Assembly (NCBI GenBank): GCA_022711335.1
Contig: JAKLFF010000002.1
Coordinates: 17,441 to 81,440 of the forward strand
DNA from: Patescibacteria group bacterium
GTDB lineage: Bacteria; Patescibacteriota; Minisyncoccia; Moranbacterales; UBA2206
Length of the DNA stretch: 64,000 bases
Reading direction: 5' to 3'
Shown here: positions 1-64,000 of the stretch, piece after piece
How the letters are laid out: each line of letters opens with the position of its first letter
Position numbering within the stretch: the first letter of the stretch is position 1
The notes under the pieces: generated by a model
The model's input: only the letters and a program-made list of their open reading frames with translations
The model's database searches: none
What the model was told of the DNA's origin: nothing
Translations under genes and position numbers: made by a program

Positions 1-80
1 TTGATAATTGTAAATTTTTTGTAAATTGTGAATTTGTAAATTGAAAATTACTGTTCTATTATACCACAAAAAACTTCCAA

Positions 81-112
81 AAAAAACAAAAAAAACTGCC
101 CCAAAGGGGCAG
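81..112 (-). terminator. rho-independent terminator downstream of CDS 167..574
   Basis: On the minus strand the hairpin CTGCCCC-TTT-GGGGCAG (plus 96..112) is followed by a T-run (plus A-run 81..95). Confidence 0.55.
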
Positions 113-166
113 AAATGAAACCTTAAAAAACCTTATTCTTATAATTTTTCACTTTTAACCCGGAAA

Positions 167-574
167 TCAGATTGCTCTTATTTCAACTCCGAGTTTTTCC
201 TTAAAAATCTGCTTCATCTGCCTTACTTCTTCCTTCATAATTACAAACTCCTGCTTAAAATCCTCCTGAGCCTTAACATAGCCGTCAATTAAAGCCTGAA
301 TGTTATCAATCTTTTTTCCAAGATTTGATTCTATTTCTTCCAATCTTTCATCGATCTCTGAAAATCTCTCATTGACCCCTGAAAATCTTTCATCGATCTC
401 TGAAAATCTCTCATTGACCCCTGAAAATCTTTCATTGATCTCAGCTTTGTGTTTTCCGAACATTTCATCTACTGCAGAAATAATAACCTTCGCCTGCTCG
501 CCAAGCTGTTCCTCAAGATATCCTTTGGTCACATATTCATTTTTTACATTCTTGTCTTTCTCTTCCATAAGCAT
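167..574 (-). CDS. hypothetical coiled-coil protein with internal 14-aa tandem repeats (ERFSGVNERFSEID)
   Basis: 135-aa ORF with charged heptad-like composition. It contains a 42-bp DNA tandem repeat. Confidence 0.5.
   Translation of the reverse strand: MLMEEKDKNVKNEYVTKGYLEEQLGEQAKVIISAVDEMFGKHKAEINERFSGVNERFSEIDERFSGVNERFSEIDERLEEIESNLGKKIDNIQALIDGYVKAQEDFKQEFVIMKEEVRQMKQIFKEKLGVEIRAI
349..445. repeat. 42-bp tandem repeat (about 2.3 units) inside CDS 167..574
   Basis: The unit catcgatctctgaaaatctctcattgacccctgaaaatcttt occurs at 349..390 and 391..432, then a partial unit. Confidence 0.9.
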
Positions 575-613
575 ATTTTAACAAAAAACCAAAAATGAAT
601 CAATCTTCTTAAC

Positions 614-937
614 TCAGCTGATTTTTCCCAATTCTTCCTTTAAACTTTCTTTGCTCTGCACTCCCATAAATTCTTTCACCACCTGTCCGTCCTTAAAAAT
701 TTTTATGCTGGGAATAGACATAATCCCGTATTTCTCAGATGTCGCGTGATTTTCATCCACATTCATTTTGCCTATTTTTATCTTTTCTCCCATTTCCTTG
801 GCCAGTTCTTCTATGATAGGAATCATGACCTGGCATGGTCCGCACCAGGGCGCCCAGAAATCAACCAGCACGGGTTTTTCTGATTTCAATACTTCCTGCT
901 CAAAATTGTCGTCGGTAAAAATTTGCTCCATGTTCAT
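614..937 (-). CDS. trxA: thioredoxin
   Basis: 107 aa with a WCGPC active-site motif, thioredoxin fold length and layout. Confidence 0.9.
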   Translation of the reverse strand: MNMEQIFTDDNFEQEVLKSEKPVLVDFWAPWCGPCQVMIPIIEELAKEMGEKIKIGKMNVDENHATSEKYGIMSIPSIKIFKDGQVVKEFMGVQSKESLKEELGKIS

Positions 938-954
938 AGCAATTCACAATTTAC

Positions 955-1060
955 AATGATCAATTTACAATAAATTTACAATAACCAAGCAAATGTAAAT
1001 TGAAAATTGATGCTTGAAAATTTATTGAAAATTGTAAATTGGTAATTGATAATTAATTTT
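955..1060. repeat. AT-rich aatttacaat / ttgaaaatt / ttgataatt repeat block (intergenic trxA-uppS)
   Basis: Direct and inverted short repeats. The same word family occurs at 1..55 and forms the body of the 23S IVS copies at 33306..33497 and 34685..34876. Confidence 0.7.
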
Positions 1061-1061
1061 A

Positions 1062-1775
1062 TTATCCCCCGAATCTTCTCTGCCTCCTCGCGTATTCCTC
1101 CAGCGCTTCTTCGTATTTTTCCTCCGTGAAATCGGGAAAAAGTTCCGGAGAAAAATAATACTGGGCGTCGGCAATGTCCCACATCATAAAGCCGGTTGAA
1201 TTGTGCGGCTCGCCTCCGGTGCGAACCAGATAATCAACAGCCGGAATCTTGGCTGTCATCAGATTTTCTTTCAAAATTTCTGGAGTGATTTTTGTCCCTT
1301 CGCCATATTTTTCGTTTATTCTCCGGACTGCTTCCAAAATTTCATCCGTTCCGCTGTAAGCCAGCATGAAATTGAGCACCTTCTTCTTATACTGCTTTGT
1401 CTTTTCAATTATTTCATAAAGCAGGCTTTTCAGAGCTTCCGGGAACTGCTCCTCCCAGCGGCCGATTATGTTGACTTTGACCTCATTTTCATAAATTTCC
1501 TTTCCATTGAGCAGCCGTTCGAAATATCGCCTGTAAATATCAAGAAGCGCCCTTTTTTCGCTAATTGGACGCTTGGTAAGATTGTCCGTTGAAGATCCCC
1601 ATATAGACAGGCAGTTAATCCCCTTTTTCAGGGAATATTCAATCAGCTTTTCAAAATTTTGCGCTCCAGCTTCGTGCCCCTCCCACGGCTTCATCCCTTT
1701 TCCCCTCGCCCACCTCCGGTTGCCGTCAGGAATAATAGCGACGTGATTGGGAATATTGGTAGGTTCTTTTTCCAT
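1062..1775 (-). CDS. uppS: undecaprenyl diphosphate synthase (isoprenyl transferase)
   Basis: Contains HVAIIPDGNRRWA, typical of cis-prenyltransferases; 237 aa. Confidence 0.9.
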   Translation of the reverse strand: MEKEPTNIPNHVAIIPDGNRRWARGKGMKPWEGHEAGAQNFEKLIEYSLKKGINCLSIWGSSTDNLTKRPISEKRALLDIYRRYFERLLNGKEIYENEVKVNIIGRWEEQFPEALKSLLYEIIEKTKQYKKKVLNFMLAYSGTDEILEAVRRINEKYGEGTKITPEILKENLMTAKIPAVDYLVRTGGEPHNSTGFMMWDIADAQYYFSPELFPDFTEEKYEEALEEYARRQRRFGG

Positions 1776-1779
1776 AACT

Positions 1780-1900
1780 AAAATAGAATTTTGAATTTAG
1801 TATTTAGAATTCTGAATGAGAATCAAGAATAAAGAATCTGGAATTCCTATATTCAAAATTCCATATTCCCATTCTAAATTCCAAATTCACAATTCTAAAT
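1780..1900. repeat. about 115-bp AT-rich palindromic element, copy 1 of 2 (partner 45690..45800)
   Basis: Shared strings gaatttagtatt...gaatgagaat...ttcccattctaaattccaaat...ctaaattc with internal inverted repeats. Lies immediately 5' of uppS. Confidence 0.6.
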
Positions 1901-2312
1901 TCTTTTTTTGTAATTTCGATGATTTAAAAACCTCCGGCCGATACGCCTTCAGCCTTTTTATTTTAACATCTCCCATGCCAAACGCCAAAAGTTTTTCTTC
2001 GAGCTTATCCACAAAGGCCGCCTGGTCATATCCGAGGCAGATGGCATCAGGCTTCACCTTTTTTATAACTTCGTATTTGTCTCTCAAGTTTCCCAAAATA
2101 ATTCTATCTGCCAATTCGGATTTTTTAATCCCCTTCAGTCTATCTTCTTCTTTGTTTCTTGGCAACCGCCCTTTCACATTCCAAACGGTTTTATCCCGGG
2201 CGACAACCACAATCAAATATTCTCCATGCTTTCTGGCCTGGCGCAAAAAACTTTCATGCCCTTTATGGAAAATATCAAATGTCCCGAAAACCAAAACCCT
2301 CTTATATTCCAT
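1887..2312 (-). CDS. cytidylyltransferase-like nucleotidyltransferase (TagD / FAD-synthase-like)
   Basis: VLVFGTFDIFHKGHESFL nucleotidyltransferase motif (HxGH); 141 aa. Confidence 0.65.
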   Translation of the reverse strand: MEYKRVLVFGTFDIFHKGHESFLRQARKHGEYLIVVVARDKTVWNVKGRLPRNKEEDRLKGIKKSELADRIILGNLRDKYEVIKKVKPDAICLGYDQAAFVDKLEEKLLAFGMGDVKIKRLKAYRPEVFKSSKLQKKNLEL

Positions 2313-2324
2313 GTTATTTCGGTA

Positions 2325-2460
2325 TCCCTCTCTCCCTCTGGGAGAGATGTCCCCGCCTTGGCGGAGACAGAGAGGGCTTTTTGTAAAATGACGCTGAACC
2401 TAACAAAGCTCCCTCTCCTGTCATGAATACATGACATCCTCTCCCGAAGGGAGAGGAGGG
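2325..2460. repeat. two adjacent degenerate GC-rich palindromic elements (CCCTCTCCC...GGGAGAGGG family)
   Basis: ccctctctccctctgggagag...cggagacagagaggg at 2325..2386 and ctccctctcctgtcatg...catgacatcctctcccgaagggagaggaggg at 2410..2460. Confidence 0.7.
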
Positions 2461-2472
2461 AATTTTAATGGT

Positions 2473-3546
2473 TCATACATTCCTCTCTGCCATATACCTT
2501 GCTATCCCTTCAAAAAAAGTCTTCGCTTCTTCGTTCTTTAAATTAATTTTTGACAAAGCCTCGAGCGACTGGGAAACGAATTTTTCCGCCAGTTTTTGCG
2601 AATATTCCAATGATCCGGTTTCCTCCACTATTTTTCGAAATTCCCACAGTTCGCTTTTTTTCAAGTCCCTTTTTCCCAGATATTTTTTGACGGCATTTTT
2701 TTGTTCGCGGCTTCCCCGCTCGAGGGCTTTTATGGCAAGAAGGGTCTGCTTGCCTTCGATCACATCCGACCCCACCGGCTTGCCCAGCTTTTTTTCATCG
2801 CCGAAAACGCCCAAGATATCGTCCCTGATCTGGAAAGCCTTTCCGAGCGGCATGGCATATCGGCTAAAATTCCTAAAAATATTCTCATCGCACACTCCCG
2901 CCAAAACTGCGCCCAGATGGAGCGGCCCCTCGAAAGAATAGCTCGAAGTTTTTCCCTCGTGCATTTTGAGAATTTCTTTCTCTGTCGCATGTCCTCGAAA
3001 TTCCAAAACGACATCCAGCATCTCTCCCGGAACAATCGTATAAACAATCTCCTGAAGCTTGACAAGCGCCTGAATTATTATTTCCGGCGGAAAATCACTG
3101 GTAAAAATAAGCTGGTTGGCCATAGCCGCCGCCATGTCGCCGGAAAGCATTGCCATAGAATTTCCGAAATGATCCGCTTCTTTTCCTTTGGCCAGCTTTT
3201 TTCCAATTTTTTTATATTTTTCGTGAATCGTCGCTATTCCGTGCCTTTTTTCATCCTTATCGATAATATCGTCATGGATAAGGAGAAAGGAATGCGTCAA
3301 TTCCATGCTTGCAGAAGCCCTGACAATTTCATCGCTATCTTTTCCCCCCATTGCGAGATAGCCGTAGTAGATGAACGCCGGACGGATTCTTTTTCCGCTC
3401 GCCGTCGTAAAATCAGCAATCATTTTGACCGCTTCTTTGGCAAGAGGTCCGGACGCGCCGGCTTCTTTTATTTTCTTCCGGAAATATTCTTTCAAAAACG
3501 CATCCAGCCGCTTTTTGTAATTTTTGAGAAGTTCCGTCGCTTCCAT
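2473..3546 (-). CDS. polyprenyl (geranylgeranyl/farnesyl) diphosphate synthase
   Basis: Both aspartate-rich motifs are present (LIHDDIIDKD and FQIRDDILG). The start is trimmed to MEATELL, because the longer ORF would run into the tRNA-Glu. Confidence 0.85.
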   Translation of the reverse strand: MEATELLKNYKKRLDAFLKEYFRKKIKEAGASGPLAKEAVKMIADFTTASGKRIRPAFIYYGYLAMGGKDSDEIVRASASMELTHSFLLIHDDIIDKDEKRHGIATIHEKYKKIGKKLAKGKEADHFGNSMAMLSGDMAAAMANQLIFTSDFPPEIIIQALVKLQEIVYTIVPGEMLDVVLEFRGHATEKEILKMHEGKTSSYSFEGPLHLGAVLAGVCDENIFRNFSRYAMPLGKAFQIRDDILGVFGDEKKLGKPVGSDVIEGKQTLLAIKALERGSREQKNAVKKYLGKRDLKKSELWEFRKIVEETGSLEYSQKLAEKFVSQSLEALSKINLKNEEAKTFFEGIARYMAERNV

Positions 3547-3566
3547 AATTTCACTTTTACTTTTAG

Positions 3567-3638
3567 TACCGAGTACGGGAATCGGACCCGTGTTGCGAGA
3601 ATGAGAATCTCGTGTCCTAGCCACTAGACGAACTCGGC
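3567..3638 (-). tRNA. tRNA-Glu (anticodon CTC)
   Basis: Cloverleaf folded by hand: acceptor GCCGAGT/ACTCGGT, D-arm TTCGTCTAGTGGCTAGGACAC (a tRNA-Glu signature), anticodon loop TTCTCAT, T-arm ACGGGTCCGATTCCCGT. CCA is not encoded. Confidence 0.75.
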
Positions 3639-3753
3639 ACACCTTAATCTATGTCTCAATTTAACAGTTTTTTTCTGTTTTATCAAGGATTGTCCCAAAC
3701 AGGCAAAACGTCTTTTACATCTGCCGGTTTACTGCTATAATTAAATCATAAGA

Positions 3754-6186
3754 GTGCGAAAACAGGCCATGTCCAAAAAGAAAAATGATAAAAAAATTCC
3801 GATCCTTGAGCCAAAGTTCAAGGATGTTTTGGCGTGTCGAGATGCCAAAATGAAGCCTTTTATTGAAATATTTATTTCAGAGCCGGAAAATGTCTACCAG
3901 GAAAATCTGGGTACAATTGCCGGAATTTTTGAAATTACTGATTTTTCCGAAGATTCTTCCTATATAGTCAATTATCTGGTTTCTATAATAAAAAAGGAAT
4001 ATTTTTCCCGGCCCAAAAGAGGAGCGGTAGAAAGTTTCGAAGCCGCGCTTCACAAGGCCAACTTGGCTCTTTCCAGGCTGGCTTCGCACGGAAGCGTAAG
4101 CTGGATAGGAAATATAAACGCCATCTGCGCTGTTTTTGAAAAAAATAATCTGCATGTTTCCCAAACCGGTTCTGCCTGCATGCTTCTTCTCCGGTCAGGA
4201 ATGCTCACTAATATAAGCGGGAGCGGAAAAGATGCGCAAGATACCAATCCGCTCAAAACTTTCCAGGATCTCATTTCTGGAAGAGTGGAAAAGGATGATA
4301 AGCTGATTGCGGCTACTTCTGAAATTTTCGAAATATTTTCCATGGAAGAAATAAAAAAAAGCGCTCTTAAATTTTCCAAGAAAAATTTTGCCCAGTTTCT
4401 AAACACCGCGCTTGTCAATGAGCTGGAAAGAGCCGCCGCGCTTGTCATTGATATTTCCGAAAAAGAAGAACTCGAAGTTCAGACTCCGCCGAAAATATCA
4501 TCTGTTAATGCTTTCAGCCAAGCCGCTTTTCAAAAATCCGCTCCCCCTGCGGCAGTCAAAAAAACACAGGAAGAAAAAAAAGAAATAATTGAAGAAATCA
4601 AGGAGGAATTCCAAAAAACAAAAGATGGGTTCGTCGACCAGAAAACCGGGCATATCTACATAAAAGACGGCGATATCTCCCTTGAGAGCCAAACGGAAAA
4701 AACGGAATATTTTTCGTTTCCCCGGGAAAAAATAGCCCGCGGAACATCCGGGTTTTTTGCGTCCTTGAAAAAAGCCGCAAAAACAGGACTGTCCAAAATG
4801 AAATTTGGAAAGCGCCCCGAAGCCCTTGAAGAAAAAATTGCCGCATCTCTTGCCGCTGAAGAAAAGCCATATCCCGATCAGTCAAAAATCATAATCAAAG
4901 AGGAAAAAATCCCGCCCAGCCGGAAATTTATGTCCGCGCTCGAAAAAGCGCTTGCGCTTCTAAGATCCGTTTTTCTTTCAATAAAAATTTTTCTGGCCTC
5001 AAAAATACTTTTTCCTTCCTTTTGTTTTCTCCGCAATCTTTGGGGGAAAATCATCCAAAAATATAAATCAAGAAAAGAAGCTTCGCGCGTTTCCGTTTCC
5101 GTTTCCGCTGAAATGCCCGAAGAAAATAAATTTGAAAAATTTCCGGATGAAAAAAATAAGCTTCAGGAATTTTGGAGCCAGCCGGCGCAAAAAAAATCCG
5201 CTTTCAGGGATAATTTAGCCGCTTTTCCGGGCCGCTTGATGCCCAGTTTTTCCAGGACAAAAAATATCCTTCAAAGCCTTTCCTTCCGCCAGAAAATTTA
5301 CGCGCTTGCTTTCGCAGCGGCGATTTTGATAATTCCATATTTCATAGCCAAATATGGAAAAGAAGAACCGAAAGAAATCACAGTTCCCCAAGAAGAGCAG
5401 CTCTCCGCCATTCCTCTTGAGCAGGATATCAATGTGAAAAGAATAGGAAATCTGGCCGGCATTTATCAAGGAGAAAATATCCTGTCTCCGGTTAGCATTA
5501 ACGGAAAAAATTTCGCAGCCGGAAAAGACAAAATAATTTCGCTTTCAGATAGCAAGGAATATCCCTTGCCTTCGGAATTTCAAAACGCAGATTTGATTTC
5601 ACAGATGGATGATCTGAATTTTATTTTTATCATTAAGGACAAAAAAATTGCCGCTTTCAGCGCCACAGCCGGAAAATTTCAGAATAACAATATCTCCATT
5701 CCCGATGGATCTGACATTATTTCAGCCCGATCGTATCTGACTTATCTTTATCTTCTCGACGTAAAAAACAGCCAGATTTACCGCTATCCCCGCGCCGAAG
5801 GCGGGTTCGGCGAAAAAACCGACTGGCTGAAAGATACGGTTGATTTCACAAGCGCCAAAGACATGGCTATAAACGACAATGTTTATGTCACTGACGGAAA
5901 AAGCGTTTATAAATTTTTCCGAGGCAAAAAGCAGGATTATGCTCCTGAAGAAACCGCCACGCCTGTTATCTTCGACAAGCTCTACACTAAGCCGGATTGG
6001 GAAAATCTTTATGTTTTAGACAAAGTTAATTCAAGAATTTTGAAGCTTGACAAAGACGGAAAAATAATCGCGCAGTATTATAACAGCGAGATTGGCAATG
6101 CCAACGATTTCGCAGTGGATGAAGAAAATAATGTGGTTTATGTTTCAAGTGAAAATAGTGTAAAAAGTTTCAACATTGAAATATAG
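3754..6186 (+). CDS. hypothetical membrane protein, 810 aa, one predicted transmembrane segment, family unknown
   Basis: Long ORF with a single hydrophobic segment (IYALAFAAAILIIPYFIAKY). The C-terminal third contains repeated YV.DGKS-like beta-strand-like motifs. Confidence 0.5.
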   Translation: MRKQAMSKKKNDKKIPILEPKFKDVLACRDAKMKPFIEIFISEPENVYQENLGTIAGIFEITDFSEDSSYIVNYLVSIIKKEYFSRPKRGAVESFEAALHKANLALSRLASHGSVSWIGNINAICAVFEKNNLHVSQTGSACMLLLRSGMLTNISGSGKDAQDTNPLKTFQDLISGRVEKDDKLIAATSEIFEIFSMEEIKKSALKFSKKNFAQFLNTALVNELERAAALVIDISEKEELEVQTPPKISSVNAFSQAAFQKSAPPAAVKKTQEEKKEIIEEIKEEFQKTKDGFVDQKTGHIYIKDGDISLESQTEKTEYFSFPREKIARGTSGFFASLKKAAKTGLSKMKFGKRPEALEEKIAASLAAEEKPYPDQSKIIIKEEKIPPSRKFMSALEKALALLRSVFLSIKIFLASKILFPSFCFLRNLWGKIIQKYKSRKEASRVSVSVSAEMPEENKFEKFPDEKNKLQEFWSQPAQKKSAFRDNLAAFPGRLMPSFSRTKNILQSLSFRQKIYALAFAAAILIIPYFIAKYGKEEPKEITVPQEEQLSAIPLEQDINVKRIGNLAGIYQGENILSPVSINGKNFAAGKDKIISLSDSKEYPLPSEFQNADLISQMDDLNFIFIIKDKKIAAFSATAGKFQNNNISIPDGSDIISARSYLTYLYLLDVKNSQIYRYPRAEGGFGEKTDWLKDTVDFTSAKDMAINDNVYVTDGKSVYKFFRGKKQDYAPEETATPVIFDKLYTKPDWENLYVLDKVNSRILKLDKDGKIIAQYYNSEIGNANDFAVDEENNVVYVSSENSVKSFNIEI

Positions 6187-6215
6187 GAAAGTTTAAGTAG
6201 AAAACGACAAAAAAA

Positions 6216-6240
6216 CCTTGCAACTGCAAGGGCTTTTTTA
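6216..6240 (+). terminator. rho-independent terminator after 3754..6186
   Basis: Hairpin CCTTGCA-ACT-GCAAGGG followed by TTTTTT. Confidence 0.6.
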
Positions 6241-6255
6241 TTTTATAAATCATTT

Positions 6256-6300
6256 CCCCTTCCCCCTTAGGGGGAAGGTGGCCGTAGGCCGGATGAGGGA
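6256..6300. repeat. GC-rich palindromic element (intergenic copy)
   Basis: ccccttcccccttagggggaaggtggccgtaggccggatgaggga, which matches the family consensus CCCCTCTCCCTTTGGGAGAGGGTGCCCGAAGGGCGGATGAGGGA. Confidence 0.8.
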
Positions 6301-6315
6301 AAAAGCTTAAATAAA

Positions 6316-6699
6316 TTATTCTATCTTTAAAAATACTCCGACTAAATTATTGTTTATTTCATTATTCCAAAATCTAATTACTTTAAATCCCTGTCTTTCC
6401 AGATATTTAGTTCTTTCTTCATCATATCTTTCCCAATTTTCTTCTTTATGCTGCCAACCATCCAGTTCGATAATTAACTTTTTTTCCAAACATATGAAAT
6501 CAACAATATAATTTCCTATCAAATATTGCCTTCTAAATTTTAAATCTCTAAATCCTTTGGATCTAATCCTTGACCAAAGGATTATTTCCTGAGGTGTAGA
6601 ATCTTTTCTTAGTTTTCTGTTTCTTTGCAAGGTTTGTGCTGCTAATCTTGTTTTTATCTTTATCATTACTTCCTTCCCTCTCCTGTCCCTTTGGGACAT
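6316..6699 (-). CDS. DUF559 (Vsr-like) endonuclease domain protein
   Basis: DFICLEKKLIIELDGWQH...VIRFWNNEI matches the DUF559/very-short-patch-repair endonuclease fold. The N-terminal extension to 6747 is coded by a GC-rich repeat and is probably spurious. Confidence 0.75.
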   Translation of the reverse strand: MSQRDRRGKEVMIKIKTRLAAQTLQRNRKLRKDSTPQEIILWSRIRSKGFRDLKFRRQYLIGNYIVDFICLEKKLIIELDGWQHKEENWERYDEERTKYLERQGFKVIRFWNNEINNNLVGVFLKIE

Positions 6700-6723
6700 C
6701 CTCTCCCTAAGGGAGAGGGGGGA
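6675..6723. repeat. GC-rich palindromic element (between the ATPase stop and the DUF559 start)
   Basis: tccctctcctgtccctttgggacatcctctccctaagggagaggggggaat, the same subtype as the copy at 2410..2460. Confidence 0.75.
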
Positions 6724-6739
6724 ATATTTTTTTACTTTT

Positions 6740-9259
6740 TTACGCAATACTATTCACTTTCATCTTCGTTCTCTCCATAATCTCCCGACTCACAACGCTT
6801 TTGTCCCGGCCGTATTTCAAGCGGGAAAGCTCTTTGAAGGCATTGGCCGCTTCCTGATTGCCTTTTGTCGGAGGATAAAAAGAAATGTTAAAAGGTTTCG
6901 AAAGGAGATCATTTATAAGTATCTTTGCAAAACCTCTATAATTGTCAACGTTTATAAGATCCTGCTTGGAAAAAACCGGCGCGAACTGCTTTTCCATAAA
7001 TTCGGCGTCTTCCGCTCCCACACGCATCACTACCATCGATCCGACATTGCCAAACACCGCCTTGGAAATTTCTTCCTTGAGCTGGGCGATGAACTGATGG
7101 GCAATGATGAGGCATAATTTGTATTTCCTGGCTTCGGAAAGAATCTGCGCGATGGAATTGGTCGTCACATTCTGGAATTCATCCATATACAGATAAAAAT
7201 CCACTCTCTGATCCTCCGGCGTATCCACCCGGCTCATGGCGTTCATGAGAATCTTTCCAACCACCACCATCCCGAGAAGCCGCGCGTTGATTTCTCCTAT
7301 TTTTCCTTTAGAAAGATTAACCAGCAGAATTTTTTTATTGTCCATGATATCGCGGAAATTGATGGTGCTTTTCTGTTGGGCGATTATCGGCCGCATCATA
7401 TCATTGGAAATAAAAGTAGTAAGCTTGGAAGTGATATAGGGAACCATATTCGCCAAAGCCGCTTCTCCTCCGGCCTTTTCCGCTTCCTTGGTCCAAAAAT
7501 CAACCACAGTCGGATTTTTGCACCGGGAAATTTTCATCGCCCGAAAACTTTCATCTGACAGGACTTTGGGAATTTCCATGAGCGTATTTCCCGAATCCGG
7601 ATCTTCCATGATAAGCAACATGGCGTTTCGCATATATTGCTCAAACATCGGTCCGCCGGTTGATTTCAAATCGTATAATTGGTCGAAAATTCCGATAAGC
7701 TCGTTTATCACAAAAGTTTTTTGTTCCGGACGCGCCGGATCATATTCCATCATGTTAAGCCCGAAGGGTCTTTCAATATCTGCAGGATCAAAGATAATGA
7801 CATCTTCCGCCCGCTCTTTGGGAATTGCCGTCAGAATATCTTCGATAGCATCTCCGTGCGGATCGATAAAACAAAAACCGTTGCCGTTTTTCGCGTCCTG
7901 CTTGGCCATCTCCTGCAAAAAATTAGACTTTCCGGTTCCGGTCTGTCCAATGGTATAAAGGTGCCTCCGGCGATCTTTTTCCGCAATTTTTATGACTGTT
8001 TTGGCACCCCTATATTCATTGAAACCTAAAATTATGCCTTCTTGCGGGATATCGAGAGGCGGCGAAGCGGCGTTGGATTTCAGCCATTTGATTTTCGGCG
8101 TTTCGGTCGTGGAAATAGGCAGATGGAAGACGGAGGCAATTTCCTCGTTGTTGAGAATAATGGATTCATCGTCGCGGAAATTGCGGAAAATAAAGTCATA
8201 AGCGATGTCTTTCTTTTTCACTCTTTTTTTCACCTGGAAGCAATTAATGTCGCCGTTTTCAAACTGCGAAAAGGAATTCTCCAACTGGCCCAGAATTTCT
8301 TTGGCCCTTTCTCCGCTGCCAGCGGAAGCAATCAGGCGAATGTTGACATGGAAGCCGGTTTTGGAAGATTTATTTTCAATGCTTTTCACCAATTCCTGCT
8401 CCTCGGGAGTAAGCTGTACCGGCTTGGGTTCATTGTTTAGCTGGTTGTTTTTCGGAGATGACATAGCGGAATATAGCGCGTCCCCCATCCCTTTTCCGGC
8501 TTTCGAAATAATTGACCTGTCTGCATCTTTCAGTCTCTTTCCCTGCTGCATTTCGTGGGCGATTTTTTTGCCCTTCACTCTCCAGTGCGTCCCGGCCGGA
8601 CGCATAACCAGCTGGATAGCCGCGCCTTCTTTTTTAGTTTCCAGCTTGCTAAGCGCATTGGTTATAGCATTTAGCGGGTCAACTTCCAGATTTTCATAAG
8701 TCTTCACCGGAAGCGTATATTTATTTTTGATCTTAAGCACTGAAGCCTCAGTAAAACTCCCCGGCGAAAAAATAGTATAATCTTCCGATCTTTCCAGAAC
8801 CGCGTTAGGGAAAAAACTGTGCACCTGCTTCTCAATCGATTCCCGGAATTTTTTGGGAATGGCCATGAAAAAAACGATTTCTTCTGAATTTGAAGAGTTG
8901 GCAATTTCAAAACTGATCGCCGGCCTTCCCCAAAGTATTTGTTTGAGCATGCTTTTTGTATCTTTCAATGAAGAAAGCGCAGTGAACAGCTGTTCCATCG
9001 CTCCGATTTCTTCTTTCCAAATTTCATTCATTTTCTTTCCCTGCGTCTGCTGCTCCGGTTTTTCCGTCTTAGAAACCCGGATGATTTCCAAATCCATGTT
9101 CATCGACTGGTTTATCTCGCTGCGAAAACCAAAAAAACTTCCGGCGACCATAAAAGCGCCGGCAATCAAAGCGAAAGTTCCGGAAACCAAAGAGAGGATT
9201 ATTAGGATTGAGTTGAGATCAGGGTTTGGCATAAAAAATTTCCAATATCTAATATCCAA
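6740..9259 (-). CDS. membrane-anchored TraG/TraD/VirD4-like (type IV coupling protein family) ATPase
   Basis: N-terminal transmembrane helix; Walker A motif GQTGTGKS followed by DPHGD; Walker B YLYMDEF; C-terminal AHQFIAQL (the Q-x-x-QL motif of TrwB/TraD-family ATPases); 839 aa. Confidence 0.55.
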   Translation of the reverse strand: MDIRYWKFFMPNPDLNSILIILSLVSGTFALIAGAFMVAGSFFGFRSEINQSMNMDLEIIRVSKTEKPEQQTQGKKMNEIWKEEIGAMEQLFTALSSLKDTKSMLKQILWGRPAISFEIANSSNSEEIVFFMAIPKKFRESIEKQVHSFFPNAVLERSEDYTIFSPGSFTEASVLKIKNKYTLPVKTYENLEVDPLNAITNALSKLETKKEGAAIQLVMRPAGTHWRVKGKKIAHEMQQGKRLKDADRSIISKAGKGMGDALYSAMSSPKNNQLNNEPKPVQLTPEEQELVKSIENKSSKTGFHVNIRLIASAGSGERAKEILGQLENSFSQFENGDINCFQVKKRVKKKDIAYDFIFRNFRDDESIILNNEEIASVFHLPISTTETPKIKWLKSNAASPPLDIPQEGIILGFNEYRGAKTVIKIAEKDRRRHLYTIGQTGTGKSNFLQEMAKQDAKNGNGFCFIDPHGDAIEDILTAIPKERAEDVIIFDPADIERPFGLNMMEYDPARPEQKTFVINELIGIFDQLYDLKSTGGPMFEQYMRNAMLLIMEDPDSGNTLMEIPKVLSDESFRAMKISRCKNPTVVDFWTKEAEKAGGEAALANMVPYITSKLTTFISNDMMRPIIAQQKSTINFRDIMDNKKILLVNLSKGKIGEINARLLGMVVVGKILMNAMSRVDTPEDQRVDFYLYMDEFQNVTTNSIAQILSEARKYKLCLIIAHQFIAQLKEEISKAVFGNVGSMVVMRVGAEDAEFMEKQFAPVFSKQDLINVDNYRGFAKILINDLLSKPFNISFYPPTKGNQEAANAFKELSRLKYGRDKSVVSREIMERTKMKVNSIA

Positions 9260-9411
9260 TTTCCAATAAAAACCCCAATTCCCAAATTATTCTTGTATCT
9301 TTGGACATTTTTAATTGGACATTTTATTGGAAATTGGTAATTGGTAATTTGAGGACTTTCTTTTTTAAATAAAACTACACAAAAAAAATTGAATGCAACT
9401 TTAATAAAGCG

Positions 9412-9891
9412 CTAAATTTCCTTAATTAGTCCTTTTTTCGCCAGAAATTCATGCAATTCGTCTGACAGTAATTTGTCGTGGAACTCGTCCAAAACATAAT
9501 TATTTTCCATATGCCTCGCCACTTTTACCGCATGCGCCAGTCCTTTGGTTTCCGCCAGAGTTACAAGATTATTCACTTTGGCTTCGGCGTCTTTTTGGCG
9601 CATCGCCATTTCAGCATCAGCAGAAATATCCTCGTCTTTGGCGGTTTTGCCATCCGCCACCTTGGAAAGTATTTTCGCGTATGCATCTTCTTTCTCCGCT
9701 ATTCCTTCTTTTCTTTCCAGCGTCGATTCTTGCTCCATCTTGGGCAATTGCTCCAGGGCTGGTTTTTCTGTTTTTTGCTCAGAAATTTTCAATTCCTCCG
9801 GCTGTTTAGCCTCGCTTCCTTCTGGAAATTTTTCCTTAAGATTCACGTCTTTTTCCTCAATAGGCTCCGGGTTTATTTGTTGATCTGGCAT
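9412..9891 (-). CDS. hypothetical acidic protein (begins MPDQQ)
   Basis: 159-aa Glu/Lys-rich ORF that directly follows the 155-bp palindromic element. Confidence 0.45.
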   Translation of the reverse strand: MPDQQINPEPIEEKDVNLKEKFPEGSEAKQPEELKISEQKTEKPALEQLPKMEQESTLERKEGIAEKEDAYAKILSKVADGKTAKDEDISADAEMAMRQKDAEAKVNNLVTLAETKGLAHAVKVARHMENNYVLDEFHDKLLSDELHEFLAKKGLIKEI

Positions 9892-9913
9892 GATTATTTA
9901 ATGTTAGAAACTC

Positions 9914-10068
9914 CTGAAGAATTAAAATTTTCGAGAAATTTTTGTTTGAGAACTTGAATTTTATCCAAAATTTTTCTTAAGCAGCCGCTGATTGGGGAAA
10001 AATTTTGGTTATAAAATTCAAGGTTCGAGTTAATTTTGAGAAAATTTTAATTCTTCAGTTAATCTAAT
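9914..10068. repeat. 155-bp long imperfect palindrome, copy 1
   Basis: Outer arms ctgaagaattaaaattttcgagaaa / tttgagaaaattttaattcttcag. Inner arms ttgaattttatccaaaatttt / aaaattttggttataaaattcaa. GC-rich centre cttaagcagccgctgattgggg. Confidence 0.85.
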
Positions 10069-10077
10069 TAAATTTAA

Positions 10078-10392
10078 TTAACGCTTCATTTCCTCCTTAA
10101 AATCGTCGATCACGTTTTTTACCATTTCTTCATAATTGGGCAGCCTCTCTTTAAGAAACGCTTCAACCTTGTCCGGTTCGGCCTCGCCTTCAATAATTCT
10201 GGCATACTCATTCTGGTCTGATTCCGGAAGCTTTTCCATAACTTCGATGAAAATCCTTTTGAGAAGCACCTCGGTCATTTTTACCAGCAGTTCTTCCTTT
10301 TTTTCCTGGGAAACTCCCGCCAGCCCCAGTTCATCCAAAAAATCTGATTTAATTTCTTGACCGCCGGCGGGCGATTGATTTTGATCTGGCAT
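10078..10392 (-). CDS. hypothetical acidic protein (begins MPDQN)
   Basis: 104-aa ORF with the same N-terminal MPDQ start as 9412..9891 and the same upstream element. Confidence 0.45.
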   Translation of the reverse strand: MPDQNQSPAGGQEIKSDFLDELGLAGVSQEKKEELLVKMTEVLLKRIFIEVMEKLPESDQNEYARIIEGEAEPDKVEAFLKERLPNYEEMVKNVIDDFKEEMKR

Positions 10393-10425
10393 ATTTTTAA
10401 AAATAAAAAATTATGATATGAGTTA

Positions 10426-10570
10426 CTGAAGGGTTAAAATTTTCGAAAAATTCCTGTTTGAGGATTTGAATTTTATCCAAAATTTTTCATTGGCAGCCGC
10501 CGATTGAGGAAAAATTTTGGTTATAAAATTCAAAGTCCGAGTTAATTTTGAGAAAATTTTAATTCTTTCG
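10426..10570. repeat. 155-bp long imperfect palindrome, copy 2
   Basis: Near-identical to 9914..10068 with a few substitutions in the outer arms and the central loop (cattggcagccgccgattgagg). Confidence 0.85.
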
Positions 10571-10654
10571 TATTTTTTCAATATTACTTTAACAATTTAG
10601 ATGCAAATGCGCAAAGCCTATGTTTTATTCGTATTTAGTGCGACTTGGCTATTT

Positions 10655-13627
10655 TTAGTTCTCCGACATCATCCTTCTTTTTACGATCAGTTTCGTCACT
10701 CGCCCGGCCCATTCTTTCATGTTCTCTCCAGCTATCGGCTGAATTTCCTTTTTCCCGTAAATCTTCACGCAGTCTTTGTAAAATTTTCCAAAATTCCCTT
10801 TCGGATGCTTGCCAACGTATTCCGCTGCCGCCATCTTTTCCAGGGAAAATTCCTCATGCGCGCCGGCTTCAAACAAGGCTAGCTTCGCGATCTTGTTGAA
10901 AACCTTGCTGGTAGAACCAGAGAATAATTCATTGAGTTCCTTGAATCTTTCCCAGTCATGGATTTTGAATTCAAGCGCCATCTTTCTTTTCATAAGATCC
11001 TCGAGCGTTTCCTTGAATCCTTTGGCAATATCCCGTTCTTTTCCGTCTAAAAGCTCGGGGTTTCCATAAAATTTCATTCGGTTTTGATTTTGCACTATTT
11101 GATCGTCAAGATAAGCAAGCTCCGCTTTTGATTTTCCATAACTAAACCCTTCGAAGCCTCTTTCGCGAGCTCTGATATCCAGCATTTCTCTTTCCATCGC
11201 TTTCATTCCCGATAAATCCTGGTAGGTTTTTTCAAAATCAAAAGCTTCAGTATTTATTTTTTCAGAAACTGCTTCTATTTTCGGCGCGCGCGGCGCCCGG
11301 CCGGATTTATGCTGATCCGTTCCCTTAGCGCCCGGGTACTTGTCCCATTCAGAAAGCGGACTGTCCTTAAAATCAACTATGCGCTTTCCGTCCGGGCTTA
11401 GCTCCAATTTCGCACCCGGATGGACAAGATTATATTCCTTTCCGGTTGGATCAGGATGACTCTTGATATATTCCAGATACATTCTGTGCGCCATCTTGCC
11501 TGCCTCTTTTTTGTTTGTCCCGCCGCTTTCCAGTTGTTTAATTATCGCCCCTTCAAAACTGCCGCCCTTTTTAATTTCTAAATTAATATTTTTCGGAACC
11601 TCTGGTTTTGATCCGGGAATTGTTTTTCCGGAAATTTTAGCTTCGTTTTTTTCAATTGTCGCATTATTGTCAGGAGCAAGTGTTCCGGCATTTTCAATCG
11701 TTTCATTATTCCCAAAAACTGCTGATTCAGCTTTTCCGCCCGATTCGACAGTCGCATTTCCCCCGCCTACAGCTCCATTTGGAACACCCGGGCCGGGCGC
11801 AGTTTCCGATATGCTACTTTTTAAAATTCCAGCCATTTTGTGAACCGCTTCAGAGGTTGCTTTTCCAGCTTCAGTCTTATGCAAAAATTTAAAGATTTCC
11901 CCCATAGCGCCGCTTCCGATTATTCCAGCTATGGCTCCGCCCGCAGCCAGCCTGATTTTGTCCCAGTTTTTGTAGCTTTGCAGTTTGTCATCGGCGGAAA
12001 AAATAAGTTCATTAAGTTTATTTTTTATTTCTTCTTCGCTCAAATTCTCCGCTTCCCTGGCAAATTTTTCTGAACCTTTTTCCGCTCTTTTCTCTCTTCC
12101 TTTTTTCGCCATGCCTTCCGCAAAAATACTCGCTCCAGTCCCAGTAATCGCTCCCATAACAGCCCTCCTCGAAATAGCCGCCATAGTTAAAGCCGTAGCC
12201 GCTGAACCCGCGATTAACCCGAAGCTAGCCGCCGCTCCGCCCAGTCCGAAAGCTGCTCCGACTGCCAGTTTATATTTGAGCGGCTGTTTCCGATACCATT
12301 CGTTCATTTTGACCAGATTTTCCCGCAGCGGTCCGGCAAATCTCCCTGAATTTTCCACCCGAACCTTGTCGTGCTCGTCCGCTAGGTTCACTCTCGACTC
12401 AACCTCGAAAAATTTTCCCATTTCCGCCAGATCTTCCGCTTTCATTCCTTTGGCTTTCGCGTCTTCCAGCATGGCATTTCGAAGATCAACGAGCTTGTTT
12501 TCATAAAGCGCCCGCATATAAACCACGTCTTGATCATCAACAATCATATCTCCTGTTTTCTCCCCGGCTTTCATGGAAACTTCCTCCCTTCCTTTTCTTC
12601 CAAAAATCTTGTCTCCGAAAAATCTGCCGACTTTCTGCCACATGCCCCGTTTTTTATAATCCATTTCCAGATAATCTTTTCTGGCCTGTTCCAGCTCTTT
12701 TTGCAATTTTTTTATTCCTTCTTTCCTTTCTCCGCGCCAATTTTGATCAGTTATTTCAAGCGGTTTGTGTTCAATAAATTCCGCATCAATAATTTCCGGT
12801 TCCTCTCTTTTCTTACCTGTGAAGGGCTTTTTTTTCTCCGAAGTTTTGTTTTTCGATTTTCCAGTTTCAGTTTCTTCTTCCGGTTCTTCAAATTTAGTAT
12901 TGTTTATTTCTTTCTGGGCTTTTTTGGCTCTATCTCTCTCCACATCTTCCATCGTTTTTGTTGCACTCATCAGTTTTATTCTGCCAGCCTTTTCCTTCCA
13001 TGCTTCGTCTATAATTTTCTGTTCTTCCTCCATACGATCAGTCCGTTTTTCATACCCTTCGTATTTTTTCGCTAAATCGGGAAATTTTTCTTTGAATTCC
13101 TCCCAGGCTTCTTCTCTCAATTTGTTTATGTCTTCTTCTTGAAGTTCATTGTATTTTTTGCCGTTTTTTCTGAGCCATTCATTAACAGCAATCTGATAAA
13201 TACCTTGAAAACTGACATCATGAATTACGTCTTTTTCTTGATTCGTTTCCGCCTGCTTACTTTTCTTTTTAGATTCGATGGCGCTTTTGTCATACAGATC
13301 GCGTATGTCTTCCGGCAATTGGCTTTTAACTTCATTATAAACCTCCTCATTCATCCCCTTTTTCATGCTCTCAAACTTATCGCCGACTCTTTCCTTGAAA
13401 TTTTTCTTTCGGTTATCGGGTGATTTCTCGGCTGATTCCGCTATTTCTCCAGTTTGAGCTTGTTGGATTTCCGCCGCCAGCTTTTCGTCCCTGGCCAAAA
13501 AACCTTCCGGACTGTTTTTAGCCTTTTTACTTTTATTGTTTCCTTCAAATTTTTTTCGGCGCTTATCTTTTTTCAAAATTTCCTCCTCTGCCATTCCTGC
13601 CGGCTCGCCGAGTTTTTTTCTCGCCAT
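10655..13627 (-). CDS. hypothetical large Lys/Glu-rich protein with a central Gly/Ala-rich hydrophobic segment
   Basis: 990-aa ORF. Central glycine-zipper-like stretch LAVGAAFGLGGAAASFGLIAGSAATALTMAAI. No recognisable catalytic motifs. Confidence 0.45.
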   Translation of the reverse strand: MARKKLGEPAGMAEEEILKKDKRRKKFEGNNKSKKAKNSPEGFLARDEKLAAEIQQAQTGEIAESAEKSPDNRKKNFKERVGDKFESMKKGMNEEVYNEVKSQLPEDIRDLYDKSAIESKKKSKQAETNQEKDVIHDVSFQGIYQIAVNEWLRKNGKKYNELQEEDINKLREEAWEEFKEKFPDLAKKYEGYEKRTDRMEEEQKIIDEAWKEKAGRIKLMSATKTMEDVERDRAKKAQKEINNTKFEEPEEETETGKSKNKTSEKKKPFTGKKREEPEIIDAEFIEHKPLEITDQNWRGERKEGIKKLQKELEQARKDYLEMDYKKRGMWQKVGRFFGDKIFGRKGREEVSMKAGEKTGDMIVDDQDVVYMRALYENKLVDLRNAMLEDAKAKGMKAEDLAEMGKFFEVESRVNLADEHDKVRVENSGRFAGPLRENLVKMNEWYRKQPLKYKLAVGAAFGLGGAAASFGLIAGSAATALTMAAISRRAVMGAITGTGASIFAEGMAKKGREKRAEKGSEKFAREAENLSEEEIKNKLNELIFSADDKLQSYKNWDKIRLAAGGAIAGIIGSGAMGEIFKFLHKTEAGKATSEAVHKMAGILKSSISETAPGPGVPNGAVGGGNATVESGGKAESAVFGNNETIENAGTLAPDNNATIEKNEAKISGKTIPGSKPEVPKNINLEIKKGGSFEGAIIKQLESGGTNKKEAGKMAHRMYLEYIKSHPDPTGKEYNLVHPGAKLELSPDGKRIVDFKDSPLSEWDKYPGAKGTDQHKSGRAPRAPKIEAVSEKINTEAFDFEKTYQDLSGMKAMEREMLDIRARERGFEGFSYGKSKAELAYLDDQIVQNQNRMKFYGNPELLDGKERDIAKGFKETLEDLMKRKMALEFKIHDWERFKELNELFSGSTSKVFNKIAKLALFEAGAHEEFSLEKMAAAEYVGKHPKGNFGKFYKDCVKIYGKKEIQPIAGENMKEWAGRVTKLIVKRRMMSEN

Positions 13628-13717
13628 AAAACAAAACCGTGCAATTTGTAATTTTGCTTCTTATCTTTTTATTTCTGCTTAAATTATACAACAAAAACAA
13701 CATTCCCGCTAACCGGA

Positions 13718-13745
13718 TTGTGAACAAAAACAGGTGTGGTATAAT
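13718..13745 (+). promoter_or_regulatory. sigma70-like promoter for 13771..15321
   Basis: TTGTGA (13718..13723), a 16-bp spacer, an extended -10 TGgTATAAT (13737..13745), about 25 bp before the ATG. Confidence 0.4.
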
Positions 13746-13770
13746 TATATGAGCGGATAAAAAAACAAAA

Positions 13771-15321
13771 ATGGAAAAATCAAAAAAATATATCCTGCTT
13801 TTTCTGATTGTCGCGCTGGGATTTTTTCTGCGCGCCTATAATATCGAGAATGCCCCGCCGGGAGTCTACCCGGATGAAGCCGTGAACGGCATTGATGCCA
13901 TGAACGCCCTTGTGCATGGAAACTGGCAGTGGTTTTATGAAGCTAACAACGGACGCGAGGGGCTTTTCATGAATCTAATTGCCGTTTGTTTCAAATTAAT
14001 CGGCGTTTCTGTTTTGACCCTCAAACTCCCTTCGATTATTTTCGGTACGCTCACAATTTTTGGAACCTACCTCCTGGCCAAAGAACTCTACAAAAAAGAC
14101 CGCTTCGCCCTGATCAGCGCTTTTCTGGTTTCGACCGCTTTTTGGGCCATTAATTTTTCGAGAATTTCCTTCCGAGCTAATACGCTTCCGGCTGTTTTGG
14201 TTTTTTCCTTTTATTTTATGATGCGCGGATTGAGAACCAGAAAATGGCGGGATTTTGCTGCCGGAGGCTTGATCTTCGGACTGGGGCTCCACACCTATAT
14301 TGCCTTTCGCATTGCGCCTTTAATTTTGGTGGTCATGCTGATCACTTTTATGATTACGCGGGAAAGATTTTTGAGAGAATACTGGAAGCTGATTTTGGTA
14401 TTTGTAATTTTTACATCTATTGCCGCGGCCCCGATGCTTTATACTTTTTATGTCCACCCTGAATATATCCAGTCAAGAACCGGCAATGTTTCCGTGCTTA
14501 ACCCTGAAGTAAACGGGGGGCATCCCGTGAAGGCATTCATGAAAAGCTTGAGCTTGAGCATAATAAAATACACCATTTGGGGCGATCAGAACTGGCGCCA
14601 TAACTATCCGCCTTATGCGCTTCTTGATCCAATAACCGGAATTACATTTTTATTCGGATTTATTTACGCAGTCGGAAGACTCTTTCATCTTCTGACTATC
14701 CGCTTTGCAAAAAAGGTTCGGAGCGAGCGGTTGGAGGTTTATGCGCTGCTTCTCTCCTGGTTTTTCATTATGCTCGTTCCGGAATTTATGACTGCCGAAG
14801 GCAATCCGCATGCGCTTCGCGCCATTGGAACCCTCCCTCCGGTTTTCATTTTTTCCGCTTTGGCTTTTGAATATTTCCTCCGAAAAGCCGGCGCGCATTC
14901 CTATATGTTTAAAAAAATTACCGCTTCTCTGATTATCGCCATGCTGCTTTGCATAGGAATTTTTAATTCCGTAAAATACCACTTGGTCTGGGCGGAAAAA
15001 TCGGAAACTGCCCGATCATTCGATAAAAACCTCATGGAAATTTCCAGCTATGTGAAAACTGTCCCAAAAGACAAAAATATCTATGTCATAGTTGAATCTA
15101 TGCAGCGCATTCCCATCCAGCTTTTCAACTGGAAAGCGTCCAACATTTCTTATTATTATCCGGGAGAAGCCGGCCAGATAGATCCCCAAAACAAAAATTT
15201 TGAAATCATCATGACGGACAGGAATGATGAGATAATTAATTATCTAACCACCCGCTTCCCAAAGTTAAATTTTTCAGAGATCAAAGATGATAAAGGATTA
15301 AGCTATTATTTAATGAACTAA
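13771..15321 (+). CDS. GT39/GT83-family (ArnT/PMT-like) membrane glycosyltransferase
   Basis: N-terminal LRAYNIENAPPGVYPDEAVNGIDAM typical of ArnT/dolichyl-phosphate-mannose transferases; polytopic membrane protein. Confidence 0.75.
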   Translation: MEKSKKYILLFLIVALGFFLRAYNIENAPPGVYPDEAVNGIDAMNALVHGNWQWFYEANNGREGLFMNLIAVCFKLIGVSVLTLKLPSIIFGTLTIFGTYLLAKELYKKDRFALISAFLVSTAFWAINFSRISFRANTLPAVLVFSFYFMMRGLRTRKWRDFAAGGLIFGLGLHTYIAFRIAPLILVVMLITFMITRERFLREYWKLILVFVIFTSIAAAPMLYTFYVHPEYIQSRTGNVSVLNPEVNGGHPVKAFMKSLSLSIIKYTIWGDQNWRHNYPPYALLDPITGITFLFGFIYAVGRLFHLLTIRFAKKVRSERLEVYALLLSWFFIMLVPEFMTAEGNPHALRAIGTLPPVFIFSALAFEYFLRKAGAHSYMFKKITASLIIAMLLCIGIFNSVKYHLVWAEKSETARSFDKNLMEISSYVKTVPKDKNIYVIVESMQRIPIQLFNWKASNISYYYPGEAGQIDPQNKNFEIIMTDRNDEIINYLTTRFPKLNFSEIKDDKGLSYYLMN

Positions 15322-15342
15322 TTTAAAATAAAAATAACTGCT

Positions 15343-15419
15343 TGTCATTCCCGCGAAAGCGGGAATCCAGTGAAATAACTTTTTTTAGGAACTGGATTCC
15401 CATTTGCATGGGAATGACA
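15343..15419. mobile_element. 78-bp MITE-like element, copy a (terminal inverted repeat TGTCATTCCCG...CGGGAATGACA)
   Basis: Perfect terminal inverted repeats plus two internal hairpins (TCCCGCGAAAGCGGGA and TTCCCATTTGCATGGGAA). Confidence 0.8.
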
Positions 15420-15432
15420 TTAAAAAATTCTT

Positions 15433-17334
15433 ATGACGCATTTTCTCAAAAAAAATTACCGGGTAATAATCACTCTAATCCTTTGTTTCGTGGCAACCGT
15501 ATCCATTATCAACGCCTGGTGGGACAGCGCTATTTTCGACGAAACCGCCCACATTCCGGCCGGCTATACCTATATGCATTATTTTGACATGCGGCTCAAT
15601 CCCGAACACCCCCCGCTGATAAAAGATCTGGCCGGACTGCCCCTTCAGTTTATGGATCTTAAATTCGACACCAGCCAGGAATTTTGGACCGCATCCGTCG
15701 ACGGCCAATGGGACGCCGGCCGGTCATTCCTGTGGCACATGGGAAATGACGCTGACCGGATTATTTTCTGGTCGAGAATCCCAATTGTCCTGCTTTCGCT
15801 TTTCCTCGGCTGGTTTATCTTCCGCTGGGTTCGGGAAATTTCCGGAACCGTGGCCGGTCTTTTCGCTCTCACCATCTATGCCTTTGATCCCAATTTCCTT
15901 GGCCACAACCATTTTGTCACCACCGATATCGGCATCTGCGCTTTTATGGCTTTCTCTTTTTATTATTTCCTGCGCTTCATCAAAAATCCTTCGTGGAAAA
16001 ATGTGGTCATCGGCGGAATTTTTCTGGGGCTTGTCCAGCTAGCCAAATTCTCTTCTGTATTGCTGTTTCCCGTTTATGGATTAGTACTGATCATTTATCC
16101 CCTTGCCATATTGAAAACTGACAAAAGGGAAAGCAATCTGCTGTTTCGCGCAAGAAATGTCTGGCACTATCTGGAAAAAGGCATTGTCGCCGGATTCATT
16201 TCAATCGTCGTCGTCTGGATGCTTTATGCCGTAAACACTCTCAATATGCCGACTGAAAAACTGGCGGAAATTATTAATTATCAATTCAATCCAGCCAGTG
16301 AAATGGCTTCAGTAAAGATTGTCAATAAAGCTCTTTTGGCTCTCGACAGCAATAATCTGACCAAGCCATTGGCAGAATATTTTCTGGGAGTAGGAATGGT
16401 TTTCAAAAGAGTAGCCGGAGGAAACGGCGCCTATTTTATGGGACAAGTCAGCGCCAAAGCTTTTCCCGCCTATTTCCCAACTGTCTTTCTCATAAAAGAG
16501 CCTTTGGCTAATCTGTTTTTTATGCTGTCAGCACTGATCTTATCAATTGTTGGATTTGTTAAATTCTTGTCGTCTGAAACAAAAAACCGGTTCCAAAAAT
16601 TCTGGGAAAAAATTGCCAAGTATCTTCGGGAGAATATTACCAGCGTTTCGCTCTCCATGTTTATTTTCCTCTATTCCTATATGAGCATCACCGGAAATCT
16701 TAATATCGGATTTAGGCACCTTTTTCCCATTCTTCCGTTCGTTTATATTTTAACCGCCAAAGTTATTTTCGATTTTTGGAAAAAATTGCATTCCAGGCAG
16801 TCAGAATTGATCTTTGGAACAATTTTATCCGCTTTGGTTTTATTCCTGGTTTCCGGCACCGTCTCCGCCCATCCGGCTTATATGTCATATTTCAATGAGA
16901 CGGCAGGCGGACCAAAAAACGGATATAAATATGTGACCGATTCCAATGCCGATTGGGGACAGGACTTGAAGAGATTAAAAGTATGGATAAATGAATATAA
17001 TCAATGCAAAGGCAACTCTTTTAGTTCACATTGCAGCATATACAATTATGAAAGAGGGCCGATCGATAAGATCCGGCTTAACTATTTCGGCGGAGCGGAC
17101 ATCAAATATTATTTTGGAGAACAAGCCATTGACTGGTGGGATTCGCGCCGCCCCCTTGAACCCGGCTGGTATGCCATCGCGACCAATTATCTCCAAGGCA
17201 GCCTTTATGACAAAGAAAAAAAGGACAATGAGTCCTACAGGTGGATTCAAAATATCAAGCCCGTCGCGCAGGTGGGAACTTCAATTTTTGTGTATTACAT
17301 AACAGAAGAGGAAATCAAAAAAATTCAAAATTGA
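15433..17334 (+). CDS. GT39-family (PMT_2-like) membrane glycosyltransferase
   Basis: WWDSAIFDETAHIPAGYTY...NPEHPPL motif of phospholipid-carrier-dependent glycosyltransferases; many transmembrane helices. Confidence 0.7.
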   Translation: MTHFLKKNYRVIITLILCFVATVSIINAWWDSAIFDETAHIPAGYTYMHYFDMRLNPEHPPLIKDLAGLPLQFMDLKFDTSQEFWTASVDGQWDAGRSFLWHMGNDADRIIFWSRIPIVLLSLFLGWFIFRWVREISGTVAGLFALTIYAFDPNFLGHNHFVTTDIGICAFMAFSFYYFLRFIKNPSWKNVVIGGIFLGLVQLAKFSSVLLFPVYGLVLIIYPLAILKTDKRESNLLFRARNVWHYLEKGIVAGFISIVVVWMLYAVNTLNMPTEKLAEIINYQFNPASEMASVKIVNKALLALDSNNLTKPLAEYFLGVGMVFKRVAGGNGAYFMGQVSAKAFPAYFPTVFLIKEPLANLFFMLSALILSIVGFVKFLSSETKNRFQKFWEKIAKYLRENITSVSLSMFIFLYSYMSITGNLNIGFRHLFPILPFVYILTAKVIFDFWKKLHSRQSELIFGTILSALVLFLVSGTVSAHPAYMSYFNETAGGPKNGYKYVTDSNADWGQDLKRLKVWINEYNQCKGNSFSSHCSIYNYERGPIDKIRLNYFGGADIKYYFGEQAIDWWDSRRPLEPGWYAIATNYLQGSLYDKEKKDNESYRWIQNIKPVAQVGTSIFVYYITEEEIKKIQN

Positions 17335-17351
17335 AATTGAAAATTTAGAAA

Positions 17352-17429
17352 TGTCATCCCGGGCTTGACCCGGGATCCAGTGAAATAGTTAGTTTTTCCA
17401 ACTAGATTCCCGCTTTCGCGGGAATGACA
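17352..17429. mobile_element. 78-bp MITE-like element, copy b (inverted orientation)
   Basis: tgtcatcccgggcttgacccgggatccagtg...agattcccgctttcgcgggaatgaca. Confidence 0.8.
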
Positions 17430-17441
17430 ATCTTTTTGAAA

Positions 17442-18356
17442 CTAATTCTTTTTCTTCTTCCCTTTCTTATCCTCAACCTTCTTCTCTTCAGCTGACTGGC
17501 TGCTTTCATCTTTATTCACTTCTTCTTCCGTTCCCTCTTTGAATTTATAATAAACTTTGTTATCCGACCGGAGGTCCACATATTCTAAATCCTTTCTTTT
17601 TTCATTTCCCACTTTTTCATCAAGCACTATACGAAGCATATTGATTTCTTTTTGGAGATCGACATTCTGATTGAAAAATATCTTCCATCCTTCAGCCGTT
17701 ATTCCGCGGATATCATCCGACACTCGGCTGGGTGTTTCATATTCTTTCGCCATTTCGACATTCAGATTATCTCTTATTTTGTTCTCAATGTTCAAAATAT
17801 AATTCAGATACCCGGGGCTTAGGATTTCATCTCCCAACTTTATTGATTTTTCTCCGAAATCTCGAAGCGTGATCAGCCTGTTCTCCCTTATTTCCGGCCA
17901 GCTATAATCTTTTTCGCTATAAGCGGTTCCGTTTTTGTCGATAACGAAACAATTATCCCCATCGCAAAAAATCAGCGCTGATTCTTTCTCTTTAATCGAC
18001 ACCGAAAGCGCATTGGGAAATTTTTTTCTAACATCCGCGCTTTCTATCTTTTTGAACCTGTTTTTTAAATCTTTCTTTAAAAAACCGCTTCTCACAAGAA
18101 GCAAATTGTTTTTATCCAAAAATCCCAAATATTTGCCGCTTATATGGGAATTCACGACTTCCGCAACAGCCTCCCTGTCGAGCTCTTTGAGGCCGGAAAT
18201 GTCAGCTTGATTTATCGAAAGAAATCCGGCAAAAAAAAGCGCGTAGGCCATAACTCCCAAAAAAGACAGCAGTGCCATCCAATAAAAAAACCTTCCCCAA
18301 GTTATTCCGCTTTTCTTTTTCTCATGGATGGATATGATTTTTCTTTTTGTCGCCAT
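17442..18356 (-). CDS. FtsQ/DivIB-like cell-division protein (putative) with a Lys-rich C-terminal tail
   Basis: N-terminal transmembrane helix followed by a POTRA-like region (INQADISGLKELDREAVAEVV). Confidence 0.4.
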   Translation of the reverse strand: MATKRKIISIHEKKKSGITWGRFFYWMALLSFLGVMAYALFFAGFLSINQADISGLKELDREAVAEVVNSHISGKYLGFLDKNNLLLVRSGFLKKDLKNRFKKIESADVRKKFPNALSVSIKEKESALIFCDGDNCFVIDKNGTAYSEKDYSWPEIRENRLITLRDFGEKSIKLGDEILSPGYLNYILNIENKIRDNLNVEMAKEYETPSRVSDDIRGITAEGWKIFFNQNVDLQKEINMLRIVLDEKVGNEKRKDLEYVDLRSDNKVYYKFKEGTEEEVNKDESSQSAEEKKVEDKKGKKKKN

Positions 18357-18368
18357 AATAAGGACAAG

Positions 18369-19247
18369 CTAAAAGTCCATAAATAAATTTTCCAAAACCA
18401 GCCTGGGATTAGAATTGGTTTCGCGCATAATTTCAACGCTTTTTTGAGTTTGTTCCAAAAATTTGAATATCTTTTCCGAAGGGCAGGAAAACATTTTTTT
18501 TCGCCCGATTAGATTTTCTCTCAAAAGAACAACCCACCAGCCGAGTTTTTCCATTAAAGCCGAAGAATCCTTGCTCATTTTTTCAGCCAAGGAAAATCTT
18601 TCAGAAATATTTGAAGCAGGCAGTCCGGCCAGCTCCTTTTCGGCTTCTCTCCGGCTTTCCAATTCTTTTGGATTTTCCAAAAGCGCCTTTGCCAGCCCCG
18701 GACGCCCCAATGACCAAAAAATTATTTCTTCGCCATTTTCTAAATTAGCTGGCAATATTTTTCTTATCTCTCTTTCCGAAACCGGACTGAATTTTTTCAA
18801 AACGCACCGCGATATTATTGTCGGCAGAATTTTATTAAGATTTGCGGCAATAAGGATTATTGCCACTTTTTCCGCCGGCTCTTCCAGAATTTTAAGCATG
18901 GCATTTTGAGCAGATTTGTTCATCCTGTCAGCATCATCTACTATCGCTATTTTATATTTTCCAAAATGCGAAGTCATTCTAAGCTGGTGCTGCAATTCTC
19001 TTATTTTCTCTATTTTTATTTCCTTTTTTCTGATAATTCCCTTGCTTTCATCCGTATCCGGCCCTATCACGATTATATCCGGATTAACTTCCCTGCTGTT
19101 TCCGGCCAGCCTCTCGGCAAAACCAAGCGCTACGCCGAACTTGCCCAGATGCTGAGGCCCGGCAAAAATATACGCGTGAGAAACAGCGCCTCTTTCAATG
19201 CTTCTAAGTAAAATTTTTTGTATTTTTTGATGGCCAACGATATTCAT
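18369..19247 (-). CDS. holB: DNA polymerase III subunit delta-prime
   Basis: HAYIFAGPQHLGK ... KIAIVDDADRMNKSAQNAMLKILEEP clamp-loader motifs. The start is probably MNIVGHQ, and the ORF could extend to 19268. Confidence 0.8.
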   Translation of the reverse strand: MNIVGHQKIQKILLRSIERGAVSHAYIFAGPQHLGKFGVALGFAERLAGNSREVNPDIIVIGPDTDESKGIIRKKEIKIEKIRELQHQLRMTSHFGKYKIAIVDDADRMNKSAQNAMLKILEEPAEKVAIILIAANLNKILPTIISRCVLKKFSPVSEREIRKILPANLENGEEIIFWSLGRPGLAKALLENPKELESRREAEKELAGLPASNISERFSLAEKMSKDSSALMEKLGWWVVLLRENLIGRKKMFSCPSEKIFKFLEQTQKSVEIMRETNSNPRLVLENLFMDF

Positions 19248-19321
19248 GGAACATGGAACATACAGCATACAACATAAGAAAAAATAGCGGTTTGTGCCGA
19301 ATATGCTACATGTTGTATGTT

Positions 19322-20452
19322 TTATGCTATGTGATTAATATATTCTTCCAATTCCCTCTTAAACCTCTCTTTGCTAAACTCCTGCGCTTTATTGATTATC
19401 ACCTGCCTGTCATATTCTTTTTCTTTTTCCATAAACCTCCGGATGCAGTCCGCAACGACTTCAGCAGTTTGCGCGCCAAAAAATTCCCCGGTAATTCCTT
19501 CAGAAACTATCTCCTTTGCTCCGCCTTTTCGGATAGCCAAAACCGGCACGCCATGCATCATAGCTTCAACTGGCGCTATTCCAAAATCATCAACGGTTGG
19601 AAAAATAAAAGCGCGCGCGTTCTCATAATATTTAGAAATTTTTTCATCCGGAAGCCAGCCCAGAAATCTGATGTTTTTGTTCGCAATCGATTCCAGATGT
19701 TTTCGCTCTCCTCCCTCACCGATAATAATCAGCGGCAATTCCAGCTTATTAAAAGCTTCGATAACACAGTTTATTCTTTTATAAGCCGACAGCCGTGAAA
19801 CAATCAGAAAATAACCTTCTTTTTTCCCCTTCTCCCCTTGGGAGAAGGTGCCCGAAGGGCGGATGAGGGACAAACTGCCTACCGGAGGATATATTGCAAT
19901 ACTCTTTCTTCGATAATACTTCTCAATCCTATCTTTTGTATATTTCGAATTAGCAATCAAATAGTCCGGCCGATCCGCCGCTGATTTGTCCCAGATGCGA
20001 AGATAGGTAAGAAGCGGGCGGATAAAAAAATTTAATTTCTCCTTTCTATTTTCAGCCAAATATTTTTCGCTATAATCCCAAACAAACCGCATCGGGCTAT
20101 GGATATAAGCTATATGCTTAGTGTTAAGCTTAGTTACTATCCCCTTGCTCCAAGCTCCCGATGAAGAAATTATCAGATCATAATCGCGAAGATCGAATGT
20201 TTCCGGAGCCACCGGAAAAAGAGGCAAAAGCCAGCGGTATCTTTTTCTCAAAAACTTAGGGAATTTTTGGAGGAAAGAAGTGTGAATTTGACGGTTTTCA
20301 AACTTTCCTCGCATTTTTTCCCTGTCATGAAGCAAAGTATAGATTGGAGCATCCGGAAACATCTCCGCCATCACTTCCAAAACCCTCTCCGCCCCGCCAT
20401 ATTGGATGAGAAAATCATGGACTAAAGCTACTTTTAAGTTTTTTTTAAGCAT
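19322..20452 (-). CDS. GT4 (group 1) glycosyltransferase carrying an in-frame GC-rich repeat insertion
   Basis: FLIVSRL...GW LPDE...FIFPT... EGFG-like C-terminal GT-B domain. The peptide SLSLIRPSGTFSQGEKG is encoded by repeat 19824..19869. Confidence 0.8.
   Translation of the reverse strand: MLKKNLKVALVHDFLIQYGGAERVLEVMAEMFPDAPIYTLLHDREKMRGKFENRQIHTSFLQKFPKFLRKRYRWLLPLFPVAPETFDLRDYDLIISSSGAWSKGIVTKLNTKHIAYIHSPMRFVWDYSEKYLAENRKEKLNFFIRPLLTYLRIWDKSAADRPDYLIANSKYTKDRIEKYYRRKSIAIYPPVGSLSLIRPSGTFSQGEKGKKEGYFLIVSRLSAYKRINCVIEAFNKLELPLIIIGEGGERKHLESIANKNIRFLGWLPDEKISKYYENARAFIFPTVDDFGIAPVEAMMHGVPVLAIRKGGAKEIVSEGITGEFFGAQTAEVVADCIRRFMEKEKEYDRQVIINKAQEFSKERFKRELEEYINHIA
19824..19869. repeat. GC-rich palindromic element inserted in-frame inside the GT4 gene
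   Basis: ccccttctccccttgggagaaggtgcccgaagggcggatgaggga. Confidence 0.85.
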
Positions 20453-20625
20453 AGTGTTCCGATTTTCATTTTTTCAACGATTTTTTAAGTTTAATAAGAT
20501 TAATGATATATTGTATGCATAATCTCAGCAGTAGTTAATATTATACTAAAAGTTCATACAACCCACAACTTTTCGTCATTATAATATATCACCAAACTAA
20601 GTTCACATATAAACTAGTTATAGCG

Positions 20626-20656
20626 AAAAAATCACAGCTTCCTGTGATTTTTTTTG
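20626..20656 (-). terminator. bidirectional rho-independent terminator
   Basis: AAAAAATCACAG-CTTC-CTGTGATTTTTTTT, just downstream of the stop of 20674..21801. Confidence 0.7.
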
Positions 20657-20673
20657 TTTAAGCATTGTATTTA

Positions 20674-21801
20674 TTATTTTTCCCTCAAGATTCTGGCGGT
20701 TTCATCCGCGCATTTTTTCCAGCTGAATCTTTTGACATTCTCATGCCCTTTTCCAACTATATCATCTTTCAAACCTTTATCGCTAATAAGCCTGAAAGCG
20801 GCATCAGCAATGGATTCCGGCTTATACGGATCGGTATAAAGCACGCTATCACCTCCGACTTCCGGAAGCGAGGAAATGTTGGATGTAACAACTGGCACGC
20901 CCATATTTTGCGCCTCCAGAATCGGCAGTCCGAATCCTTCATAGAAAGTTGGAAACAAAAATGCATCTGCATTTTTTATGAGCTCTCCCTTTTCTTCATC
21001 TTTCACAAATCCTGGTAAAATTATATCTGCTTTATGCTTGCTATGTTCTATTTTATTTTTTATGCTTTCCGCTCCATAACCGAACTTTCCAGCCAATATT
21101 AATTTATGCAGTATTTTATGTTTTTCTTTCAATATTTCAAAAGCCGAAACAATTCCTTCGATATTCTTTCTCTTTTCAAGCCGGCCGATAAAGAGTAAAT
21201 GGGGCTCTTTAATTTGGGATTTTTTTGGAAATTGGAAATTGGAAATTGGAAATTCTTGGTTGACTCCCTCATAAATCACTTCTATTTTCCCCTCCGGAAC
21301 CTTGTATAACCTCATTAGATCTTTTTTGGTATTATTAGAAACGGCTATGACAGTCTTCGCCCATCGGCAGGAAAATTTGATTGACCACCGCATATATAAC
21401 TGTTCCCAAAAAGAATAAGCCTCTGGACAAAATTCATATTCCAGTCCGTGAATGGTAACAATTGTATTTTTTGGATGAACAATCGGCACAACATGTGCCG
21501 GGATAAAAAGAACATCCGCAGGGTGAAACAGCAACTCCAAAGATAATCCTATTTGCGTCCATAAATAGGGAAATTTTATTATTTTTACTTTCCAATTTTT
21601 TGGTATTTCTAACTCTTCACTTTTTAATTTTGAATTGTCATTTTGACTTTTAATTTTTGATTTTTGATTTTTTTTAATATACAAAACAACCTGGTCGTTC
21701 CCCAGCTTATTTCGCAAATGTTTTATAACTTGATATGAATATTCTTCTATCCCGGTGCGATTTTTTTGAAAAGCGCGGGAAGCGTCGATACCAACTATCA
21801 T
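20674..21801 (-). CDS. GT4 (group 1) glycosyltransferase with low-complexity in-frame insertions
   Basis: EGFGLPILEAQNMGVPVVTSN...PEV C-terminal GT4 motifs. Contains the tandem ggaaattg repeats at 21215..21255 and the AT-rich element at 21600..21680. Confidence 0.8.
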   Translation of the reverse strand: MIVGIDASRAFQKNRTGIEEYSYQVIKHLRNKLGNDQVVLYIKKNQKSKIKSQNDNSKLKSEELEIPKNWKVKIIKFPYLWTQIGLSLELLFHPADVLFIPAHVVPIVHPKNTIVTIHGLEYEFCPEAYSFWEQLYMRWSIKFSCRWAKTVIAVSNNTKKDLMRLYKVPEGKIEVIYEGVNQEFPISNFQFPKKSQIKEPHLLFIGRLEKRKNIEGIVSAFEILKEKHKILHKLILAGKFGYGAESIKNKIEHSKHKADIILPGFVKDEEKGELIKNADAFLFPTFYEGFGLPILEAQNMGVPVVTSNISSLPEVGGDSVLYTDPYKPESIADAAFRLISDKGLKDDIVGKGHENVKRFSWKKCADETARILREK

Positions 21802-21915
21802 AATTTTTAAATTTTGTAATTTTTAATTTTATAAATAATATTTTAATGCTTTAATTTTTAAACATTAAAAATTTATATTTATTTAAAAATTCAAAAATTC
21901 AAAAATTATAAAATT

Positions 21916-22923
21916 CTATTTACTAAGCGTTATCGTCCTCTTGTAAAGCTCCAAATTATCCAGAGCGATTCCGATTCCTTTTACCACGCAAAAGAGCGCG
22001 TCGTCCGCCACATAGCAGGGAACGCCGATGGTTTTTGTGATAAGCTGGTCGAGATTCTTAAGAAGCGCTCCGCCGCCGGAAAGCACCATTCCCTTATCCA
22101 TAATGTCCGCCGCCAGTTCCGGGGGGGTAACTTGCAACACTTTTTTTATCGCATTTATAATTTCCCGAAGTTCGTCCTGGATCGCTTCTGTCACTTCATT
22201 GGCCGAAACTCTCACAGTCTTGGGAAGCCCGCCGGTAAGATCGCGTCCTCGGACATCCATATATTCTTCTTTGACTTGCGCTATGGCCGAACCGATATTC
22301 TTTTTCACATCTTCCGCTGTCCGGTCTCCGATCGCTAAACTGTATTTTCGCTTGATATAGTCAGCGATAGCCTGATCAATTTTGTTTCCTCCGACTCTGG
22401 CACTGTTAGCCGCCACTATTCCGCCCAGAGATATTACCGCCACTTCTGAAGTTCCGCCGCCGATATCAATAATCATATTTCCAGCCGCATTTGCAATGGG
22501 AATCCCTGCCCCGATTGCCGCCAGCATCGGCTCCTTGACGACATAAGCCGCTTTGGCTCCCGCGCGCACCGCCGCGTCGATCACCGCCCTTCTTTCCGTC
22601 GAAGTCACGCCTACCGGAATGGAAATCATCACTTCCGGCCGCACTAGCCGGAATTTTCCGCTAACTTTATTGATAAAATATTTGAGCATTGCTTCCGTGA
22701 TTTTATAGTCCGCAATAACTCCGTCTTTCATCGGACGGCTCGCAAAAATAGTATCGGGTGTGCGCCCCAGCATTTCCTTGGCATCGTTTCCCACCGCCAA
22801 AACCTTGTTTTCCGCGATTGAAATTGCCACCACGCTTGGTTCATTGGCAACGACGCCCTTGCCGGGAACAAAGACTAAAATATTGGCTGTGCCGAGATCG
22901 ATTCCGATTTTTCTAACTAACAT
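21916..22923 (-). CDS. mreB: rod-shape determining protein MreB
   Basis: IGIDLGTANILV...actin-like ATPase motifs; 335 aa. Confidence 0.9.
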   Translation of the reverse strand: MLVRKIGIDLGTANILVFVPGKGVVANEPSVVAISIAENKVLAVGNDAKEMLGRTPDTIFASRPMKDGVIADYKITEAMLKYFINKVSGKFRLVRPEVMISIPVGVTSTERRAVIDAAVRAGAKAAYVVKEPMLAAIGAGIPIANAAGNMIIDIGGGTSEVAVISLGGIVAANSARVGGNKIDQAIADYIKRKYSLAIGDRTAEDVKKNIGSAIAQVKEEYMDVRGRDLTGGLPKTVRVSANEVTEAIQDELREIINAIKKVLQVTPPELAADIMDKGMVLSGGGALLKNLDQLITKTIGVPCYVADDALFCVVKGIGIALDNLELYKRTITLSK

Positions 22924-22928
22924 AAAAA

Positions 22929-23342
22929 TTATTTAATCAAATCTAAATTACCATTAACTATGATTGGCTTAACTGCTTCTATTTCCGTTTTACAATATGG
23001 CATATCGGGAATAGGATTTAACATAAATATTTTCTGGTTAAGGACGTGCGCAAAACCGATTTCCATTAAAGTATTTCCGCCCACATAGTTTTTTATGCCA
23101 TTTTTATCTAAATTCAAAACCAATACCGCATCTGCCCCTTGCATAGTATTCCAGAATTCCCGAATCGCATCCATATTGTATTTTTGATGAAGCTTTATTT
23201 TTTCAATTTCCTCATCGCTCTTTCCGATCATCGCTTTATGTAGATCTGTCACGAAAGCCTCATGTCCTAATGCATTTAATTTATCTCGGTATTCCAACAT
23301 CTTATCAGTAAACTGCATTGAACCAATAATTCCTATTTTCAT
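22929..23342 (-). CDS. hypothetical Rossmann-like protein (possibly nucleoside 2-deoxyribosyltransferase-like)
   Basis: 137 aa. MKIGIIGSMQF...ADAVLVLNLD...GGNTLMEIGFA shows only weak family resemblance. Confidence 0.3.
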   Translation of the reverse strand: MKIGIIGSMQFTDKMLEYRDKLNALGHEAFVTDLHKAMIGKSDEEIEKIKLHQKYNMDAIREFWNTMQGADAVLVLNLDKNGIKNYVGGNTLMEIGFAHVLNQKIFMLNPIPDMPYCKTEIEAVKPIIVNGNLDLIK

Positions 23343-23347
23343 ATATT

Positions 23348-23426
23348 TGTCATTCCCGCGAAAGCGGGAATCTAGTGCAAAGGTTTAAGATACCAAACTG
23401 GATCCCGGGTCAAGCCCGGGATGACA
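23348..23426. mobile_element. 78-bp MITE-like element, copy c
   Basis: tgtcattcccgcgaaagcgggaatctagtg...ctggatcccgggtcaagcccgggatgaca. Confidence 0.8.
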
Positions 23427-23602
23427 ATTACTTAACTTTTTTATCTCCATAATGACTCAGTTCTTCATTATTCGTTCCCTTCATTTTAAACTTCATGTGG
23501 AATTTTTTCGTAGCATTATAATATTCTCTCATTTTGTCATTAGATATTTTGTTGGAAATTAGGAATTGGAAATTGGAAATTTGGACAGTAACTTAAAAAC
23601 AT

Positions 23603-24865
23603 CTAGACTTTCAATCTTCGTATATTTGCCCCTAACTTCTTCAATCTCTTTTCTATCCTTTCATATCCCCTATCCACCTGATAAATTTCATTAATCACTG
23701 ATTTCCCTTCCGCCAAAAGCGCGGCAATGATAAGCGTCGCTCCGGCCCGCAGATCAAAGCTGGTAATTTCCTGGCCAGTTAGTTTTGCCGGACCAGTTAT
23801 TTCTACCCGATGCGGATCAAGAATTTCCGCCTCTGCGCCCATCTTTTTAAGTTCATTTACATAATTAAACCGGCTTTCATAAAGCGAATCATGAATCAAA
23901 GTTTTCCCTTCGGCTTGCGTAGCCAGAACTCCGAATGGCGCCTGGACATCAGATGGCACTCCCGGATAGGTTCGAGTATCAATTTTTGAAACTGCCTTTA
24001 AATTTTCCTCTGGAATAACTTCGATAGAATTTTTTTCAATTTTGAAGTTCGCTCCAAACTCACGCAGTTTTTCCAGCACCAGATCCAGATGGTCTTCCCG
24101 CGTGTTTTTTACGATTATCGGACTCTTGGTTGCCACGCCCATAATTAGAAATGTCGCTGCTTCATTGGCATCAGGAATAATTTTATGTTTAGCGCCGCGT
24201 AAATTTTCTGTGCCTGTAATTTCCAGCGTGTGAGTTCCCAATCCTTTGATTTTGGCTCCCATTTTGATTAGGAACTTGCCTAAATCTTCAACATGAGGTT
24301 CGCAGGCAGCGATTTTTATTATAGTTTTTCCGTCAATTCCAGCAGCCAGCATCATAGCATTTTCGGTGGCCGTTACCGACATCTCGCGCAAAACTATTTT
24401 TGTTGCCTTTCTTCCTTGGGAAGAAATTAAATATTTCTTATCGTCCTGGCCAATTTCGACTCCCATTTTGCGCATCGCATCAAAGTGTGTTCCTAATGGC
24501 CTTGCTCCAATAACGCACCCGCCCGGATGATAAAGATGGAAATTATCGAATCTGGCGCTAAGCGATCCCAAAAGAAGAATCGAGGAACGCAATTTTCTTA
24601 TTTTCTCCGCGTCCATTTTTTCCGAGTCGATGTTTTCACACTTTACGCTTATCTTCCTTTTTCCAAGCCATTTTGTTTCCGCTCCCATGCTTTCCAGAAT
24701 CTCTATCATCCTGAAAACATCCTCAATGAGGGAGATATTGGAAATAACGCATTCATCCTTAGTGAGCAAGGTAGCCGCCAAAATCGGAGTTGCAGCATTT
24801 TTTGAACCTCGCACTTCAATTTCTCCGGCTAGTTTTTTTCCGCCGATTATCTCAAAATTTTCCAT
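23603..24865 (-). CDS. murA: UDP-N-acetylglucosamine 1-carboxyvinyltransferase
   Basis: GGKKLAGEIEVRGSKNAATPILAATLL... EPT-family motifs; 420 aa. Confidence 0.9.
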   Translation of the reverse strand: MENFEIIGGKKLAGEIEVRGSKNAATPILAATLLTKDECVISNISLIEDVFRMIEILESMGAETKWLGKRKISVKCENIDSEKMDAEKIRKLRSSILLLGSLSARFDNFHLYHPGGCVIGARPLGTHFDAMRKMGVEIGQDDKKYLISSQGRKATKIVLREMSVTATENAMMLAAGIDGKTIIKIAACEPHVEDLGKFLIKMGAKIKGLGTHTLEITGTENLRGAKHKIIPDANEAATFLIMGVATKSPIIVKNTREDHLDLVLEKLREFGANFKIEKNSIEVIPEENLKAVSKIDTRTYPGVPSDVQAPFGVLATQAEGKTLIHDSLYESRFNYVNELKKMGAEAEILDPHRVEITGPAKLTGQEITSFDLRAGATLIIAALLAEGKSVINEIYQVDRGYERIEKRLKKLGANIRRLKV

Positions 24866-25069
24866 ATATTAGCCAAATTATTATAATTAAGACTATATCT
24901 AATATAGCCTAGGAGGGAAACAAAATCAACCCAAAGAAAAAAGGAGACTGGCTCCTTTTTTTCCCAATATTTTCATTTTTCTAAGCAAAATATTACAGCT
25001 TTTTTTCTATCTTTTCTATGACATTTAACAAGATTTGGTTTATTGCACTTGAATTATACAACTAAAATA

Positions 25070-26284
25070 CTAATCCATCAACTTCTCATAATTATCCGCC
25101 CAGTAGAGAACTTTTTCTCCATAATTCACGCCCTTTGAATCGCAATAAGACGCCCAGTTTCCTCCGGCCAGATAGACGCAATATGCCTTAGCTTCGGCGC
25201 TTTCTTTATGCGCTGTCACACCGGAGACCTTGGAAAGTTTAAGCGCCATTGCCACTACTCCGTCAGTCAAACTCCATGGATCAGGCGGATTATGGCCCGT
25301 TACGGAAGCAATCGAGCTTTTATATCCTTTCCACGTATCCGGCATAAATTGGGCTACGCCCATCGCTCCTCCTGTTCCTTTATATCCGGAAGGCGGGCAG
25401 GAAACTTTCTGCTTTTGATAATTGTAATCCAGTTCTTTGCAGATACTTTTGAATATTTCCGCTCTTGCTCCGCTCATCCGGCTTTCCTTAAAATTACATC
25501 CGCCGGTATAGCGTCCGAGATTGGATTCAACCACCAAAACTCCCAAAAGGTAATCTTTCCTGACGCCGGTAACCTTGGCGGCAAATCCTGCCGCATCGAT
25601 AATATTTTTGAAGCTTACCGAGCTTCCCAATAAACTTGAAAGTTCGCCTCTCAATTTGTTTATTTTGGCATTAAGCTCGGAAAGCGAAGATTGAGCTTTG
25701 CTGATATCCGTTTTTATTTCATACTGCTGCCCTTTTTGAACCGATAGCAATTTTTCATGATCTTCTTTTTTTTCAGAGAGATCCTTCTTGGCTTTTTCTG
25801 ATTCTTCCTTAGAGCTGTTAATTTCATCAAGAATGGCGAGTATTTTCTCTTTGATTCCCATCATTTGATCAACATTTTCAGAAATGTCATTTAAGTCATT
25901 TTCTTTTAAAAGCAATTCAGTGAGAGGTTCTTGATCATTCCAGTATAATTCCTGCAAATATCCTTTTAATAAATTCTTATTGAGCTCCATCCTTTTTTCC
26001 ATTTCTTCCAGCTCTTTTTCCTTTCTCGATATTTCAGTTTCGGTTTTTTGAATTAAACTTTGTGTGGTGCCGATCTGCGCCTGGGTTTTTTGGAGATTTC
26101 CCTGAGCATTCTGAAGCTGCTTCTCAACCGCTTCTTTTTTGTTTTCGTATTTGTCAATTTTATCCTGAATATCCTCGGCATCTTCTGCCGCCCATGAATT
26201 ATTGCCAAACGCAAGAACATCCGCCAAAAAAAAGGCAGCTACAAAAAATGACAAAATTATTTTCTTTTTATTCATATGGCGCAT
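25070..26284 (-). CDS. secreted coiled-coil protein with a C-terminal lytic transglycosylase (SLT)-like domain
   Basis: Signal peptide, a long coiled-coil region, then GAMGVAQFMPDTW, an SLT catalytic-region motif. Confidence 0.6.
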   Translation of the reverse strand: MRHMNKKKIILSFFVAAFFLADVLAFGNNSWAAEDAEDIQDKIDKYENKKEAVEKQLQNAQGNLQKTQAQIGTTQSLIQKTETEISRKEKELEEMEKRMELNKNLLKGYLQELYWNDQEPLTELLLKENDLNDISENVDQMMGIKEKILAILDEINSSKEESEKAKKDLSEKKEDHEKLLSVQKGQQYEIKTDISKAQSSLSELNAKINKLRGELSSLLGSSVSFKNIIDAAGFAAKVTGVRKDYLLGVLVVESNLGRYTGGCNFKESRMSGARAEIFKSICKELDYNYQKQKVSCPPSGYKGTGGAMGVAQFMPDTWKGYKSSIASVTGHNPPDPWSLTDGVVAMALKLSKVSGVTAHKESAEAKAYCVYLAGGNWASYCDSKGVNYGEKVLYWADNYEKLMD

Positions 26285-26313
26285 AGCTTTCCAAAAATTC
26301 CGCGCTCGATAAA

Positions 26314-26580
26314 TTAATGTCCCGCTTCAACGCAAAACATCCCCGGCTGGCAAGTTGATGTATTTGCAATTATCCTGGCTCCAACCGTTTCGGATAATAT
26401 ATTTTCCGTTTCTTTTTGTCCAAAAAATTCCTGCGAATCTCTATAAACTCCCGAAGACATATCGTCTATTTTTATATTGGGAGAGTCCGGGTAAGCGGCC
26501 CGCAAAGATCTGAAAACTAAATTGGCTATCTTTCCGGAATCCGACACTATTCCATTTTTCGGACTTGCCACTTTCATCAA
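26314..26580 (-). CDS. hypothetical protein (TTG start)
   Basis: 88-aa ORF preceded by aaaggagag. No homology could be inferred. Confidence 0.3.
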   Translation of the reverse strand: MMKVASPKNGIVSDSGKIANLVFRSLRAAYPDSPNIKIDDMSSGVYRDSQEFFGQKETENILSETVGARIIANTSTCQPGMFCVEAGH

Positions 26581-26783
26581 TATCTCTCCTTTTTCCGGCC
26601 TGTTTTCGACAATCTCGCAAGGTTTTTCCTTAAAGACACATGACCCTTTTTGCTTAAAAACAGATTCGTCAAAATCCCATATTTCCAGCTTGAACTCCTG
26701 GGGATCATATTTTATTGAAACAACGGCAGAGGATAAATTTTTTATTTTGACTCGTCTATTATACCAAATTTATGCAAAATTCA

Positions 26784-26816
26784 AAAGCCGCTTCAGTCTA
26801 AACCAAAGCGGCTTTT
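26784..26816 (-). terminator. hairpin terminator downstream of rplY
   Basis: AAAGCCGCTT-12 nt-AAGCGGCTTT with flanking T/A runs; may act in both directions. Confidence 0.45.
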
Positions 26817-26828
26817 TTATTTCAAGAT

Positions 26829-27515
26829 TTATTCCTTCTCTTTTTTATCTTCTGCCTTTCCTTCTCCCTCTTCTGCTGGAGTATCTTCCTTAATTACTCC
26901 TTCAACTTTTGATACGTCTTCCTCAACTTTTTCATCCAACTTGCCCAGATCTTCCTCGCTTCGAGGAGGAGCCACAAGAGCTACGACTGTTTCCGGATCA
27001 AGATCAATTTCCACCTTATCCGAAATTTTGAGATCCTTTCCGCAAATTCTGTCATCAAAAGTTTTAAGCACGGAAATATCCACATCAATATGGGACGGCA
27101 AATCGCCCGGAAAGCATTTCACCCCTATTTCATCTATATTTCGCACAAGCACTCCGCCCAAATCGCGGACGGCCGGAGACTCCCCTATAAATTCCAATTC
27201 CACTTCAGTCTCGATTTTTTCATCCATTCTTACCTGGAAAAAATCAGCATGAATTATGCTGCCAGAAACCGGATCGCGCTGAATTTCATAAATTATCACA
27301 TTGCATCCCGCCTTTTTGTCAATTTCCAGATTTATCATGGTACTTTCCCCTGATTTTTTGAGAAGCTTTTTAAAATCGGCGGCATTGACCCAAAGGCTTA
27401 TGGATTTTATTCCCTTGCCGTAAACCACTGCCGGAATCAAGCCGCTTTTCCGCATTTTATTAACTTTCTTGCCAAAAACATCCCTGATTTTGGCCTTAAG
27501 ATCTATTTTTTCCAT
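26829..27515 (-). CDS. rplY: 50S ribosomal protein L25 / general stress protein Ctc
   Basis: LKAKIRDVFGKKVNKMRKSGLIPAVVYGKG is the L25 N-terminal domain, followed by an acidic C-terminal tail. The start is trimmed to MEKIDLK. Confidence 0.85.
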   Translation of the reverse strand: MEKIDLKAKIRDVFGKKVNKMRKSGLIPAVVYGKGIKSISLWVNAADFKKLLKKSGESTMINLEIDKKAGCNVIIYEIQRDPVSGSIIHADFFQVRMDEKIETEVELEFIGESPAVRDLGGVLVRNIDEIGVKCFPGDLPSHIDVDISVLKTFDDRICGKDLKISDKVEIDLDPETVVALVAPPRSEEDLGKLDEKVEEDVSKVEGVIKEDTPAEEGEGKAEDKKEKE

Positions 27516-27602
27516 TGTATTTCGCCTTACCTGCCCCGCCCTGGCGGAGTCTCTCAAGCAAATAAATATTATACGTCTTACGATTCTAGCACAACACGGC
27601 CT

Positions 27603-28730
27603 CTAGTCAAGCTGGCGAATATCTTTTGTTCTTTTTGAATAAATATTTTGAACAATACCTAGAGCAGCCAGAGTCACAACCAAAGAACTCCCTCCATAGC
27701 TCAATAGTGGAAGAGGCACTCCGGCTACAGGCATAATTCCCACATTCATTCCGATATTGATGAACATCTGGAGAAAAATCATTGTCATCACTCCGACTGT
27801 TATCAGATAGCCCAGATTATCCCTGGCAAGCCTGGCAGTTTCTTTCATCCGATAAAACAAAAATCCGAAAAGAATGAAGATAATCGCCGAACCGAAAAAA
27901 CCCATTTCTTCAGAAATTACGGCAAATATAAAATCCGTATGCTTTTCCGGAAGAAAATTAAGCTGAGACTGCGATCCATGTCCGAATCCTTTTCCAAAAA
28001 GCTGGCCGGAGCCAACTGCCACCATAGACTGGATAGCATTGTATCCGCTTCCCCGGGGATTTCTGCCCGGGTCTACGAAGTTTAAAATTCTTTCTTTTTG
28101 ATAGTCTTTTATAAGAAGCCATCCGGATGCAGCTGAAATAAAAAATATAAAAAAAAGCACTGCTAAGTTTTTCCTATCCAACCCGCAAACGGACAACATT
28201 ACTGCCCAGACCCCGACAATAATAGCCGCTGATCCGAAATCCGGCTGGCGGAGAATAAGAAAAACAGGAATAAAGACCAGAATTATAGAAGCTATCGTTC
28301 TTACTGCTATGCTCAGCTGCGTTTTCTTCTGGCTCAAAAAACTGGCTAAAAAAATTACCATAACCAGCTTGACTATTTCGACAGGCTGAAACCGAAGCGT
28401 CCCCAACCCGATCCATCCCGTTGTTCCGCGGACAGTTTTCCCAAAAAAAATAACCAGAGCCAGAAGAATGGAAATCCCAAAATACATTTTAGTTGAATAC
28501 GATCCCAAAACTCTGTAATCATAATAAGCCAGAAAAAACATCAGGACTATCCCCAGGCAACAAGAAACAAGCTGCTTTTTAAAGTTAACTGCTCCTGCAT
28601 TCTGATCGCCCAAGGAAAGGCCGTAAAGAGCCAAAAGCCCCAGTCCTAAAAGCAAAAAAACTGAAACAAACATTGCCCAGTCAATTTTTACAAATTTATT
28701 CATGGCGAATATGCAATATACAAGCTCCAA
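27603..28730 (-). CDS. SEDS-family peptidoglycan glycosyltransferase (FtsW/RodA)
   Basis: Ten-transmembrane-helix topology with characteristic motifs (QPDFGSA..., LPEKHTDFIFAVISEE, GGSS). Confidence 0.85.
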   Translation of the reverse strand: MELVYCIFAMNKFVKIDWAMFVSVFLLLGLGLLALYGLSLGDQNAGAVNFKKQLVSCCLGIVLMFFLAYYDYRVLGSYSTKMYFGISILLALVIFFGKTVRGTTGWIGLGTLRFQPVEIVKLVMVIFLASFLSQKKTQLSIAVRTIASIILVFIPVFLILRQPDFGSAAIIVGVWAVMLSVCGLDRKNLAVLFFIFFISAASGWLLIKDYQKERILNFVDPGRNPRGSGYNAIQSMVAVGSGQLFGKGFGHGSQSQLNFLPEKHTDFIFAVISEEMGFFGSAIIFILFGFLFYRMKETARLARDNLGYLITVGVMTMIFLQMFINIGMNVGIMPVAGVPLPLLSYGGSSLVVTLAALGIVQNIYSKRTKDIRQLD

Positions 28731-28742
28731 AAACCAAGCGGT

Positions 28743-29552
28743 TCATTTTTTATCAGCCGCGGCATTTTTTATAAAAGCCTCTGACTCAAAGATATTTATT
28801 TCTGCTTGAGCTTCAATATTGGCGACCTCTCCAGAAAAACGATTGATCCAAAGAGATTTAAATTCCCGCTCTTCTCCAGATTTTACCGTCCTCATTTCCG
28901 TCGAATTAAGCGCTACGACGTTTCCCCCAAAATCCTTAAGGATTACCTGGACTTTTATAACATTGAAGTCATAAGGAGTTTCATTCCTCAAAAGTCCCGA
29001 GGCCTCCGAGAAACCCGCCCCGGAATTGACTTGGCGATAATTTTTACTGACTATTCCAAGATTGGGCTTTTCATAATAATTGCTGAACTCAACCCATTCG
29101 GTTTCTTTAATTTCGAGCTGAATTTCACGCGGAGAGACGTCCGAAAATATGTTGCTTTCTACAATATATTTTCTATCTCCTGGCAACACAAATCCCGCCC
29201 CGTTTCTCTGGGCAAGGGTTTCTCCGGATGAGCCTTTCAATTTTATCTCATATTCAAAAGATTTGGCGCCAAATGAATTATTCGGATTTGAAACAATCGC
29301 CCACGCATCATATTCTTTCGGCCTCCCGTTTTCAACAAATCCGCTGTTTTGGACAGAAAGGCTCTGCGCCTTAATTATCCCGCAAGGACTACATTTTCCT
29401 CCGCAATCCACATCTTCTTCGTTTTGGTTTTTTATTTTATCGAAACAAGTCTCATCCGATTTCAAAAATCCATAAATTACATACGCAATCAAAAAAAGCA
29501 GCGCTAGATAGATACAAATAATTATTAATCTTTTGGCCAAGCTTTTCTCCAT
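28743..29552 (-). CDS. hypothetical membrane-anchored protein with a CxxC...CxxC motif
   Basis: N-terminal transmembrane helix; the DCGGKCSPCG motif; 269 aa. Confidence 0.4.
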   Translation of the reverse strand: MEKSLAKRLIIICIYLALLFLIAYVIYGFLKSDETCFDKIKNQNEEDVDCGGKCSPCGIIKAQSLSVQNSGFVENGRPKEYDAWAIVSNPNNSFGAKSFEYEIKLKGSSGETLAQRNGAGFVLPGDRKYIVESNIFSDVSPREIQLEIKETEWVEFSNYYEKPNLGIVSKNYRQVNSGAGFSEASGLLRNETPYDFNVIKVQVILKDFGGNVVALNSTEMRTVKSGEEREFKSLWINRFSGEVANIEAQAEINIFESEAFIKNAAADKK

Positions 29553-29706
29553 ATCTCTATTCTATCACAGGGACTCTGCAATTTCAATTTCCAGCAGTTT
29601 TGGATTGAGCCACTTATTTTTTTAGAGAAAACAAAAAAGCATTATTTTGGCGGCGTCCTACTTTCAAAAACGGCCGAGTTTATTTCCGCCATTTTGCAAA
29701 ACCCAT

Positions 29707-29829
29707 AATTCTCGGCACTGACTTACTCTTCCTCTGAAAAAAACAGAGATACCATCAGCGCTGACAGGCTTAACGACTGAGTTCGGGATGGGATCAGGTG
29801 TGACCCTGTCGCTAGAAGCACCGAGAATT
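29707..29829 (-). rRNA. rrf: 5S ribosomal RNA
   Basis: Minus-strand sequence GGTGCTTCTAGCGACAGGGTCACACCTGATCCCATCCCGAACTCAGTCGTTAAGCC...GCTGATGGTA... matches the bacterial 5S core. Helix I closes between 29811..29829 and 29707..29724. Confidence 0.7.
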
Positions 29830-30394
29830 ATAGAAACAAAATGGCAGAAATGAAGGGATGCTTGTCCACCTCTGGCGGAGGATCGGGCCCGCCAAAGACG
29901 GGTAAATGTTTCCACTTCGCTAGAACCGCCAAAATAATGCTTTTTACCCTATTGAATAAAATTTTGCCTCCGGTAAAATTTAATTTTTCCTTCGGAAAAA
30001 TTATTCAACAGGTTAAATTAAAATGCGTTTATCACAGGCGAAAAGAACATAAACGATACAACCGTAAACATAATTACGAAAAATATCGTAAAAATAAATC
30101 GAAAACTTTTTTTATATTTGTCGTATCTTTTCATATCTTTTTACATTATACCATTAATTGCAACCAACTACAACTTTCTTAGAAACTGCTAACTGCTAAC
30201 CTCCGACGCTCCGGCCAAAGCCGGAGGTCGGAGCTCCGAACCACTAATGAGTTCAAAAACTCATTAGTGCGTCGGAGCATATTTTTAAGAGAGATAATGT
30301 TTAGTTTATTAGTATCTCTTGGCTCAATGAATCTCTCCACTTACACCTGAGACCTATCAACCTGGTAATCTTCCAGGAAACCAGCCAATGCAAA

Positions 30395-30592
30395 GCATTG
30401 GAAGCACGAAATCCAAAATTAGAAATCCGAAACAAATTCAAATTTTAAAATCACAATTTTCAAAACATTAATAGGAATTAGTTTTGTCAGCCAGAGGCTG
30501 ATCCGCCTTTGGCGGAAATTTTGAAAATTATAATTTTGATATTGTTTAGAATTTCGAAATTCGAATTTCGAATTTCCAGTGCTTCGCACTGG
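30395..30592. repeat. IVS family B, copy 2 (helix-98 region near the 23S 3' end)
   Basis: Begins gcattggaagcacgaaatccaaaattagaaatccgaaacaaattcaaat and ends ...gaatttcgaatttccagtgcttcgcactg. Related to 33900..34070. Confidence 0.7.
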
Positions 30593-30794
30593 CGTTGCCT
30601 TATCTTGGGCGGGGCTTCCCGCTTATATGCTTTCAGCGGTTATCCCTTCCGAACGTAGCTACCCAGCAGTGCTCCTGGCGGAACAGCTGGTACACCAGAG
30701 GTTCGTTCTTCAAGGTCCTCTCGTACTATCGAAGACTTCCCTCAAGCAACAACGCCTACAGCAGATAGGAGACCAACCTGTCTCACGCATGTTT

Positions 30795-31180
30795 TTCACT
30801 TATTACTAAGTGCATTGGACTATAACTTCATCCAAAAAAATATGGATGGCTAACATTTAGTCTCTACGGGCAATTACAAACTTCAAAGAAGGGAGGAGAG
30901 AGTCTCCATTGGGAGGGCAGAAAAACCCTAAGCCATTCGGCTTTCAAAATGGACGATGCCAGGAGCCATTCGGCTAATTCCTGGAGTTCATCTTTCGCTC
31001 TCCTCTTTAAAGTTCATAATTTTCCCTCGGTATTGTCCTTTCTCAGGATTCTACCGAAATTAGTTAGCTTCACTATTAATATTACTATTAATAGCCGCCG
31101 TGTTTTTGATGTCTTATTCCTCGGATTCAAACTGTTAAATTTCCTTTATCTAAAAGCTAAAAAGCTAATAACTAAAAGCT
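30795..31180 (-). mobile_element. ORF-less group I intron-like insertion at the 23S position equivalent to E. coli ~2593
   Basis: Interrupts the conserved GGGTTCA|GAACGTCGTGAGACAG. Contains the P7-like motif GTAGAGACTAAATG (reverse complement at 30845..30858). Confidence 0.5.
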
Positions 31181-31231
31181 GTTTAACGGTTTGAACCCAG
31201 CTCGCGTACCGCTTTAATTGGCGAACAGCCA

Positions 31232-31291
<60 letters not shown>

Positions 31292-31317
31292 CTCCGTCGA
31301 TGTGGACTCTTGGGAGG

Positions 31318-31350
<33 letters not shown>

Positions 31351-31511
31351 TGATGATCTTCCACGCTCCTATGAGCGATGGTCGGTTCACTAACTTCCAC
31401 TTTCGTGACTGATCGACTAATGAGTCTTGCAGTAAAGCAGGCTTATGCGTTTGCACTACCGGCCCGATTTCCATCCGGACCTAGCCTACCTTTGTAAACG
31501 CCTCCGTTGCC

Positions 31512-31544
<33 letters not shown>

Positions 31545-31945
31545 ACCAGGCACTGTCCCCGAACTGGATAAGAAGAAAGAAGTATGAAGTAAGAATCAAG
31601 AAGAATATGCAAAAATTTTTCTTTAGAAAAATTTTTGGCTTATCTCTTTCTTCTTTATTCTTTCTTCTTAACAGTTCAGGGTTAGCGTTTAAACTCACAA
31701 AGAGTGGTATTACACTGTTGGCTCCATCTCGACCGAAATCGAGACTTCAAAGCCTCCCACCTATTCTAGGCATCATAAACTCAAACGCAATGCCAAGCTA
31801 TAGTAAAGCTCCACGGGGTCTTTTCGTCTTGCTGCAGGTCGACGGCATCTTTACCGTCATTGCAATTTCACCGAGTTCTTCGTTAAGACAGTTACCAAGT
31901 CGTTACGCCTTTAATGCGGGTCAGAATTTACCTGACAAGGAATTT

Positions 31946-32555
31946 CGCTCTTTTTTGTTAACTCTTGATCGCTCAAGAGAACGGACTATATTTTTTCGCC
32001 TTATTAGCGAATTCGGCATTTAGTCTCTGAGGATTCTAAAAATCTAGAAGATTTTCTATGATTCATTTTCTCAATCATTTTTGCAATTTTTTTCATTCCA
32101 CTTAATTTCGAATGTTCATTCTCATTCATCATTGCCACTATTTTTGCAAAAATTTTAAAATCTTCTTTTTTGGCCGTTTTCAATCGGTTTTTATCAAAGA
32201 ACGGGATTATTATTTCAGTCAAATCTTTTTTAGATCTTACGCAATAACGATATAAATTCTCGTTGTGATTATCATATCGTTTATTCACGAAAACTTTTCC
32301 ACATTTGAAAAATTTTAATAAAATTTCAAGTGATTTTTTACTTTTTTCGCCTTGCGTTACTACAAATTCCGGAAAAACTTGCCATCCAAATTTTGTAGTT
32401 TTGTTTCTAAAAAGACTAACCGAGAAACATCCTTCTCCATCAACATAACCAATTATCCAACCAATCATTTTTAGTCTTTCCTGCTGATTGTCTGGTTTTT
32501 CAAATTTACCTTGAAAAACACTGGAAACATTTTTACTGGGCATAACTTTTTATTA
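31946..32555 (-). mobile_element. group I intron in 23S (near E. coli position 1931) encoding a LAGLIDADG endonuclease
   Basis: Interrupts ...TAAGGTA|GCGAAATTCCTTGTC. Carries the Tetrahymena-like P7 motif CAGAGACTAAATG (reverse complement at 32021..32037). Confidence 0.6.
32004..32543 (-). CDS. LAGLIDADG homing endonuclease (intron-encoded)
   Basis: GYVDGEGCF matches the LAGLIDADG motif. The 179-aa ORF lies wholly inside the 23S locus. Confidence 0.75.
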   Translation of the reverse strand: MPSKNVSSVFQGKFEKPDNQQERLKMIGWIIGYVDGEGCFSVSLFRNKTTKFGWQVFPEFVVTQGEKSKKSLEILLKFFKCGKVFVNKRYDNHNENLYRYCVRSKKDLTEIIIPFFDKNRLKTAKKEDFKIFAKIVAMMNENEHSKLSGMKKIAKMIEKMNHRKSSRFLESSETKCRIR

Positions 32556-33005
32556 AATAATCTATGGAATAATTATACCATAGTAGCTCCAGATTCACCA
32601 GATTTTCCAGCATATAGCTGAATGTTTTAAGACATACTATTTTAATAGTATAGGCAGTTACTTTTCCTTTTTCTTAATTTGCCGTTTACCAATCTTCACA
32701 CCATGCAATCGTTCCAGTCTTGAGACTACCTTGCAAGATAATCTCAACCTTAGAACGATTCATAATGTATGTGTTAGCTCTATGTCTCCATAGAGATCGG
32801 ACTATATCATCTTCGATCTTTATATCGAAGTTTGGCGTGTAGTCTCTGAGGATTCTGCCAAAATAGTTGGCAGCCTTTCCTGCTGATTGTCTAATCCGAT
32901 AATTTTTTAAAACCACTCAGCTTATCCTTGCGGATTACTGTTTGGGTATTATCGGCTCTAAAGAGTTTCCAGCATTTGGCCAAATTTTTTAACTACAATC
33001 GTTAC
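32556..33005 (-). mobile_element. second, degenerate group I intron (near E. coli position 1917) with a remnant ORF at 32686..32916
   Basis: Follows the exon sequence ...GCGATAACTATAA. Shares the 17-mer tagtctctgaggattct (P7 region) with the neighbouring intron. Only a 76-aa ORF without LAGLIDADG motifs remains. Confidence 0.4.
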
Positions 33006-33305
33006 TTTATAGTTATCGCTGACGTTCACTGGCGCTTCGGGGATTGGCTTGCACCGCTCCCGTTAACGTTCCAGCACTGGTCAGGCGTCACCCCCCATAC
33101 TTCCCCTTGCGGGTTTGCGGAGAGCTGTGTTTTTGATAAACAGTCGCTTGGTATCTTTCGCTGCGGCCCCCGCCGAGGCGGGGGCAGTCCATATCCCTAA
33201 GTTACGGACGCTGTTTTGCCGAGTTCCTTAACGAAGGTTCACTCGTTCACCTTAGGCTACTCGCCCAGTCTACCTGTGTCGGTTTTAGTACGGATTCTGT
33301 CAGAT

Positions 33306-33497
33306 CCTGTGTCTCGCGCTGCTCGCCACAGGGAATTTACAATTTTCAATTTACAATTTACAATCAATTTTCAATTTAATAATTTTTAATTTTCAAACCA
33401 ACTTGTAATTGATAATTGAAAATTGAATCATTGAAAATTTATTGATCATTGATAATTGATCATTGAAAATTCCGTGTCGAACAAAGTGAGACACGGG
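33306..33497. repeat. IVS family A, copy 1 (192 bp, inserted near 23S nt ~1600)
   Basis: Identical over 192 bp to 34685..34876. Closed by the helix CCGTGTCTC / GAGACACGG around an AT-rich body. Confidence 0.9.
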
Positions 33498-33899
33498 CAT
33501 AGAGGGTTTTCCCGGCACCTTGCTCATCTCCCTTTTCTGTCCGAAGACAAATTCGAGAAATATCTTGAATGATATGCGGCGGATTTTCCTGCCACACGTT
33601 CTCAATATTCCTACGAAAATCCAATAATTCGCAGAGACTACTAAGATGCGTCACCTCATTTATAAACTGACAAAAGCTATGGAATATTAACCATATGTCC
33701 ATCGACTACGCCTTTCGGCCTCGCCTTAGGCCCGGCTAACCCTGGGATGATCACCATTGCCCAGGAAACCTTAGACTTTCGGTGTCGGGGGATCTCACCC
33801 CAATTGCGGTTACTCGTTCCAGCATTCTTACTTCCATACACTCCAGCCTGGCTCGCGCCTTGACCTTCAGTGCGTATGGAACACTTCCCTACCAGACAA

Positions 33900-34070
33900 T
33901 GCTACGCATTGGAAGCACGAAATCCAAAATTAGAAATCCGAAACAAATTCAAATACTTAAATTCAAATGTCCAAAACAAGTTGTTTTAAATTTTGAAATT
34001 ATAATTTTTTAATATTGTTTCGAATTTCGATATTCGAATTTCGAATTTCCAGTGCGAAGCACTGAATCCG
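33900..34070. repeat. IVS family B, copy 1 (helix 45 of 23S)
   Basis: Replaces the helix-45 loop between GTGCCGAAGATGCGG and GTCTGGTAGGG. Ends in the hairpin cagtgcGAAGcactg. Confidence 0.7.
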
Positions 34071-34684
34071 CATCTTCGGCACTATGTTTCAGCCCCGTTA
34101 CATTTTAGGCGCAAAGCCTCTAGACTAGTGAGCTGTTACGCACTCTTTAAAGGATGGCTGCTTCTAAGCCAACCTCCTAGGTGTATAAGAAGCCTTACTT
34201 CCTTTTCCACTTAACATAGATTTTGGGACCTTAGATGGCGGTCTGGGCTTTTTCCCTTTTGAGATCCGACCTTAGCGCCGGATTTCTGACTGTCCGAATA
34301 AGTAGCTTTGGAATTCGGAGTTTGGTTGAAAACCCTACGGCGAACCGCGAATTCTCATTCAGTAGCTCTACCTCCAAAGCACATTTAACGAACGCTAGCC
34401 CTCAAGCTATTTCGGGAAGAACCAGCTATCGCCAAGCTCGATTACAATTTCTGCTCTATTCACAAGTCATCCCCCAGTGTTGTACGGCTGGTGGGTTCGG
34501 GCCTCCTTTGGGTTTTACCCCAAATTCACCCTGCTCATAAATAGCTCGCCTGGCTTCGGGTCTAGTCCATGCCATATAATCGCCCGTTAAGGCTCGCTTT
34601 CACTTTGGCTCCACAATAAAAATTGCTTAGCCTACGACATAGAACTAACTCGCTGGATCGTTCTACAAAAAGCACGCCATCACC

Positions 34685-34876
34685 CCTGTGTCTCGCGCTG
34701 CTCGCCACAGGGAATTTACAATTTTCAATTTACAATTTACAATCAATTTTCAATTTAATAATTTTTAATTTTCAAACCAACTTGTAATTGATAATTGAAA
34801 ATTGAATCATTGAAAATTTATTGATCATTGATAATTGATCATTGAAAATTCCGTGTCGAACAAAGTGAGACACGGG
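34685..34876. repeat. IVS family A, copy 2 (helix 25 of 23S)
   Basis: Identical to 33306..33497. The flanks align to E. coli CTGAAACCGTGTACGTACAAGCAGTGGGAGC, which is helix 25. Confidence 0.9.
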
Positions 34877-35267
34877 AGCTCTGACTCTTTGTTAGCATAC
34901 GGTTTCAGATACTATTTCATCCCCCTCATCGGGGTGCTTTTCACCTTTCCCTCACGGTACTGGTTCGCTATCGATCACTAAAAATATTTAGCCTTGGAAG
35001 ATAGTGCTCCCATCTTCAAACGGGATTTCTCCGGTCCCGCCCTACTTGTTTTGAGACTTAGTTCCACGGATCCATTTTCGCTTACGGGGCTTTCACCCTC
35101 TATAGCCGTTCTTTCCAGAAACGTTTGGCTAATAGAACCGCTAAAGACTCAAGGCTTTTCCGCGTTCGCTCGCCACTACTTGCGGAATCTCAGTTGATTT
35201 CTTTTCCTCCGGCTAATAAGATGTTTCAATTCGCCGGGTGTGCTTCATCACACTATGAATTCATGTG

Positions 35268-35452
35268 AAGATAATCCATTCTTCACTTTATCCAGAATCT
35301 TGCTAATTAAAATAGCCCGCAAATTTTTAATTTTTTAATTTTTAAATAATGCTCAAATTTCTAATGTTTAAAAATTAAAGCATTAAAAAAATTATTTACA
35401 AAATTAAAAATTATAAAATTTAAAAATTCTATTCTGAACGAAGTGAAGAATG
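35268..35452. repeat. IVS in helix 9 of 23S
   Basis: About 150-bp AT-rich insert bounded by the inverted repeat ATCCATTCTTCACTT / AAGTGAAGAATGGAT, between TTTCCGAATGGG and GAACTGAAACATCT equivalents. Confidence 0.75.
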
Positions 35453-36067
35453 GATTGGGTTTTCCCATTCGGAAATCTCCGGGTCAAAGGTTGCTCGTCA
35501 CCTCGCCGAAGCTTATCGCAGACTGCTACGCCCTTCATCGCTTTTTAGTGTCAAGGCATCCACCATATGCATTAGTATTACCGCTCTTACATCACGAAGC
35601 ATATAACATACAACATACAACAATTACGCATAGCACTAAATATTGTTTCGTTTTTTATGTTACATGTTTTATGCTATATGCTTCATGATTTTTAGTTAGC
35701 AGTTAGCAATCACTAATGTCGCCAACTGCGTTTTTCGCGCGGCCGCCGGTAAAGCGGTTTTACGCGATTGCAATTTCTATCCCGCCGCTCGCAAGCGGCA
35801 GAATGACCTACTTTCTAATGCTTCGTTGCAAAAAGCATTAGAAGACTAATCGCCGATATCAATTTTAGTTTCCGCAAACTCTAATTAACTTGAGTATCGC
35901 GATTAAGACCGTATTCAATTGTCAAGGTTCGCCCTAGCCGCGCGGCCGCCGTTGAGGCGGTTTTACGCGGTAACGCGGAAATACATTGATACTACTTTCT
36001 ATCAAGTAATATTAAACTATTTCTTCGCTACCCATTCGTTATTCATATAAATTCACAGTTCGCAACA

Positions 36068-36093
36068 AACAAAAAACCGCTTTTTCAAGCGGG
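36068..36093 (-). terminator. rho-independent terminator (minus strand) between the membrane-protein gene and the rRNA promoter region
   Basis: On the minus strand, the hairpin CCGCTT-GAAA-AAGCGG is followed by TTTTTTG. Confidence 0.55.
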
Positions 36094-36286
36094 ATCATTT
36101 TAGACAATTTCAAATCTAAAGTTTCACCCGCTTTTTTGCAATTTATTTATGATTGATCTTGCCATCTATAATTCAAATTAATCGCCTAACAATAATAGCA
36201 ATTCCTGAAATTATGTCAAGCGGCCGCTGAACAACCAAAGCTTGGACTCGGTCAACCGAGGCCAAGCTTTGAAATTTGCCGAAATT

Positions 36287-36979
36287 TTATTTTTTCTTCT
36301 CCGTTATTTCCTGCCTCAGTTTTTCGAGTATCATTCTCGCTTCATCTTTCCCTCCAAGGCCGAAAGCTAATCCTCCAGCAAGCGACAGCATTGCAACAAT
36401 TCCTATAAATATGGTGCTTACTAAAGAAGATGCTATGCCAAGCTGGATAAGCGCCGCAAAAACTCCGAAAATAATGATGGCCCATTTGGAAATGACCGCC
36501 AGGAGAGTCGCCGACATGACACCCGCCGCCTTTGTGCTTCCTTTCACCACGCCATAAACAAAATTACCGATCAAAACAACAACCGAAAGAATAACCACAG
36601 CTACGACAACATTGGGAATATAGAGAATTATCTTATTGAGGAATTCTGTTACTTGCGTCAGATTGAGAATATCGGTTGCCGCCATAAGAAATACAAGCAC
36701 CAGAAACCACTTGATAAGCCCGCCGAAAAACTCCGAGATTCCAATTTTAATCCCGGCGCAGTTCGACTTGCAATTAAAGCCGATTTTTTCCGCCGCCTTG
36801 TCAACGCGGGCGGTTTTCATCATTTTTTCTCCAAGTCTTCCCATTGTAACAGCGATAATCCATCCGGCTAAAAAAACCAGAAGCGCTCCTAAAAAAGACG
36901 GGAGAAAATTAACCAGCCTTTCACCGAGGGTTATGAGCGATACAGTTATTGCTTCTCCCCAGGTTTCAACGCCATTCAT
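36287..36979 (-). CDS. small membrane protein with tandem conserved-TM-helix repeats (MscS-N-terminal-like)
   Basis: 230 aa with four to five transmembrane helices and a repeated FL.F...LL.F.G....A.G..(V/I) pattern. Confidence 0.4.
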   Translation of the reverse strand: MNGVETWGEAITVSLITLGERLVNFLPSFLGALLVFLAGWIIAVTMGRLGEKMMKTARVDKAAEKIGFNCKSNCAGIKIGISEFFGGLIKWFLVLVFLMAATDILNLTQVTEFLNKIILYIPNVVVAVVILSVVVLIGNFVYGVVKGSTKAAGVMSATLLAVISKWAIIIFGVFAALIQLGIASSLVSTIFIGIVAMLSLAGGLAFGLGGKDEARMILEKLRQEITEKKK

Positions 36980-37179
36980 CTAATCACCTCCATTTCTTTT
37001 TTATTTTTTCACCTCGTTGAGTAAATTTTGCTTTGCAAAATTATTTTTTCCTGCCTAACGGCAGGCCAGGCGAAGGAAAAATACTTAACAGGGTAAATTT
37101 TTTATTTTTATTTCAGAAATTGCCAGATTTATTATTTAAATTTACATTTGAAAACGAACGCTAAAACATGATTGATTTG

Positions 37180-39741
37180 CTATTGTTCTCCGGCTTCGCT
37201 TCCGCTCGCTTCTTCTTTCTGGACGCTGGTAAGTCCGAGGCTTTCAGGAGTATTTTCAATTCCCGCATCAACATTGGAAATCATCTTTTCGATTTGCTTT
37301 TTGGTTTCTGCGACCCCGTCTCCCGCGAGAAGGCTACTGACTTTTTGATATTCCTGCTTGGCGCCGCTCTTATTTTTGTTTTTTTCGTAGAGTAATCCCA
37401 GATAAAAGTGAGCGCTTATATTGCCATCTTCTCTGGCAATTATTGCTTTATATATCTGCTCGGCATTCTTCAAATCCTCCTCATTTCCTCTGGTCTGATA
37501 AATTCTAGCAAGACTCGTCGCATAATCGATATTCTGGGGATTGAGCTGAATCGCCTTCGCCCCATTTTCAATAGATTTATCCACTTCTCCCAAAGCACTT
37601 TGAGTGAGAGAAAGCTGGTAATATCCTGAATCTAAATTGCTTTTCTCTTCAACCGCCCGCTGGAACAAATCCCTGGCCTCCCCTATGAGCTGCCGCCTAT
37701 CCTGCTCTTCCTTTTTGGTTGAAGCCAGGCTTACTTTTATTTGTCCGAGCTTCAAAAAATAATTCGGATTATGCGGCTCAAGCTCCAGCCCTCTTCTATA
37801 GGACTCCGCCGCAAGATTGAGAGAGTCGATTACATAAATCCCGGCGTTTTCATAAATCTGAGCCAGAACTTCAACCGAATTTATGTCGTTTTTGTTGATA
37901 TCACTGCTTTGTCTGGTTGCCGCAATAGAAAAATTGAGATATTGCTGAATTTTCTGCAGATCCCTTTCTTTTTCTCCTTTCATTGCTTCTTTGTTGGCCA
38001 AAACCATATAATACTGCCCCAACTGACCATAATATTTTCCTTCCTTGCCATAAAGCTTTATGGCTTTGCTCATCTTCAAGATAGAATCCTCCTGGTTGGC
38101 ATAAATTTGGCGCTCCGCTATTCCCGCGCTAACATCGGCAGCGTATATTTTTCCCAAAAAGACGAAAAGAAAAGCTACTCCGGCGCTTACTACCATAAAA
38201 ACAAACGCCAAGGCCAGCGCATATTTCGGAGAGGCCTTCAGGGAAAGATTTATGTATTTTTCCTGGGTCCCGCTTTCATGCATTGCAACCGCCAAAGATA
38301 GAATCCCTATGAAAACCGCCATAAGCAAAACCGCGCCTTCGGTCCTTACAATAAAAACATCTATAAAAAATATTATCGCGGCTGAAAATAAGCCCAGGGA
38401 ATAAAGTTTGTTTCTTTCCTTTTCCCTATAAAGGAAATACAGCTCAATGCTCAAAAAAGAAAGGATTCCAATCGCCAGAAAGAACGTTCCGATAACACCA
38501 ATCGTAGGAAGCGCTTCGAAGAACAATCCGGTTCCTTGGAAAAATCTCAAGTTATAAAACATATTGAGATTGAAATCCTGCGGACGATTCATAGAAAAAT
38601 TATACCCATAAGTTGCCGGACCTGACCCCAGAATAAATTTATCTTTGAGCGAATTAACCGCAATATCCCAGGATACCTGATAATTCGGACTGACTTCAAC
38701 CGGAAGATTAATTTTTGACATCGAAACTTCCCCTAGCATTCTAAGAGCCATTATAACCACAAAAAGCGCCATAGGCAGCCATGTCCAGCTCATTTTCGGC
38801 CTGACAATTTTCGCCAGAATAAAAATTAAAAACACTGCTACCCCAGTAAAAAGGCCCAGCCAAGGAATGTAATTATAAAGCGACAAAATAAGAACCAAAT
38901 CCAAAAGAAGCACCAGAAGAAGCGTGCCAGTCAGGATTTTTTTAAAAAAGCTCGCCATTTTTTCATTCTCCGCCAGTTTCAAAATAGCTACAGTTATGAT
39001 TGGAAGCATCGCGGAAAAAACCACTCCAAGGCCCGCCATTGAACCGATAAGGCTCAATGGAGCATATTGAGAAACTGCGTCCGGCAAAAACTTTATTCCT
39101 CTTATTGCCAGAAGCGTCCAGAAAGAAAGAACTGCCCCTGAAGTTATGATTGCCGTTAAAAACAAATTTAATCTTTTTGCATTGAAATTACTGAAAAACA
39201 AATAATAAAATATAATTAACGCCGTAATATTCATGAATCCCCGAGAAGGATCGCCAAACATTCCCCAAAAACTATGCCAGCGATCAACGGAAAAAAACAT
39301 CGCTAAAAGATAAACCAGCCAAAAAGCGATAATAGGAATATCGAGGGGAGTTTTTCTGATTCCCATTTCTCCCAAAATAACACCTTTAGCCGTCCAGGAA
39401 ACCAGACCCAGAAGAAGCCAGAAATAAAAATAAAGCTGTTTTTCGAAAATTATTCCCTGAAAAGTCAAGCCGGTAAAAAATAAGGGAACTCCCAAAAAGA
39501 GCATAAAGATGCTCAAACTAACCACCTTGTCCATCATCTTGACTACCAGCTTTCTTTCTTTAGTCTCCTTTTCATCTATGCTCTCAAGAACTTGCGCTTG
39601 CGCTTGGCTTGACGGCCTGAAAGCATCATGCTTCTCCCCTCTAAATCCGGAAAAATTTCTCGGATATTCCCTCTTGCCGGTTTCAACTCTGCCGCCTGTT
39701 CCAAATTCATTGCCTCCTGTGTTATTCACTTTTATTTCCAT
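37180..39741 (-). CDS. O-antigen ligase/polymerase-like polytopic membrane protein with C-terminal TPR repeats
   Basis: N-terminal region of about 12 transmembrane helices resembling Wzy_C-type proteins. The C-terminal 300 aa carry TPR-like repeats (A.IYEN.G.Y, YYQLSLTQSALGE, HFYLGLLYEK). Confidence 0.5.
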   Translation of the reverse strand: MEIKVNNTGGNEFGTGGRVETGKREYPRNFSGFRGEKHDAFRPSSQAQAQVLESIDEKETKERKLVVKMMDKVVSLSIFMLFLGVPLFFTGLTFQGIIFEKQLYFYFWLLLGLVSWTAKGVILGEMGIRKTPLDIPIIAFWLVYLLAMFFSVDRWHSFWGMFGDPSRGFMNITALIIFYYLFFSNFNAKRLNLFLTAIITSGAVLSFWTLLAIRGIKFLPDAVSQYAPLSLIGSMAGLGVVFSAMLPIITVAILKLAENEKMASFFKKILTGTLLLVLLLDLVLILSLYNYIPWLGLFTGVAVFLIFILAKIVRPKMSWTWLPMALFVVIMALRMLGEVSMSKINLPVEVSPNYQVSWDIAVNSLKDKFILGSGPATYGYNFSMNRPQDFNLNMFYNLRFFQGTGLFFEALPTIGVIGTFFLAIGILSFLSIELYFLYREKERNKLYSLGLFSAAIIFFIDVFIVRTEGAVLLMAVFIGILSLAVAMHESGTQEKYINLSLKASPKYALALAFVFMVVSAGVAFLFVFLGKIYAADVSAGIAERQIYANQEDSILKMSKAIKLYGKEGKYYGQLGQYYMVLANKEAMKGEKERDLQKIQQYLNFSIAATRQSSDINKNDINSVEVLAQIYENAGIYVIDSLNLAAESYRRGLELEPHNPNYFLKLGQIKVSLASTKKEEQDRRQLIGEARDLFQRAVEEKSNLDSGYYQLSLTQSALGEVDKSIENGAKAIQLNPQNIDYATSLARIYQTRGNEEDLKNAEQIYKAIIAREDGNISAHFYLGLLYEKNKNKSGAKQEYQKVSSLLAGDGVAETKKQIEKMISNVDAGIENTPESLGLTSVQKEEASGSEAGEQ

Positions 39742-39822
39742 AGATTTTTTAATTTTAAACTAACTAAATTATACTTTGTTTAAAAATCAAAGTCAATCCA
39801 TCAAAAAACATTCCAAAAAGAG

Positions 39823-41877
39823 CTATACATCAAGATTTTTAACATTTTTGGCATGAGTCTGAATAAACCTTCTTCTCGGTTCAACCTCTGAACCCATAAG
39901 GACATCGAACATCTTGTCAGCAGCCTGCGCATCTTCGATATTAACCTTAAGCATTATCCTTGTTTCCGGATTCATGGTTGTTCCCCAAAGTTGACTCGGG
40001 TTCATCTCTCCAAGACCTTTGTAGCGCTGAATGCTTATTCCGCCAACCTTTTCACCGACTTCGCTTTCTTCTTCCGCTTCTCCGCCAGTATTTTTTTCTA
40101 TTTTAGCCGCATCAAGATTTTTTTCTTTTTGTTTTTTTGCTTTTGTTTCTCCAGCCTGGCCAATCATTTCAGCCAGCACTCTATCGCGATCTGTATCGGT
40201 ATAAGCGTATTTGATATTTTTTCCTTTTTGAAGCCGATAGAGAGGAGGCTGAGCGATAAAGATATGCCCTCCCTGAATAAGCGGTTCAAAGTAGCGATAG
40301 AAGAAAGTTAGAAGCAGCGTGCGAATATGCGATCCGTCAACATCGGCGTCTGCCATGATTATTATTTTGTGATATCGCAATTTTTTTATATCGAAACTAT
40401 CCCCGATGCCGGCCCCCAAAGCAATAATAATCGGTTTTAGGGTGTCCGATTTTACAACCTTATCCAGAGTTGTTTTCTCGACATTGACCAATTTTCCACG
40501 AAGAGGAAGAATAGCTTGATATTTTCTATCCCTTCCCTGTTTGGCGCTTCCACCGGCACTATCTCCCTCAACTATGTATAATTCAGACTGGGTAGCGTCC
40601 CGAGAGGAGCAGTCTGCCAGTTTTCCCGGAAGCGTCATTCCTTCAAGAGCGCCTTTTCTTATGACCGCATCCTTGGCTGCCCGCGCCGCCAAGCGCGCTT
40701 TCGCAGTAAGAACTACTTTAGCAATAATAGCTTTGGCGTTGTTGGGATGCTTTTCTAAAAATTCAAAAAGGGCCTCGCTAGTCACGGAGGAAACAATTCC
40801 CCGTATCTCGCTGTTTCCCAGCTTCGCCTTTGTTTGTCCTTCAAATTGAGGATTCCTAAGTTTAACGCTGATTACGGCTGTCAGGCCTTCCTGCAAATCT
40901 TCCGAAGTAAAATTGCCGTCTTTTTCCTTGAGAAGTCCGGCCTTTTTGGCATGGCTGTTGATTACGCGAGTCAACGCCGCCCGAAATCCAGCTTCATGCA
41001 TTCCTCCTTCCGGAGTATGGATATTATTGGCAAAAGAAAAAACATGCTCTTTGTAAGATTCGGTATATTGCATGGCAATTTCTACTTCCGTATCTTCAAA
41101 TTTTTTCTCGGCATAAAAAGGCATCTCGTTTTTGACTTCCTTTCCGCGGTTTAAAAATTTTATGTAAGACACCAATCCGCCGTCAAAAAGGAAACCGTAA
41201 GACTGCTCTTTGCCCTTTTCCCGCAAATCATAAATTTTTATGCTGACGCCTTTGGTAAGATAAGCCTGCTGGCGCAAATATCCCAATATCTTTTCCCAGG
41301 AATATTTTATCTCTGCAAAAATTTGCGGATCGGCTTGGAAGCTTGTTTTTGTTCCTGTTTCCTTTGATTTTCCAATGATTTTCGGATCCTTTGATTTCGG
41401 CTTTCCTCGCTCAAAATCCATAGCGAAGATTTTTCCTTCCCGCTTAACTTCGACATGCAGCTGTTCCGATAGAGCATTAACGACTGAGACTCCCACTCCA
41501 TGAAGCCCTCCTGAAATTTTATATCCGTTGCCGCCAAATTTCCCTCCGGCATGAAGAACCGTAAGAACGGTTTCTAAAGTTGATTTCTTTGTCTGGGGAT
41601 GTTTTTCCACGGGAATTCCTCTTCCATCATCCTCAATCTCAACAAAATTATCAGGCAAAAGTTTGACTGACACATTTTTGCAGTATCCGCCCATTGCCTC
41701 ATCAATGGAATTATTCACTACCTCCCAAATCAAATGATGCAGGCCTTCGGTTGAAGTCCCTCCAATATACATCCCCGGACGCTTCCTGACTGGCTCAAGG
41801 CCCTCCAAAACCTGGATGGATTTAGCGGAATATTCATTTTTGTCCTTTTCGGTTTTTTCTTTAGGCATAATATTCAC
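39823..41877 (-). CDS. gyrB: DNA gyrase subunit B (type IIA topoisomerase ATPase subunit)
   Basis: GHKL ATPase and TOPRIM motifs: LHHLIWEVVNNSIDEAM, GGKFGG...YK.SGGLHGVG, EGDSAGGSAKQGRDR, PLRGK.LNVEK. Confidence 0.85.
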   Translation of the reverse strand: MNIMPKEKTEKDKNEYSAKSIQVLEGLEPVRKRPGMYIGGTSTEGLHHLIWEVVNNSIDEAMGGYCKNVSVKLLPDNFVEIEDDGRGIPVEKHPQTKKSTLETVLTVLHAGGKFGGNGYKISGGLHGVGVSVVNALSEQLHVEVKREGKIFAMDFERGKPKSKDPKIIGKSKETGTKTSFQADPQIFAEIKYSWEKILGYLRQQAYLTKGVSIKIYDLREKGKEQSYGFLFDGGLVSYIKFLNRGKEVKNEMPFYAEKKFEDTEVEIAMQYTESYKEHVFSFANNIHTPEGGMHEAGFRAALTRVINSHAKKAGLLKEKDGNFTSEDLQEGLTAVISVKLRNPQFEGQTKAKLGNSEIRGIVSSVTSEALFEFLEKHPNNAKAIIAKVVLTAKARLAARAAKDAVIRKGALEGMTLPGKLADCSSRDATQSELYIVEGDSAGGSAKQGRDRKYQAILPLRGKLVNVEKTTLDKVVKSDTLKPIIIALGAGIGDSFDIKKLRYHKIIIMADADVDGSHIRTLLLTFFYRYFEPLIQGGHIFIAQPPLYRLQKGKNIKYAYTDTDRDRVLAEMIGQAGETKAKKQKEKNLDAAKIEKNTGGEAEEESEVGEKVGGISIQRYKGLGEMNPSQLWGTTMNPETRIMLKVNIEDAQAADKMFDVLMGSEVEPRRRFIQTHAKNVKNLDV

Positions 41878-41931
41878 AAATTCGAAATTCGAATATCGTA
41901 CTTCGAATTTTTAATGAACAGTACTAAAAAA

Positions 41932-42303
41932 TTAATTTCTTGATAAAAAGTATAGCTCGATTAAAAACACAGCAGCTACCGCCAGTAACCCATCCCACCA
42001 AACCAGCATTCTGAAACTCTGAAAAATAAGGAGGATTATCGCCAAAACAGAAAGGAGAATGGATTGCCTGAAACTTAACCCCATATTCGCCAAAGCCGCT
42101 TCTGAACCCATAATTTTCCGCCGGGTAAAAATCAAGAACAAGTTTAACGTTCCCGACAAGAAAAAAAATAGCACGGAATAAAAAATCACTTTTCCAAAAA
42201 ATCCGGATTTTTCAGGATCCACATGGAAAACAACAAACCCCAGCGCTGATAGGGAAATAAATGTTAAAAACCTAATTCCCCAAACATAGGATTTCAGCGT
42301 CAT
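41932..42303 (-). CDS. hypothetical small membrane protein
   Basis: 123 aa after trimming the ORF so it no longer overlaps tRNA-Asp. Three to four transmembrane helices. Confidence 0.4.
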   Translation of the reverse strand: MTLKSYVWGIRFLTFISLSALGFVVFHVDPEKSGFFGKVIFYSVLFFFLSGTLNLFLIFTRRKIMGSEAALANMGLSFRQSILLSVLAIILLIFQSFRMLVWWDGLLAVAAVFLIELYFLSRN

Positions 42304-42378
42304 AGAAAAAATTTCCTTTTTAGGGATTACTCTTGTAATTTTACTCCTTTTCTGTTTCTTTGGCAAGCATCTTTGGCA

Positions 42379-42405
42379 CAAAAAAACAGCCGATTTCAGG
42401 GCTGT
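42379..42405 (-). terminator. rho-independent terminator downstream of the tRNA-Asp / tRNA-Met pair
   Basis: On the minus strand, the hairpin ACAGCC-CTGAAATC-GGCTGT is followed by TTTTTTT. Confidence 0.6.
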
Positions 42406-42451
42406 TTTATGCGAATGGCGGACTGGACGAGACTCGACTTTCTGTATTGTG

Positions 42452-42525
42452 CGGGGACGGCCGGACTCGAACCGGTGACCTACTGCGTGACAGGCAGTCG
42501 CTCTAACCAACTGAGCTACGCCCCC
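42452..42525 (-). tRNA. tRNA-Asp (anticodon GTC)
   Basis: GGGGGCGTAGCTCAGTTGGTTAGAGCGACTGCCTGTCACGCAGTAGGTCACCGGTTCGAGTCCGGCCGTCCCCG folds as a cloverleaf with anticodon loop CTGTCAC. Confidence 0.8.
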
Positions 42526-42541
42526 ATAATTATATTTTCTG

Positions 42542-42617
42542 TAGCAGGGGTGGGGCTCGAACCCACGAACCTCAGGTTTATGATACCCGCGCTCTAACCA
42601 ACTGAGCTACCCTGCCC
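42542..42617 (-). tRNA. tRNA-Met, elongator type (anticodon CAT; Ile-lysidine not excluded)
   Basis: GGCAGGGTAGCTCAGTTGGTTAGAGCGCGGGTATCATAAACCTGAGGTTCGTGGGTTCGAGCCCCACCCCTGCTA. Anticodon loop ATCATAA. The 1:72 pair is a normal G-U. Confidence 0.75.
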
Positions 42618-42872
42618 TAATAAAAAATTTTTTAATTGCTTCTTTAAATATTTCCTTCCGGAACCACTTTTTAAAAATTTCTCTCTTTCTAAGGCGTCCG
42701 CCTTGTTTCTATATCCTTCAAAATAAATCAATCGCCAGTGTTTTTTCTGCCGAGTTGTCCTGCCCCCTTTCCCATCATTATGATCTTTTATTCTCTGGTT
42801 CAGATCGCTAGTAAAACCTATATACCAACCCTTATCTAATGCATTCCTTATGAGGTATACATAATAGAACAT
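42594..42872 (-). CDS. GIY-YIG nuclease family small protein
   Basis: YYVYLIRNALDKGWYIGFTSDLNQRIKDHN matches the GIY-YIG core. Its last 8 codons overlap the 5' end of tRNA-Met. Confidence 0.7.
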   Translation of the reverse strand: MFYYVYLIRNALDKGWYIGFTSDLNQRIKDHNDGKGGRTTRQKKHWRLIYFEGYRNKADALEREKFLKSGSGRKYLKKQLKNFLLGQGSSVG

Positions 42873-43026
42873 GTTTTTCATTCTTGCTAGTGGCAAGCCC
42901 TATTTCTTATACTAGGCTGTGCCACGAGATCATGAGCGTTCACCGAAAACAGTGCAGGTCGCGTAAAATCGACTATCGTCGATCACGCGACTCACTCAAA
43001 ATCATTCGTAAGCTCATGATTTTTCG

Positions 43027-43103
43027 TGGTTGCGGGGCCGGGATTTGAACCCGGGACCTCGTGGTTATGAGCCACGCGAGCTGCCAGACTGCTCCACCCC
43101 GCG
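43027..43103 (-). tRNA. initiator tRNA-fMet (anticodon CAT, C1-A72 mismatch, CCA encoded)
   Basis: CGCGGGGTGGAGCAGTCTGGCAGCTCGCGTGGCTCATAACCACGAGGTCCCGGGTTCAAATCCCGGCCCCGCAACCA. The unpaired C1:A72 is the bacterial initiator hallmark. Confidence 0.8.
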
Positions 43104-43317
43104 ATAATATTAATTTTTTGTTTTGCTAATCTCCGCCCATATTGTTTACGCGAGTTACCAGCCTGTCCGCCCTTAGAGGAACTGCCTGCCACGTGATAAA
43201 ACGAAGTTTTATTTTACGTGGCTCCACCCCGCGATGATGATTTGAAAAAGACTATTCCCAATTCTAAACTGGCAGACAGCCATTGTCAAACAGCGGCTCT
43301 CGTCCCAAAATATTTTG

Positions 43318-43851
43318 CTATTCCAAAACCTCGAAATATCTCAAAAATTCCTCGAAAAGAGAAAATACTTCTTCAGCCTCTTCTTTGCTTAGCCTAAAGC
43401 CGTCCTCATGAATTATCCTGTTCCTGATTTCATGGGCGCGCTTTAGCTTCTCAATGTTATCCATCTGTCCGAAAGGAATGTTATCCAGCCGCTCCGCCAT
43501 ATTTTCGCCGGCATAGCCAAGTCTTCGAATAAGGCCATGAATCACTTCGTCAGCTTCGATAACGGCCACCTTATAGGCTCTCTCTTCTCCCGAGTACAAT
43601 TTTGATTTTATCTTCTCCCATTTTTTCCTAAGCTTCAGCTTCCCGCCCTTGCTTGCCAACTCCCGAGGCATATCGATTCCAAGGGAAGTTTCCCTGACGT
43701 TTCCGGAAAGACCTCTTTGCATAAGAAGCAAAATTATATCGACAAGCAAGACTATTACATAAATTCCGATGATAAATTTCAAAACAGAAAAAAAGGATGA
43801 GTTATAAAAATTCAAAACAAACTGCGGGAAATTTAATATGAAATTATCCAT
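43318..43851 (-). CDS. membrane-anchored protein with a C-terminal HEPN-like helical domain (putative)
   Basis: N-terminal transmembrane helix. The C-terminal region carries the Rx4H motif RNRIIHE in an all-helical context. This is inference only. Confidence 0.35.
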   Translation of the reverse strand: MDNFILNFPQFVLNFYNSSFFSVLKFIIGIYVIVLLVDIILLLMQRGLSGNVRETSLGIDMPRELASKGGKLKLRKKWEKIKSKLYSGEERAYKVAVIEADEVIHGLIRRLGYAGENMAERLDNIPFGQMDNIEKLKRAHEIRNRIIHEDGFRLSKEEAEEVFSLFEEFLRYFEVLE

Positions 43852-43860
43852 TTTGATTGT

Positions 43861-45318
43861 TTATTTTTTTTCATAGGCATCGGCAACTCGAAGCAAATTT
43901 TCTTCATCAAACCATTTTCCCATCAGCTGGAATCCGATGGGCAACTCTTTTTTGCCTTCCTTTATTCTACCACAAGGAACGGATATTGCCGGTATGCCGG
44001 CAATGTTAGCCGTAACCGTGAAGATGTCTTCAAGATACATTTTGAGCGGATCTTCCGTTTTTTCCCCCAGCCTAAAAGCCGGCGAAGGGGTTGTCGGAGT
44101 TAAAATCATGTCTGCCTCTTTAAAAGCTTTTTCAAAATCTTTTTTTATAAGAGTCCTCGCTTTTTGCGCGCGGAGATAATAAGCTTCATAATATCCGGAA
44201 CTCAAAGCATAAGTCCCCAGCATTATTCTTCTTTTAGTTTCTCTTCCAAGGCCATATTGCCTTGTGTCAAAATATGTTTCCAGGAGAGTTTTTGGAAGAT
44301 CAGACGAATTTCCGGAAATTGCTGAATTATCCCCATCATCAATCCTAAGTCCGTATTTAATCCCATCATATCTGGCCAAATTGGAACTCACTTCGCATGG
44401 CTGGATTATATAATAAGCAGGAAGAGCATATTTAACATGAGGCAACTCTGTTTCTATTATCTTCGCGCCCTCCTTTTTATAAAACTCGATTACTTTTTCA
44501 ATTTTTTCCCTGACATTTTTTTCAAGACTGTTAAGATATTCCTTAACAACGCCAATTTTCGTTCCCCTGACTTCGCCAGTAAGAAATTCTTCATAGTTTT
44601 TGTCCTGGCTGTGAGCTGATGTCGCATCATGCTTATCTCGTCCGGAAATAGCGCTGAGCACTATGGCTGCATCCTCAACGGTTTTGGCAATCGGTCCGAC
44701 TTGGTCGAGACTTGATGCCATAGCGATTATTCCGTGGCGAGAAACCCGGCCATAGGTCGGTTTCATTCCGACAACTCCGCAAAAAGCCGCTGGCTGGCGA
44801 ATTGATCCGCCTGTATCGGTTCCCAGCGCCCATGAAGCTAAATCCGCCGCTACGGCCGCAGTTGAACCTCCAGAAGTTCCTCCAGGAACACGATTCAAAT
44901 CATGCGGGTTTTTTGTCGGTCCATAGGCGCTATTCTCCGTGGATGATCCCATGGCAAATTCGTCGAGGTTGGTTTTTCCAAGAATCACTGCTCCTTTTTC
45001 ATTTAATTTATCGATAACAGTCGCGTTGTACGGAGCGATATAACTGTCCAAAATTTTTGAAGCTGCCGTTGCTCTTATTCCATTTATGCAAATATTATCT
45101 TTGATCGCTCCCGGGATTCCTTCAAGAAGTCCTATTTTTTCTCCTTTTTTTATTTTTTCATCCGCTTTTTTTGCCTGCTCCAGCGCTAAATCTTTTGTAA
45201 GAGTGAGGTAAGAAAAAATATCCTTGTCCTTTTTGGAAATACGATCGAAATAATCCAGAGTTAATTGTTCTGACGTTATTTCCTTGTTTATTAATTTATT
45301 ATGTAAATCTTTTATCAT
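43861..45318 (-). CDS. gatA: Asp-tRNA(Asn)/Glu-tRNA(Gln) amidotransferase subunit A
   Basis: Amidase signature GGSSGGSAAAVAADLAS; 485 aa. Confidence 0.9.
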   Translation of the reverse strand: MIKDLHNKLINKEITSEQLTLDYFDRISKKDKDIFSYLTLTKDLALEQAKKADEKIKKGEKIGLLEGIPGAIKDNICINGIRATAASKILDSYIAPYNATVIDKLNEKGAVILGKTNLDEFAMGSSTENSAYGPTKNPHDLNRVPGGTSGGSTAAVAADLASWALGTDTGGSIRQPAAFCGVVGMKPTYGRVSRHGIIAMASSLDQVGPIAKTVEDAAIVLSAISGRDKHDATSAHSQDKNYEEFLTGEVRGTKIGVVKEYLNSLEKNVREKIEKVIEFYKKEGAKIIETELPHVKYALPAYYIIQPCEVSSNLARYDGIKYGLRIDDGDNSAISGNSSDLPKTLLETYFDTRQYGLGRETKRRIMLGTYALSSGYYEAYYLRAQKARTLIKKDFEKAFKEADMILTPTTPSPAFRLGEKTEDPLKMYLEDIFTVTANIAGIPAISVPCGRIKEGKKELPIGFQLMGKWFDEENLLRVADAYEKK

Positions 45319-45322
45319 TTAT

Positions 45323-45400
45323 TGTCATTCCCGCGAAAGCGGGAATCTAGTCAATTAACCAAAACTGTTTGCTGGATTCCCGATCAGGTCGGGAATGACA
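45323..45400. mobile_element. 78-bp MITE-like element, copy d (in the gatC-gatA intergenic gap)
   Basis: tgtcattcccgcgaaagcgggaatctagtc...ctggattcccgatcaggtcgggaatgaca. Confidence 0.8.
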
Positions 45401-45401
45401 C

Positions 45402-45683
45402 TTACAGCACGCTTTTTACTTTGTCATATCCATTCTTTTCTTCCGGAAACAGCTTGATAATCCCGTTTTTATTATTAAAATCGCTAAAATTATCTTCTCT
45501 TGTTTCATTTTCTACCCCGGTGATATGAGCCGTCGGTTCGACATTTTCAACGTCCACTTTCTTAAGTTCGTCTATCCAGTCCAAAACCAGCGACAAATCT
45601 TTCGAAAACTTGCCGACTTCTTCCTCGCTCAGGCCTATTCTGGCAAGAGACGCTATATGCCTTACTTCTTCTTCGGATATCAC
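45402..45683 (-). CDS. gatC: Asp-tRNA(Asn)/Glu-tRNA(Gln) amidotransferase subunit C
   Basis: 93 aa. ISEEEVRHIASLARIGLSEEE...LD is the GatC signature. Confidence 0.85.
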   Translation of the reverse strand: MISEEEVRHIASLARIGLSEEEVGKFSKDLSLVLDWIDELKKVDVENVEPTAHITGVENETREDNFSDFNNKNGIIKLFPEEKNGYDKVKSVL

Positions 45684-45689
45684 TTTTTT

Positions 45690-45800
45690 AGAATTTAGAA
45701 TTATGAATTTAGTATTTTGAATGAGAATATTGAATGCTGAATAACTATTCTAAATTCTTTATTCTTGATTCCCATTCTAAATTCCAAATACTAAATTCAA
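45690..45800. repeat. about 115-bp AT-rich palindromic element, copy 2 of 2 (partner 1780..1900)
   Basis: ttagaatttagaattatgaatttagtattttgaatgagaat...ttcccattctaaattccaaatactaaattc. Lies immediately 5' of gatC. Confidence 0.6.
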
Positions 45801-45804
45801 AATT

Positions 45805-48066
<2,262 letters not shown>

Positions 48067-48146
48067 TTATCAAATTTGCCCAAAATCAAAATCCGAGAGC
48101 CAGTCCCGGATTTGTTTTAAACATCAAAACTTAATTTACAGCATGG

Positions 48147-49349
48147 CTAGTATGACTTGCACACTTCCGGTGCTGTTGCTGTTATGGGACATTTTGTGTC
48201 AAATTCGGTAGTCCAATACTGATCGGCAAAAAGCCTTACTTCATCTAATTCTCCCTTGAAATTCTGTGTTCCATTTTTCGCTCCGATCATTATATTGTCC
48301 GGCACCGCATCTCCGGATCTTTTGCAATCCGCGGGGGTGGAATCAAGCTTTTTTCCGCCTGAATATAACTTTATATTATCATCGTCATCCCTCACAAAAG
48401 CCAAATGATGCCAATTGCTATCAGCTATATTCGCGCTAGAAGTAAAATCACATGTTGTTCCTAAAAAAATAATTCTCAAATCATCTGGCTGAACATAATC
48501 TATTTCTAAGATATCCGTACTATTTTTTTTCATATAAAACATTGTCTGCGTCGCATTTCCCGTATTATCTTTTTTAACCCAAAAATCCACCGTGAAGGCG
48601 CTCGTCCCTCCGGTTCCGATTCCAACTTTTGACCAATCTTCATCCACATCATTTGTCCATAAATAATCATCGTTGCCGTCAAAACTAAGATATCCAAAAT
48701 TGGGAACAATAGGAGCAGTGTTGCTTGAAGCGTTTATATTCATTCCACCGCTTGGATTAATTTCATGATGCACCCGGCTGCCGTCGACGAAATTGGTGCT
48801 TCCATCGGCCATATCGGCGTGAAGCAGAAGCTTAATTTCTTTTTCTTTTTGAGAAACATTTGCTTCTACGATTCTTTGCGTTCCAACCGAATTGTCACTT
48901 CCAACTGATTTCAGCTGGGAAATAAGAGCGATGTCTTCAGTAGAGCCACAATCGATATGATTGCCGGAAGAATCAAGCAATTCAACGGCATATTCATTTA
49001 CCTTTGATAATTTATTCGGCGTTCCTACGCATGAAAGTCCTGTTTTTGCTTGAGATAATACCGAAGATATTTCTATTTTTTCGCTAGTGGGATTATAGGA
49101 TTTTTGACCCTTAAGCAGCGCGGTCATAACTTTGTCGATTCCCTCATCCGCATTTTGATAAGCGATATTAGTTTTGCTGGCCTGCATGGAAGTTTTTCTT
49201 TCCCGAAGAGCGGAAAGAGCCACGCTGAGAGCCGTCACAATAATTATGCCGAAAAGTATGAGTGAAACAACCAAAACCGAACCGCGCTTGCGTTTTTTGG
49301 CATATATTTTATGTTTTACCCCCACGCCAATTATGTTTGTTTTTTTCAT
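48147..49349 (-). CDS. pilus-associated protein with N-terminal transmembrane anchor and C-terminal LamG / concanavalin-A-like domain (putative tip adhesin)
   Basis: FDGNDDYLWT...FTVDFWVK...WHHLAFVRDDDDNIKLYSGG...GELDEVRLF matches the LamG_3-type fold. It sits first in the pilin gene row. Confidence 0.5.
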   Translation of the reverse strand: MKKTNIIGVGVKHKIYAKKRKRGSVLVVSLILFGIIIVTALSVALSALRERKTSMQASKTNIAYQNADEGIDKVMTALLKGQKSYNPTSEKIEISSVLSQAKTGLSCVGTPNKLSKVNEYAVELLDSSGNHIDCGSTEDIALISQLKSVGSDNSVGTQRIVEANVSQKEKEIKLLLHADMADGSTNFVDGSRVHHEINPSGGMNINASSNTAPIVPNFGYLSFDGNDDYLWTNDVDEDWSKVGIGTGGTSAFTVDFWVKKDNTGNATQTMFYMKKNSTDILEIDYVQPDDLRIIFLGTTCDFTSSANIADSNWHHLAFVRDDDDNIKLYSGGKKLDSTPADCKRSGDAVPDNIMIGAKNGTQNFKGELDEVRLFADQYWTTEFDTKCPITATAPEVCKSY

Positions 49350-49406
49350 TTTAAAAAAATGCTGTTTGTTAATGTGTTTTATGTTATGTGTTATATGTTA
49401 TATGAT

Positions 49407-49979
49407 TTAGTCTTCCATTGGATTAATATCCTTATAGTCTCTGGCAGACACTGTCGTCTGAAGCTTGGCATTGGGATCATAATCATCTGACATCTCCATG
49501 CGAATTGTCACTCTTTTGATTTTATCTCCGCCCACAGAAAACTCTAAGTCATTTAACACATCTTCTCCGGTTATCCAAGTTTTACTATAGCTTCCAGTAC
49601 AGTCGCCACTTTGATTTCCATTCTCACAAGGTTTTTCTTCTGAACCCGCTTTTAAAGAACATCTTTCTTCCAAAATTTCCCCGGAATCATAAGAAAACCT
49701 TACGCATTGAGTCAGCGATTTGCTGTACATGGAAACTCCATCTACTTCACTGGTCTCCTGGACATTGCTGCTCATCCTAATTATCTTAGCCATATATTCC
49801 AGCGCTCCCTTGGCTTCTTCAATGCCTCTTTGCACCTCCCGCGCTTTTTTCTGCGCCTTAAAAGCGCTGGCGAAAGACGCTGTCACGGAAAGCATGATAA
49901 GAGTTGAGATGAAAATCGAAACAAGCATCTCAATCAGCGAAAACCCTTTGTTTTTTGTTTTTAATATATTCTTCATCAA
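49407..49979 (-). CDS. prepilin-type N-terminal cleavage/methylation domain protein (minor pilin)
   Basis: KGFSLIEMLVSIFISTLIM is the class III signal peptide with G-F-S-L-I-E. Confidence 0.7.
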   Translation of the reverse strand: MMKNILKTKNKGFSLIEMLVSIFISTLIMLSVTASFASAFKAQKKAREVQRGIEEAKGALEYMAKIIRMSSNVQETSEVDGVSMYSKSLTQCVRFSYDSGEILEERCSLKAGSEEKPCENGNQSGDCTGSYSKTWITGEDVLNDLEFSVGGDKIKRVTIRMEMSDDYDPNAKLQTTVSARDYKDINPMED

Positions 49980-50012
49980 CTTTTAACTTTTCATTTTTAA
50001 CTTTTAACTAAA

Positions 50013-50609
50013 CTATTCTCCCCACTTATTCAAAATAATTTGTGTATAAGCGCATTTAGTGGAGGTATTGCAATCATCTACACTAGTACCGGACACCTCT
50101 CCATTCCAGCTGACCAAACTTGTCACTACTACAGATTTCGCAGCGTCTCTTGCTATGCCGCTGCATCCGACATTGCAATAATTAAATTTAATTCTCCTAA
50201 AAAACTTAGTGTTAGTTGAGCCGGAATTCATATAATAATTGTCGTTGTCCAATCTTAAACGCATTTGGCCATTGTTAACACCGCAACTAATATTTACTCC
50301 GCTCGTGTCTTTATCTGCAATACACCTATTATTATCATCTGCTGGAAAATAATTAAAACTCCCCGTACTCGGATCATTATCCACCCAGTTATTATCCCGA
50401 ATGTTTCGAACCAGCTCCACTCCTTCCTGTGCCAAAAGGCTCGCGGCGAACTGATCGCGTGATTCCATCGAATCCTTGAGTCCGACCGTTAGAAGCTTCA
50501 ATCCGGCGATAACTCCGACCGACACCAAAAAAACCGCCAATATGGATTCAATAAAGGAAAAGCCCTTGCGGTGCAAAAAATTCTTTTTGTTTTTTATTTT
50601 TTTTTCCAT
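50013..50609 (-). CDS. prepilin-type minor pilin / pseudopilin
   Basis: RKGFSFIESILAVFLVSVGV. Confidence 0.65.
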   Translation of the reverse strand: MEKKIKNKKNFLHRKGFSFIESILAVFLVSVGVIAGLKLLTVGLKDSMESRDQFAASLLAQEGVELVRNIRDNNWVDNDPSTGSFNYFPADDNNRCIADKDTSGVNISCGVNNGQMRLRLDNDNYYMNSGSTNTKFFRRIKFNYCNVGCSGIARDAAKSVVVTSLVSWNGEVSGTSVDDCNTSTKCAYTQIILNKWGE

Positions 50610-50628
50610 TTTAACGCTTAATTATAGG

Positions 50629-51132
50629 CTAATCTTCCTTAATCACTCCGCCGGGAGAAGTTATACTAACTGTTTTTGCTGCTGCTACTCCAGGAATTTT
50701 AAGCTCTATTGTTGTAGGACTAGCACCAGCCAGAACCACTTCTCCATTAGGAATTGAAAATACAATTTTTGTTAAACTAGCTACAGGAGAATTAAGTTTC
50801 ACGCCGTTGCCCAGATCGTTAGTTTCAACAGGAGAACCGTCAGCAGAACAATCTGAAGGAAAAATTACATAAGTATCTTCATCAGTAAATTTAAATCCCC
50901 AGCATTTTGGCACGCTCCCAGAAGCTGTTTTCCCCTGAAGCGCGTTGCTCTTGGTAGTCTGGATAGCCGAAGCCACTTCCCTTTGCGCCGCATCCAGCTT
51001 AGCGTCAGTTCTGCCGCCGCCAAGGCTCACAAACGCAGCTGAAAGCATTATGCCCATAACGCCAATAATTACTAAAATCTCTATTACCGTAAACCCCCGC
51101 AAAAACTTCCGCTTTTTTGTTTTTTTATCCAT
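50629..51132 (-). CDS. type IV pilin-like protein
   Basis: LRGFTVIEILVIIGVMGIMLSAAF. Confidence 0.7.
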   Translation of the reverse strand: MDKKTKKRKFLRGFTVIEILVIIGVMGIMLSAAFVSLGGGRTDAKLDAAQREVASAIQTTKSNALQGKTASGSVPKCWGFKFTDEDTYVIFPSDCSADGSPVETNDLGNGVKLNSPVASLTKIVFSIPNGEVVLAGASPTTIELKIPGVAAAKTVSITSPGGVIKED

Positions 51133-51139
51133 CTTTTAT

Positions 51140-51178
51140 CCTCCCCTCCCTTCCAGGGAGGGGAATTTAAGGGGAGGG
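51140..51178. repeat. GC-rich hairpin element (CCCCTCCC...GGGAGGGG variant)
   Basis: cctcccctcccttccagggaggggaatttaaggggaggg, between pilD and the pilin gene. Confidence 0.6.
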
Positions 51179-51188
51179 TTGAAAAAAT

Positions 51189-51986
51189 TTAAAACAATCC
51201 AAAATACCAGTCAACAATCGGTTGGAACCAGAAAAATGCCGCAAAAGCCCCTGCCACCATAAAAGGGGCAAATGGAACCTGGCTTTTCATTTTTTTCTTT
51301 CCGAAAGCTATCAATATTATACCACAAACCGAACCGATAAAAAAGGAAAGAAACAAGGCTAAGAGAATTTCCGGCCAGCCTAGAACCAACCCCAAAAAAA
51401 CAGCCAGATAGGCGTCTCCCATTCCCATCCATTTCTCTTTTGAAAAGGCTGAAAGTAAAAAGAAAAACGTAAAAGCCAAAAAGGCCGCCAAAATTCCGGA
51501 ATATGTCCGAACATCCAAAATTTCTCCCGAAAAAGCACCTCTGTTCCAGTCAAGAAAAAGATTGAAAGCCAGCGACCAAAAAACGGCCGGCCAAATGAGA
51601 ATTTCCGGAATTTCCATATACAGCCAGTCATAAACCAAAATAGCCAGAAGAAAGCCGGCTGCGCCCAAAAAAAACAAAGTTGCCGCCCAGGAAGAAATGT
51701 CCTGAACGATAAAATATTTCGCCCCGATTGCAGCAAAAATAATTCCCGTGGACAGCTCCACGAGCGGATATTGCCAGGAAATTTTTTTTCGGCAGTTCCG
51801 GCAGCGGAATTTGAGCAGAATGAAACTCAAAAGAGGAATGTTGTCATACCACTCAATCATTTTCTTGCAATGCGGGCAGTGCGACCGGGAGAACACAAGA
51901 TCCTCCGCCACATGGATGCGATAAACCAGAACATTCAAAAAACTGCCGATTAAAAGTCCGAGGATGAGAAAGATAAGGATATGCAT
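51189..51986 (-). CDS. pilD: prepilin peptidase (A24 family)
   Basis: N-terminal CPHCKK...CRNCRK zinc-binding tetracysteine and a polytopic DUF/A24 region with the catalytic Asp context (GMGDAY). Confidence 0.8.
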   Translation of the reverse strand: MHILIFLILGLLIGSFLNVLVYRIHVAEDLVFSRSHCPHCKKMIEWYDNIPLLSFILLKFRCRNCRKKISWQYPLVELSTGIIFAAIGAKYFIVQDISSWAATLFFLGAAGFLLAILVYDWLYMEIPEILIWPAVFWSLAFNLFLDWNRGAFSGEILDVRTYSGILAAFLAFTFFFLLSAFSKEKWMGMGDAYLAVFLGLVLGWPEILLALFLSFFIGSVCGIILIAFGKKKMKSQVPFAPFMVAGAFAAFFWFQPIVDWYFGLF

Positions 51987-52149
51987 AAATTATTCTTTTT
52001 TATATTCTTATAATAGCATAATGCTTTCCAAAACCCAAAACCGCCCTGCTTGGCAGGACGATTTGGAATATGTGAATATGTTTTCTTCTCTCAGAAGAAA
52101 AAGGTATCTAATTCCTTTTCCTTTTCTGGTAAGTATAATGAGTTTTTAC

Positions 52150-52557
52150 TTAACAGCCTGTCCAGGTACATCCACCTATCGCGCTTGAACAAGTAGCAGA
52201 ACATCCGGCTGAACATGTCGCATTGAACGACCAGGCGCCTGTAGTAGTATCTCCAGAGATATTAGTATAAGCAGCAGTATTACATCCAGTTGGCAAAGAA
52301 GGATAAACTGGATCAGAACCTGCTGTAACGGCGCAAATTTCAGTAGTGCCTGGAGTAACAGGAGTCCCGAGAGCAAGACCGCTATCTAAGCATGTCATCA
52401 TCTGAGGCGGTACGCTTGACACCGTTGATTTGAATGCTGCGTAGTATGCCTTTTCCCTAGCATTTGCTAAGCTTACCAACACAATCGATGCCAAAATTCC
52501 GATAATTGCGATGACGATCAAAAGTTCGATCAGGGTAAAACCTTTTTTGTTTTTCAT
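52150..52557 (-). CDS. type IV major pilin (PilA-like)
   Basis: [21 protein letters not shown] is the canonical G-F-T-L-I-E-L motif. The C-terminal region is Cys-rich. Confidence 0.8.
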
Positions 52558-52626
52558 AATTTCACCTCCCTTCGCAAGAAGAAAGAATTAAGAAGAAAGA
52601 AGAAAGCATTTTTTCATCTTTTATTC

Positions 52627-53022
52627 CTAGTTTCTTACTTCATTATTGTTTATTTTGTTTCTATTTCCTTTAATCAAACCATTTATCAATTTGTGAGACA
52701 ACACCGTTTTATCAGCTATTTTTTTGAATTCATCCGCATTGATATATTTTAAATCTCTCGAGATTATCAGCTGGCTTTGCAATTCCGCAACCGATCCGAG
52801 AGCCATTTGCAAAAATTGGTTCTTATCCTTGAAAGTTGCCCGACTGAATCCTTCCGCGATATTAGAAACGATCGAAACCGAACATCTCCTCATTTGATTG
52901 GATAACCCAAACATTTCATTTTTGGGGAATCTTTCGGTAACTTTATAAACTTCAAGAACTAATTTGTGCGATTCTTTCCATGCCACCAAATCCGTAAATT
53001 TTTCAATCTTCCTATTTTGCAT
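52627..53022 (-). CDS. four-helix-bundle protein of the '23S rRNA intervening-sequence protein' family (TIGR02436-like)
   Basis: 131 aa. AWKESHKLVLEVYKVTERFPK...EMFGLSNQMRRCSVSIVSNIAEGFSR...AELQSQL matches this family's conserved layout. Confidence 0.6.
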   Translation of the reverse strand: MQNRKIEKFTDLVAWKESHKLVLEVYKVTERFPKNEMFGLSNQMRRCSVSIVSNIAEGFSRATFKDKNQFLQMALGSVAELQSQLIISRDLKYINADEFKKIADKTVLSHKLINGLIKGNRNKINNNEVRN

Positions 53023-53055
53023 TCTTCTTTCTTCCTTCTTCTTACTTCTTTATTC

Positions 53056-54267
53056 TTACTTGATTTGTCCTGCAATGTTGTATATCGGCATAAGAATCGC
53101 AAAAGCCATAAACCCGACGGCTATCCCTATTATAACCATCAGCACCGGTTCGATCAATGTGGACAAATTTTTGGTCATCATTTCCGTTTCCTGATCATAG
53201 AAACTGGCAATATGCACCAGAACTTTGTCAATCTGCCCCGAATCTTCCCCGATTTTCACCATATGGGAAACCACCGGCGGAATAAGCGGGCTTTTGGAAA
53301 GCACATTGCTCATATTTCCCCCGACTTTCACTTCCTCCGCCGCCCGGAGAAAAATCGCTTCATAAACAACGTTATTGATGACCGAGCTGGTGATCGTAAG
53401 CGCCCGGATAATCGGTATCCCGCCGACCAGAAGCACAGAGAGGTTCTGAGCGAAGCGGGTAATGTAGACATTTCTGAAAATCACCCCGACGATCGGAAGC
53501 TTTATTTTTATCTGGTCCCACTCTTTGGCGCCCTGTTCGGTTCTAAGATAATAAAGAATTCCCCCGATGAATCCAAAAATAACAATCGCCACCGCCCACC
53601 AATAAACCGACATAAAATCTCCGATGGCCATTACGATTTTAGTGTACCAAGGCACCTCGGCGCTCATTTCTTTTATTATCTGGGTCAATTTGGGAAGAAT
53701 GAAAGCAATCGTGATGAACCCGATTATAAAAAACACAACCAGAATTATGCATGGATACATCAAAGCCGAGCGCACCCGGTTGGCCAGATTGTAGTTCCTT
53801 TCAATATTCTCCGCGATATAGTCGATCGATTTTTTGAGATTTCCGGATGTTTCTCCGGCCTTTATAATGTTTATGCTAAGCATGGAAAAAACATCGCGAT
53901 GCTTTGCCAATGAGTCCGAAAAAGGAAGCCCGTTCTCAACATCGGCTATTATTTCCTTGAGAATTTTCATAAAATATTTGTTCTGGGTCTGTTCGGAAAT
54001 GGCCGTAAGGGAAGCCACAATGGGAACCCGGGCCTCGATAAGAATGGCCAGCTGGCGGAAAAAAATCACCTGTTCCTTATCCGTTACCCGGTCATAATAT
54101 TTGAGAATAGTTTTGGCGATAGAATCATCGGCCGATTCTTTTATTATGCTTGTTGGATAAAGATCATTTTTTTGGAGAATTGAAATAGCCGCTTCGCTTG
54201 AAATTGCGTCAATTACTCCCTCTTTGATTTCTCCCGTTTTTGTTTTTGCTTTGAATAAAAATTTCAT
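53056..54267 (-). CDS. pilC: type IV pilus inner-membrane platform protein (GspF/PilC family)
   Basis: Two T2SSF repeats and three transmembrane helices; 403 aa. Confidence 0.85.
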   Translation of the reverse strand: MKFLFKAKTKTGEIKEGVIDAISSEAAISILQKNDLYPTSIIKESADDSIAKTILKYYDRVTDKEQVIFFRQLAILIEARVPIVASLTAISEQTQNKYFMKILKEIIADVENGLPFSDSLAKHRDVFSMLSINIIKAGETSGNLKKSIDYIAENIERNYNLANRVRSALMYPCIILVVFFIIGFITIAFILPKLTQIIKEMSAEVPWYTKIVMAIGDFMSVYWWAVAIVIFGFIGGILYYLRTEQGAKEWDQIKIKLPIVGVIFRNVYITRFAQNLSVLLVGGIPIIRALTITSSVINNVVYEAIFLRAAEEVKVGGNMSNVLSKSPLIPPVVSHMVKIGEDSGQIDKVLVHIASFYDQETEMMTKNLSTLIEPVLMVIIGIAVGFMAFAILMPIYNIAGQIK

Positions 54268-54395
54268 GTCTTTTTCTGCGAATTATAAATCCGCACGAAT
54301 ATGCAAACTACGAATGAATGATAACATAAAATGATGCATATACAAAATCAAATTGCATTAGTATATTCGTATAAATTAGTAATTCGTAGAGATTT

Positions 54396-55466
54396 CTAGT
54401 ACCTAAGCAGCATCTGGAAGTTCTTGGCATCTTTAGCATAAGCTGCCGAGCTATCCACGGAAACAATTCCTTTTTTTACCAGCTCAACAAGAGATTTATC
54501 CATGGTGATCATTCCCTGGTCGGCGCTGGTTTCAATCACATTGTCAATTTGATAGGATTTATTTTCCCGGATAAGATTTTCGATCGCGTGGTTTTTGATC
54601 ATTATTTCGACTGCCGGAACCCGTCCGCCGTCAACTCGCGGGACAAGCCGCTGCGAAGCGACACCCAAAAGAACATTAGCCAGCTGCGACCGCACTTGAT
54701 TTTGCTGATGGGCCGCAAAAACATCGATTATGCGGTCGATAGTTTGGGGAGAATCATTAGTATGGAGCGTGGCAAAAATGAGATGTCCGGTTTCCGCAGC
54801 AGTCAGAGCCGTGCTTATGGTGTCAAGATCCCTCATTTCGCCGATAAGAACTACATTGGCGTCTTCCCGAAAAACCGCTTTCAAAGCTGTTTGAAAATTC
54901 TTGGAATCCTGATAAACCTCCCGCTGGCTTATTATGCAGCGGTCTTGCTCGTATATATATTCGATAGGGTCTTCGATAGTCACTATATGCTTTTCCTGGT
55001 TGTGGTTTATTTCGTTTATAAGGGCGGCTAGCGTAGTTGACTTTCCATGCCCCACAGGACCGACAATCAAAAACAAGCCTTGGGAAAATTTGGTGAAATC
55101 ATAAAGTATTTCCGGCATATTCAGCTCCTTGAGGCTTCTTATTTCTCTGGGAATCAAGCGAAAGGCCACCCCTAAATATCCTTGTTGAAAAAAAGCATTA
55201 ACGCGAAATCTCGCCTTATCTTCGAAATTATAGGAAAAATCAGCCTGGCCTTCGTCCAAAAGCTTTTTTTTGGATTCTTCTTTCATGATTACATCGCAGA
55301 TATCCTTGATTTCGGAAGGAGTAAGCGCTTTGTCCTGGTTCGCCGAAACAAGACGGCCGTCCGTTCTTAGAGTCGGATAACGCCCGACATTAAGATGAAG
55401 GTCTGATGCTCCTTGCTGGGCAACGAGCCTCAAAAGATTTTTTATTTTCTGCTCGGCATGAACCAT
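54396..55466 (-). CDS. pilT: type IV pilus retraction ATPase
   Basis: Walker A GPVGHGKSTT, Asp box and His box (ATLHTNDSPQTIDR), PilT-length 356 aa. Confidence 0.85.
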   Translation of the reverse strand: MVHAEQKIKNLLRLVAQQGASDLHLNVGRYPTLRTDGRLVSANQDKALTPSEIKDICDVIMKEESKKKLLDEGQADFSYNFEDKARFRVNAFFQQGYLGVAFRLIPREIRSLKELNMPEILYDFTKFSQGLFLIVGPVGHGKSTTLAALINEINHNQEKHIVTIEDPIEYIYEQDRCIISQREVYQDSKNFQTALKAVFREDANVVLIGEMRDLDTISTALTAAETGHLIFATLHTNDSPQTIDRIIDVFAAHQQNQVRSQLANVLLGVASQRLVPRVDGGRVPAVEIMIKNHAIENLIRENKSYQIDNVIETSADQGMITMDKSLVELVKKGIVSVDSSAAYAKDAKNFQMLLRY

Positions 55467-55853
55467 TTATTTAAGATAATTATTAATTTTTTCCAAAACT
55501 TCCGACGGAGTAAAGTGGGATTTTATGAGATAATCCCTGGCACCCAATTTCATCCCCTCTTCTATTTCTTCCCTCTGGCTTAAATTGGTAAGCAATATGA
55601 CTGGAATTTTTTTGAACTTTTCGTTTCCGTTGATTTTTTTTAGAACTTCCAGCCCGTCCATGTAAGGCATAATTATATCAAGCAGAATAAGATCCGGCGC
55701 ATCTTTTCCTTCTTCCAATTTTTTTACCGCCTCCAGTCCGTTAGAGGCCAAAATGACTTCAAACCCGGACTGCGAAAGTTTCATCTGATAAATATCCATC
55801 ACGAAAGAATCGTCTTCGACAATCATAATCCTTTTTTTGCTTGTTTGTTCCAT
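55467..55853 (-). CDS. single-domain response regulator (CheY-like receiver)
   Basis: IMIVEDDSFV...DLILLDIIMPYMDGLEVLKK...K carries the receiver-domain D/D/K residues; 128 aa. Confidence 0.8.
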   Translation of the reverse strand: MEQTSKKRIMIVEDDSFVMDIYQMKLSQSGFEVILASNGLEAVKKLEEGKDAPDLILLDIIMPYMDGLEVLKKINGNEKFKKIPVILLTNLSQREEIEEGMKLGARDYLIKSHFTPSEVLEKINNYLK

Positions 55854-55935
55854 AAAATTGTTTGCGAATTGCTAGTTTAATTTATTACGAATATGCCAAT
55901 AAACAAAATTTGATTTTACATCAATGCTTGTAAGT

Positions 55936-57741
55936 TTAATCGTTCTCTTCTGCCAAAGCGATACTGCCTTCCGTCACCCGCTCTATCTCTTCGATAGTGG
56001 TGAATCCCTTTATTATTTTTAAGATTCCATCCTGTTTCATGGTAATAAGCCCCATCGACTGCCTTTCTTTGTTTATCAATTCTTCGCTGCCTCGCTTTTC
56101 CACTATGATATTTTTTATATTTTCATTCACAGGCACGGCTTCAAAAACCGCCATCCTGCCCTTAAGCCCCGTCCCGTTGCAGAAATCGCACCCCTTGCCG
56201 CGATAGAAATTTATTTCTTTTGAAAGATCAATGTCATATTTCTTGAGTTCCGCATCTGACACATTTGTCAATTCTCTTTTTATTTTATTTTTAACCGACT
56301 GGGGGATATCGATTTTTTCCTTGCATTTTTCGCAAATTCTTCTAACCAGCCTTTGAGCAGCCACGATTCGAAGAGACGAAGAAAGAAGGAAAGGCTCAAT
56401 TCCCATATCAATAAGACGGGGAATGGCGCCGATGGCCGTATTGGTGTGCAAGGTGGAAAACATAAGATGCCCGGTAAGCGCAGCATGCACGGCCAGCTCG
56501 GCAGTTTCACTGTCTCGGATCTCTCCTACCATTATAACATTAGGATCCTGGCGAAGAATAGTCCGAAGCCCGCTGGCAAACGTATATCCGATCTCCGGCT
56601 TTATCTGGCTCTGGTTGAGTCCTTCAATATTATATTCTATCGGATCCTCCAGCGTTATGATATTTCTTTCCTCTACATTCAAAACCTTAAGCAAAGAATA
56701 AAGAGTGGTTGACTTTCCGCTTCCAGTCGGCCCAGTCATAAGAATCATACCATAAGTTTCCTCCAATGCCTTCATCATATTGTCATTATTGGAACCCATA
56801 AGCCCCAGCGCCTGAATATTGACCAGTCCCTCGGCCTTGTCCAAGATTCTCATTACCACCTTTTCTCCATCGATCACCGGAAGAGTCGAGACGCGAAAAT
56901 CCATTTCTTTTTTATTCAGTGTCAGCCTGAATCGGCCATCTTGCGGCTTTCTTTTTTCGTCTATTTTCAGATTAGCCAGGATTTTTATGCGGGATATGAT
57001 AGCCGGGCCGATTTCTTCAGGAAAAACCAGGCTGACATGGAGTATTCCATCCACTCGGAAGCGCACCCGGTAATTTTTGTCCATCGGCTCAATATGAATA
57101 TCGCTGGCCTTGCCTTCAATGGCATGGCTTACGACTACCTCCACCAGTTTTGCAACCGGAGCATCTTTTAGAATTTCTCTTTTCTTCTCGTCTTCTTCTT
57201 TTTTCTTTTTTTCATCATCACCGTCATAAACAACATCTTCCTTAAATGACTCAACTGCCTGTTTAACAATTTCACCCGGACCAGTATAAGACTCCATGAT
57301 CTCTTCAAACAAATCTTCTGCGACCAAATAAGCTTCTATTTCCACTTTTTCTCTTTCAGCAATAAATCTCAAAGCGTTAAGGGCATCGGTGTTTTGAGGA
57401 TCAACCATGGCAATCTTGACTACTTTCCCATTCCGTTCAAAAGCGGCCATCTTATATTTCTTGGCAACTTCAGGAGAAATAAGATTGATTACGCCGCTTT
57501 CAATATTCCGATTCGTCATTTTCTCAATATAGGCGATGCCTATTCTTCCTGCTCTTTCGGCAATTTCGCTTGTTTTATTTTCAATATCTTTTTTTTCATC
57601 CGCATCCGGTTTTTTTGGAGAAACAGAAAAAGTTCCGCTTTTCGAACCGGAGAGATTTTTTCCTATTTCTGAAGAAACTTTGTCGTCTGCGCCAAGATTA
57701 ATTCCATCAGATGTTCCTTGTGTCTTGTTGGTATTATCCAT
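55936..57741 (-). CDS. pilB: type IV pilus assembly ATPase (GspE/PilB family)
   Basis: N-terminal T2SSE_N region, Walker A GPTGSGKSTT, tetracysteine CEKCK...CDFCNGTG; 601 aa. Confidence 0.85.
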   Translation of the reverse strand: MDNTNKTQGTSDGINLGADDKVSSEIGKNLSGSKSGTFSVSPKKPDADEKKDIENKTSEIAERAGRIGIAYIEKMTNRNIESGVINLISPEVAKKYKMAAFERNGKVVKIAMVDPQNTDALNALRFIAEREKVEIEAYLVAEDLFEEIMESYTGPGEIVKQAVESFKEDVVYDGDDEKKKKEEDEKKREILKDAPVAKLVEVVVSHAIEGKASDIHIEPMDKNYRVRFRVDGILHVSLVFPEEIGPAIISRIKILANLKIDEKRKPQDGRFRLTLNKKEMDFRVSTLPVIDGEKVVMRILDKAEGLVNIQALGLMGSNNDNMMKALEETYGMILMTGPTGSGKSTTLYSLLKVLNVEERNIITLEDPIEYNIEGLNQSQIKPEIGYTFASGLRTILRQDPNVIMVGEIRDSETAELAVHAALTGHLMFSTLHTNTAIGAIPRLIDMGIEPFLLSSSLRIVAAQRLVRRICEKCKEKIDIPQSVKNKIKRELTNVSDAELKKYDIDLSKEINFYRGKGCDFCNGTGLKGRMAVFEAVPVNENIKNIIVEKRGSEELINKERQSMGLITMKQDGILKIIKGFTTIEEIERVTEGSIALAEEND

Positions 57742-57784
57742 ATTCAGCTATTGCGTCCTGCTTTATAATTTATTAACAGCGCGC

Positions 57785-58555
57785 CTAGGGAATAAAAGGG
57801 TTGGTTTTTCCTTTTTGATCCACCTGCAGATCCATGAGACTGGTAGCTTTTCCTTTTTCTATATTTCCTACTGTCTGGAGATCGAAACTGCTTTTGCTAA
57901 AGACTGGATCATTCAAAGAAGAAAAATTTCCGGATTCTTTCAGGAAAGCGAATTCCAATACCGCTACAGCTTTAAGGTTGTCCGATCCTTTGTTTTGGGC
58001 ATCGGCGGAATCAATCTTGATTGAAACAAGCCGATTGAACCTTTTGAGGCCGAAAATCTTTTCAAAAACACTTTTTATTTTTTCGTATCCACCTTGAGCT
58101 GAAAAATCAACCAAAAAAAGGGTGGCTTGGGGCTTTGCTTCCTCATCTGCAGCTGCGCTGCCTCCACTGGCAGAAGCAAGGGCAGGCAATGCTGCAGTTT
58201 TAGAAAGAACCGGCTGAGAAACTGAAATATTCGTGCCTTGGAGCTCTTCTTTCAAAACCAGATAATTAAGATTATCGATTATTTCATACTCCTTTATACT
58301 CTCAGGCATATACTCCATAACCAGCTCCCTCGATGAAGTCATTTTTTGAGAATTTAGTTCCAGCGCCATGTTGTCTATCGTTTCTGATTTCTTTTTGGCA
58401 TCTTCAAGCAGCTGCTTTTCTTTTTTTAATTCTCCCGCTTTTTCTTTCACTCCATTTCCAGTCAAGGGATCGGTAAAAGCCGGATAAACATACCAAATCA
58501 AAAGGACTATGATTATCACAATCAGTGAAGGGGCCATCAGCAATTTTATTTTCAT
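57785..58555 (-). CDS. pilus assembly protein (PilO-like, putative)
   Basis: N-terminal transmembrane helix plus coiled coil, positioned between pilN and pilB. Confidence 0.4.
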   Translation of the reverse strand: MKIKLLMAPSLIVIIIVLLIWYVYPAFTDPLTGNGVKEKAGELKKEKQLLEDAKKKSETIDNMALELNSQKMTSSRELVMEYMPESIKEYEIIDNLNYLVLKEELQGTNISVSQPVLSKTAALPALASASGGSAAADEEAKPQATLFLVDFSAQGGYEKIKSVFEKIFGLKRFNRLVSIKIDSADAQNKGSDNLKAVAVLEFAFLKESGNFSSLNDPVFSKSSFDLQTVGNIEKGKATSLMDLQVDQKGKTNPFIP

Positions 58556-58573
58556 AATGTTTATTTTAAAAAA

Positions 58574-59101
58574 TTATTTGACTTTTAATTCCACGGGGAA
58601 AAGAATTCGGTTGCTTTGAGGCTCTAAAGAAGTTTTTCCGGCAGTTACCTGGGAAAACAATCCGGAACTCTTGAAGCTCAATATCTGCTTGGCAGCGGTG
58701 TTAAAATTATCGCCTGAACAGTTAAGCAAAATTTTCCCAGTCGCATCGTCATATGCATATGAAGTCAGATAAACTGCCGGGACCATGAGCCCCTCGATCT
58801 GAATAAGATCGCCTTTGATATTCCTCCCTTTGACGATAGCCTCTTTTGAAACATCCAGCCTTTTTTGAAAATCAATCACTTTTTTCGAATCAGAGTTTTT
58901 CATTTTCTCCACATATCCCGCATAATCCAGTTTTGCCTGTTCTATGTTTTTTTTCAAATAATACTCCTTATACAAAAATAGCGATCCCCATAAAATGAGA
59001 ATCAGAATCAAAACCACGGTTACGCCCGTCAGCGCCCCTCCGGCAAACGGGGCTTTTCTGCCTGCCCCTTCATCTATTGAAGACAAATTAATGTTTGGCA
59101 T
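58574..59101 (-). CDS. pilN: PilN-like fimbrial assembly protein
   Basis: Single transmembrane helix then a periplasmic domain; immediately downstream of pilM. Confidence 0.5.
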   Translation of the reverse strand: MPNINLSSIDEGAGRKAPFAGGALTGVTVVLILILILWGSLFLYKEYYLKKNIEQAKLDYAGYVEKMKNSDSKKVIDFQKRLDVSKEAIVKGRNIKGDLIQIEGLMVPAVYLTSYAYDDATGKILLNCSGDNFNTAAKQILSFKSSGLFSQVTAGKTSLEPQSNRILFPVELKVK

Positions 59102-59147
59102 GTTTTTTTACCCCGCCAAGCGGGATGAATTTAATTTTTATTTGCAA

Positions 59148-60239
59148 TTATTTTTTGCCATTAATATATTCCTCCGCTCCCTTAAGAGCCAATCCGATGC
59201 AGACTGAAAATTGATTTTTGATATTATCCAGAAGAGGGCTGAGTCTTTTGTCATAGCCCACTCTTCCAAGCGGATTTCCTATGATCGCTTTTACCCCCAA
59301 ATTTTTTGAAATATATTCGACAATCCCCGCAAGTTTGGATGAGCCTCCGGAAAGTATTACCGCATCAATTTTTGATATTCGGCCGTTCCGCACTGAAGAT
59401 TCAATGAGCCTTGAGGCTTCTCCCGTTATTATCTCCAGGGAAGGGAAGCTTATGGACGATTCGCGGCTAAAAAAATTCCGGGTGGAAATTTTCAGGGATT
59501 CCGCCCGACCATCATCAATCTTCATCGCATTAGCGATAGTTTTGGTCAAATCATTGCCTCCTGAGTCTATATTTCTATTGGCAATAATCAGGCCTCTGGA
59601 AACTAAAATTATATTGCAAACGCGCGATCCAATGTCAATAATAAGGAAAGTTCCATTATCATTCCCAATCAGCGAATTAGCCATCGAAAAAATTTCTATT
59701 TCTATGGATTTGAGCTTCAAACCGGAATTTTTCACCAGGTTTTCGTATTTTACTACCTTGTTTTTGGAAGCCGCCACTAAAAGAACCTGGATTTTATCAC
59801 CTTTTCCACCGCCTTTTTCTTCTCCGACAATATCCCAACTGATTGCAACTTCGTCCAGCGATATTGGAATATATTTATGGGCTTCAAATTTTATGGCTTG
59901 CCCGATATCTTCTTTGGACATTTGGGGGAAATCTATGAGAGTTACAAGCCCGCCAAAAGCCGGAATGGAAACATAGGTGTTTTTTCCCTTAAGCCCGGAT
60001 TCAGAAACAATTCTTTTTATATGCTTGGGAAGAGCCACGTCAAAAAACGAGGAATTATATCCGTCTTTTCTGGCCAAGCCTTCAATAGGCATCCAAGCGT
60101 AATTGGTCAGGATCGCTTTATCCCCGATAACGGAAATCTCAGCTATTTTGATTGAAGATGTTCCAACATCCAAACCAAGGAAAATATTTTTTCCGAACTC
60201 AAACATATGTTTTATTATAACATATTTCCAAAGATGCAA
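59148..60239 (-). CDS. pilM: type IV pilus assembly protein PilM (actin-like ATPase)
   Basis: FLGLDVGTSSIKIAEI...actin/HSP70-fold motifs. Confidence 0.8.
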   Translation of the reverse strand: MHLWKYVIIKHMFEFGKNIFLGLDVGTSSIKIAEISVIGDKAILTNYAWMPIEGLARKDGYNSSFFDVALPKHIKRIVSESGLKGKNTYVSIPAFGGLVTLIDFPQMSKEDIGQAIKFEAHKYIPISLDEVAISWDIVGEEKGGGKGDKIQVLLVAASKNKVVKYENLVKNSGLKLKSIEIEIFSMANSLIGNDNGTFLIIDIGSRVCNIILVSRGLIIANRNIDSGGNDLTKTIANAMKIDDGRAESLKISTRNFFSRESSISFPSLEIITGEASRLIESSVRNGRISKIDAVILSGGSSKLAGIVEYISKNLGVKAIIGNPLGRVGYDKRLSPLLDNIKNQFSVCIGLALKGAEEYINGKK

Positions 60240-60277
60240 CTAGCTGTCCCATGGTTTATAATGTATAAAAGTCAACA

Positions 60278-61027
60278 ATGTTCAAACAAACAAAAAAAAT
60301 GCTGCTGGATACGCTTTTTCCCATTCAATGCCTTTTGTGCAGAAAAGATAATGTTTGGATTTGCAAAAAATGTTTGGATAAAATTGAGATTTTGTCCTTG
60401 CAAGTCTGCCCGTATTGCGAAAAAATCGAAATGCCCGCCGGAAAGATCTGCCCGCGCTGCAAAGAAAGCCTGCTTGGCAAAAATAAAATCGCTCCTGTGG
60501 ATAACTTGGTTGCAGCGGGAAATTACAAGGATGTTTCGCATTTTATCCATTTGCTCAAATACCGCTTCGTTTCCGATCTTCATATGCCGCTCGGAAAAAT
60601 ATTAGTTAAAGCGATCATTGAAAACAATTTTCCTCTTCCCGATTTGATCATTCCGGTTCCTCTCCACAAAAGAAGGCTCCGCTGGCGCGGGTTCAACCAA
60701 TCGGAGCTTCTGGCAAATTATATCGGCGAAAATTTAACGCCCGGATTCCAAATTCCGGTTCGCGCGGACATGATAGTTCGGAAAAAATATACAGTTCCGC
60801 AGATGAAGATAAAAAATTATTCTGAAAGAAAGAAAAATTTGCAAAATGTGTTTGTATTAGATGAAGAAAAGGCGAAGTTCATTAGAGATAAAGAAATTCT
60901 GCTGGTTGATGACGTGGCCACCACCGGTTCAACTCTTTTTGAATGCGGACAGGTTTTAAAGGCCAACGGAGCGCATAAAATATACGCCTGCGTCATCGCT
61001 AGACAAGAATTTAAAAATGTGCTATAA
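60278..61027 (+). CDS. comFC: ComF family phosphoribosyltransferase (competence protein ComFC)
   Basis: N-terminal CxxC...CxxC zinc ribbon and C-terminal PRTase motif LLVDDVATTGSTL. Confidence 0.8.
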   Translation: MFKQTKKMLLDTLFPIQCLLCRKDNVWICKKCLDKIEILSLQVCPYCEKIEMPAGKICPRCKESLLGKNKIAPVDNLVAAGNYKDVSHFIHLLKYRFVSDLHMPLGKILVKAIIENNFPLPDLIIPVPLHKRRLRWRGFNQSELLANYIGENLTPGFQIPVRADMIVRKKYTVPQMKIKNYSERKKNLQNVFVLDEEKAKFIRDKEILLVDDVATTGSTLFECGQVLKANGAHKIYACVIARQEFKNVL

Positions 61028-61084
61028 TAAACAGTTCGTAGCAGTTCTTTAACTTAAACTTTTTTTCCTTTATTGGAGGGATGA

Positions 61085-61405
61085 ATGATAAATGAGCGTT
61101 TTTTGGCTGACGAGGTGGCAGCAGAGCTAAAAAAAGTTAAAAACTTTTGTTCTGCCTGCTCTGTTGTATTCGAAAGAGAAAAAATCCCTTCATCTCAATG
61201 GCCCGATCTATTCTCCTTCATGGGAAAAGAGCTCGGCAGAAGGGGTGGGATCAAATCAGGAATAATAAGGAGAAACAAGAAAGAAAAAATTAAAAAAGTG
61301 GAAAAGAAAATAATGCACATTTTCAACGATTGGCAGATTGAGATCATGATCGCCGAATCGCTGGAAATAATTGGAGAAAGAAGTGATTATCTTCTTGATC
61401 CATAA
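61085..61405 (+). CDS. hypothetical protein
   Basis: 106-aa ORF followed by a strong terminator. Confidence 0.35.
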   Translation: MINERFLADEVAAELKKVKNFCSACSVVFEREKIPSSQWPDLFSFMGKELGRRGGIKSGIIRRNKKEKIKKVEKKIMHIFNDWQIEIMIAESLEIIGERSDYLLDP

Positions 61406-61407
61406 AA

Positions 61408-61432
61408 GGCCCGCAGGGCCTTTTTCTTTTTG
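61408..61432 (+). terminator. rho-independent terminator
   Basis: AAAGGCCCGCAGGGCCTTTTTCTTTTT. Confidence 0.7.
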
Positions 61433-61524
61433 ACTTTTATATACTTGTCGGAGCGCCGAGAATCCCTGTCCGCCTTCGGAGGAGAACTCGGATTACACAA
61501 ACCTTCACCCCGTTAAATAAACTG

Positions 61525-61595
61525 TCGGAGCACTGGGAATCGAACCCAGTCTGCACGAACCCGAATCGTGAGTACTACCGGTATACTATGCTCCG
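61525..61595 (-). tRNA. tRNA-Pro (anticodon CGG)
   Basis: CGGAGCATAGTATACCGGTAGTACTCACGATTCGGGTTCGTGCAGACTGGGTTCGATTCCCAGTGCTCCGA. Perfect 7-bp acceptor, anticodon loop TTCGGGT. Confidence 0.7.
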
Positions 61596-61694
61596 GCATT
61601 TAACGGAGCAAGTCGCGCGCCTGCCTGTCGGCAGGCAGGTAGTGCCACTATATTTACCCGCCTCTGGCGGGCCACGCTCCGAAAATAATTTAAT

Positions 61695-62129
61695 TTATTT
61701 CAAATCATTCTGGCTTGAATAGAATATTTTTTTATCTTTCTCCCATTTCATGATTTCTTTCTTGAGAGAAGCCGGCAAAACTTCCGCTTTTTCAAACTCA
61801 TTCCAGGTGAGCCAGCGAAATTCCAAATAATCTTCAAGCGCAGCCACATCCTCCTTGTCGATTTCCGCCCGAAACGTAAAGTTGATTTCATGAGCTTCTC
61901 TTTTTCCATCCTGGAAAACGTTTTCCGCTGTTCCGATAAATTCACATCTTGTCACTTCCGCTCCGATTTCTTCAACTATCTCTCTTTTTAGGGCATCTTT
62001 CACAAATTCGCCAAACTCAACATGCCCTCCCGGGAAAAAATAATAATCGCGGTCTTTTCTTTTGCAAAGCAAGATTTTTCCTTTTTGAAAAATGAAGCCT
62101 CTGGCGATAAACTCGATTTGTTTTTGCAT
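61695..62129 (-). CDS. NUDIX hydrolase
   Basis: Nudix box GGHVEFGEFVKDALKREIVEEIG. Confidence 0.8.
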   Translation of the reverse strand: MQKQIEFIARGFIFQKGKILLCKRKDRDYYFFPGGHVEFGEFVKDALKREIVEEIGAEVTRCEFIGTAENVFQDGKREAHEINFTFRAEIDKEDVAALEDYLEFRWLTWNEFEKAEVLPASLKKEIMKWEKDKKIFYSSQNDLK

Positions 62130-62151
62130 ATGTTTTTACTAAAGCTCTGCT

Positions 62152-63969
62152 TTATAAAGATTTTATTATTTCCTCCGCTTCTTCTTGTGATGATTTTTCT
62201 CTAAAAATAGACTTTCTTAATAATTTTTCTCCAATATCCTTTCTTTTTTCCGTAGATAACCCCGCTCTTCCAGTAGCCGCTTCAGTTGGGGTTAGTTCTT
62301 TTCCGATCTGAAGCGAGCCATTATCATTGATACCAAAACACTCAAAAAGACGCCTGTCTTCAGTAATAACATAATTAGGAATTCCTTTACTTTCTATGAG
62401 ATTCAGCCTGTTTTTATATTTTCCAATTTTTTCTTCAAAATATTTCAGTGTATTTCTATCCTCCACTGAATGGTCAACAAAATCAAATTCGGGCCTGTTG
62501 CGTGCTTCGGAAACTTTTTCCCATGCTTCTTTCATACCTAGATTATACGCCCAAAATATGCCATTTTTATCTTGAGCTGCTGGTTGGAAATATCCATAAA
62601 TTTCTGCATTATCAATTACAAATTCATTATAACTATCTTCTCCCCCTCCCCGTTCCTTTGCGACTTCATCGATTTTTTCGATAGGCAATTTTTCTTCTGC
62701 ATAGCCAGGCGATTGCCTCTTCTTAATTCCTTTGGATAAGGAACCTCCATCAAAAAAATGGGCCTCGCTTATTTGCCCTCCACCGATTATCACCCCGCCT
62801 GATTGCGTCCAAAGGCCGCTTATTTTACCCTCTTCATCCCTCCCCGGGTTTATTGAAGAAGCGGCCAATGATGGCTCCAGCGAAAGCAAAATATCAAGGT
62901 CGTCTTCAAACGTTGCTTCCTGTGAAACATTAGAATTAGAATTATGTTTTGATCTTCCCTCATTAATAGTATGAACAAAAAACACATTGTTTCTTAGCAC
63001 TGTCTGTTCGACTGTTTTTTTCTGGCTTTCTAATGCCCTACCATAATGAGCCTCAAGCTTTTCTTTTATGCCATTGAGACGGAAATCACTTTTGAGAAGC
63101 TCCTCAAGATTATCAATTTCTCCCGCAAGATTAGTTCTTTGAGATCGGAGTATTTCGGAAGTAATTTTTTTTTCTCCAATGCTTGCCTCCAGAGCTTTAT
63201 CGCCTTTAAATTCTACACCGAGCATATTTTTTATCCTTCCGGTAAATGAATTTGCTCTTTTGGCACGAGTTGCAGATAAATTTTCATATTCTCCCTGGCT
63301 GGCTTCCCAATTTGCGTCCGCTGATGAAAGTTTTTTATATAAATAATCTAGTTGTTCCCTTAATTCTTTCATCTGCGTACTATTTTCTTTTCTTTCCTTT
63401 CTAATCTGTTCGGCTAATTGCTTACGTTCTTCACCCAATAATTGTTTTGAAGCTTCTCTTTCGCTTAAATCTGCTGCATTGACATTTCTTTCCTTTAAGG
63501 AATTGGCAGGTTTTTCATTTTGAACATCTTCGCGTTGCATGATAGAAGAAGCTTCTTGGACCTCTTCGTCTATATTTTTAACTTCAGGCTGCATTGGCTT
63601 ATTCCCAATCGCTTCTAAAAGCTCCCTCCTTGCACTTTGCGCCTGCTCCTGCAATTCTCGCAGCGCTACTTTGTCTTGCTCATCCACCGCTAATCCTTCC
63701 ACTGATGCCCTTTGTTCTGTGGCCTGAAGGCCTCGATATCCATTGTCATTAAAACTGTCTATTGTCTCTTTCGACTTGGCATGCAAAAGTTCAAATAATT
63801 TTTGAAAACTTTCTTGCATCGACTCTTCTTTGTCTTTCTTTTTTTCTTCAAAATAAGTATCTGGCTGTTCCAATAATGCTTTCAAGTCATCCCATGGATT
63901 AGAGCTTAGTTTTTTGTTTCCTTGCTCAATTTTAGAACTTGGGTCTTTTTGTATTTCTTTGAAATTCAT
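62152..63969 (-). CDS. hypothetical large acidic coiled-coil protein
   Basis: 605-aa ORF. The N-terminal half is Glu/Lys/Gln-rich coiled coil. No recognised catalytic motifs. Confidence 0.4.
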   Translation of the reverse strand: MNFKEIQKDPSSKIEQGNKKLSSNPWDDLKALLEQPDTYFEEKKKDKEESMQESFQKLFELLHAKSKETIDSFNDNGYRGLQATEQRASVEGLAVDEQDKVALRELQEQAQSARRELLEAIGNKPMQPEVKNIDEEVQEASSIMQREDVQNEKPANSLKERNVNAADLSEREASKQLLGEERKQLAEQIRKERKENSTQMKELREQLDYLYKKLSSADANWEASQGEYENLSATRAKRANSFTGRIKNMLGVEFKGDKALEASIGEKKITSEILRSQRTNLAGEIDNLEELLKSDFRLNGIKEKLEAHYGRALESQKKTVEQTVLRNNVFFVHTINEGRSKHNSNSNVSQEATFEDDLDILLSLEPSLAASSINPGRDEEGKISGLWTQSGGVIIGGGQISEAHFFDGGSLSKGIKKRQSPGYAEEKLPIEKIDEVAKERGGGEDSYNEFVIDNAEIYGYFQPAAQDKNGIFWAYNLGMKEAWEKVSEARNRPEFDFVDHSVEDRNTLKYFEEKIGKYKNRLNLIESKGIPNYVITEDRRLFECFGINDNGSLQIGKELTPTEAATGRAGLSTEKRKDIGEKLLRKSIFREKSSQEEAEEIIKSL

Positions 63970-64000
63970 TTTTTTAATTTACCGCGTATTATTTCCATGT

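Follow-up and report, generated by a model that had tools for sequence, protein, structure and literature searches.

Two nested palindromes in a Moranbacteria operon are very probably copies of a previously undescribed MITE family

The window, a 64,000-nucleotide stretch of genomic DNA from a Patescibacteria group bacterium, carries a long nested palindrome twice within one operon, each time a few tens of nucleotides upstream of a gene for a small protein starting with MPDQ. This arrangement raises the question whether the palindromes belong to these genes as regulatory structures, as put forward in the original prediction, or are mobile DNA, which was named there as the alternative. We consider it very likely that both copies are old insertions of a MITE family whose copies are dispersed between unrelated genes across Moranbacteria and their CPR relatives. 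The family is previously undescribed; it adds to a known kind of element rather than representing a new regulatory mechanism.

The two copies and their host operon

The duplicated nested palindrome described in the original prediction is real. Positions 9901-10055 and 10413-10567 are 87% identical in an ungapped comparison over 155 nt, BLAST gave 90.1% identity over 142 nt for copy A against copy B, and the repeat was also aligned with MAFFT. The palindrome could be confirmed, while its predicted extent of 155 bp was revised to an element of about 159 nt by family comparison. Both copies lie on the minus strand, are 87-90% identical and form a long imperfect hairpin in which outer arms enclose inner arms (copy A, 9959-9976 and 9997-10014, 18 nt, 89%, around a 20-nt G+C-richer loop; copy B, 10471-10488 and 10509-10526). 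Exactly two copies are present in the 64-kb window, where none is expected by chance. A further palindrome at 9241-9352 was rejected as a family member, having no covariance-model match and a fold z of only -2.2.

Folding of the minus-strand RNA, suggested earlier as a check, yielded strong hairpins of -48.9 kcal/mol (z -8.3) and -39.9 kcal/mol (z -4.5). On the plus strand the corresponding values were -61.4 (z -8.6) and -53.4 (z -5.2); these folds are more stable than those of the minus strand, as are the plus-strand shuffles. No shuffle matched the real folds of either copy. The sole ORF inside the element, of 52 aa (10423-10581), belongs to copy B and is absent from copy A and other members, and the element is non-coding and lies within the size range of MITEs, which measure less than about 300-500 bp.

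The two copies occupy successive spacers of an operon with the conserved gene order 990-aa protein, DUF5663 protein (P2), P1 and TraG-like ATPase (Table 1). The reading frames of P1, P2 and the 990-aa protein, all on the minus strand, were found as originally called. Copy B is located between the 990-aa gene and P2, its hairpin starting 84 nt after the stop of the former and ending 33 nt before the ATG of the latter; copy A is located between the P2 stop and the P1 start, with its hairpin beginning 9 nt after this stop and ending 22 nt before the P1 ATG. No homology was detectable between P1 and P2. The MPDQ start that had been taken to connect the two proteins does occur in both, in the form M-x-D-Q-N/Q, but it is also found in relatives without the element, and is therefore not part of the duplication.

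Table 1. Positions of the two element copies, their parts and the neighbouring genes in the window
Feature	Position	Strand	Evidence or remark
TraG/TrwB-like ATPase (DUF8128)	6740..9259	-	start at 9232 in other annotations
P1, 159 aa, host gene	9412..9891	-	no Pfam family; conserved downstream of P2 in relatives
MITE copy A	about 9907..10066	-	covariance-model match 9907-10065, 142 bits, E 7e-28; fold
Copy A 3' terminal inverted repeat (outer stem arm)	9914..9940	-	27-nt arms, 89%
Copy A tip loop	9977..9996	-	G+C-richer, family motif CAAYC..GGC
Copy A 5' terminal inverted repeat (outer stem arm)	10032..10058	-	27-nt arms, 89% complementary
P2, 104 aa, DUF5663, host gene outside the element	10078..10392	-	Pfam PF18908, E 2e-10
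MITE copy B	10419..10577	-	covariance-model match, 140.5 bits, E 2e-27; fold
Copy B 3' terminal inverted repeat	10424..10452	-	29-nt arms, 79%
Copy B tip loop	10489..10508	-	
Copy B 5' terminal inverted repeat	10544..10572	-	29-nt arms, 79% complementary
990-aa protein, first gene of the conserved cluster	10655..13627	-	

Dispersal, ends and insertion history of the family

A genome scan revealed 10 true members in six species-representative MAGs (Moranbacteria/Parcubacteria); the other four of its 14 matches, in Elusimicrobia, Aenigmatarchaeota, Alphaproteobacteria and Moorena, were discarded as chance pattern matches. Further members were obtained from metagenome contigs in a metagenome scan, and with nhmmer and covariance model R1 about 20 distinct, unrelated loci could be defined in at least six such MAGs and in the metagenome contigs. 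All of these approximately 20 loci are intergenic, with the element mostly placed a short way 5' of a gene start. Its neighbours are unrelated genes, among them tig, signal peptidase, ECF sigma, sigma/HARE-HTH, methyltransferase/radical SAM, AntA, Mur ligase, LexA-like, Gp49, MnmA, ScpA/ScpB, response regulator and IS3 orfA genes. Single contigs of 9-13 kb can hold two or three copies, and several copies occur per MAG. The original prediction had itself regarded occurrence at many unrelated loci as speaking against a leader, and this is the distribution that was found.

The ends of young copies are sharp (TAGGTCACTGAAGAAC...GTTCTTCAGTGGTTTC). The terminal inverted repeat of the family has the consensus CACTGAAGAAC...GTTCTTCAGTG with an imperfect extension to about 35 nt, and the outermost 5 nt (TAGGT / GTTTC) are conserved, yet are not inverted repeats of each other. 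A young subfamily is made up of nearly identical copies at nine different sites with common ends. Five of these nine copies are flanked by a perfect 5-bp target-site duplication and a sixth by one with 4/5 bases; the duplications lie in A+T-rich spacers, and their count was reached by none of 20,000 permutations. Copy L060b carries a perfect 5-bp duplication as well. MITEs are characteristically A+T-rich and intergenic, with stem-loop transcripts and with duplications that fade with age (PMC10969869). At copies A and B of the window no target-site duplication could be recognised (3/5 and 2/5 matches), as expected for old copies (PMC10969869). The termini of copy A are still near the family consensus (TAGATTAACTGAAGAA...TTCTTCAGGAGTTTC), and copy B has degraded termini with four mismatches in the outer stem; given this decay, copy B is probably immobile.

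Mobilisation would depend on a transposase acting in trans. In the 565 kb of sequence searched, neither an autonomous element with these termini nor a linked transposase was found, and outside recognised copies such termini occurred only in a remnant of the L009 type and in one chance match. IS3-family orfA/orfB genes beside copy L033b were considered as an autonomous partner and rejected, as they have no matching inverted repeats. Phage and plasmid collections searched by blastn, and viral contigs searched by pattern scan, gave no match.

Within the operon itself, the element varies between relatives. The window has copies A and B, and L003 has A, B and a third copy, C, which lies just upstream of the TraG/TrwB-like ATPase gene and is shared with L009-L011. 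The latter three loci combine C with a 21-nt remnant of B, L012 and L013 retain the remnant only, and in all five the remnant corresponds to the left arm of copy B. L071 carries copy B only, and no copy is present in the operon of L070, L014 and the P0008 contig. The spacer of copy A is without the element in L071, L009, L012, L070 and L014. More distant relatives keep the same gene order with element-free spacers of 17-70 nt, DUF5663 and P1 homologues at 62-78% identity lack an upstream element, and close relatives hold other, unrelated repeats in these spacers. P2 homologues occur with and without flanking elements.

An empty site for copy B is preserved in L070 (GATAAAAATAAAAGAG), whereas the orthologous site is filled in L071 and L072. 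Comparison of L071 with L070 showed identical flanks, to which L071 adds the element and a duplicated AATA/AAATA. Copy B thus entered a spacer of formerly about 42 nt. Together with the target-site duplications of the family, this empty site bears out the mobile element that the original prediction had given as its alternative. Copy A is a later addition restricted to the lineage of the window, and is 88-89% identical both to copy B and to the B orthologue in L071. Since only two copies exist in the 64 kb, both in one operon, transposition and a local duplication of A from B look alike.

The elements are probably transcribed within the operon and probably form RNA hairpins. Both copies would be read through in the operon mRNA, as the 17-70-nt spacers of element-free relatives are typical of one operon. 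In this mRNA, each copy would form an imperfect hairpin of about 48 pairs just upstream of P2 and P1. Correia and ERIC elements suggest by analogy that this would most likely lead to cutting by RNase or to a change in the stability of the mRNA segments, a side effect rather than dedicated control.

Structure conservation and possible host roles

A purely selfish, decaying MITE predicts less covariation and less conservation of the tig-linked copy than were observed. Across the whole hairpin, 93.6% of cells are paired and 23 of the 48 pairs have changed on both sides, a level reached by none of 500 shuffles, and slid controls are 35-65% paired. In 19 aligned copies the tip stem CCAAAATTTTTC/GAAAAATTTTGG that closes the loop is invariant or nearly so, although the search pattern overlaps this stem. 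Together with the internal-loop motifs (AACTCG and CTCAAACAG), it stays almost unchanged across subfamilies that are 71-89% identical overall. The copy linked to tig is 88-99% identical in five species, in which tig third codon positions are 59-78% and the adjacent spacer 45-84% identical; its conservation equals that of first and second codon positions. The covariation and the apparent purifying selection on the tig-linked copy suggest that some copies were recruited by the host.

It is therefore possible, though unlikely, that the element spreads as a MITE and that its hairpin has acquired a host-level function where it landed, as a processing or stability determinant of polycistronic mRNA, as a protein-binding DNA or RNA module, or as part of a promoter region. 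Such an exaptation is compatible with a MITE origin, and P2 and P1 would in that case be the genes on which the window copies act in cis. Besides the conservation described above, the orientation of the element points in this direction, as about 14-15 distinct loci have it in sense and four in antisense to the gene starting just downstream (two-sided binomial p about 0.02-0.03), and in L016/L018 it nearly fills a divergent intergenic region. Several observations argue against it. The window copies are dispensable, since relatives lack A and B is partly deleted in L009-L013, and orthologous B copies are just 81% identical, which is not above the neighbouring genes. The covariation could also come from different master copies or from mismatch correction in a DNA hairpin, and the search that yielded the tig loci used an exact 23-nt pattern, so that conserved copies were favoured. 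Nor was there any strand-specific wobble signature, in which G-U would be tolerated and A-C avoided: mismatches of the G-U type occupied 24 cells and those of the A-C type 16, or 10 each when the outer helix is left aside, which speaks against an RNA read from a single strand. Sites resembling promoters or terminators in the window copies and three other members did not exceed chance or shuffles. The broader statement that the hairpin is a mobile structured module repeatedly retained by CPR bacteria for host function has to be regarded as doubtful; the hairpin may, for example, determine RNase III/RNase E processing and mRNA stability, or offer proteins a DNA or RNA binding site 5' of genes. 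If this were true, the relative expression levels of the small proteins in the TraG-like secretion cluster would be influenced by the window copies.

It is very improbable that the copies are inter-cistronic intrinsic terminators, or cassettes of terminator and promoter, splitting the operon into transcription units. The stable hairpin that begins so shortly after the P2 stop would suit such a role, but the A+T-rich stems are not followed by a U tract, and a scan of the coding strand detected no terminator at either window copy or at three other members; the terminator originally proposed was accordingly given up. A weak match to a promoter (TTAACC, 16 nt, CATAAT) extends across the 3' end of copy B, while copy A has none, and the loop of tig-type and methyltransferase-type copies contains a match of the form CTGACA-N16/17-AAAAAT that the window copies lack. 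As these matches are not above shuffles, the proposal that the MITE brings its own promoter for a small ORF found no support either.

Still less credible is a dedicated cis-regulatory leader (attenuator, riboswitch-like sensor or operator) of the two MPDQ proteins. Both copies end 22-33 nt upstream of start codons on the coding strand and fold far better than shuffles, as a leader should. Yet the association with DUF5663 and P1 is not conserved: the check for the element upstream of P1 and P2 homologues, proposed with the leader, found it absent at 62-78% identity, with the same spacers element-free or, in close relatives, occupied by unrelated repeats. The two proteins are unrelated, the same element precedes many other genes, it is antisense to its neighbours at about 4 of 19 loci, and the wobble signature is missing. 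The proposed Rfam scan returned no family: the element had no match in Rfam 15 at gathering thresholds, and at E up to 10 only small-RNA families far below threshold appeared, mostly plant microRNA hairpins, which is consistent with any long A+T-rich hairpin. A hammerhead-like reading was judged by eye and dropped.

A cassette recombination site like integron attC, in which palindromes mark mobile gene cassettes, would account for the layout of gene, palindrome, small gene, palindrome and small gene, for a structure kept more than the sequence and for spacer content that varies between strains, but it is hardly conceivable here, as the P2-P1 order is fixed in all relatives with or without the element, the ends GAAGAAC...GTTCTTC (read by eye) misfit the attC consensus cores RYYYAAC...GTTRRRY, the 5-bp target duplications indicate transposition and not site-specific recombination, and no integrase was found among the examined neighbours of the copies.

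Significance and comparison with known elements

CPR/Patescibacteria have very small genomes densely packed with genes, in which mobile DNA is usually described as scarce. The largest census of prokaryotic MITEs was based on the bacterial RefSeq repository, with MAGs and SAGs suspected of contamination meant to be left out, and nowhere in its text are Patescibacteria, Parcubacteria or candidate phyla mentioned (PMC11602168). From this source, these exclusions and this silence, CPR bacteria appear not to be covered by it (PMC11602168). For the MITE family documented here in Moranbacteria, the ends and a 5-bp duplication could be defined, an empty site was identified, and presence varies at the level of strains. 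The family is usable as a marker for strain typing, its copies are a likely cause of assembly breaks, and annotators should be cautioned not to read such hairpins as riboswitches or leaders.

Tn3-derived TIMEs and other MITEs with a 5-bp duplication resemble the element in making this duplication within A+T-rich DNA and in their terminal repeats, which are imperfect and about 35-40 bp long. Repeats of the Tn3 family have the signature GGGG...TAAG; the element lacks such a start, its outermost 5 nt are not inverted, and no Tn3-type transposase was seen. QMITE2 of Coxiella burnetii and the Rickettsia palindromic elements are likewise small, palindromic, A+T-rich mobile repeats with stable stem-loop transcripts in small, gene-dense, host-dependent genomes (PMC10969869). 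QMITE2 differs in having direct repeats of 7-9 bp and in lying mostly 3' of ORFs, and the Rickettsia elements insert in frame inside genes, whereas the family described here is strictly intergenic.

A further parallel can be drawn with the Correia elements (CREE/NEMIS) of Neisseria, which are also MITEs of 100-160 bp near gene starts, with terminal repeats that pair into a long mRNA hairpin; in both, a host factor could be bound in the central region. The target duplication of Correia elements is TA, and they contain an IHF site as well as known promoter hexamers. In contrast, our element makes a 5-bp duplication, has promoter-like sites at chance level and is unrelated in sequence. In co-transcribed mRNA, the paired repeats of Correia elements are cut by RNase III (PMC10969869).

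The ERIC/IRU elements have no sequence similarity to our family: a blastn search (word 11, E up to 0.001) of the 5,426 complete E. coli genomes, which carry ERIC, gave no match. They also differ in their host, which is a gammaproteobacterium and not a CPR bacterium, and the family described here is set apart by its 5-bp target duplication and by a far higher A+T content; an RNA role of its hairpin is putative. Both are imperfect palindromes of roughly 130-160 bp, situated in either orientation in intergenic, mostly transcribed spacers inside or beside operons; both vary in presence between strains, would fold into a long RNA hairpin and have some copies more conserved than neutral DNA. ERIC is classed as a MITE, and its transcripts alter the stability of flanking mRNA via RNase E (PMC10969869).

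Two insertions in a conserved gene cluster

A repeat search of the window aligned two segments, copies A and B, with 87% identity over 155 nt and no gaps (90.1% across 142 nt by BLAST). Both are nested palindromes, and they are the only two family copies in the 64 kb. The outer (27 nt) and inner (18 nt) arms of copy A are each 89% complementary, and copy B has equivalent arms. Folded as minus (coding) strand RNA, both lie far below shuffled sequences (A, -48.9 kcal/mol, z -8.3; B, -39.9 kcal/mol, z -4.5); the plus-strand folds are more stable (-61.4 and -53.4 kcal/mol), as are the plus-strand shuffles. The duplicated nested palindrome of the original prediction was thereby borne out, and the ORFs and gene order that it gave were confirmed.

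Coordinates of the features discussed (window positions unless a retrieved contig, L, is named)
Feature	Position	Strand
P1 (159 aa)	9412-9891	minus
P2 (104 aa)	10078-10392	minus
990-aa gene	10655-13627	minus
Copy A, P2-P1 spacer	9901-10055	
Copy B, 990-aa gene-P2 spacer	10413-10567	
Different palindrome, P1-ATPase spacer	9241-9352	
Region with 23S rRNA gene	29710-35585	minus
Group I introns in 23S	30796-31118; 32778-33018	
A+T-rich hairpin in 23S region	30392-30585	
5S rRNA gene	29710-29825	
Segments compared between L003 and L001	L003:6983-7141; L001:6972-7170	
Other repeat families in operon spacers	L009:4865-5535; L012:2303-3020; L013:1570-2290	
PF05635 gene	L012:3482-3880; L013:2755-3153	
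Heptamers upstream of tig	L020:3776-3856; L023:2023-2103; L024:5176-5276	
IS3-family pair and MITE copy	L033:2837-4208 (MITE copy 4049-4208)	

P2 is a DUF5663 protein, and the downstream neighbour of P1 encodes a TraG/TrwB-like ATPase. Contigs encoding P2 or its homologues conserve the order PMT_2 glycosyltransferases, 990-aa gene, DUF5663, P1 and ATPase; the spacers between these genes are not conserved. Copies A and B both occur in strains with an identical P2, and L003, one such strain, has a third copy, C, in the P1-ATPase spacer. Where P2 is 89% identical (L009-L011), only copy C is present, with a 21-nt remnant of the left arm of B fused to a different repeat; at 84% (L012, L013) the remnant alone is found, along with other REP-like repeats. 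L071 and L072 (78%) have copy B and a P2-P1 gap of just 17 nt, and the 62-70% relatives (L070, L014 and the P0008 contig) lack the element and have spacers of 19-70 nt. Upstream of P1 and P2 homologues the element is missing or reduced to a remnant in several relatives that keep the gene order. An empty site is seen in L070 (GATAAAAATAAAAGAG); L071 has identical flanks with the element inserted there and AATA/AAATA duplicated. Copy A is 88-89% identical to B of the window and to B of L071, and identity between these two B orthologues is 81%. Judged from spacer occupancy in relatives and the empty site, copy B was inserted into what had been a short spacer of the operon, and copy A was added later, in the window lineage only.

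Distribution, transposition and hairpin constraint

Scanning one genome per species for the tip-stem pattern gave 10 genuine members, spread over six Moranbacteria/Parcubacteria MAGs, and four chance matches; metagenomes yielded additional members and viral sequences none. About 20 distinct loci were defined by nhmmer and R1, a covariance model trained on 19 copies. Forward scores are two to three times the reverse-strand scores, so the orientation of the copies is well defined. With respect to the gene that begins downstream, the element is in sense orientation at about 14-15 loci and antisense at 4. All copies are intergenic, usually a few nt from the upstream stop and 2-80 nt from the downstream start. 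Their neighbours are mutually unrelated (trigger factor, signal peptidase I, ECF sigma factor, a sigma/HARE-HTH protein, a methyltransferase and radical-SAM pair, AntA, Mur ligase, LexA-like, Gp49, MnmA, ScpA/ScpB, a response regulator and IS3 orfA), which is the distribution that the original prediction had itself named as the mark of a plain MITE.

One subfamily comprises nine near-identical copies at different sites, whose similarity ends sharply, with TAGGTCACTGAAGAAC as the left limit and GTTCTTCAGTGGTTTC as the right. In five of the nine the 5-nt flanks match perfectly, and a sixth agrees at 4 of 5 positions; L060b, which is more divergent, likewise carries a perfect 5-bp duplication. 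Five perfect duplications were attained in 0 of 20,000 permutations that paired left and right flanks across copies. Together with the empty site, these duplications indicate insertion by a transposase making 5-bp staggered cuts in A+T-rich DNA; an autonomous partner was not found in the sequence searched. At copies A and B no target-site duplication was seen and the ends of B are degraded, as expected for old copies because direct repeats fade over time (PMC10969869). Unrelated loci, 5-bp duplications and the empty site thus support the MITE reading, originally only an alternative, and copies A and B are MITEs inserted into two neighbouring spacers of the conserved cluster.

At L033, an IS3-family orfA/orfB pair (HTH_Tnp_1 and an integrase-like ORF) begins 22 nt from a MITE copy, in antisense orientation. 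No inverted repeats joining the two were found; they seem to be neighbours by coincidence, unless the end of the IS has been displaced.

Covariation spans the whole hairpin: 93.6% of cells are paired and both sides have changed in 23 of 48 pairs. None of 500 shuffles was as good, sliding the partners reduces pairing to 35-65%, and the tip stem and two internal-loop motifs are invariant or nearly so. Because G-U-type and A-C-type mismatches are equally frequent, without strand bias, the constraint is apparently not that of RNA read from a single strand. The covariation fits pairing in DNA (a cruciform, a single-strand hairpin in transposition, or mismatch correction within the hairpin) or, alternatively, descent from differently compensated master copies.

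Five species-level genomes share a copy that lies between a pyrophosphatase gene and tig (trigger factor). Leaving aside 23 nt fixed by the search pattern, the identity of this copy across the five is 88-99%, while third codon positions of tig are 59-78% and the adjoining spacer 45-84% identical; in more distant relatives, whose tig is 69-78% identical, the spacers are 6-41 nt long and lack the element. These comparisons suggest one ancestral insertion under purifying selection. Covariation, this conservation and the orientation leave room for recruitment of some copies by the host, and a mobile structured module so recruited is nevertheless considered doubtful. None of these arguments extends to copies A and B: they are dispensable in relatives, and their rate of evolution is close to that of the sequence around them.

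Tandem ATTCGTA/AATTCGT heptamers, varying in number by species, lie between the tig-linked copy and the tig start, with a G+C-rich hairpin inserted among them in L024 and L026; they could be a promoter/UP-like region or a variable simple-sequence repeat. The upstream neighbour is a soluble pyrophosphatase (L023, L024, L026), a membrane H+-pyrophosphatase (L020) or another gene (L025). As the left end of the copy coincides exactly with the break in synteny, the MITE may have served as a rearrangement breakpoint.

Other repeats in the spacers and the rRNA region

The palindrome in the P1-ATPase spacer of the window consists of CCAATT/ATTACCAAT-type short repeats, with 40-nt arms 78% complementary. 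It was rejected as a family member, since R1 gives no match and the fold z is only -2.2. Copy C occupies its place in L003 and L009. Other repeat families fill the operon spacers in close relatives. Among them are GTCATTCCC...GGGAATGAC and GTCGTTGCGAGG...CTCGCAATGAC hairpins as well as the heptamer CATAAAA, repeated 4-6 times immediately past the P2 stop. These spacers seem to be hot spots, collecting small repeats of several kinds. A gene for a 132-aa "23S rRNA intervening-sequence protein" (PF05635), restricted to the 84% relatives, lies between P1 and the ATPase gene and is a further sign that these spacers accept foreign DNA. In L003, P2 and copies A and B are identical to the window, and L009-type sequence including copy C follows beyond the P1 end, which suggests strain recombination or a chimeric assembly with its junction near the P1 stop.

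P1 and P2 both begin M-(P/A)-D-Q-(N/Q) despite unrelated sequences, and in the window 12 nt (ATGCCAGATCAA) are identical at the two. MITE-less relatives keep this start (MADQN in P1; MPDKN, MLNQN and MDNQN in P2), perhaps an N-terminal signal common to proteins of this secretion-related cluster.

At 5,298 nt, the 23S rRNA gene is much longer than its 2,925-nt model. It holds at least two group I introns, which fit the Candidatus Moranbacteria (CPR) origin of the window, and about 1.7 kb more insertion beyond these. The 5S gene adjoins it; with no 16S gene found in the window, the rRNA genes are possibly unlinked. A long A+T-rich hairpin inside the 23S region gave a weak, non-significant R1 match.

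Expected effects and relation to known elements

The 17-70-nt spacers of element-less relatives suggest that the operon genes form one transcription unit, and a consensus scan found no terminator-like site on the coding strand at the elements, which are therefore most likely transcribed inside the operon mRNA. Each would fold there into an RNA hairpin with about 48 pairs, whose end lies 22-33 nt upstream of the start codon that follows. Correia elements are cleaved by RNase III at paired repeats and ERIC exposes an RNase E site (PMC10969869); by analogy, the likeliest effect would be segmental mRNA processing or altered stability, as a by-product of insertion. The dedicated leader, attenuator, operator or terminator first proposed is unsupported, given this lack of a terminator signal, the absence of any Rfam family match at the elements and the relatives without the element.

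Phage and plasmid sequence collections gave no match to the element, and no paper describing MITEs in Patescibacteria was found in the literature. A large MITE census, which used the RefSeq bacterial repository and aimed to exclude putatively contaminated MAGs/SAGs, never mentions Patescibacteria or candidate phyla in its text (PMC11602168). By sequence the element is not a member of ERIC. In the way it works it resembles ERIC, Correia, QMITE2 and other such bacterial MITEs, and the best classification is as a new family within this already known kind.

Follow-up and report, generated by a model that had tools for sequence, protein, structure and literature searches.

The four short repeats of 77-79 bp carried by the window (the whole 64-kb stretch of DNA that was analysed) are in all likelihood head-to-head dimers of CGTC-type REP sequences, the hairpins also described as NTS/SRM, which are bound by the nuclease Ssn and which are present here as lineage-specific insertions in a member of the Moranbacteria. 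Repeats of this class and the nuclease associated with them have already been published, and their range is now extended to a Patescibacteria (Moranbacteria) genome, in which the 27 nt employed in Neisseria recur.

Anatomy and location of the elements

Each element consists of two inverted hairpin units of about 28 nt arranged around an unconserved spacer of about 20 bp. The units share a common plan, in which a TGTC tag (8/8 units) is followed by a perfect 8-bp stem starting with AT (8/8 units), a loop of 4-5 nt, and a CCA or CTA tail. The stem is ATTCCCGC, ATCCCGGG, ATTCCCAT or ATTCCCGA, the loop is GAAA in four units, CTTGA in two, and GCAA and CCTGA in one each, and the 3' tail is CCA in five units and CTA in three. 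The two units face each other head to head in all four pairs. An earlier note on this DNA had placed four copies of a MITE-like element at the same coordinates and described all of them as intergenic, and both statements agree with the present analysis:

15343..15419: dimer 1, head-to-head, unit A, 21-nt spacer, unit C; between both GT39 genes, 21 nt past the stop at 15321 and 13 nt ahead of the ATG at 15433
15343-15370: unit A of dimer 1, forward, TGTCATTCCCGCGAAAGCGGGAATCCAG
15392-15419: unit C of dimer 1, reverse, stem ATTCCCAT, loop GCAA
17352..17429: dimer 2, head-to-head, unit B (TGTCATCCCGGGCTTGACCCGGGATCCAG, forward), spacer, unit A (reverse); between the convergent stops of the second GT39 gene (17334) and a POTRA-domain gene (17442)
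23348..23426: dimer 3, head-to-head, unit A (forward), spacer, unit B (reverse); begins 5 nt upstream of the ATG (23342) of a 137-aa gene on the minus strand
45323..45400: dimer 4, head-to-head, unit A (forward), spacer, unit D (reverse; stem ATTCCCGA, loop CCTGA); fills the gap from gatC (stop 45402-45404) to gatA (ATG 45318), minus strand

The window holds no other copy. A scan with the hairpin unit returned eight units, every one inside the four elements, and revealed no solo, half or decayed units in the window. The one extra hit of this hairpin scan, at 31500, was discarded as spurious, its position falling within the 23S rRNA. A scan with the core pattern gave five exact matches plus one unrelated match with two mismatches (expected 0.19). 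The spacers of the four copies are barely alike and cannot be aligned beyond chance. According to computed folding, dimer 1 as ssDNA reaches -20.7 kcal/mol (z = -6.0), and dimer 2 forms two separate hairpins (z = -6.4).

The previous parsing of the element into terminal inverted repeat, hairpin, core, hairpin and terminal inverted repeat was mistaken, as there are two self-contained inverted units and a spacer. The distance of 2-15 bp to a start or stop codon given at that time is approximate, with measured values of 21/13, 17/12, 5 and 1/4 nt for copies 1 to 4. The description of the last copy as filling the whole space between gatC and gatA is accurate, since this gap spans 45319-45401 (83 bp) and dimer 4 leaves just 1 nt and 4 nt of it. 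Dimer 4 is identical in four loci (L001-L004), and because four independent assemblies share it between gatC and gatA, it is not an assembly artefact.

Correspondence with CGTC REPs, NTS/SRM and the nuclease Ssn

CGTC REPs have been defined by an unpaired 5' tag CGTC (TGTC or CCTC being allowed), a stem of 8-9 bp opening with A-T and T-A pairs, a loop of 4 nt in CGTC-1 and of 5 nt in CGTC-2 to -4, a short unpaired 3' tail near CCA, and a predominance of head-to-head dimers (Di Nocera 2013, PMC3733652). All these defining features (tag, stem, loop, tail and head-to-head pairing) are found in the units of the window. As in the window, heterodimers of CGTC-1 and CGTC-2 are common and their location is intergenic (Di Nocera et al. 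2013), and these two families include the ends of the Rickettsia RPE as well as repeats from Neisseria, Coxiella and alpha-proteobacteria (PMC3733652). That survey covered five phyla, Patescibacteria not being among them, found no transposase associated with the repeat class, and concluded that a dedicated enzyme was absent, the link to GIY-YIG proteins having come later (PMC3733652).

This link was established for the NTS/SRM motifs, which extend the dRS3 repeat of Neisseria (Chenal et al. 2025, Nat Commun 16:2388, PMC11893778). The Neisseria NTS, CGTCATTCCCGCGMAVGCGGGAATCYRG, and unit A of the window, TGTCATTCCCGCGAAAGCGGGAATCYAG, are nearly identical. Four units match this consensus at 27 of 28 positions, with T instead of C at base 1, so that strict matches are zero. 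The published SRM search sequence, HGTCWYN(0-2)YYVSBRHN(0-5)WNVSBRGN(0-2)RNCYNB (Chenal 2025, PMC11893778), is matched by 6/8 units, while 0.09 matches are expected per Markov-1 random window. The two units outside the strict pattern come from dimers 1 and 4, where each is the partner of unit A, and they hold GCAA and CCTGA loops on stems containing A/T. Hairpins with oriented unpaired flanks are common to both sets, and a gene for a GIY-YIG protein of about 95 aa is enclosed by the same units in other genomes. In contrast, the host here belongs to the Patescibacteria (CPR), a group absent from PMC11893778, and all the units of the window are found in tight head-to-head dimers, not in clusters around genes.

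Ssn proteins are small single-domain GIY-YIG ssDNA nucleases (cd10448) that bind NTS/SRM hairpins when the DNA is single-stranded (PMC11893778). Biochemical work on the enzymes of Neisseria and Wolbachia has demonstrated that only one of the two strand orientations is bound and that the cut falls a few nucleotides 5' of the motif (PMC11893778). RNA is not a substrate of Ssn (PMC11893778). In Neisseria, this cutting lowers transformation by NTS-bearing DNA (PMC11893778).

The association between units and nuclease was re-derived independently here, and it is the published Ssn/SRM association, not a new one. An exact 25-mer of the repeat was found in at least 119 stretches of genomes that represent well over ten phyla, mostly as part of inverted dimers that are 59-150 bp long and whose spacers are specific to the host. 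When 4,893 ORFs from 119 of these loci were clustered all against all, the sole small protein family recurring beside the units was GIY-YIG (PF01541), and no transposase, RAYT or IS110 cluster was found among them. Conversely, in 80 metagenome loci picked by GIY-YIG similarity alone, a unit lies upstream of the gene in 59/80, downstream in 67/80 and on both sides in 51/80, over a background density of 59 units in 249 kb. With the published SRM regular expression, the same 80 loci gave 43 upstream, 52 downstream and 31 on both sides. The two flanks carry the same stem variant in 16/26 canonical pairs (4.9 expected). Unit-bracketed genes of this kind are also present in Sinorhizobium meliloti, Azospirillum lipoferum, Rhizobium, Sphingobium, N. 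aromaticivorans and Aeromonas, the evidence from isolates being drawn from complete replicons in PLSDB (chromids, megaplasmids and chromosome-sized records). A search of solved structures returned only distant UPF0213 structural-genomics entries (1zg2 and 1ywl).

Unlike in those loci, no ssn or other GIY-YIG gene was detected by tblastn in the 64-kb window, nor within 10 kb beyond either end, that is, in the 84 kb examined. A protein search using as query the Ssn from a locus with identical units yielded names from Planctomycetes and Bacteroidales and none from Patescibacteria. The sites of the window may thus be orphans, without ssn, a condition reported for 19% of SRM-rich genomes (PMC11893778). 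Dependence on Ssn would gain support from an ssn gene in this organism with TGTCATTCCCGCGAAAGCGGGAATC at its flanks.

Empty orthologous sites and alternative explanations

In syntenic relatives with 72-84% protein identity, three of the four junctions are empty. The gap at these three junctions measures from -4 to 15 bp in the relatives versus 83-111 bp in the window, and gatC and gatA overlap by 4 bp in the relatives. These empty orthologous junctions show that the elements of the window are lineage-specific insertions, made into short AT-rich intergenic spacers. Filled sites can be set cleanly against empty orthologous ones, and in one case the insertion has split the translationally coupled genes gatC and gatA. 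One relative (L207/L209) has palindromic repeats of other kinds at the same three junctions, as would be expected either if permissive sites receive insertions repeatedly or if selection favours some hairpin at these places.

According to another proposal, the elements are primarily regulatory RNA or DNA elements of the host selected in place, acting as intercistronic mRNA hairpins, bidirectional terminators or sRNAs. In favor of it, and together with the palindromes of that relative, all four elements lie in transcribed intergenic spacers, copy 2 is located between convergent genes with T-rich flanks, and a unit ends 4-5 nt ahead of an ATG in copies 3 and 4. Moreover, two Rfam covariance models, WsnRNA46 (RF02625) and FtrB (RF02748), align end to end with the dimers of the window. 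However, these matches score 25.5-34.4 bits against gathering scores of 65.3 and 66, and being so far below them, they indicate that the dimers are not members of either family. For annotation, these sub-threshold matches suggest that repeats of this kind, in Wolbachia and Francisella, are probably what both Rfam 'sRNA' families describe. In addition, close relatives are functional although their genes overlap or abut at these sites, the element shows strand symmetry, an identical 25-mer appears in unrelated contexts across phyla, and Ssn is inactive on RNA (PMC11893778). A primarily regulatory role is considered unlikely, and any effect of the dimers on RNA is more likely a by-product.

The reading of the elements as mobile, already proposed in the earlier note, stands as far as a small non-autonomous insertion-like repeat is concerned, given the empty orthologous junctions and the gene-carrying versions in other genomes, but not as regards the MITE label. 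A classical MITE would derive by deletion from an IS with a DDE transposase and would depend on its terminal inverted repeats for mobilisation in trans. The elements are indeed short, palindromic, multi-copy and intergenic, and orthologous sites without them exist in relatives, but no target-site duplication is visible at any copy, and the flanks of the four show neither conserved, shared nor duplicated bases. The perfect 11-bp terminal inverted repeats described previously hold for copy 4 alone. The match drops to 10 bp in copy 1 and to 6 bp in copies 2 and 3, whose ends have in common only TGTCAT/ATGACA because their terminal units are different hairpin types. What had been taken for terminal repeats corresponds to the outer arms of a pair of independent hairpins, which vary between copies, and the internal sequence (core) also differs between copies. 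Conservation resides in a hairpin of 28 nt, found in identical form across phyla, and not in a terminal inverted repeat. As for the transposase with matching ends whose search had been suggested, no transposase was found in the 84 kb examined. The unbiased clustering around the 119 occurrences gave no transposase family, in agreement with Di Nocera et al. (PMC3733652), the associated protein being an ssDNA nuclease of the GIY-YIG type. This explanation, already disfavoured and regarded as very improbable, would need an IS in the genome with TGTCATTCCCG ends that generates duplications.

Hardly any credence is given to the reading of the elements as a REPIN that owes its mobility to a RAYT, a tyrosine transposase of the IS200/IS605 type, as is the case for the REPs with a GTAG tag. 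The geometry of two inverted REP hairpins around a spacer is shared, as is the presence, in other genomes, of one small gene enclosed by the same hairpins. Nevertheless, the tag is YGTC (TGTC in the window) and not GTAG, the bracketed gene encodes a GIY-YIG protein (PF01541) and not a Y1_Tnp, the ORFs around the 119 occurrences include no RAYT cluster, and, according to the literature, CGTC units never flank a RAYT gene (PMC3733652).

Proposed spread of the dimers

As Ssn-binding CGTC REP dimers, the elements of the window would represent gene-less counterparts of the SRM-ssn-SRM cassettes of other genomes. Each strand of a head-to-head dimer would present one forward motif at its 5' end, and cuts are therefore predicted just outside both ends of the dimer, on opposite strands. 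By analogy with REPIN/RAYT (Bertels and Rainey 2011), whose enzyme also acts on hairpins in ssDNA, the dimers probably spread as whole units in dependence on Ssn acting on ssDNA hairpins. The two systems differ in the fold and chemistry of the enzyme, the RAYT being an HUH tyrosine transposase with a covalent intermediate, whereas GIY-YIG proteins are hydrolytic nucleases. Near-identical dimers, spacer included, at separate places in other genomes (L043, L024 and L121) support the dimer as the copied unit. On the other side, the spacers of the copies in the window are too dissimilar to show a recent whole-dimer copy-and-paste within this genome, no target-site duplication is visible, and a nuclease devoid of strand-transfer chemistry offers no obvious route to new insertions. 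Should the organism possess an Ssn, incoming or exposed ssDNA would be cut at these sites, as happens in Neisseria. As a side effect, a stable hairpin would form in the gatC-gatA and GT39 transcripts.

A bolder proposal, judged rather doubtful, is that the dimers are active non-autonomous elements copied whole by an enzyme that is nothing but a nuclease (Ssn, GIY-YIG). In DNA-scavenging Patescibacteria, the Ssn/SRM pair might further gate the uptake or recombination of ssDNA. If the dimers are copied in this way, there would be a route of transposition or homing that uses neither transposase nor recombinase chemistry, and the filled and empty gatC/gatA and GT39 junctions among close Moranbacteria would be a record of recent events. 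Related metagenome genomes with polymorphic sites are natural material for working out how SRM/CGTC repeats multiply.

The elements also account for spurious ORFs in the annotation. Those starting with (M)SFPRKRES, which had been called artefactual, were located at 15342 and 45322 and are read-throughs of the unit. An identification with the Coxiella QMITE, prompted by the 23S rRNA, was dropped, as synteny and protein names point to Moranbacteria. The 23S rRNA of the window carries two group I introns.

Anatomy of the four elements

The earlier note described four copies of a 78-bp MITE-like element; sequence inspection bears out its coordinates for all of them.

Elements of the window and the units that compose them
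15343-15419: element 1
17352-17429: element 2
23348-23426: element 3
45323-45400: element 4
Unit A: TGTCATTCCCGCGAAAGCGGGAATCYAG; one per element, in all four
Unit B: ATCCCGGG, CTTGA; partner of unit A in two elements
Unit C: stem ATTCCCAT, loop GCAA; partner of unit A in one element
Unit D: ATTCCCGA, CCTGA; partner of unit A in one element

Each element is built of two inverted units flanking a spacer of ~20 nt, and each unit runs from TGTC through an 8-bp stem starting with AT, its loop and the return stem to a tail of CCA or CTA. A scan for GTCAT followed by a perfect hairpin returned exactly eight units, all within the four elements, and the pattern GTCATTCCC-N8-GGGAAT gave five exact matches in the window plus one unrelated match with two mismatches, versus 0.19 expected. 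A looser hairpin scan of the window revealed no solo, half or decayed units, its single additional match being a spurious one within the 23S rRNA. Since the partner of unit A differs among elements, the perfect 11-bp terminal inverted repeat previously attributed to all copies is confined to copy 4; copy 1 has 10 bp, and the ends of copies 2 and 3 share no more than TGTCAT/ATGACA. Neither spacers nor flanks are conserved among the four copies. The ORFs starting (M)SFPRKRES are, as had been supposed, artefactual, being read-throughs of unit A.

Computed folding shows that the elements are able to form the hairpins as single strands, and they fold far better than shuffled sequences (z = -4.9 to -6.4). 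Dimers 2 and 3 form two separate small hairpins each, while dimers 1 and 4 form one long hairpin at about equal energy; this comparison across the four dimers identifies the small hairpin as the conserved structural unit.

Repeat class and the associated nuclease

These elements are dimers of a known repeat class, here in a Moranbacteria genome. The identity in class of their units is shown by a point-by-point match to the CGTC-tagged REPs, which comprises a CGTC or TGTC tag, an 8-9-bp stem starting with AT, a 4- or 5-nt loop, a CCA tail and head-to-head dimers (Di Nocera et al. 2013). That class takes in repeats of Rickettsia, Neisseria and Coxiella, and was said in 2013 to be without a dedicated enzyme (Di Nocera et al. 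2013). The same repeats have been described as recognition motifs (SRMs) of Ssn, a small single-domain GIY-YIG nuclease (Chenal et al. 2025, PMC11893778). SsnA, a 94-aa protein of family cd10448, binds its motif in a single orientation and solely on ssDNA, cutting a few nt upstream of it; it ignores dsDNA and RNA, and in N. meningitidis it lowers transformation by DNA bearing the Neisseria motif NTS (PMC11893778). The study defines both NTS (CGTCATTCCCGCGMAVGCGGGAATCYRG), an extension of dRS3, and a degenerate SRM motif, which is found near 71% of ssnA homologs and on both sides of 42%; of the genomes that carry over 200 SRMs, 81% encode Ssn, and the NTS-ssnA-NTS layout resembles an insertion sequence and parallels REP/RAYT (PMC11893778). 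The SRM pattern is matched by six of the eight window units (0.09 expected), and four of the eight agree with the NTS consensus at 27 of 28 positions. Patescibacteria are not mentioned in that study, whereas the window units lie in a Moranbacteria genome.

The exact 25-mer of unit A is present in at least 119 stretches of species-representative genomes. Among the matches listed, the hosts include Patescibacteria, Omnitrophota, Planctomycetota, Chloroflexota, Bacteroidota, Acidobacteriota, Ignavibacteria, several proteobacterial classes and one Rickettsia endosymbiont. Inverted dimers of 59-150 bp are the usual form in these listed loci, with spacers that follow the host in composition; near-identical dimers, spacer included, recur at separate places within a genome in L043, L024 and L121. 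When all ORFs in the 119 listed loci were clustered without bias, no transposase family emerged; a ~95-aa GIY-YIG protein (PF01541), encoded directly between inverted units, formed the sole recurrent family of small proteins.

When 80 metagenome loci were picked solely by likeness to this protein, the hairpin scan placed a unit within 150 bp upstream in 59, within 150 bp downstream in 67 and on both sides in 51, over a background of 59 units in 249 kb; the published SRM pattern gave 43, 52 and 31, respectively. In the usual cassette, the forward unit ends ~25 nt 5' of the gene and the reverse unit lies ~18 nt 3' of it, and in 16 of 26 canonical pairs the two flanking units have identical stem variants (random re-pairing would give 4.9). 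Among cultured isolates, complete replicons in PLSDB (chromids, megaplasmids and records of chromosome size) likewise carry the gene between units, in S. meliloti, Rhizobium, A. lipoferum, Sphingobium, N. aromaticivorans and Aeromonas. This association is already published, and the present result is an independent re-derivation rather than a discovery. No ssn gene is present in the 64-kb window or in the 10 kb beyond each end, and the protein search for Ssn relatives returned no Patescibacteria names.

Several further arrangements were observed. In plasmid AZO_p3 of Azospirillum lipoferum 4B (L212, 255118-256178), an ssn-type gene flanked on both sides by complete SRM dimers lies between sufB and sufC, another insertion within a housekeeping operon. 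At L048 5789-5921 and L090 2540-3050, units are arrayed in tandem, one array, in an Ignavibacterium MAG, having a period of 36 bp and the other, in a different MAG, repeating whole dimers every 124 bp. Arrays of 5' half-units (GTCATTCCCGC plus 9-20 nt, 2-7 repeats), none of which is found in the window, lie directly outside complete SRM units in several phyla (L049 2400-2500, L037, L075, L121, L122, L163, L173, L201, L214 and L207 7720-7945). On predicted viral IMG/VR contigs (L223-L280, e.g., L228/L249), the exact 25-mer occurs in 24 stretches and about 26 close Ssn relatives are encoded, both together on one contig; these contigs could be vehicles of inter-phylum spread or mis-binned host DNA.

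Filled and empty junctions in relatives

The window has a G+C content of 41% and shares its gene order with a Paceibacteria contig, and the nearest named homologs of its GT39 protein and GatA are from Candidatus Moranbacteria/Moraniibacteriota. Its 5.3-kb 23S rRNA gene (30288-35585, minus strand; two group I introns, 30796-31118 and 32778-33018) has no adjacent 16S, which fits a Patescibacteria genome; the 5S rRNA lies at 29710-29825. Several assemblies from ENA, JGI and NCBI, GCA_035453105.1 among them, also represent the species, and the gatC-gatA dimer is identical in all four independent assemblies checked.

Comparison with syntenic relatives covered three junctions, site 23348 having only a distant relative.

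Intergenic gaps at the three junctions (amino acid identity in brackets)
GT39 #1 / GT39 #2: window 111 bp; L204 (84%) 4 bp; L205 (78%) 15 bp; P0008 contig (72%) 4 bp
GT39 #2 / POTRA gene: window 107 bp; L204 -4 bp; L205 3 bp; P0008 contig 6 bp
gatC / gatA: window 83 bp; L208 (82%) and P0123 contig (83%) 4-bp overlap (ATGA)

These gaps show that the elements are insertions relative to the syntenic relatives; none of the 7-14 kb seen of each of L204, L205 and L208 contains such units. With the element taken out, the window gatC-gatA junction reads ctgTAAg|ataaATG. The chief worth of the elements lies in these cleanly distinguished filled and empty sites, on which the spread of such repeats can be studied.

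At each of these three junctions, another Moranbacteria relative (L207/L209, 79-80% amino acid identity) has palindromic repeats of other kinds, including two long-stem CGTC-like variants, so these positions are either permissive or favoured.

Repeats at these junctions in L207/L209
L207 7712-8000: long-stem CGTC-like hairpin, half-unit arrays and an assembly gap
L207 9948-10045: unrelated ~95-bp palindrome
L209 1345-1500: long-stem CGTC-like dimer in gatC-gatA

Elsewhere in this relative (L209 3560-4100), a 101-aa GIY-YIG gene of a different subfamily adjoins a tRNA-Met gene, preceded by an incomplete copy of the 5' part of the tRNA containing a TCCCGCTAAGCGGGA hairpin and followed by a LAGLIDADG ORF, which looks like a separate homing-type insertion.

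Alternative readings and proposed working

The earlier observation is real, with some details overstated, and its MITE reading holds in spirit, for a small, non-autonomous, insertion-like repeat, but not in class, which is that of an SRM/CGTC-REP dimer. A MITE of the DDE type is disfavoured by the absence of a transposase family among the ORFs of the 119 listed loci, by a core that is not conserved and by the lack of target-site duplication, a feature that the note had proposed looking for, at the four copies. A REPIN of the RAYT type is likewise disfavoured, since both tag and enzyme are wrong. As a secondary role, the elements may act as a selected RNA element: two units end 4-5 nt 5' of an ATG, convergent genes flank one dimer, and at 15323-15442, 17327-17450 and 23326-23446 the dimers give full-length alignments to the Rfam families WsnRNA46 (Wolbachia) and FtrB (Francisella). 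Those matches are weak, however (25-34 bits, far below the gathering scores), the element is symmetric with respect to its two strands, and the relatives function without the elements. These two 'sRNA' families were probably built on the same repeat class.

For the SRM/CGTC-REP dimers of this organism, recognition of the motif on ssDNA and cutting 5' of it by Ssn are carried over from the literature. A head-to-head dimer would present one forward motif per strand, at the 5' end of that strand, and cuts would therefore fall just outside both dimer ends, on opposite strands. The copied unit would be the whole dimer, and its spread would depend on Ssn. The sites may also affect incoming or exposed ssDNA; a tie to the type IV pilus/T2SS-like genes encoded in the window is speculation. 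Beside those genes lies a 131-aa protein with 23S_rRNA_IVP / bAvd Pfam matches (52627-53022, minus strand; L219 20948-21343).

Follow-up and report, generated by a model that had tools for sequence, protein, structure and literature searches.

How does the same insert come to lie twice in one ribosomal RNA gene, and what becomes of it once that gene is transcribed? Bacterial rRNA intervening sequences (IVSs) were first recognised around 1990, and their mobility is a suspicion of long standing; classical cases consist of the same IVS in the same helix of different operons or species. To our knowledge, how they spread has never been shown. Here, we describe a 23S rRNA gene from an uncultured, ultra-small member of the CPR, Candidatus Moranbacteria, in which an identical 192-nt unit occupies two sites. 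The heptamer repeats had hinted at a cyanobacterium or a large sulfur bacterium as the source, an origin that was rejected because the GyrB relatives are Moranbacteria. The locus supplies what appears to be a donor/recipient pair within one single-copy gene at zero divergence, with empty-site comparators in close relatives, and repeated IVS movement between rRNA helices would give a concrete handle on the spread of bacterial rRNA IVSs.

The 23S rRNA gene and its inserts

The window (the whole 64-kb stretch of DNA that was analysed) contains a 23S rRNA gene of 5298 nt, compared with 2925 positions in the LSU rRNA model, and a 5S rRNA gene (Table 1); no 16S rRNA gene was found within it. The 23S gene carries six non-intron inserts, which fall into three families, and two group I introns. 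Two of the six are the identical copies (IVS-A), and a third A-type insert, in helix 9, represents a subtype with the 5' hairpin CAUUCU-UCACUUCGUUC-AGAAU. The helix-45 insert (IVS-B) ends in the tetraloop hairpins CAGUGC-UUCG-GCACUG and CAAUGC-GUAG-CAUUG, and the relative L034 has the same 5' end at its helix 45; the helix-98 paralogue is 88-90% identical to it in the arms and different in the centre. The arms of the remaining insert, at the helix 79 tip, match repeats that bracket a 23S_rRNA_IVP gene.

Table 1. Coordinates of rRNA genes, inserts, IVS-A parts and related intergenic palindromes (positions in the window)
Feature	Position	Strand	Evidence or remark
23S rRNA gene	30288..35585	-	Rfam LSU_rRNA_bacteria 2018.6 bits, model 1-2925; blastn map to E. 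coli rrlH
5S rRNA gene	29710-29825	-	
IVS-A copy, helix 25 tip	34685..34876	-	one rod, dG -76.4, z -8.9
IVS-A copy, internal loop of helices 55/54	33306..33497	-	fold z -7.1
RNA 5' end module CCCGUGUC-UCACUUUGUUC-GACACGG	34851..34876, also 33472-33497	-	local hairpin, conserved 11-nt loop
RNA 3' end module CCCUGUG-GCGAGCAGCGCGAGA-CACAGG	34685..34712, also 33306-33333	-	pairs with 5' module as basal duplex
AT-rich body, distal part of rod	34713..34850, also 33334-33471	-	words AAUUUUC, AAUGAUC, AUUGUAA
Third A-type IVS, helix 9 hairpin (E. coli 131-148)	35264..35455	-	z -7.8
IVS-B, helix 45 (E. coli 1163-1177)	33903..34067	-	
IVS-B paralogue, helix 98 (E. coli 2760-2819 region)	30374..30620	-	z -10.5
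IVS with purine-rich arms, helix 79 tip (E. coli ~2203-2212)	31570..31698	-	
Group I intron, between E. coli 1919 and 1932	31950..33006	-	Rfam Intron_gpI 80.3 bits
LAGLIDADG ORF in group I intron	32004-32543	-	Pfam LAGLIDADG_1 E 3e-22
ORF-less group I intron, E. coli 2593/2594	30788..31185	-	Rfam Intron_gpI 53.5 bits; blastn break
Intergenic AT-rich palindrome, relative of IVS-A body	938..1061	.	whole undecaprenyl-PP synthase/thioredoxin spacer
Intergenic AT-rich palindrome	21802..21915	.	fills mreB/glycosyltransferase spacer

The 192-nt unit is an ORF-less 23S rRNA intervening sequence. It is extra sequence relative to E. coli (blastn against rrlH) and to relatives (alignments), and it holds no credible ORF, the sole overlapping ORF call (33460-33702) extending into the conserved 23S core. 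Rfam gave no intron or other family match at the IVS-A units, though both group I introns were detected, and a permissive scan of the units returned just sub-threshold matches to plant miRNA hairpins, which are generic long-hairpin models. A group I or group II intron identity was rejected for want of a covariance-model match, as was membership of a known RNA family, gathering and permissive thresholds alike yielding nothing credible. The end module of the unit (see below) has no similarity to the processing stem of the 23S leader and trailer.

Two identical copies, their sites and their fold

The first-pass annotation had described two perfectly identical 192-bp copies, one at helix 25 and one near nt 1600 of the 23S gene, and both points were borne out. 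The copies are 100% identical over 192 nt, with starts spaced 1379 nt apart, and identity stops at exactly that length, the flanking bases differing on both sides (left, T versus C; right, C versus A). A 37-nt end probe had exactly two matches in the window and none in 100 shuffles. Mapped on E. coli rrlH, one copy takes the place of the helix 25 tip (E. coli 540-553; after model position 583 in the Rfam alignment), and the other falls between the positions that correspond to E. coli 1582 and 1583. "Near nt 1600" was about right; the setting needed correction, in that the gene runs on the minus strand, with both copies in sense orientation in the rRNA, and the second site is no hairpin tip but an internal loop, on the 3' strand of helices 55/54.

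An assembly collapse artefact had been named as the outcome that would undo this description: the repeat would truly be single, and an assembler would have duplicated or misjoined it. At 192 nt the repeat exceeds typical short reads, and assemblers visibly struggle with it. Four MEGAHIT k141 contigs break within the repeat, the relative L057 has N gaps after both its copies, and one JGI contig (L099) has a single copy only. That single-copy contig, however, lacks 1187 nt of 23S domains II-III and is thus a collapsed version, which is the reverse error of duplication. An NCBI MAG contig (DAOTCM010000025.1, L009) has the same arrangement of two identical copies, and two JGI contigs (L002 and L006) contain the helix-25 copy with both junctions. 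The four MEGAHIT contigs all stop exactly 141 nt inside the helix-25 copy, and the first bases of one SPAdes and five Logan contigs fall 110, 87 or 30 nt within the 54/55 copy. In the window, L009, L002 and L006, the middle segment is joined to the repeat on either side, and >10 contigs, drawn from different samples and built by three assemblers, contain the outer junctions. A path through all three essential rRNA segments is possible only as A-R-B-R-C (R being the repeat). Since all four junctions are present in independent assemblies, we take the two-copy arrangement to be real and an artefact to be extremely improbable.

IVS-A is a composite of a conserved GC-rich end module around an AT-rich body of heptamer repeats. 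Folding, proposed in the first-pass annotation as a check for a closing helix, gave a single rod of ~85 bp as the minimum free energy structure of both copies, with the ends paired in a basal duplex (z scores in Table 1). The end module consists of a 5' hairpin with the loop UCACUnnGUUC and a 3' partner, GCGAGCnnnGCGAGA, and the stem of the 5' module covaries (CAUUCU/AGAAUG, UGUGUC/AACACA and CGUGUU/AACACG). In the basal duplex, 93.5% of cells are paired and 10 pairs are changed on both sides (equalled by 0/500 shuffles); the local end hairpins are 90.5% paired, with nine covarying pairs. The rod is more stable than the local hairpins by 13-15 kcal/mol. A strong sense-strand folding bias was rejected as proof of RNA selection, the preference being only moderate and absent in IVS-A itself.

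Comparison with relatives and probable source of the second copy

Comparison of the two sites across related rRNA genes, as the first-pass annotation had suggested, found the 54/55 site empty in all relatives examined, comprising at least 11 23S genes (L025, L027, L029, L034, L043, L057, L102, L104, L106, L108 and E. coli). Among these are L104 and L106, in which the flanking 23S sequence is 87-94% identical; L100 has just a small 13-nt hairpin at the site. Apart from the insert, ~4 nt around 54/55 differ from the sequence of relatives, which precludes an exact reconstruction of the junction. Helix 25, by contrast, is occupied by homologous IVSs in L027, L097, L098 and L104, including the closest relatives (L104 and L027). 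In alignments of related 23S genes, IVS presence is sporadic among close relatives. Judged from these comparisons, the 54/55 copy is a lineage-specific gain and, since the helix-25 site was ancestrally occupied, the helix-25 copy is the probable donor. The second copy most likely originated by a recent duplicative insertion at the DNA level.

Identity between the copies could also reflect recent gene conversion between two sites that had both long been occupied by A-type IVSs. Direct repeats within a single gene, 1.4 kb from each other, are good substrates for conversion, and the IVS-B pair, merely 88-90% identical, indicates that IVS paralogues can persist. With the 54/55 site empty in every relative, L104 and L106 with their similar flanks included, at least one insertion in this lineage is required even with conversion, and we consider such a history quite improbable.

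Movement between helices extends beyond this pair. The end module is common to several genera, and in the related genes taken together it turns up at five places in the 23S rRNA (helix 9, E. coli ~270, helix 25, helices 54/55 and helix 98). Its 5' part matches at 25/25 positions in L096 and at 23/25 in L027, L097 and L098; in L096, where the 23S core is only 71-81% identical, the module (25/25 and 20/22) is at a different site. One IVS subtype occupies helix 9 in the present gene, helix 25 in L106 and both of these helices in L057: the helix-9 IVS is 85% identical to the L106 helix-25 IVS over 135 nt, and the helix-9 and helix-25 IVSs of L057 (MAG PCRW01000044) are identical at 130/130 positions except for one 7-nt unit. 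There are two further intragenic two-site cases, namely, IVS-B at H45 and H98 and the helix 9 and H25 pair of L057. The earlier proposal that the IVS acts as a mobile unit gains support from the empty 54/55 site, the five sites of the module, the homologous helix-25 IVSs of relatives and the subtype shared by helices 9 and 25.

The proposal that the body belongs to a genomic repeat family also holds. The IVS-A body is 74% identical over 127 nt to the intergenic spacer at 940-1054 (E 3e-15, 72 bits; shuffles, ≤31 bits), and the helix-9 IVS body is 90% identical over 108 nt to the spacer at 21802-21907 (E 3e-34). IVS bodies are homologous to intergenic hairpin spacers, which ties rRNA inserts to the hairpin spacers between genes in these reduced genomes. 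Among relatives the AT-rich bodies are hypervariable and exchangeable, and an IVS of L100 with different ends has a body 80% identical to that of IVS-A.

We consider it probable, as a whole, that these observations reflect a resident IVS family, an excised rod and recent DNA-level copying between helices. The family would reside in 23S rRNA genes of Candidatus Moranbacteria; the helix-25 copy would be the older, and the whole unit, module and body together, would recently have been copied as DNA to a further permissive position within that gene. Judged by the pattern among relatives, intragenic spread between helices has taken place repeatedly in the clade, and AT-rich bodies are swapped with intergenic hairpin spacers that form a dispersed family. 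For the copying itself, sharply conserved boundaries, Watson-Crick-perfect end hairpins and the absent target-site duplication suggest a non-autonomous hairpin-ended element mobilised in trans as the best fit, with illegitimate recombination as the main alternative. Neither insertion has a target-site duplication (flanks GUCAGAGCU...GGUGAUGG and CCUCUAUG...AUCUGACAG), and neither a shared target motif at the insertion sites nor microhomology between donor and recipient flanks was found. No transposase was found among the scanned ORFs of the 64-kb window.

The end module was not found outside 23S genes in the window and 1.4 Mb of related loci, and both the module and the body core were absent from IMG/VR viral contigs. 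Carriage of the unit by phage was rejected on the latter ground, and since the module is missing from both sets, a general-purpose mobile element is not demonstrated. A 24-mer of the unit had no match in the GTDB species representatives (a set without this species), and a metagenome scan with the 5' module, in a collection outside which the source genome lies, gave only three foreign matches.

A more specific form of mobilisation in trans would be that of a REPIN- or IS200/IS605-type non-autonomous element, the terminal hairpins of which are recognised by a Y1 (HUH) transposase that moves the element in single-stranded DNA form. Like REPIN/REP sequences with their RAYTs and the palindrome elements of IS200/IS605, IVS-A has two inverted terminal hairpins around a spacer, can fold as a hairpin doublet or as a rod, and has neither an ORF nor a terminal duplication. 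Its end hairpins are both Watson-Crick-perfect and mutually inverted, so that complementarity runs four ways, as is typical of REP doublets. The clade does have RAYT-like genes: Y1_Tnp genes adjoin rRNA genes in L106 and L107 (best NCBIfam match, REP-associated tyrosine transposase, below the family cut-off), and that of L107 is flanked by its own palindromes. Those palindromes (CCTAAAACCNGGTTTTAGG), however, are unrelated to the IVS module and absent from the window; no cognate RAYT flanked by the same REP sequence was found in the window or in L107, and the link to these RAYT-like genes was rejected. REP sequences occur in tens to hundreds of intergenic copies, whereas the IVS-A module was observed solely inside 23S genes. 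Furthermore, the window has no Y1 gene, IVS-A has no linked cognate transposase, no common target tetranucleotide is conserved beside the insertions, and G:U pairs are needed to close the inner basal duplex, a sign of selection acting on the RNA. On balance, we regard Y1-mediated mobilisation as unlikely. IVS-A also lacks the target-site duplication of a MITE, and, as regards terminal inverted repeats, its ends are complementary over ~27 nt, with ~17/25 positions matched at the DNA level and the rest G:U or mismatched.

More speculatively, and in our estimate still rather unlikely, A-type IVSs may be mobile elements of a class not recognised before, ORF-less, with hairpin ends and specialised for rRNA helices of CPR bacteria. 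The end module would then have two roles, marking the unit for mobilisation by a factor that acts in trans, possibly an HUH/Y1 enzyme, and directing RNA processing, and the body would be swapped with intergenic palindromic spacers. Such an rRNA-specialised element, if real, would provide the first mechanistic model for the origin of IVSs and their hopping between helices.

Probable processing of the units and their likeness to known inserts

The unit is transcribed within pre-23S rRNA, where its conserved GC-rich ends pair in a basal duplex of ~20 bp that continues as an AT-rich stem of ~60 bp. The resulting rod of ~85 bp projects from the helix 25 tip in one copy and from the helix 55/54 internal loop in the other. 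By analogy with classical bacterial IVSs, the rod is probably excised by RNase III, which would most likely cut it from the precursor without religation and leave a fragmented yet functional 23S rRNA. No rnc gene was found among the scanned ORFs of the 64-kb window.

The units could instead be expansion segments that are kept in the mature ribosome. Eukaryotic expansion segments emerge from the same part of domain III as the 54/55 site, the small hairpin of L100 is an extra at the same junction, and binding of a protein could account for the strongly conserved sequence of the end module. Like eukaryotic and archaeal expansion segments, the inserts add helical elements at variable sites on the solvent side (helices 25, 45, 54/55, 79 and 98). 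Expansion segments are retained and vertically inherited, however, whereas these inserts are patchy in close relatives, identical between sites and probably removed; at 54/55, a site empty in all relatives, vertical conservation of the kind expected of a retained segment was not found. A perfect double-stranded RNA rod of ~85 bp would be an ideal RNase III substrate, the exchangeable, hypervariable bodies likewise speak against retention, and CPR ribosomes are otherwise of reduced size. CPR rRNA inserts are, moreover, reported as removed from (absent in) transcripts (PMC11270868). Retention is, in our view, doubtful.

Excision by RNase III would align the units with classical 23S IVSs (Salmonella, Yersinia, Campylobacter, Leptospira and Coxiella at helices 25/45; Rhizobiales at helix 9), which are likewise extra rrl sequence with complementary ends that close an extended stem-loop. 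They share helices 9/25/45, sporadic presence among relatives and ORF-less forms of ~100-200 nt (PMC4990558, PMC8708148 and PMC11270868). The helix-25 copy sits at a helix tip, but the internal-loop position of the 54/55 copy is unusual for a classical IVS. Other differences are that an identical unit occupies two positions of one gene, that a sequence-conserved end module recurs at five sites in several genera, that the body is exchangeable with intergenic hairpins and that excision is here only predicted.

Short ORF-less inserts at classical IVS sites of CPR 23S genes are presumed to be RNase III IVSs (PMC11270868). The ORF-less 23S insertions catalogued for CPR bacteria (Brown et al. 2015; Tsurumaki et al. 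2024, 23IS2/23IS4) resemble IVS-A-type inserts in clade, in length (<200 bp), in the lack of an ORF or intron signature and in their helix 25/45 sites, and the two are almost certainly the same objects. That catalogue lists positions and leaves the inserts "uncharacterized"; the parts of it used here mention neither a sequence family nor an end module, and neither duplication within a gene nor a connection with intergenic repeats. The end module is sequence-defined, and so can be searched for and biochemically tested across CPR rRNA genes. The breaks, N gaps and collapses seen at such repeats also explain the poor assembly of CPR 23S genes.

The 23S gene and its two identical inserts

The first-pass annotation had described two perfectly identical 192-bp intervening sequence (IVS) copies at two different 23S positions, and both points stood. 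The copies of this ORF-less unit, here IVS-A, matched at 192/192 positions, started 1379 nt apart, and were both in rRNA sense orientation. Bases flanking the unit differed between copies on the left and on the right, so that the unit is sharply bounded. A 37-nt end probe had exactly two matches in the window and none in 100 shuffles. Sites were placed with blastn against E. coli rrlH, followed by local Infernal alignment and alignments with relatives, with E. coli numbering checked. One copy replaces the tip of helix 25; the other is not at a hairpin tip but in an internal loop of 3 nt that separates helices 55 and 54 on the 3′ strand. Four more non-intron inserts lie elsewhere in the gene.

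Features of the window (E. coli numbering for sites)
Feature	Coordinates	Strand	Site or remark
Bacterial LSU rRNA (Rfam)	30288-35585	minus	5298 nt vs 2925-position model
5S gene (Rfam)	29710-29825		after 23S
IVS-A	34685-34876		helix 25 tip (540-553)
IVS-A	33306-33497		helices 54/55, between equivalents of 1582 and 1583
Non-intron insert	35264-35455		131-148 hairpin, which we take to be helix 9
Non-intron insert, IVS-B	33903-34067		helix 45
Non-intron insert, ORF-less	31570-31698		helix 79 tip
Non-intron insert, IVS-B	about 30374-30620		helix 98
Group I intron with LAGLIDADG ORF			inside 23S, between 1919 and 1932
Second group I intron			inside 23S, 2593/2594
31-nt direct repeats, GC-rich	35736-35766, 35939-35969		23S leader
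Palindromes filling entire spacers	938-1061, 21802-21915, 9241-9352, 45691-45771, 1-55		AT-rich
ligA-gatC spacer	45684-45804
23S_rRNA_IVP/bAvd-family gene	52627-53022	minus	locus 52573-53060; Pfam, 126 bits
DUF559 endonuclease-like gene and large protein	6316-9259
~42-nt tandem repeat	340-440		within ORF 167-574

An assembly artefact, which the first-pass annotation had named as the alternative, was rejected as the source of the two copies. Assemblies handled the repeat in different ways: four MEGAHIT k141 contigs, drawn from different samples, broke off after exactly 141 nt of the helix-25 copy, and one SPAdes and five Logan contigs started 110, 87 or 30 nt inside the 54/55 copy. NCBI MAG contig DAOTCM010000025.1 ran through both copies, and two JGI contigs (L002, L006) ran through the helix-25 copy including both its junctions; all four junctions were therefore seen independently. 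In JGI contig Ga0209202_1001825 (4263-8181), rRNA 1-901 was joined directly to 2089-5298 via a single IVS-A copy. The gene is essential and single-copy, and this version of it is missing 1187 nt from domains II-III; the contig is therefore a collapsed assembly, and the assembly with two copies is the right one. IVS repeats thus corrupt CPR rRNA assemblies.

The rRNA layout was unlinked, with no 16S found by Rfam in the window and none within 28 kb upstream (window 29710-36290). The 23S-5S spacer was 461 nt long with several GC-rich hairpins inside, the 23S was bracketed by a leader/trailer stem (GCUAACUGCUAACU / AGUUAGCAGUUAGC), and its leader carried two direct repeats. Neighbouring housekeeping genes were gyrB, gatA/gatC, ligA, ftsW, mreB, and type IV pilus and T2SS genes. 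GyrB was 80-82% identical to that of MAGs labelled Candidatus Moranbacteria/Moraniibacteriota (Parcubacteria, CPR), and an identical locus was found across many metagenome assemblies, including NCBI MAG GCA_035453105.1.

Unit anatomy and the conserved end module

In RNA sense, IVS-A reads CCCGUGUC-UCACUUUGUUC-GACACGG, a 138-nt AT-rich body, then CCCUGUG-GCGAGCAGCGCGAGA-CACAGG; Rfam held no family for it. It was predicted to fold as a single ~85-bp rod (ΔG −76.4 kcal/mol and z −8.9 with helix-25 flanks; z −7.1 with 54/55 flanks), favoured by a modelled 13-15 kcal/mol over an alternative with its own hairpin at each end. The remaining inserts of the gene were predicted to fold likewise (z −6.3 to −10.5). 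The sense strand was favoured in folding for most family members, not for IVS-A itself.

Relatives were collected via GyrB synteny, a metagenome pattern search and LAGLIDADG homologues, and comparison of their sequences identified the GC-rich ends as a conserved module. In its 5′ hairpin, the loop is nearly invariant (UCACUnnGUUC) and the stem covaries (CGUGUC/GACACG, CAUUCU/AGAAUG, UGUGUC/AACACA, CGUGUU/AACACG), and its 3′ partner is GCGAGCnnnGCGAGA. Alignment A1 comprised eight distinct module sequences, the same few (n = 8) from which the structure was derived. In it, pairing reached 93.5% in the basal duplex and 90.5% in the local hairpins, with both partners changed in 10 and 9 pairs, respectively. 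For both elements, 0/500 shuffles reached either the paired fraction or the numbers of double changes seen in the real alignment, and slid controls dropped to 29-54% paired.

The module was found at helix 9 (window, L057), E. coli ~270 (L096, L048), helix 25 (window, L027, L097, L098, L104/105, L106, L057), helices 54/55 (window only) and helix 98 (L057, and L034, where it is a minimal hairpin of 51 nt lacking the AT body). That of L096 matched the window at 25/25 and 20/22 positions, in 23S surroundings of just 71-81% identity.

Movement between helices and the AT-rich bodies

The 54/55 site was empty in L025, L027, L029, L034, L043, L057, L102, L104, L106, L108 and E. coli, and held only a 13-nt hairpin in L100. 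Closest relatives carried A-type IVSs, those sharing the IVS-A end module, at helix 25. Helix 25 is therefore the old IVS-A site, 54/55 having been gained in this lineage. Three further cases repeat this pattern of movement. In L057 (PCRW01000044.1), the helix-9 and helix-25 inserts (7665-7795, 8366-8503) were identical over 130/130 positions bar one 7-nt repeat unit, with a run of N (assembly gap) after each copy. IVS-B, a family with different, tetraloop-hairpin ends, occurred twice in the window 23S with arms 88-90% identical; only the helix-45 copy was common to L034, and the helix-98 copy had additional GC-rich hairpins in its centre. Finally, in L106, helix 9 was empty and the helix-25 IVS shared 85% identity, across 135 nt, with the helix-9 IVS of the window. 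Presence and absence across these genes, five 23S sites for one module, and repeated intragenic spread agree with the earlier proposal that the IVS behaves as a mobile unit.

The AT-rich bodies consist of heptamer-like units and differed strongly between species having the same end module. In L100, the insert at E. coli ~270 combines ends resembling those of IVS-B with a body that shares 80% identity with the IVS-A body; inserts that differ in their ends can also share bodies. The proposed origin of the body in a genomic repeat family was supported by a 74% match over 127 nt to intergenic 940-1054 (E = 3e-15; 72 bits, vs ≤31 bits in shuffles). The helix-9 body matched intergenic 21802-21907 (90% over 108 nt; E = 3e-34). 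On these alignments, IVS bodies are homologous to intergenic palindromes occupying whole spacers. Because bodies vary, are shared and match intergenic palindromes, the unit is a composite of conserved end module and exchangeable body, and the 192-nt duplication copied both.

In five spacers of the window, the palindrome extended from stop codon to next start codon. The family was 75-90% conserved in spacers of many Moranbacteria MAGs, e.g., just upstream of gyrB in L018, L021 and L038, and could be a terminator, promoter or mobile element. L005 and L006 encode GatA identical to that of the window, yet their ligA-gatC spacer differed, both contigs having a 'TAATGCTT.AATTTTTAAACATTA'-family palindrome there and the window another one. 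The adjacent ligA end had also diverged, a pattern that suggests strain mosaicism or recombination.

Proposed excision, DNA copying and other elements

IVSs and CPR rRNA inserts are already known. A 2024 survey lists short ORF-less inserts at the same CPR sites as uncharacterised, presumes those at helices 25 and 45 to be IVSs of the RNase III kind, and reports inserts as removed from transcripts (PMC11270868). On that report, and by analogy with classical IVSs, RNase III would excise the rod from pre-rRNA. Four observations are new as far as could be found: one gene carries the identical IVS at two different positions, of which one is an internal loop; an end module defined by its sequence is common to five sites and to several genera; IVSs have hopped repeatedly between helices; and IVS bodies are exchanged with intergenic hairpins.

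The IVS-A insertion sites showed no target-site duplication, shared target motif or useful microhomology, and no transposase was found among the scanned ORFs of the window. In its hairpin-ended, doublet-like build, IVS-A resembles REPINs. RAYT-like Y1 genes adjoin the rRNA genes of two relatives (L107 2413-3138; L106 9980-12214), directly downstream of 23S-5S; these Y1_Tnp genes passed the Pfam threshold, and in NCBIfam they matched REP-associated tyrosine transposase best, at a score under its cut-off. The L107 gene was flanked by three copies of the palindrome CCTAAAACCNGGTTTTAGG, which was unrelated to the IVS module and absent from the window. The L106 gene adjoined a bAvd and reverse-transcriptase pair that looks like a diversity-generating retroelement.

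The window also contained a free-standing 23S_rRNA_IVP/bAvd-family gene with purine-rich inverted repeats on either side; these repeats, with AAGAAGAAAG words, matched both arms of the helix-79-tip IVS. Out of 20 near-exact 12-mer matches in the window, 13 fell within the IVP locus and this IVS (3.1 expected), and gene and repeats look like an IVS-type cassette outside the rRNA gene. Elsewhere, the DUF559 endonuclease-like gene adjoined a large protein with TrwB/TraG coupling-protein motifs, and the pair may be the remnant of a conjugative or mobile element. A tandem repeat (gaaaatctctcattgacccctgaaaatctttcatcgatctct, repeated) was spotted by eye near the window start.
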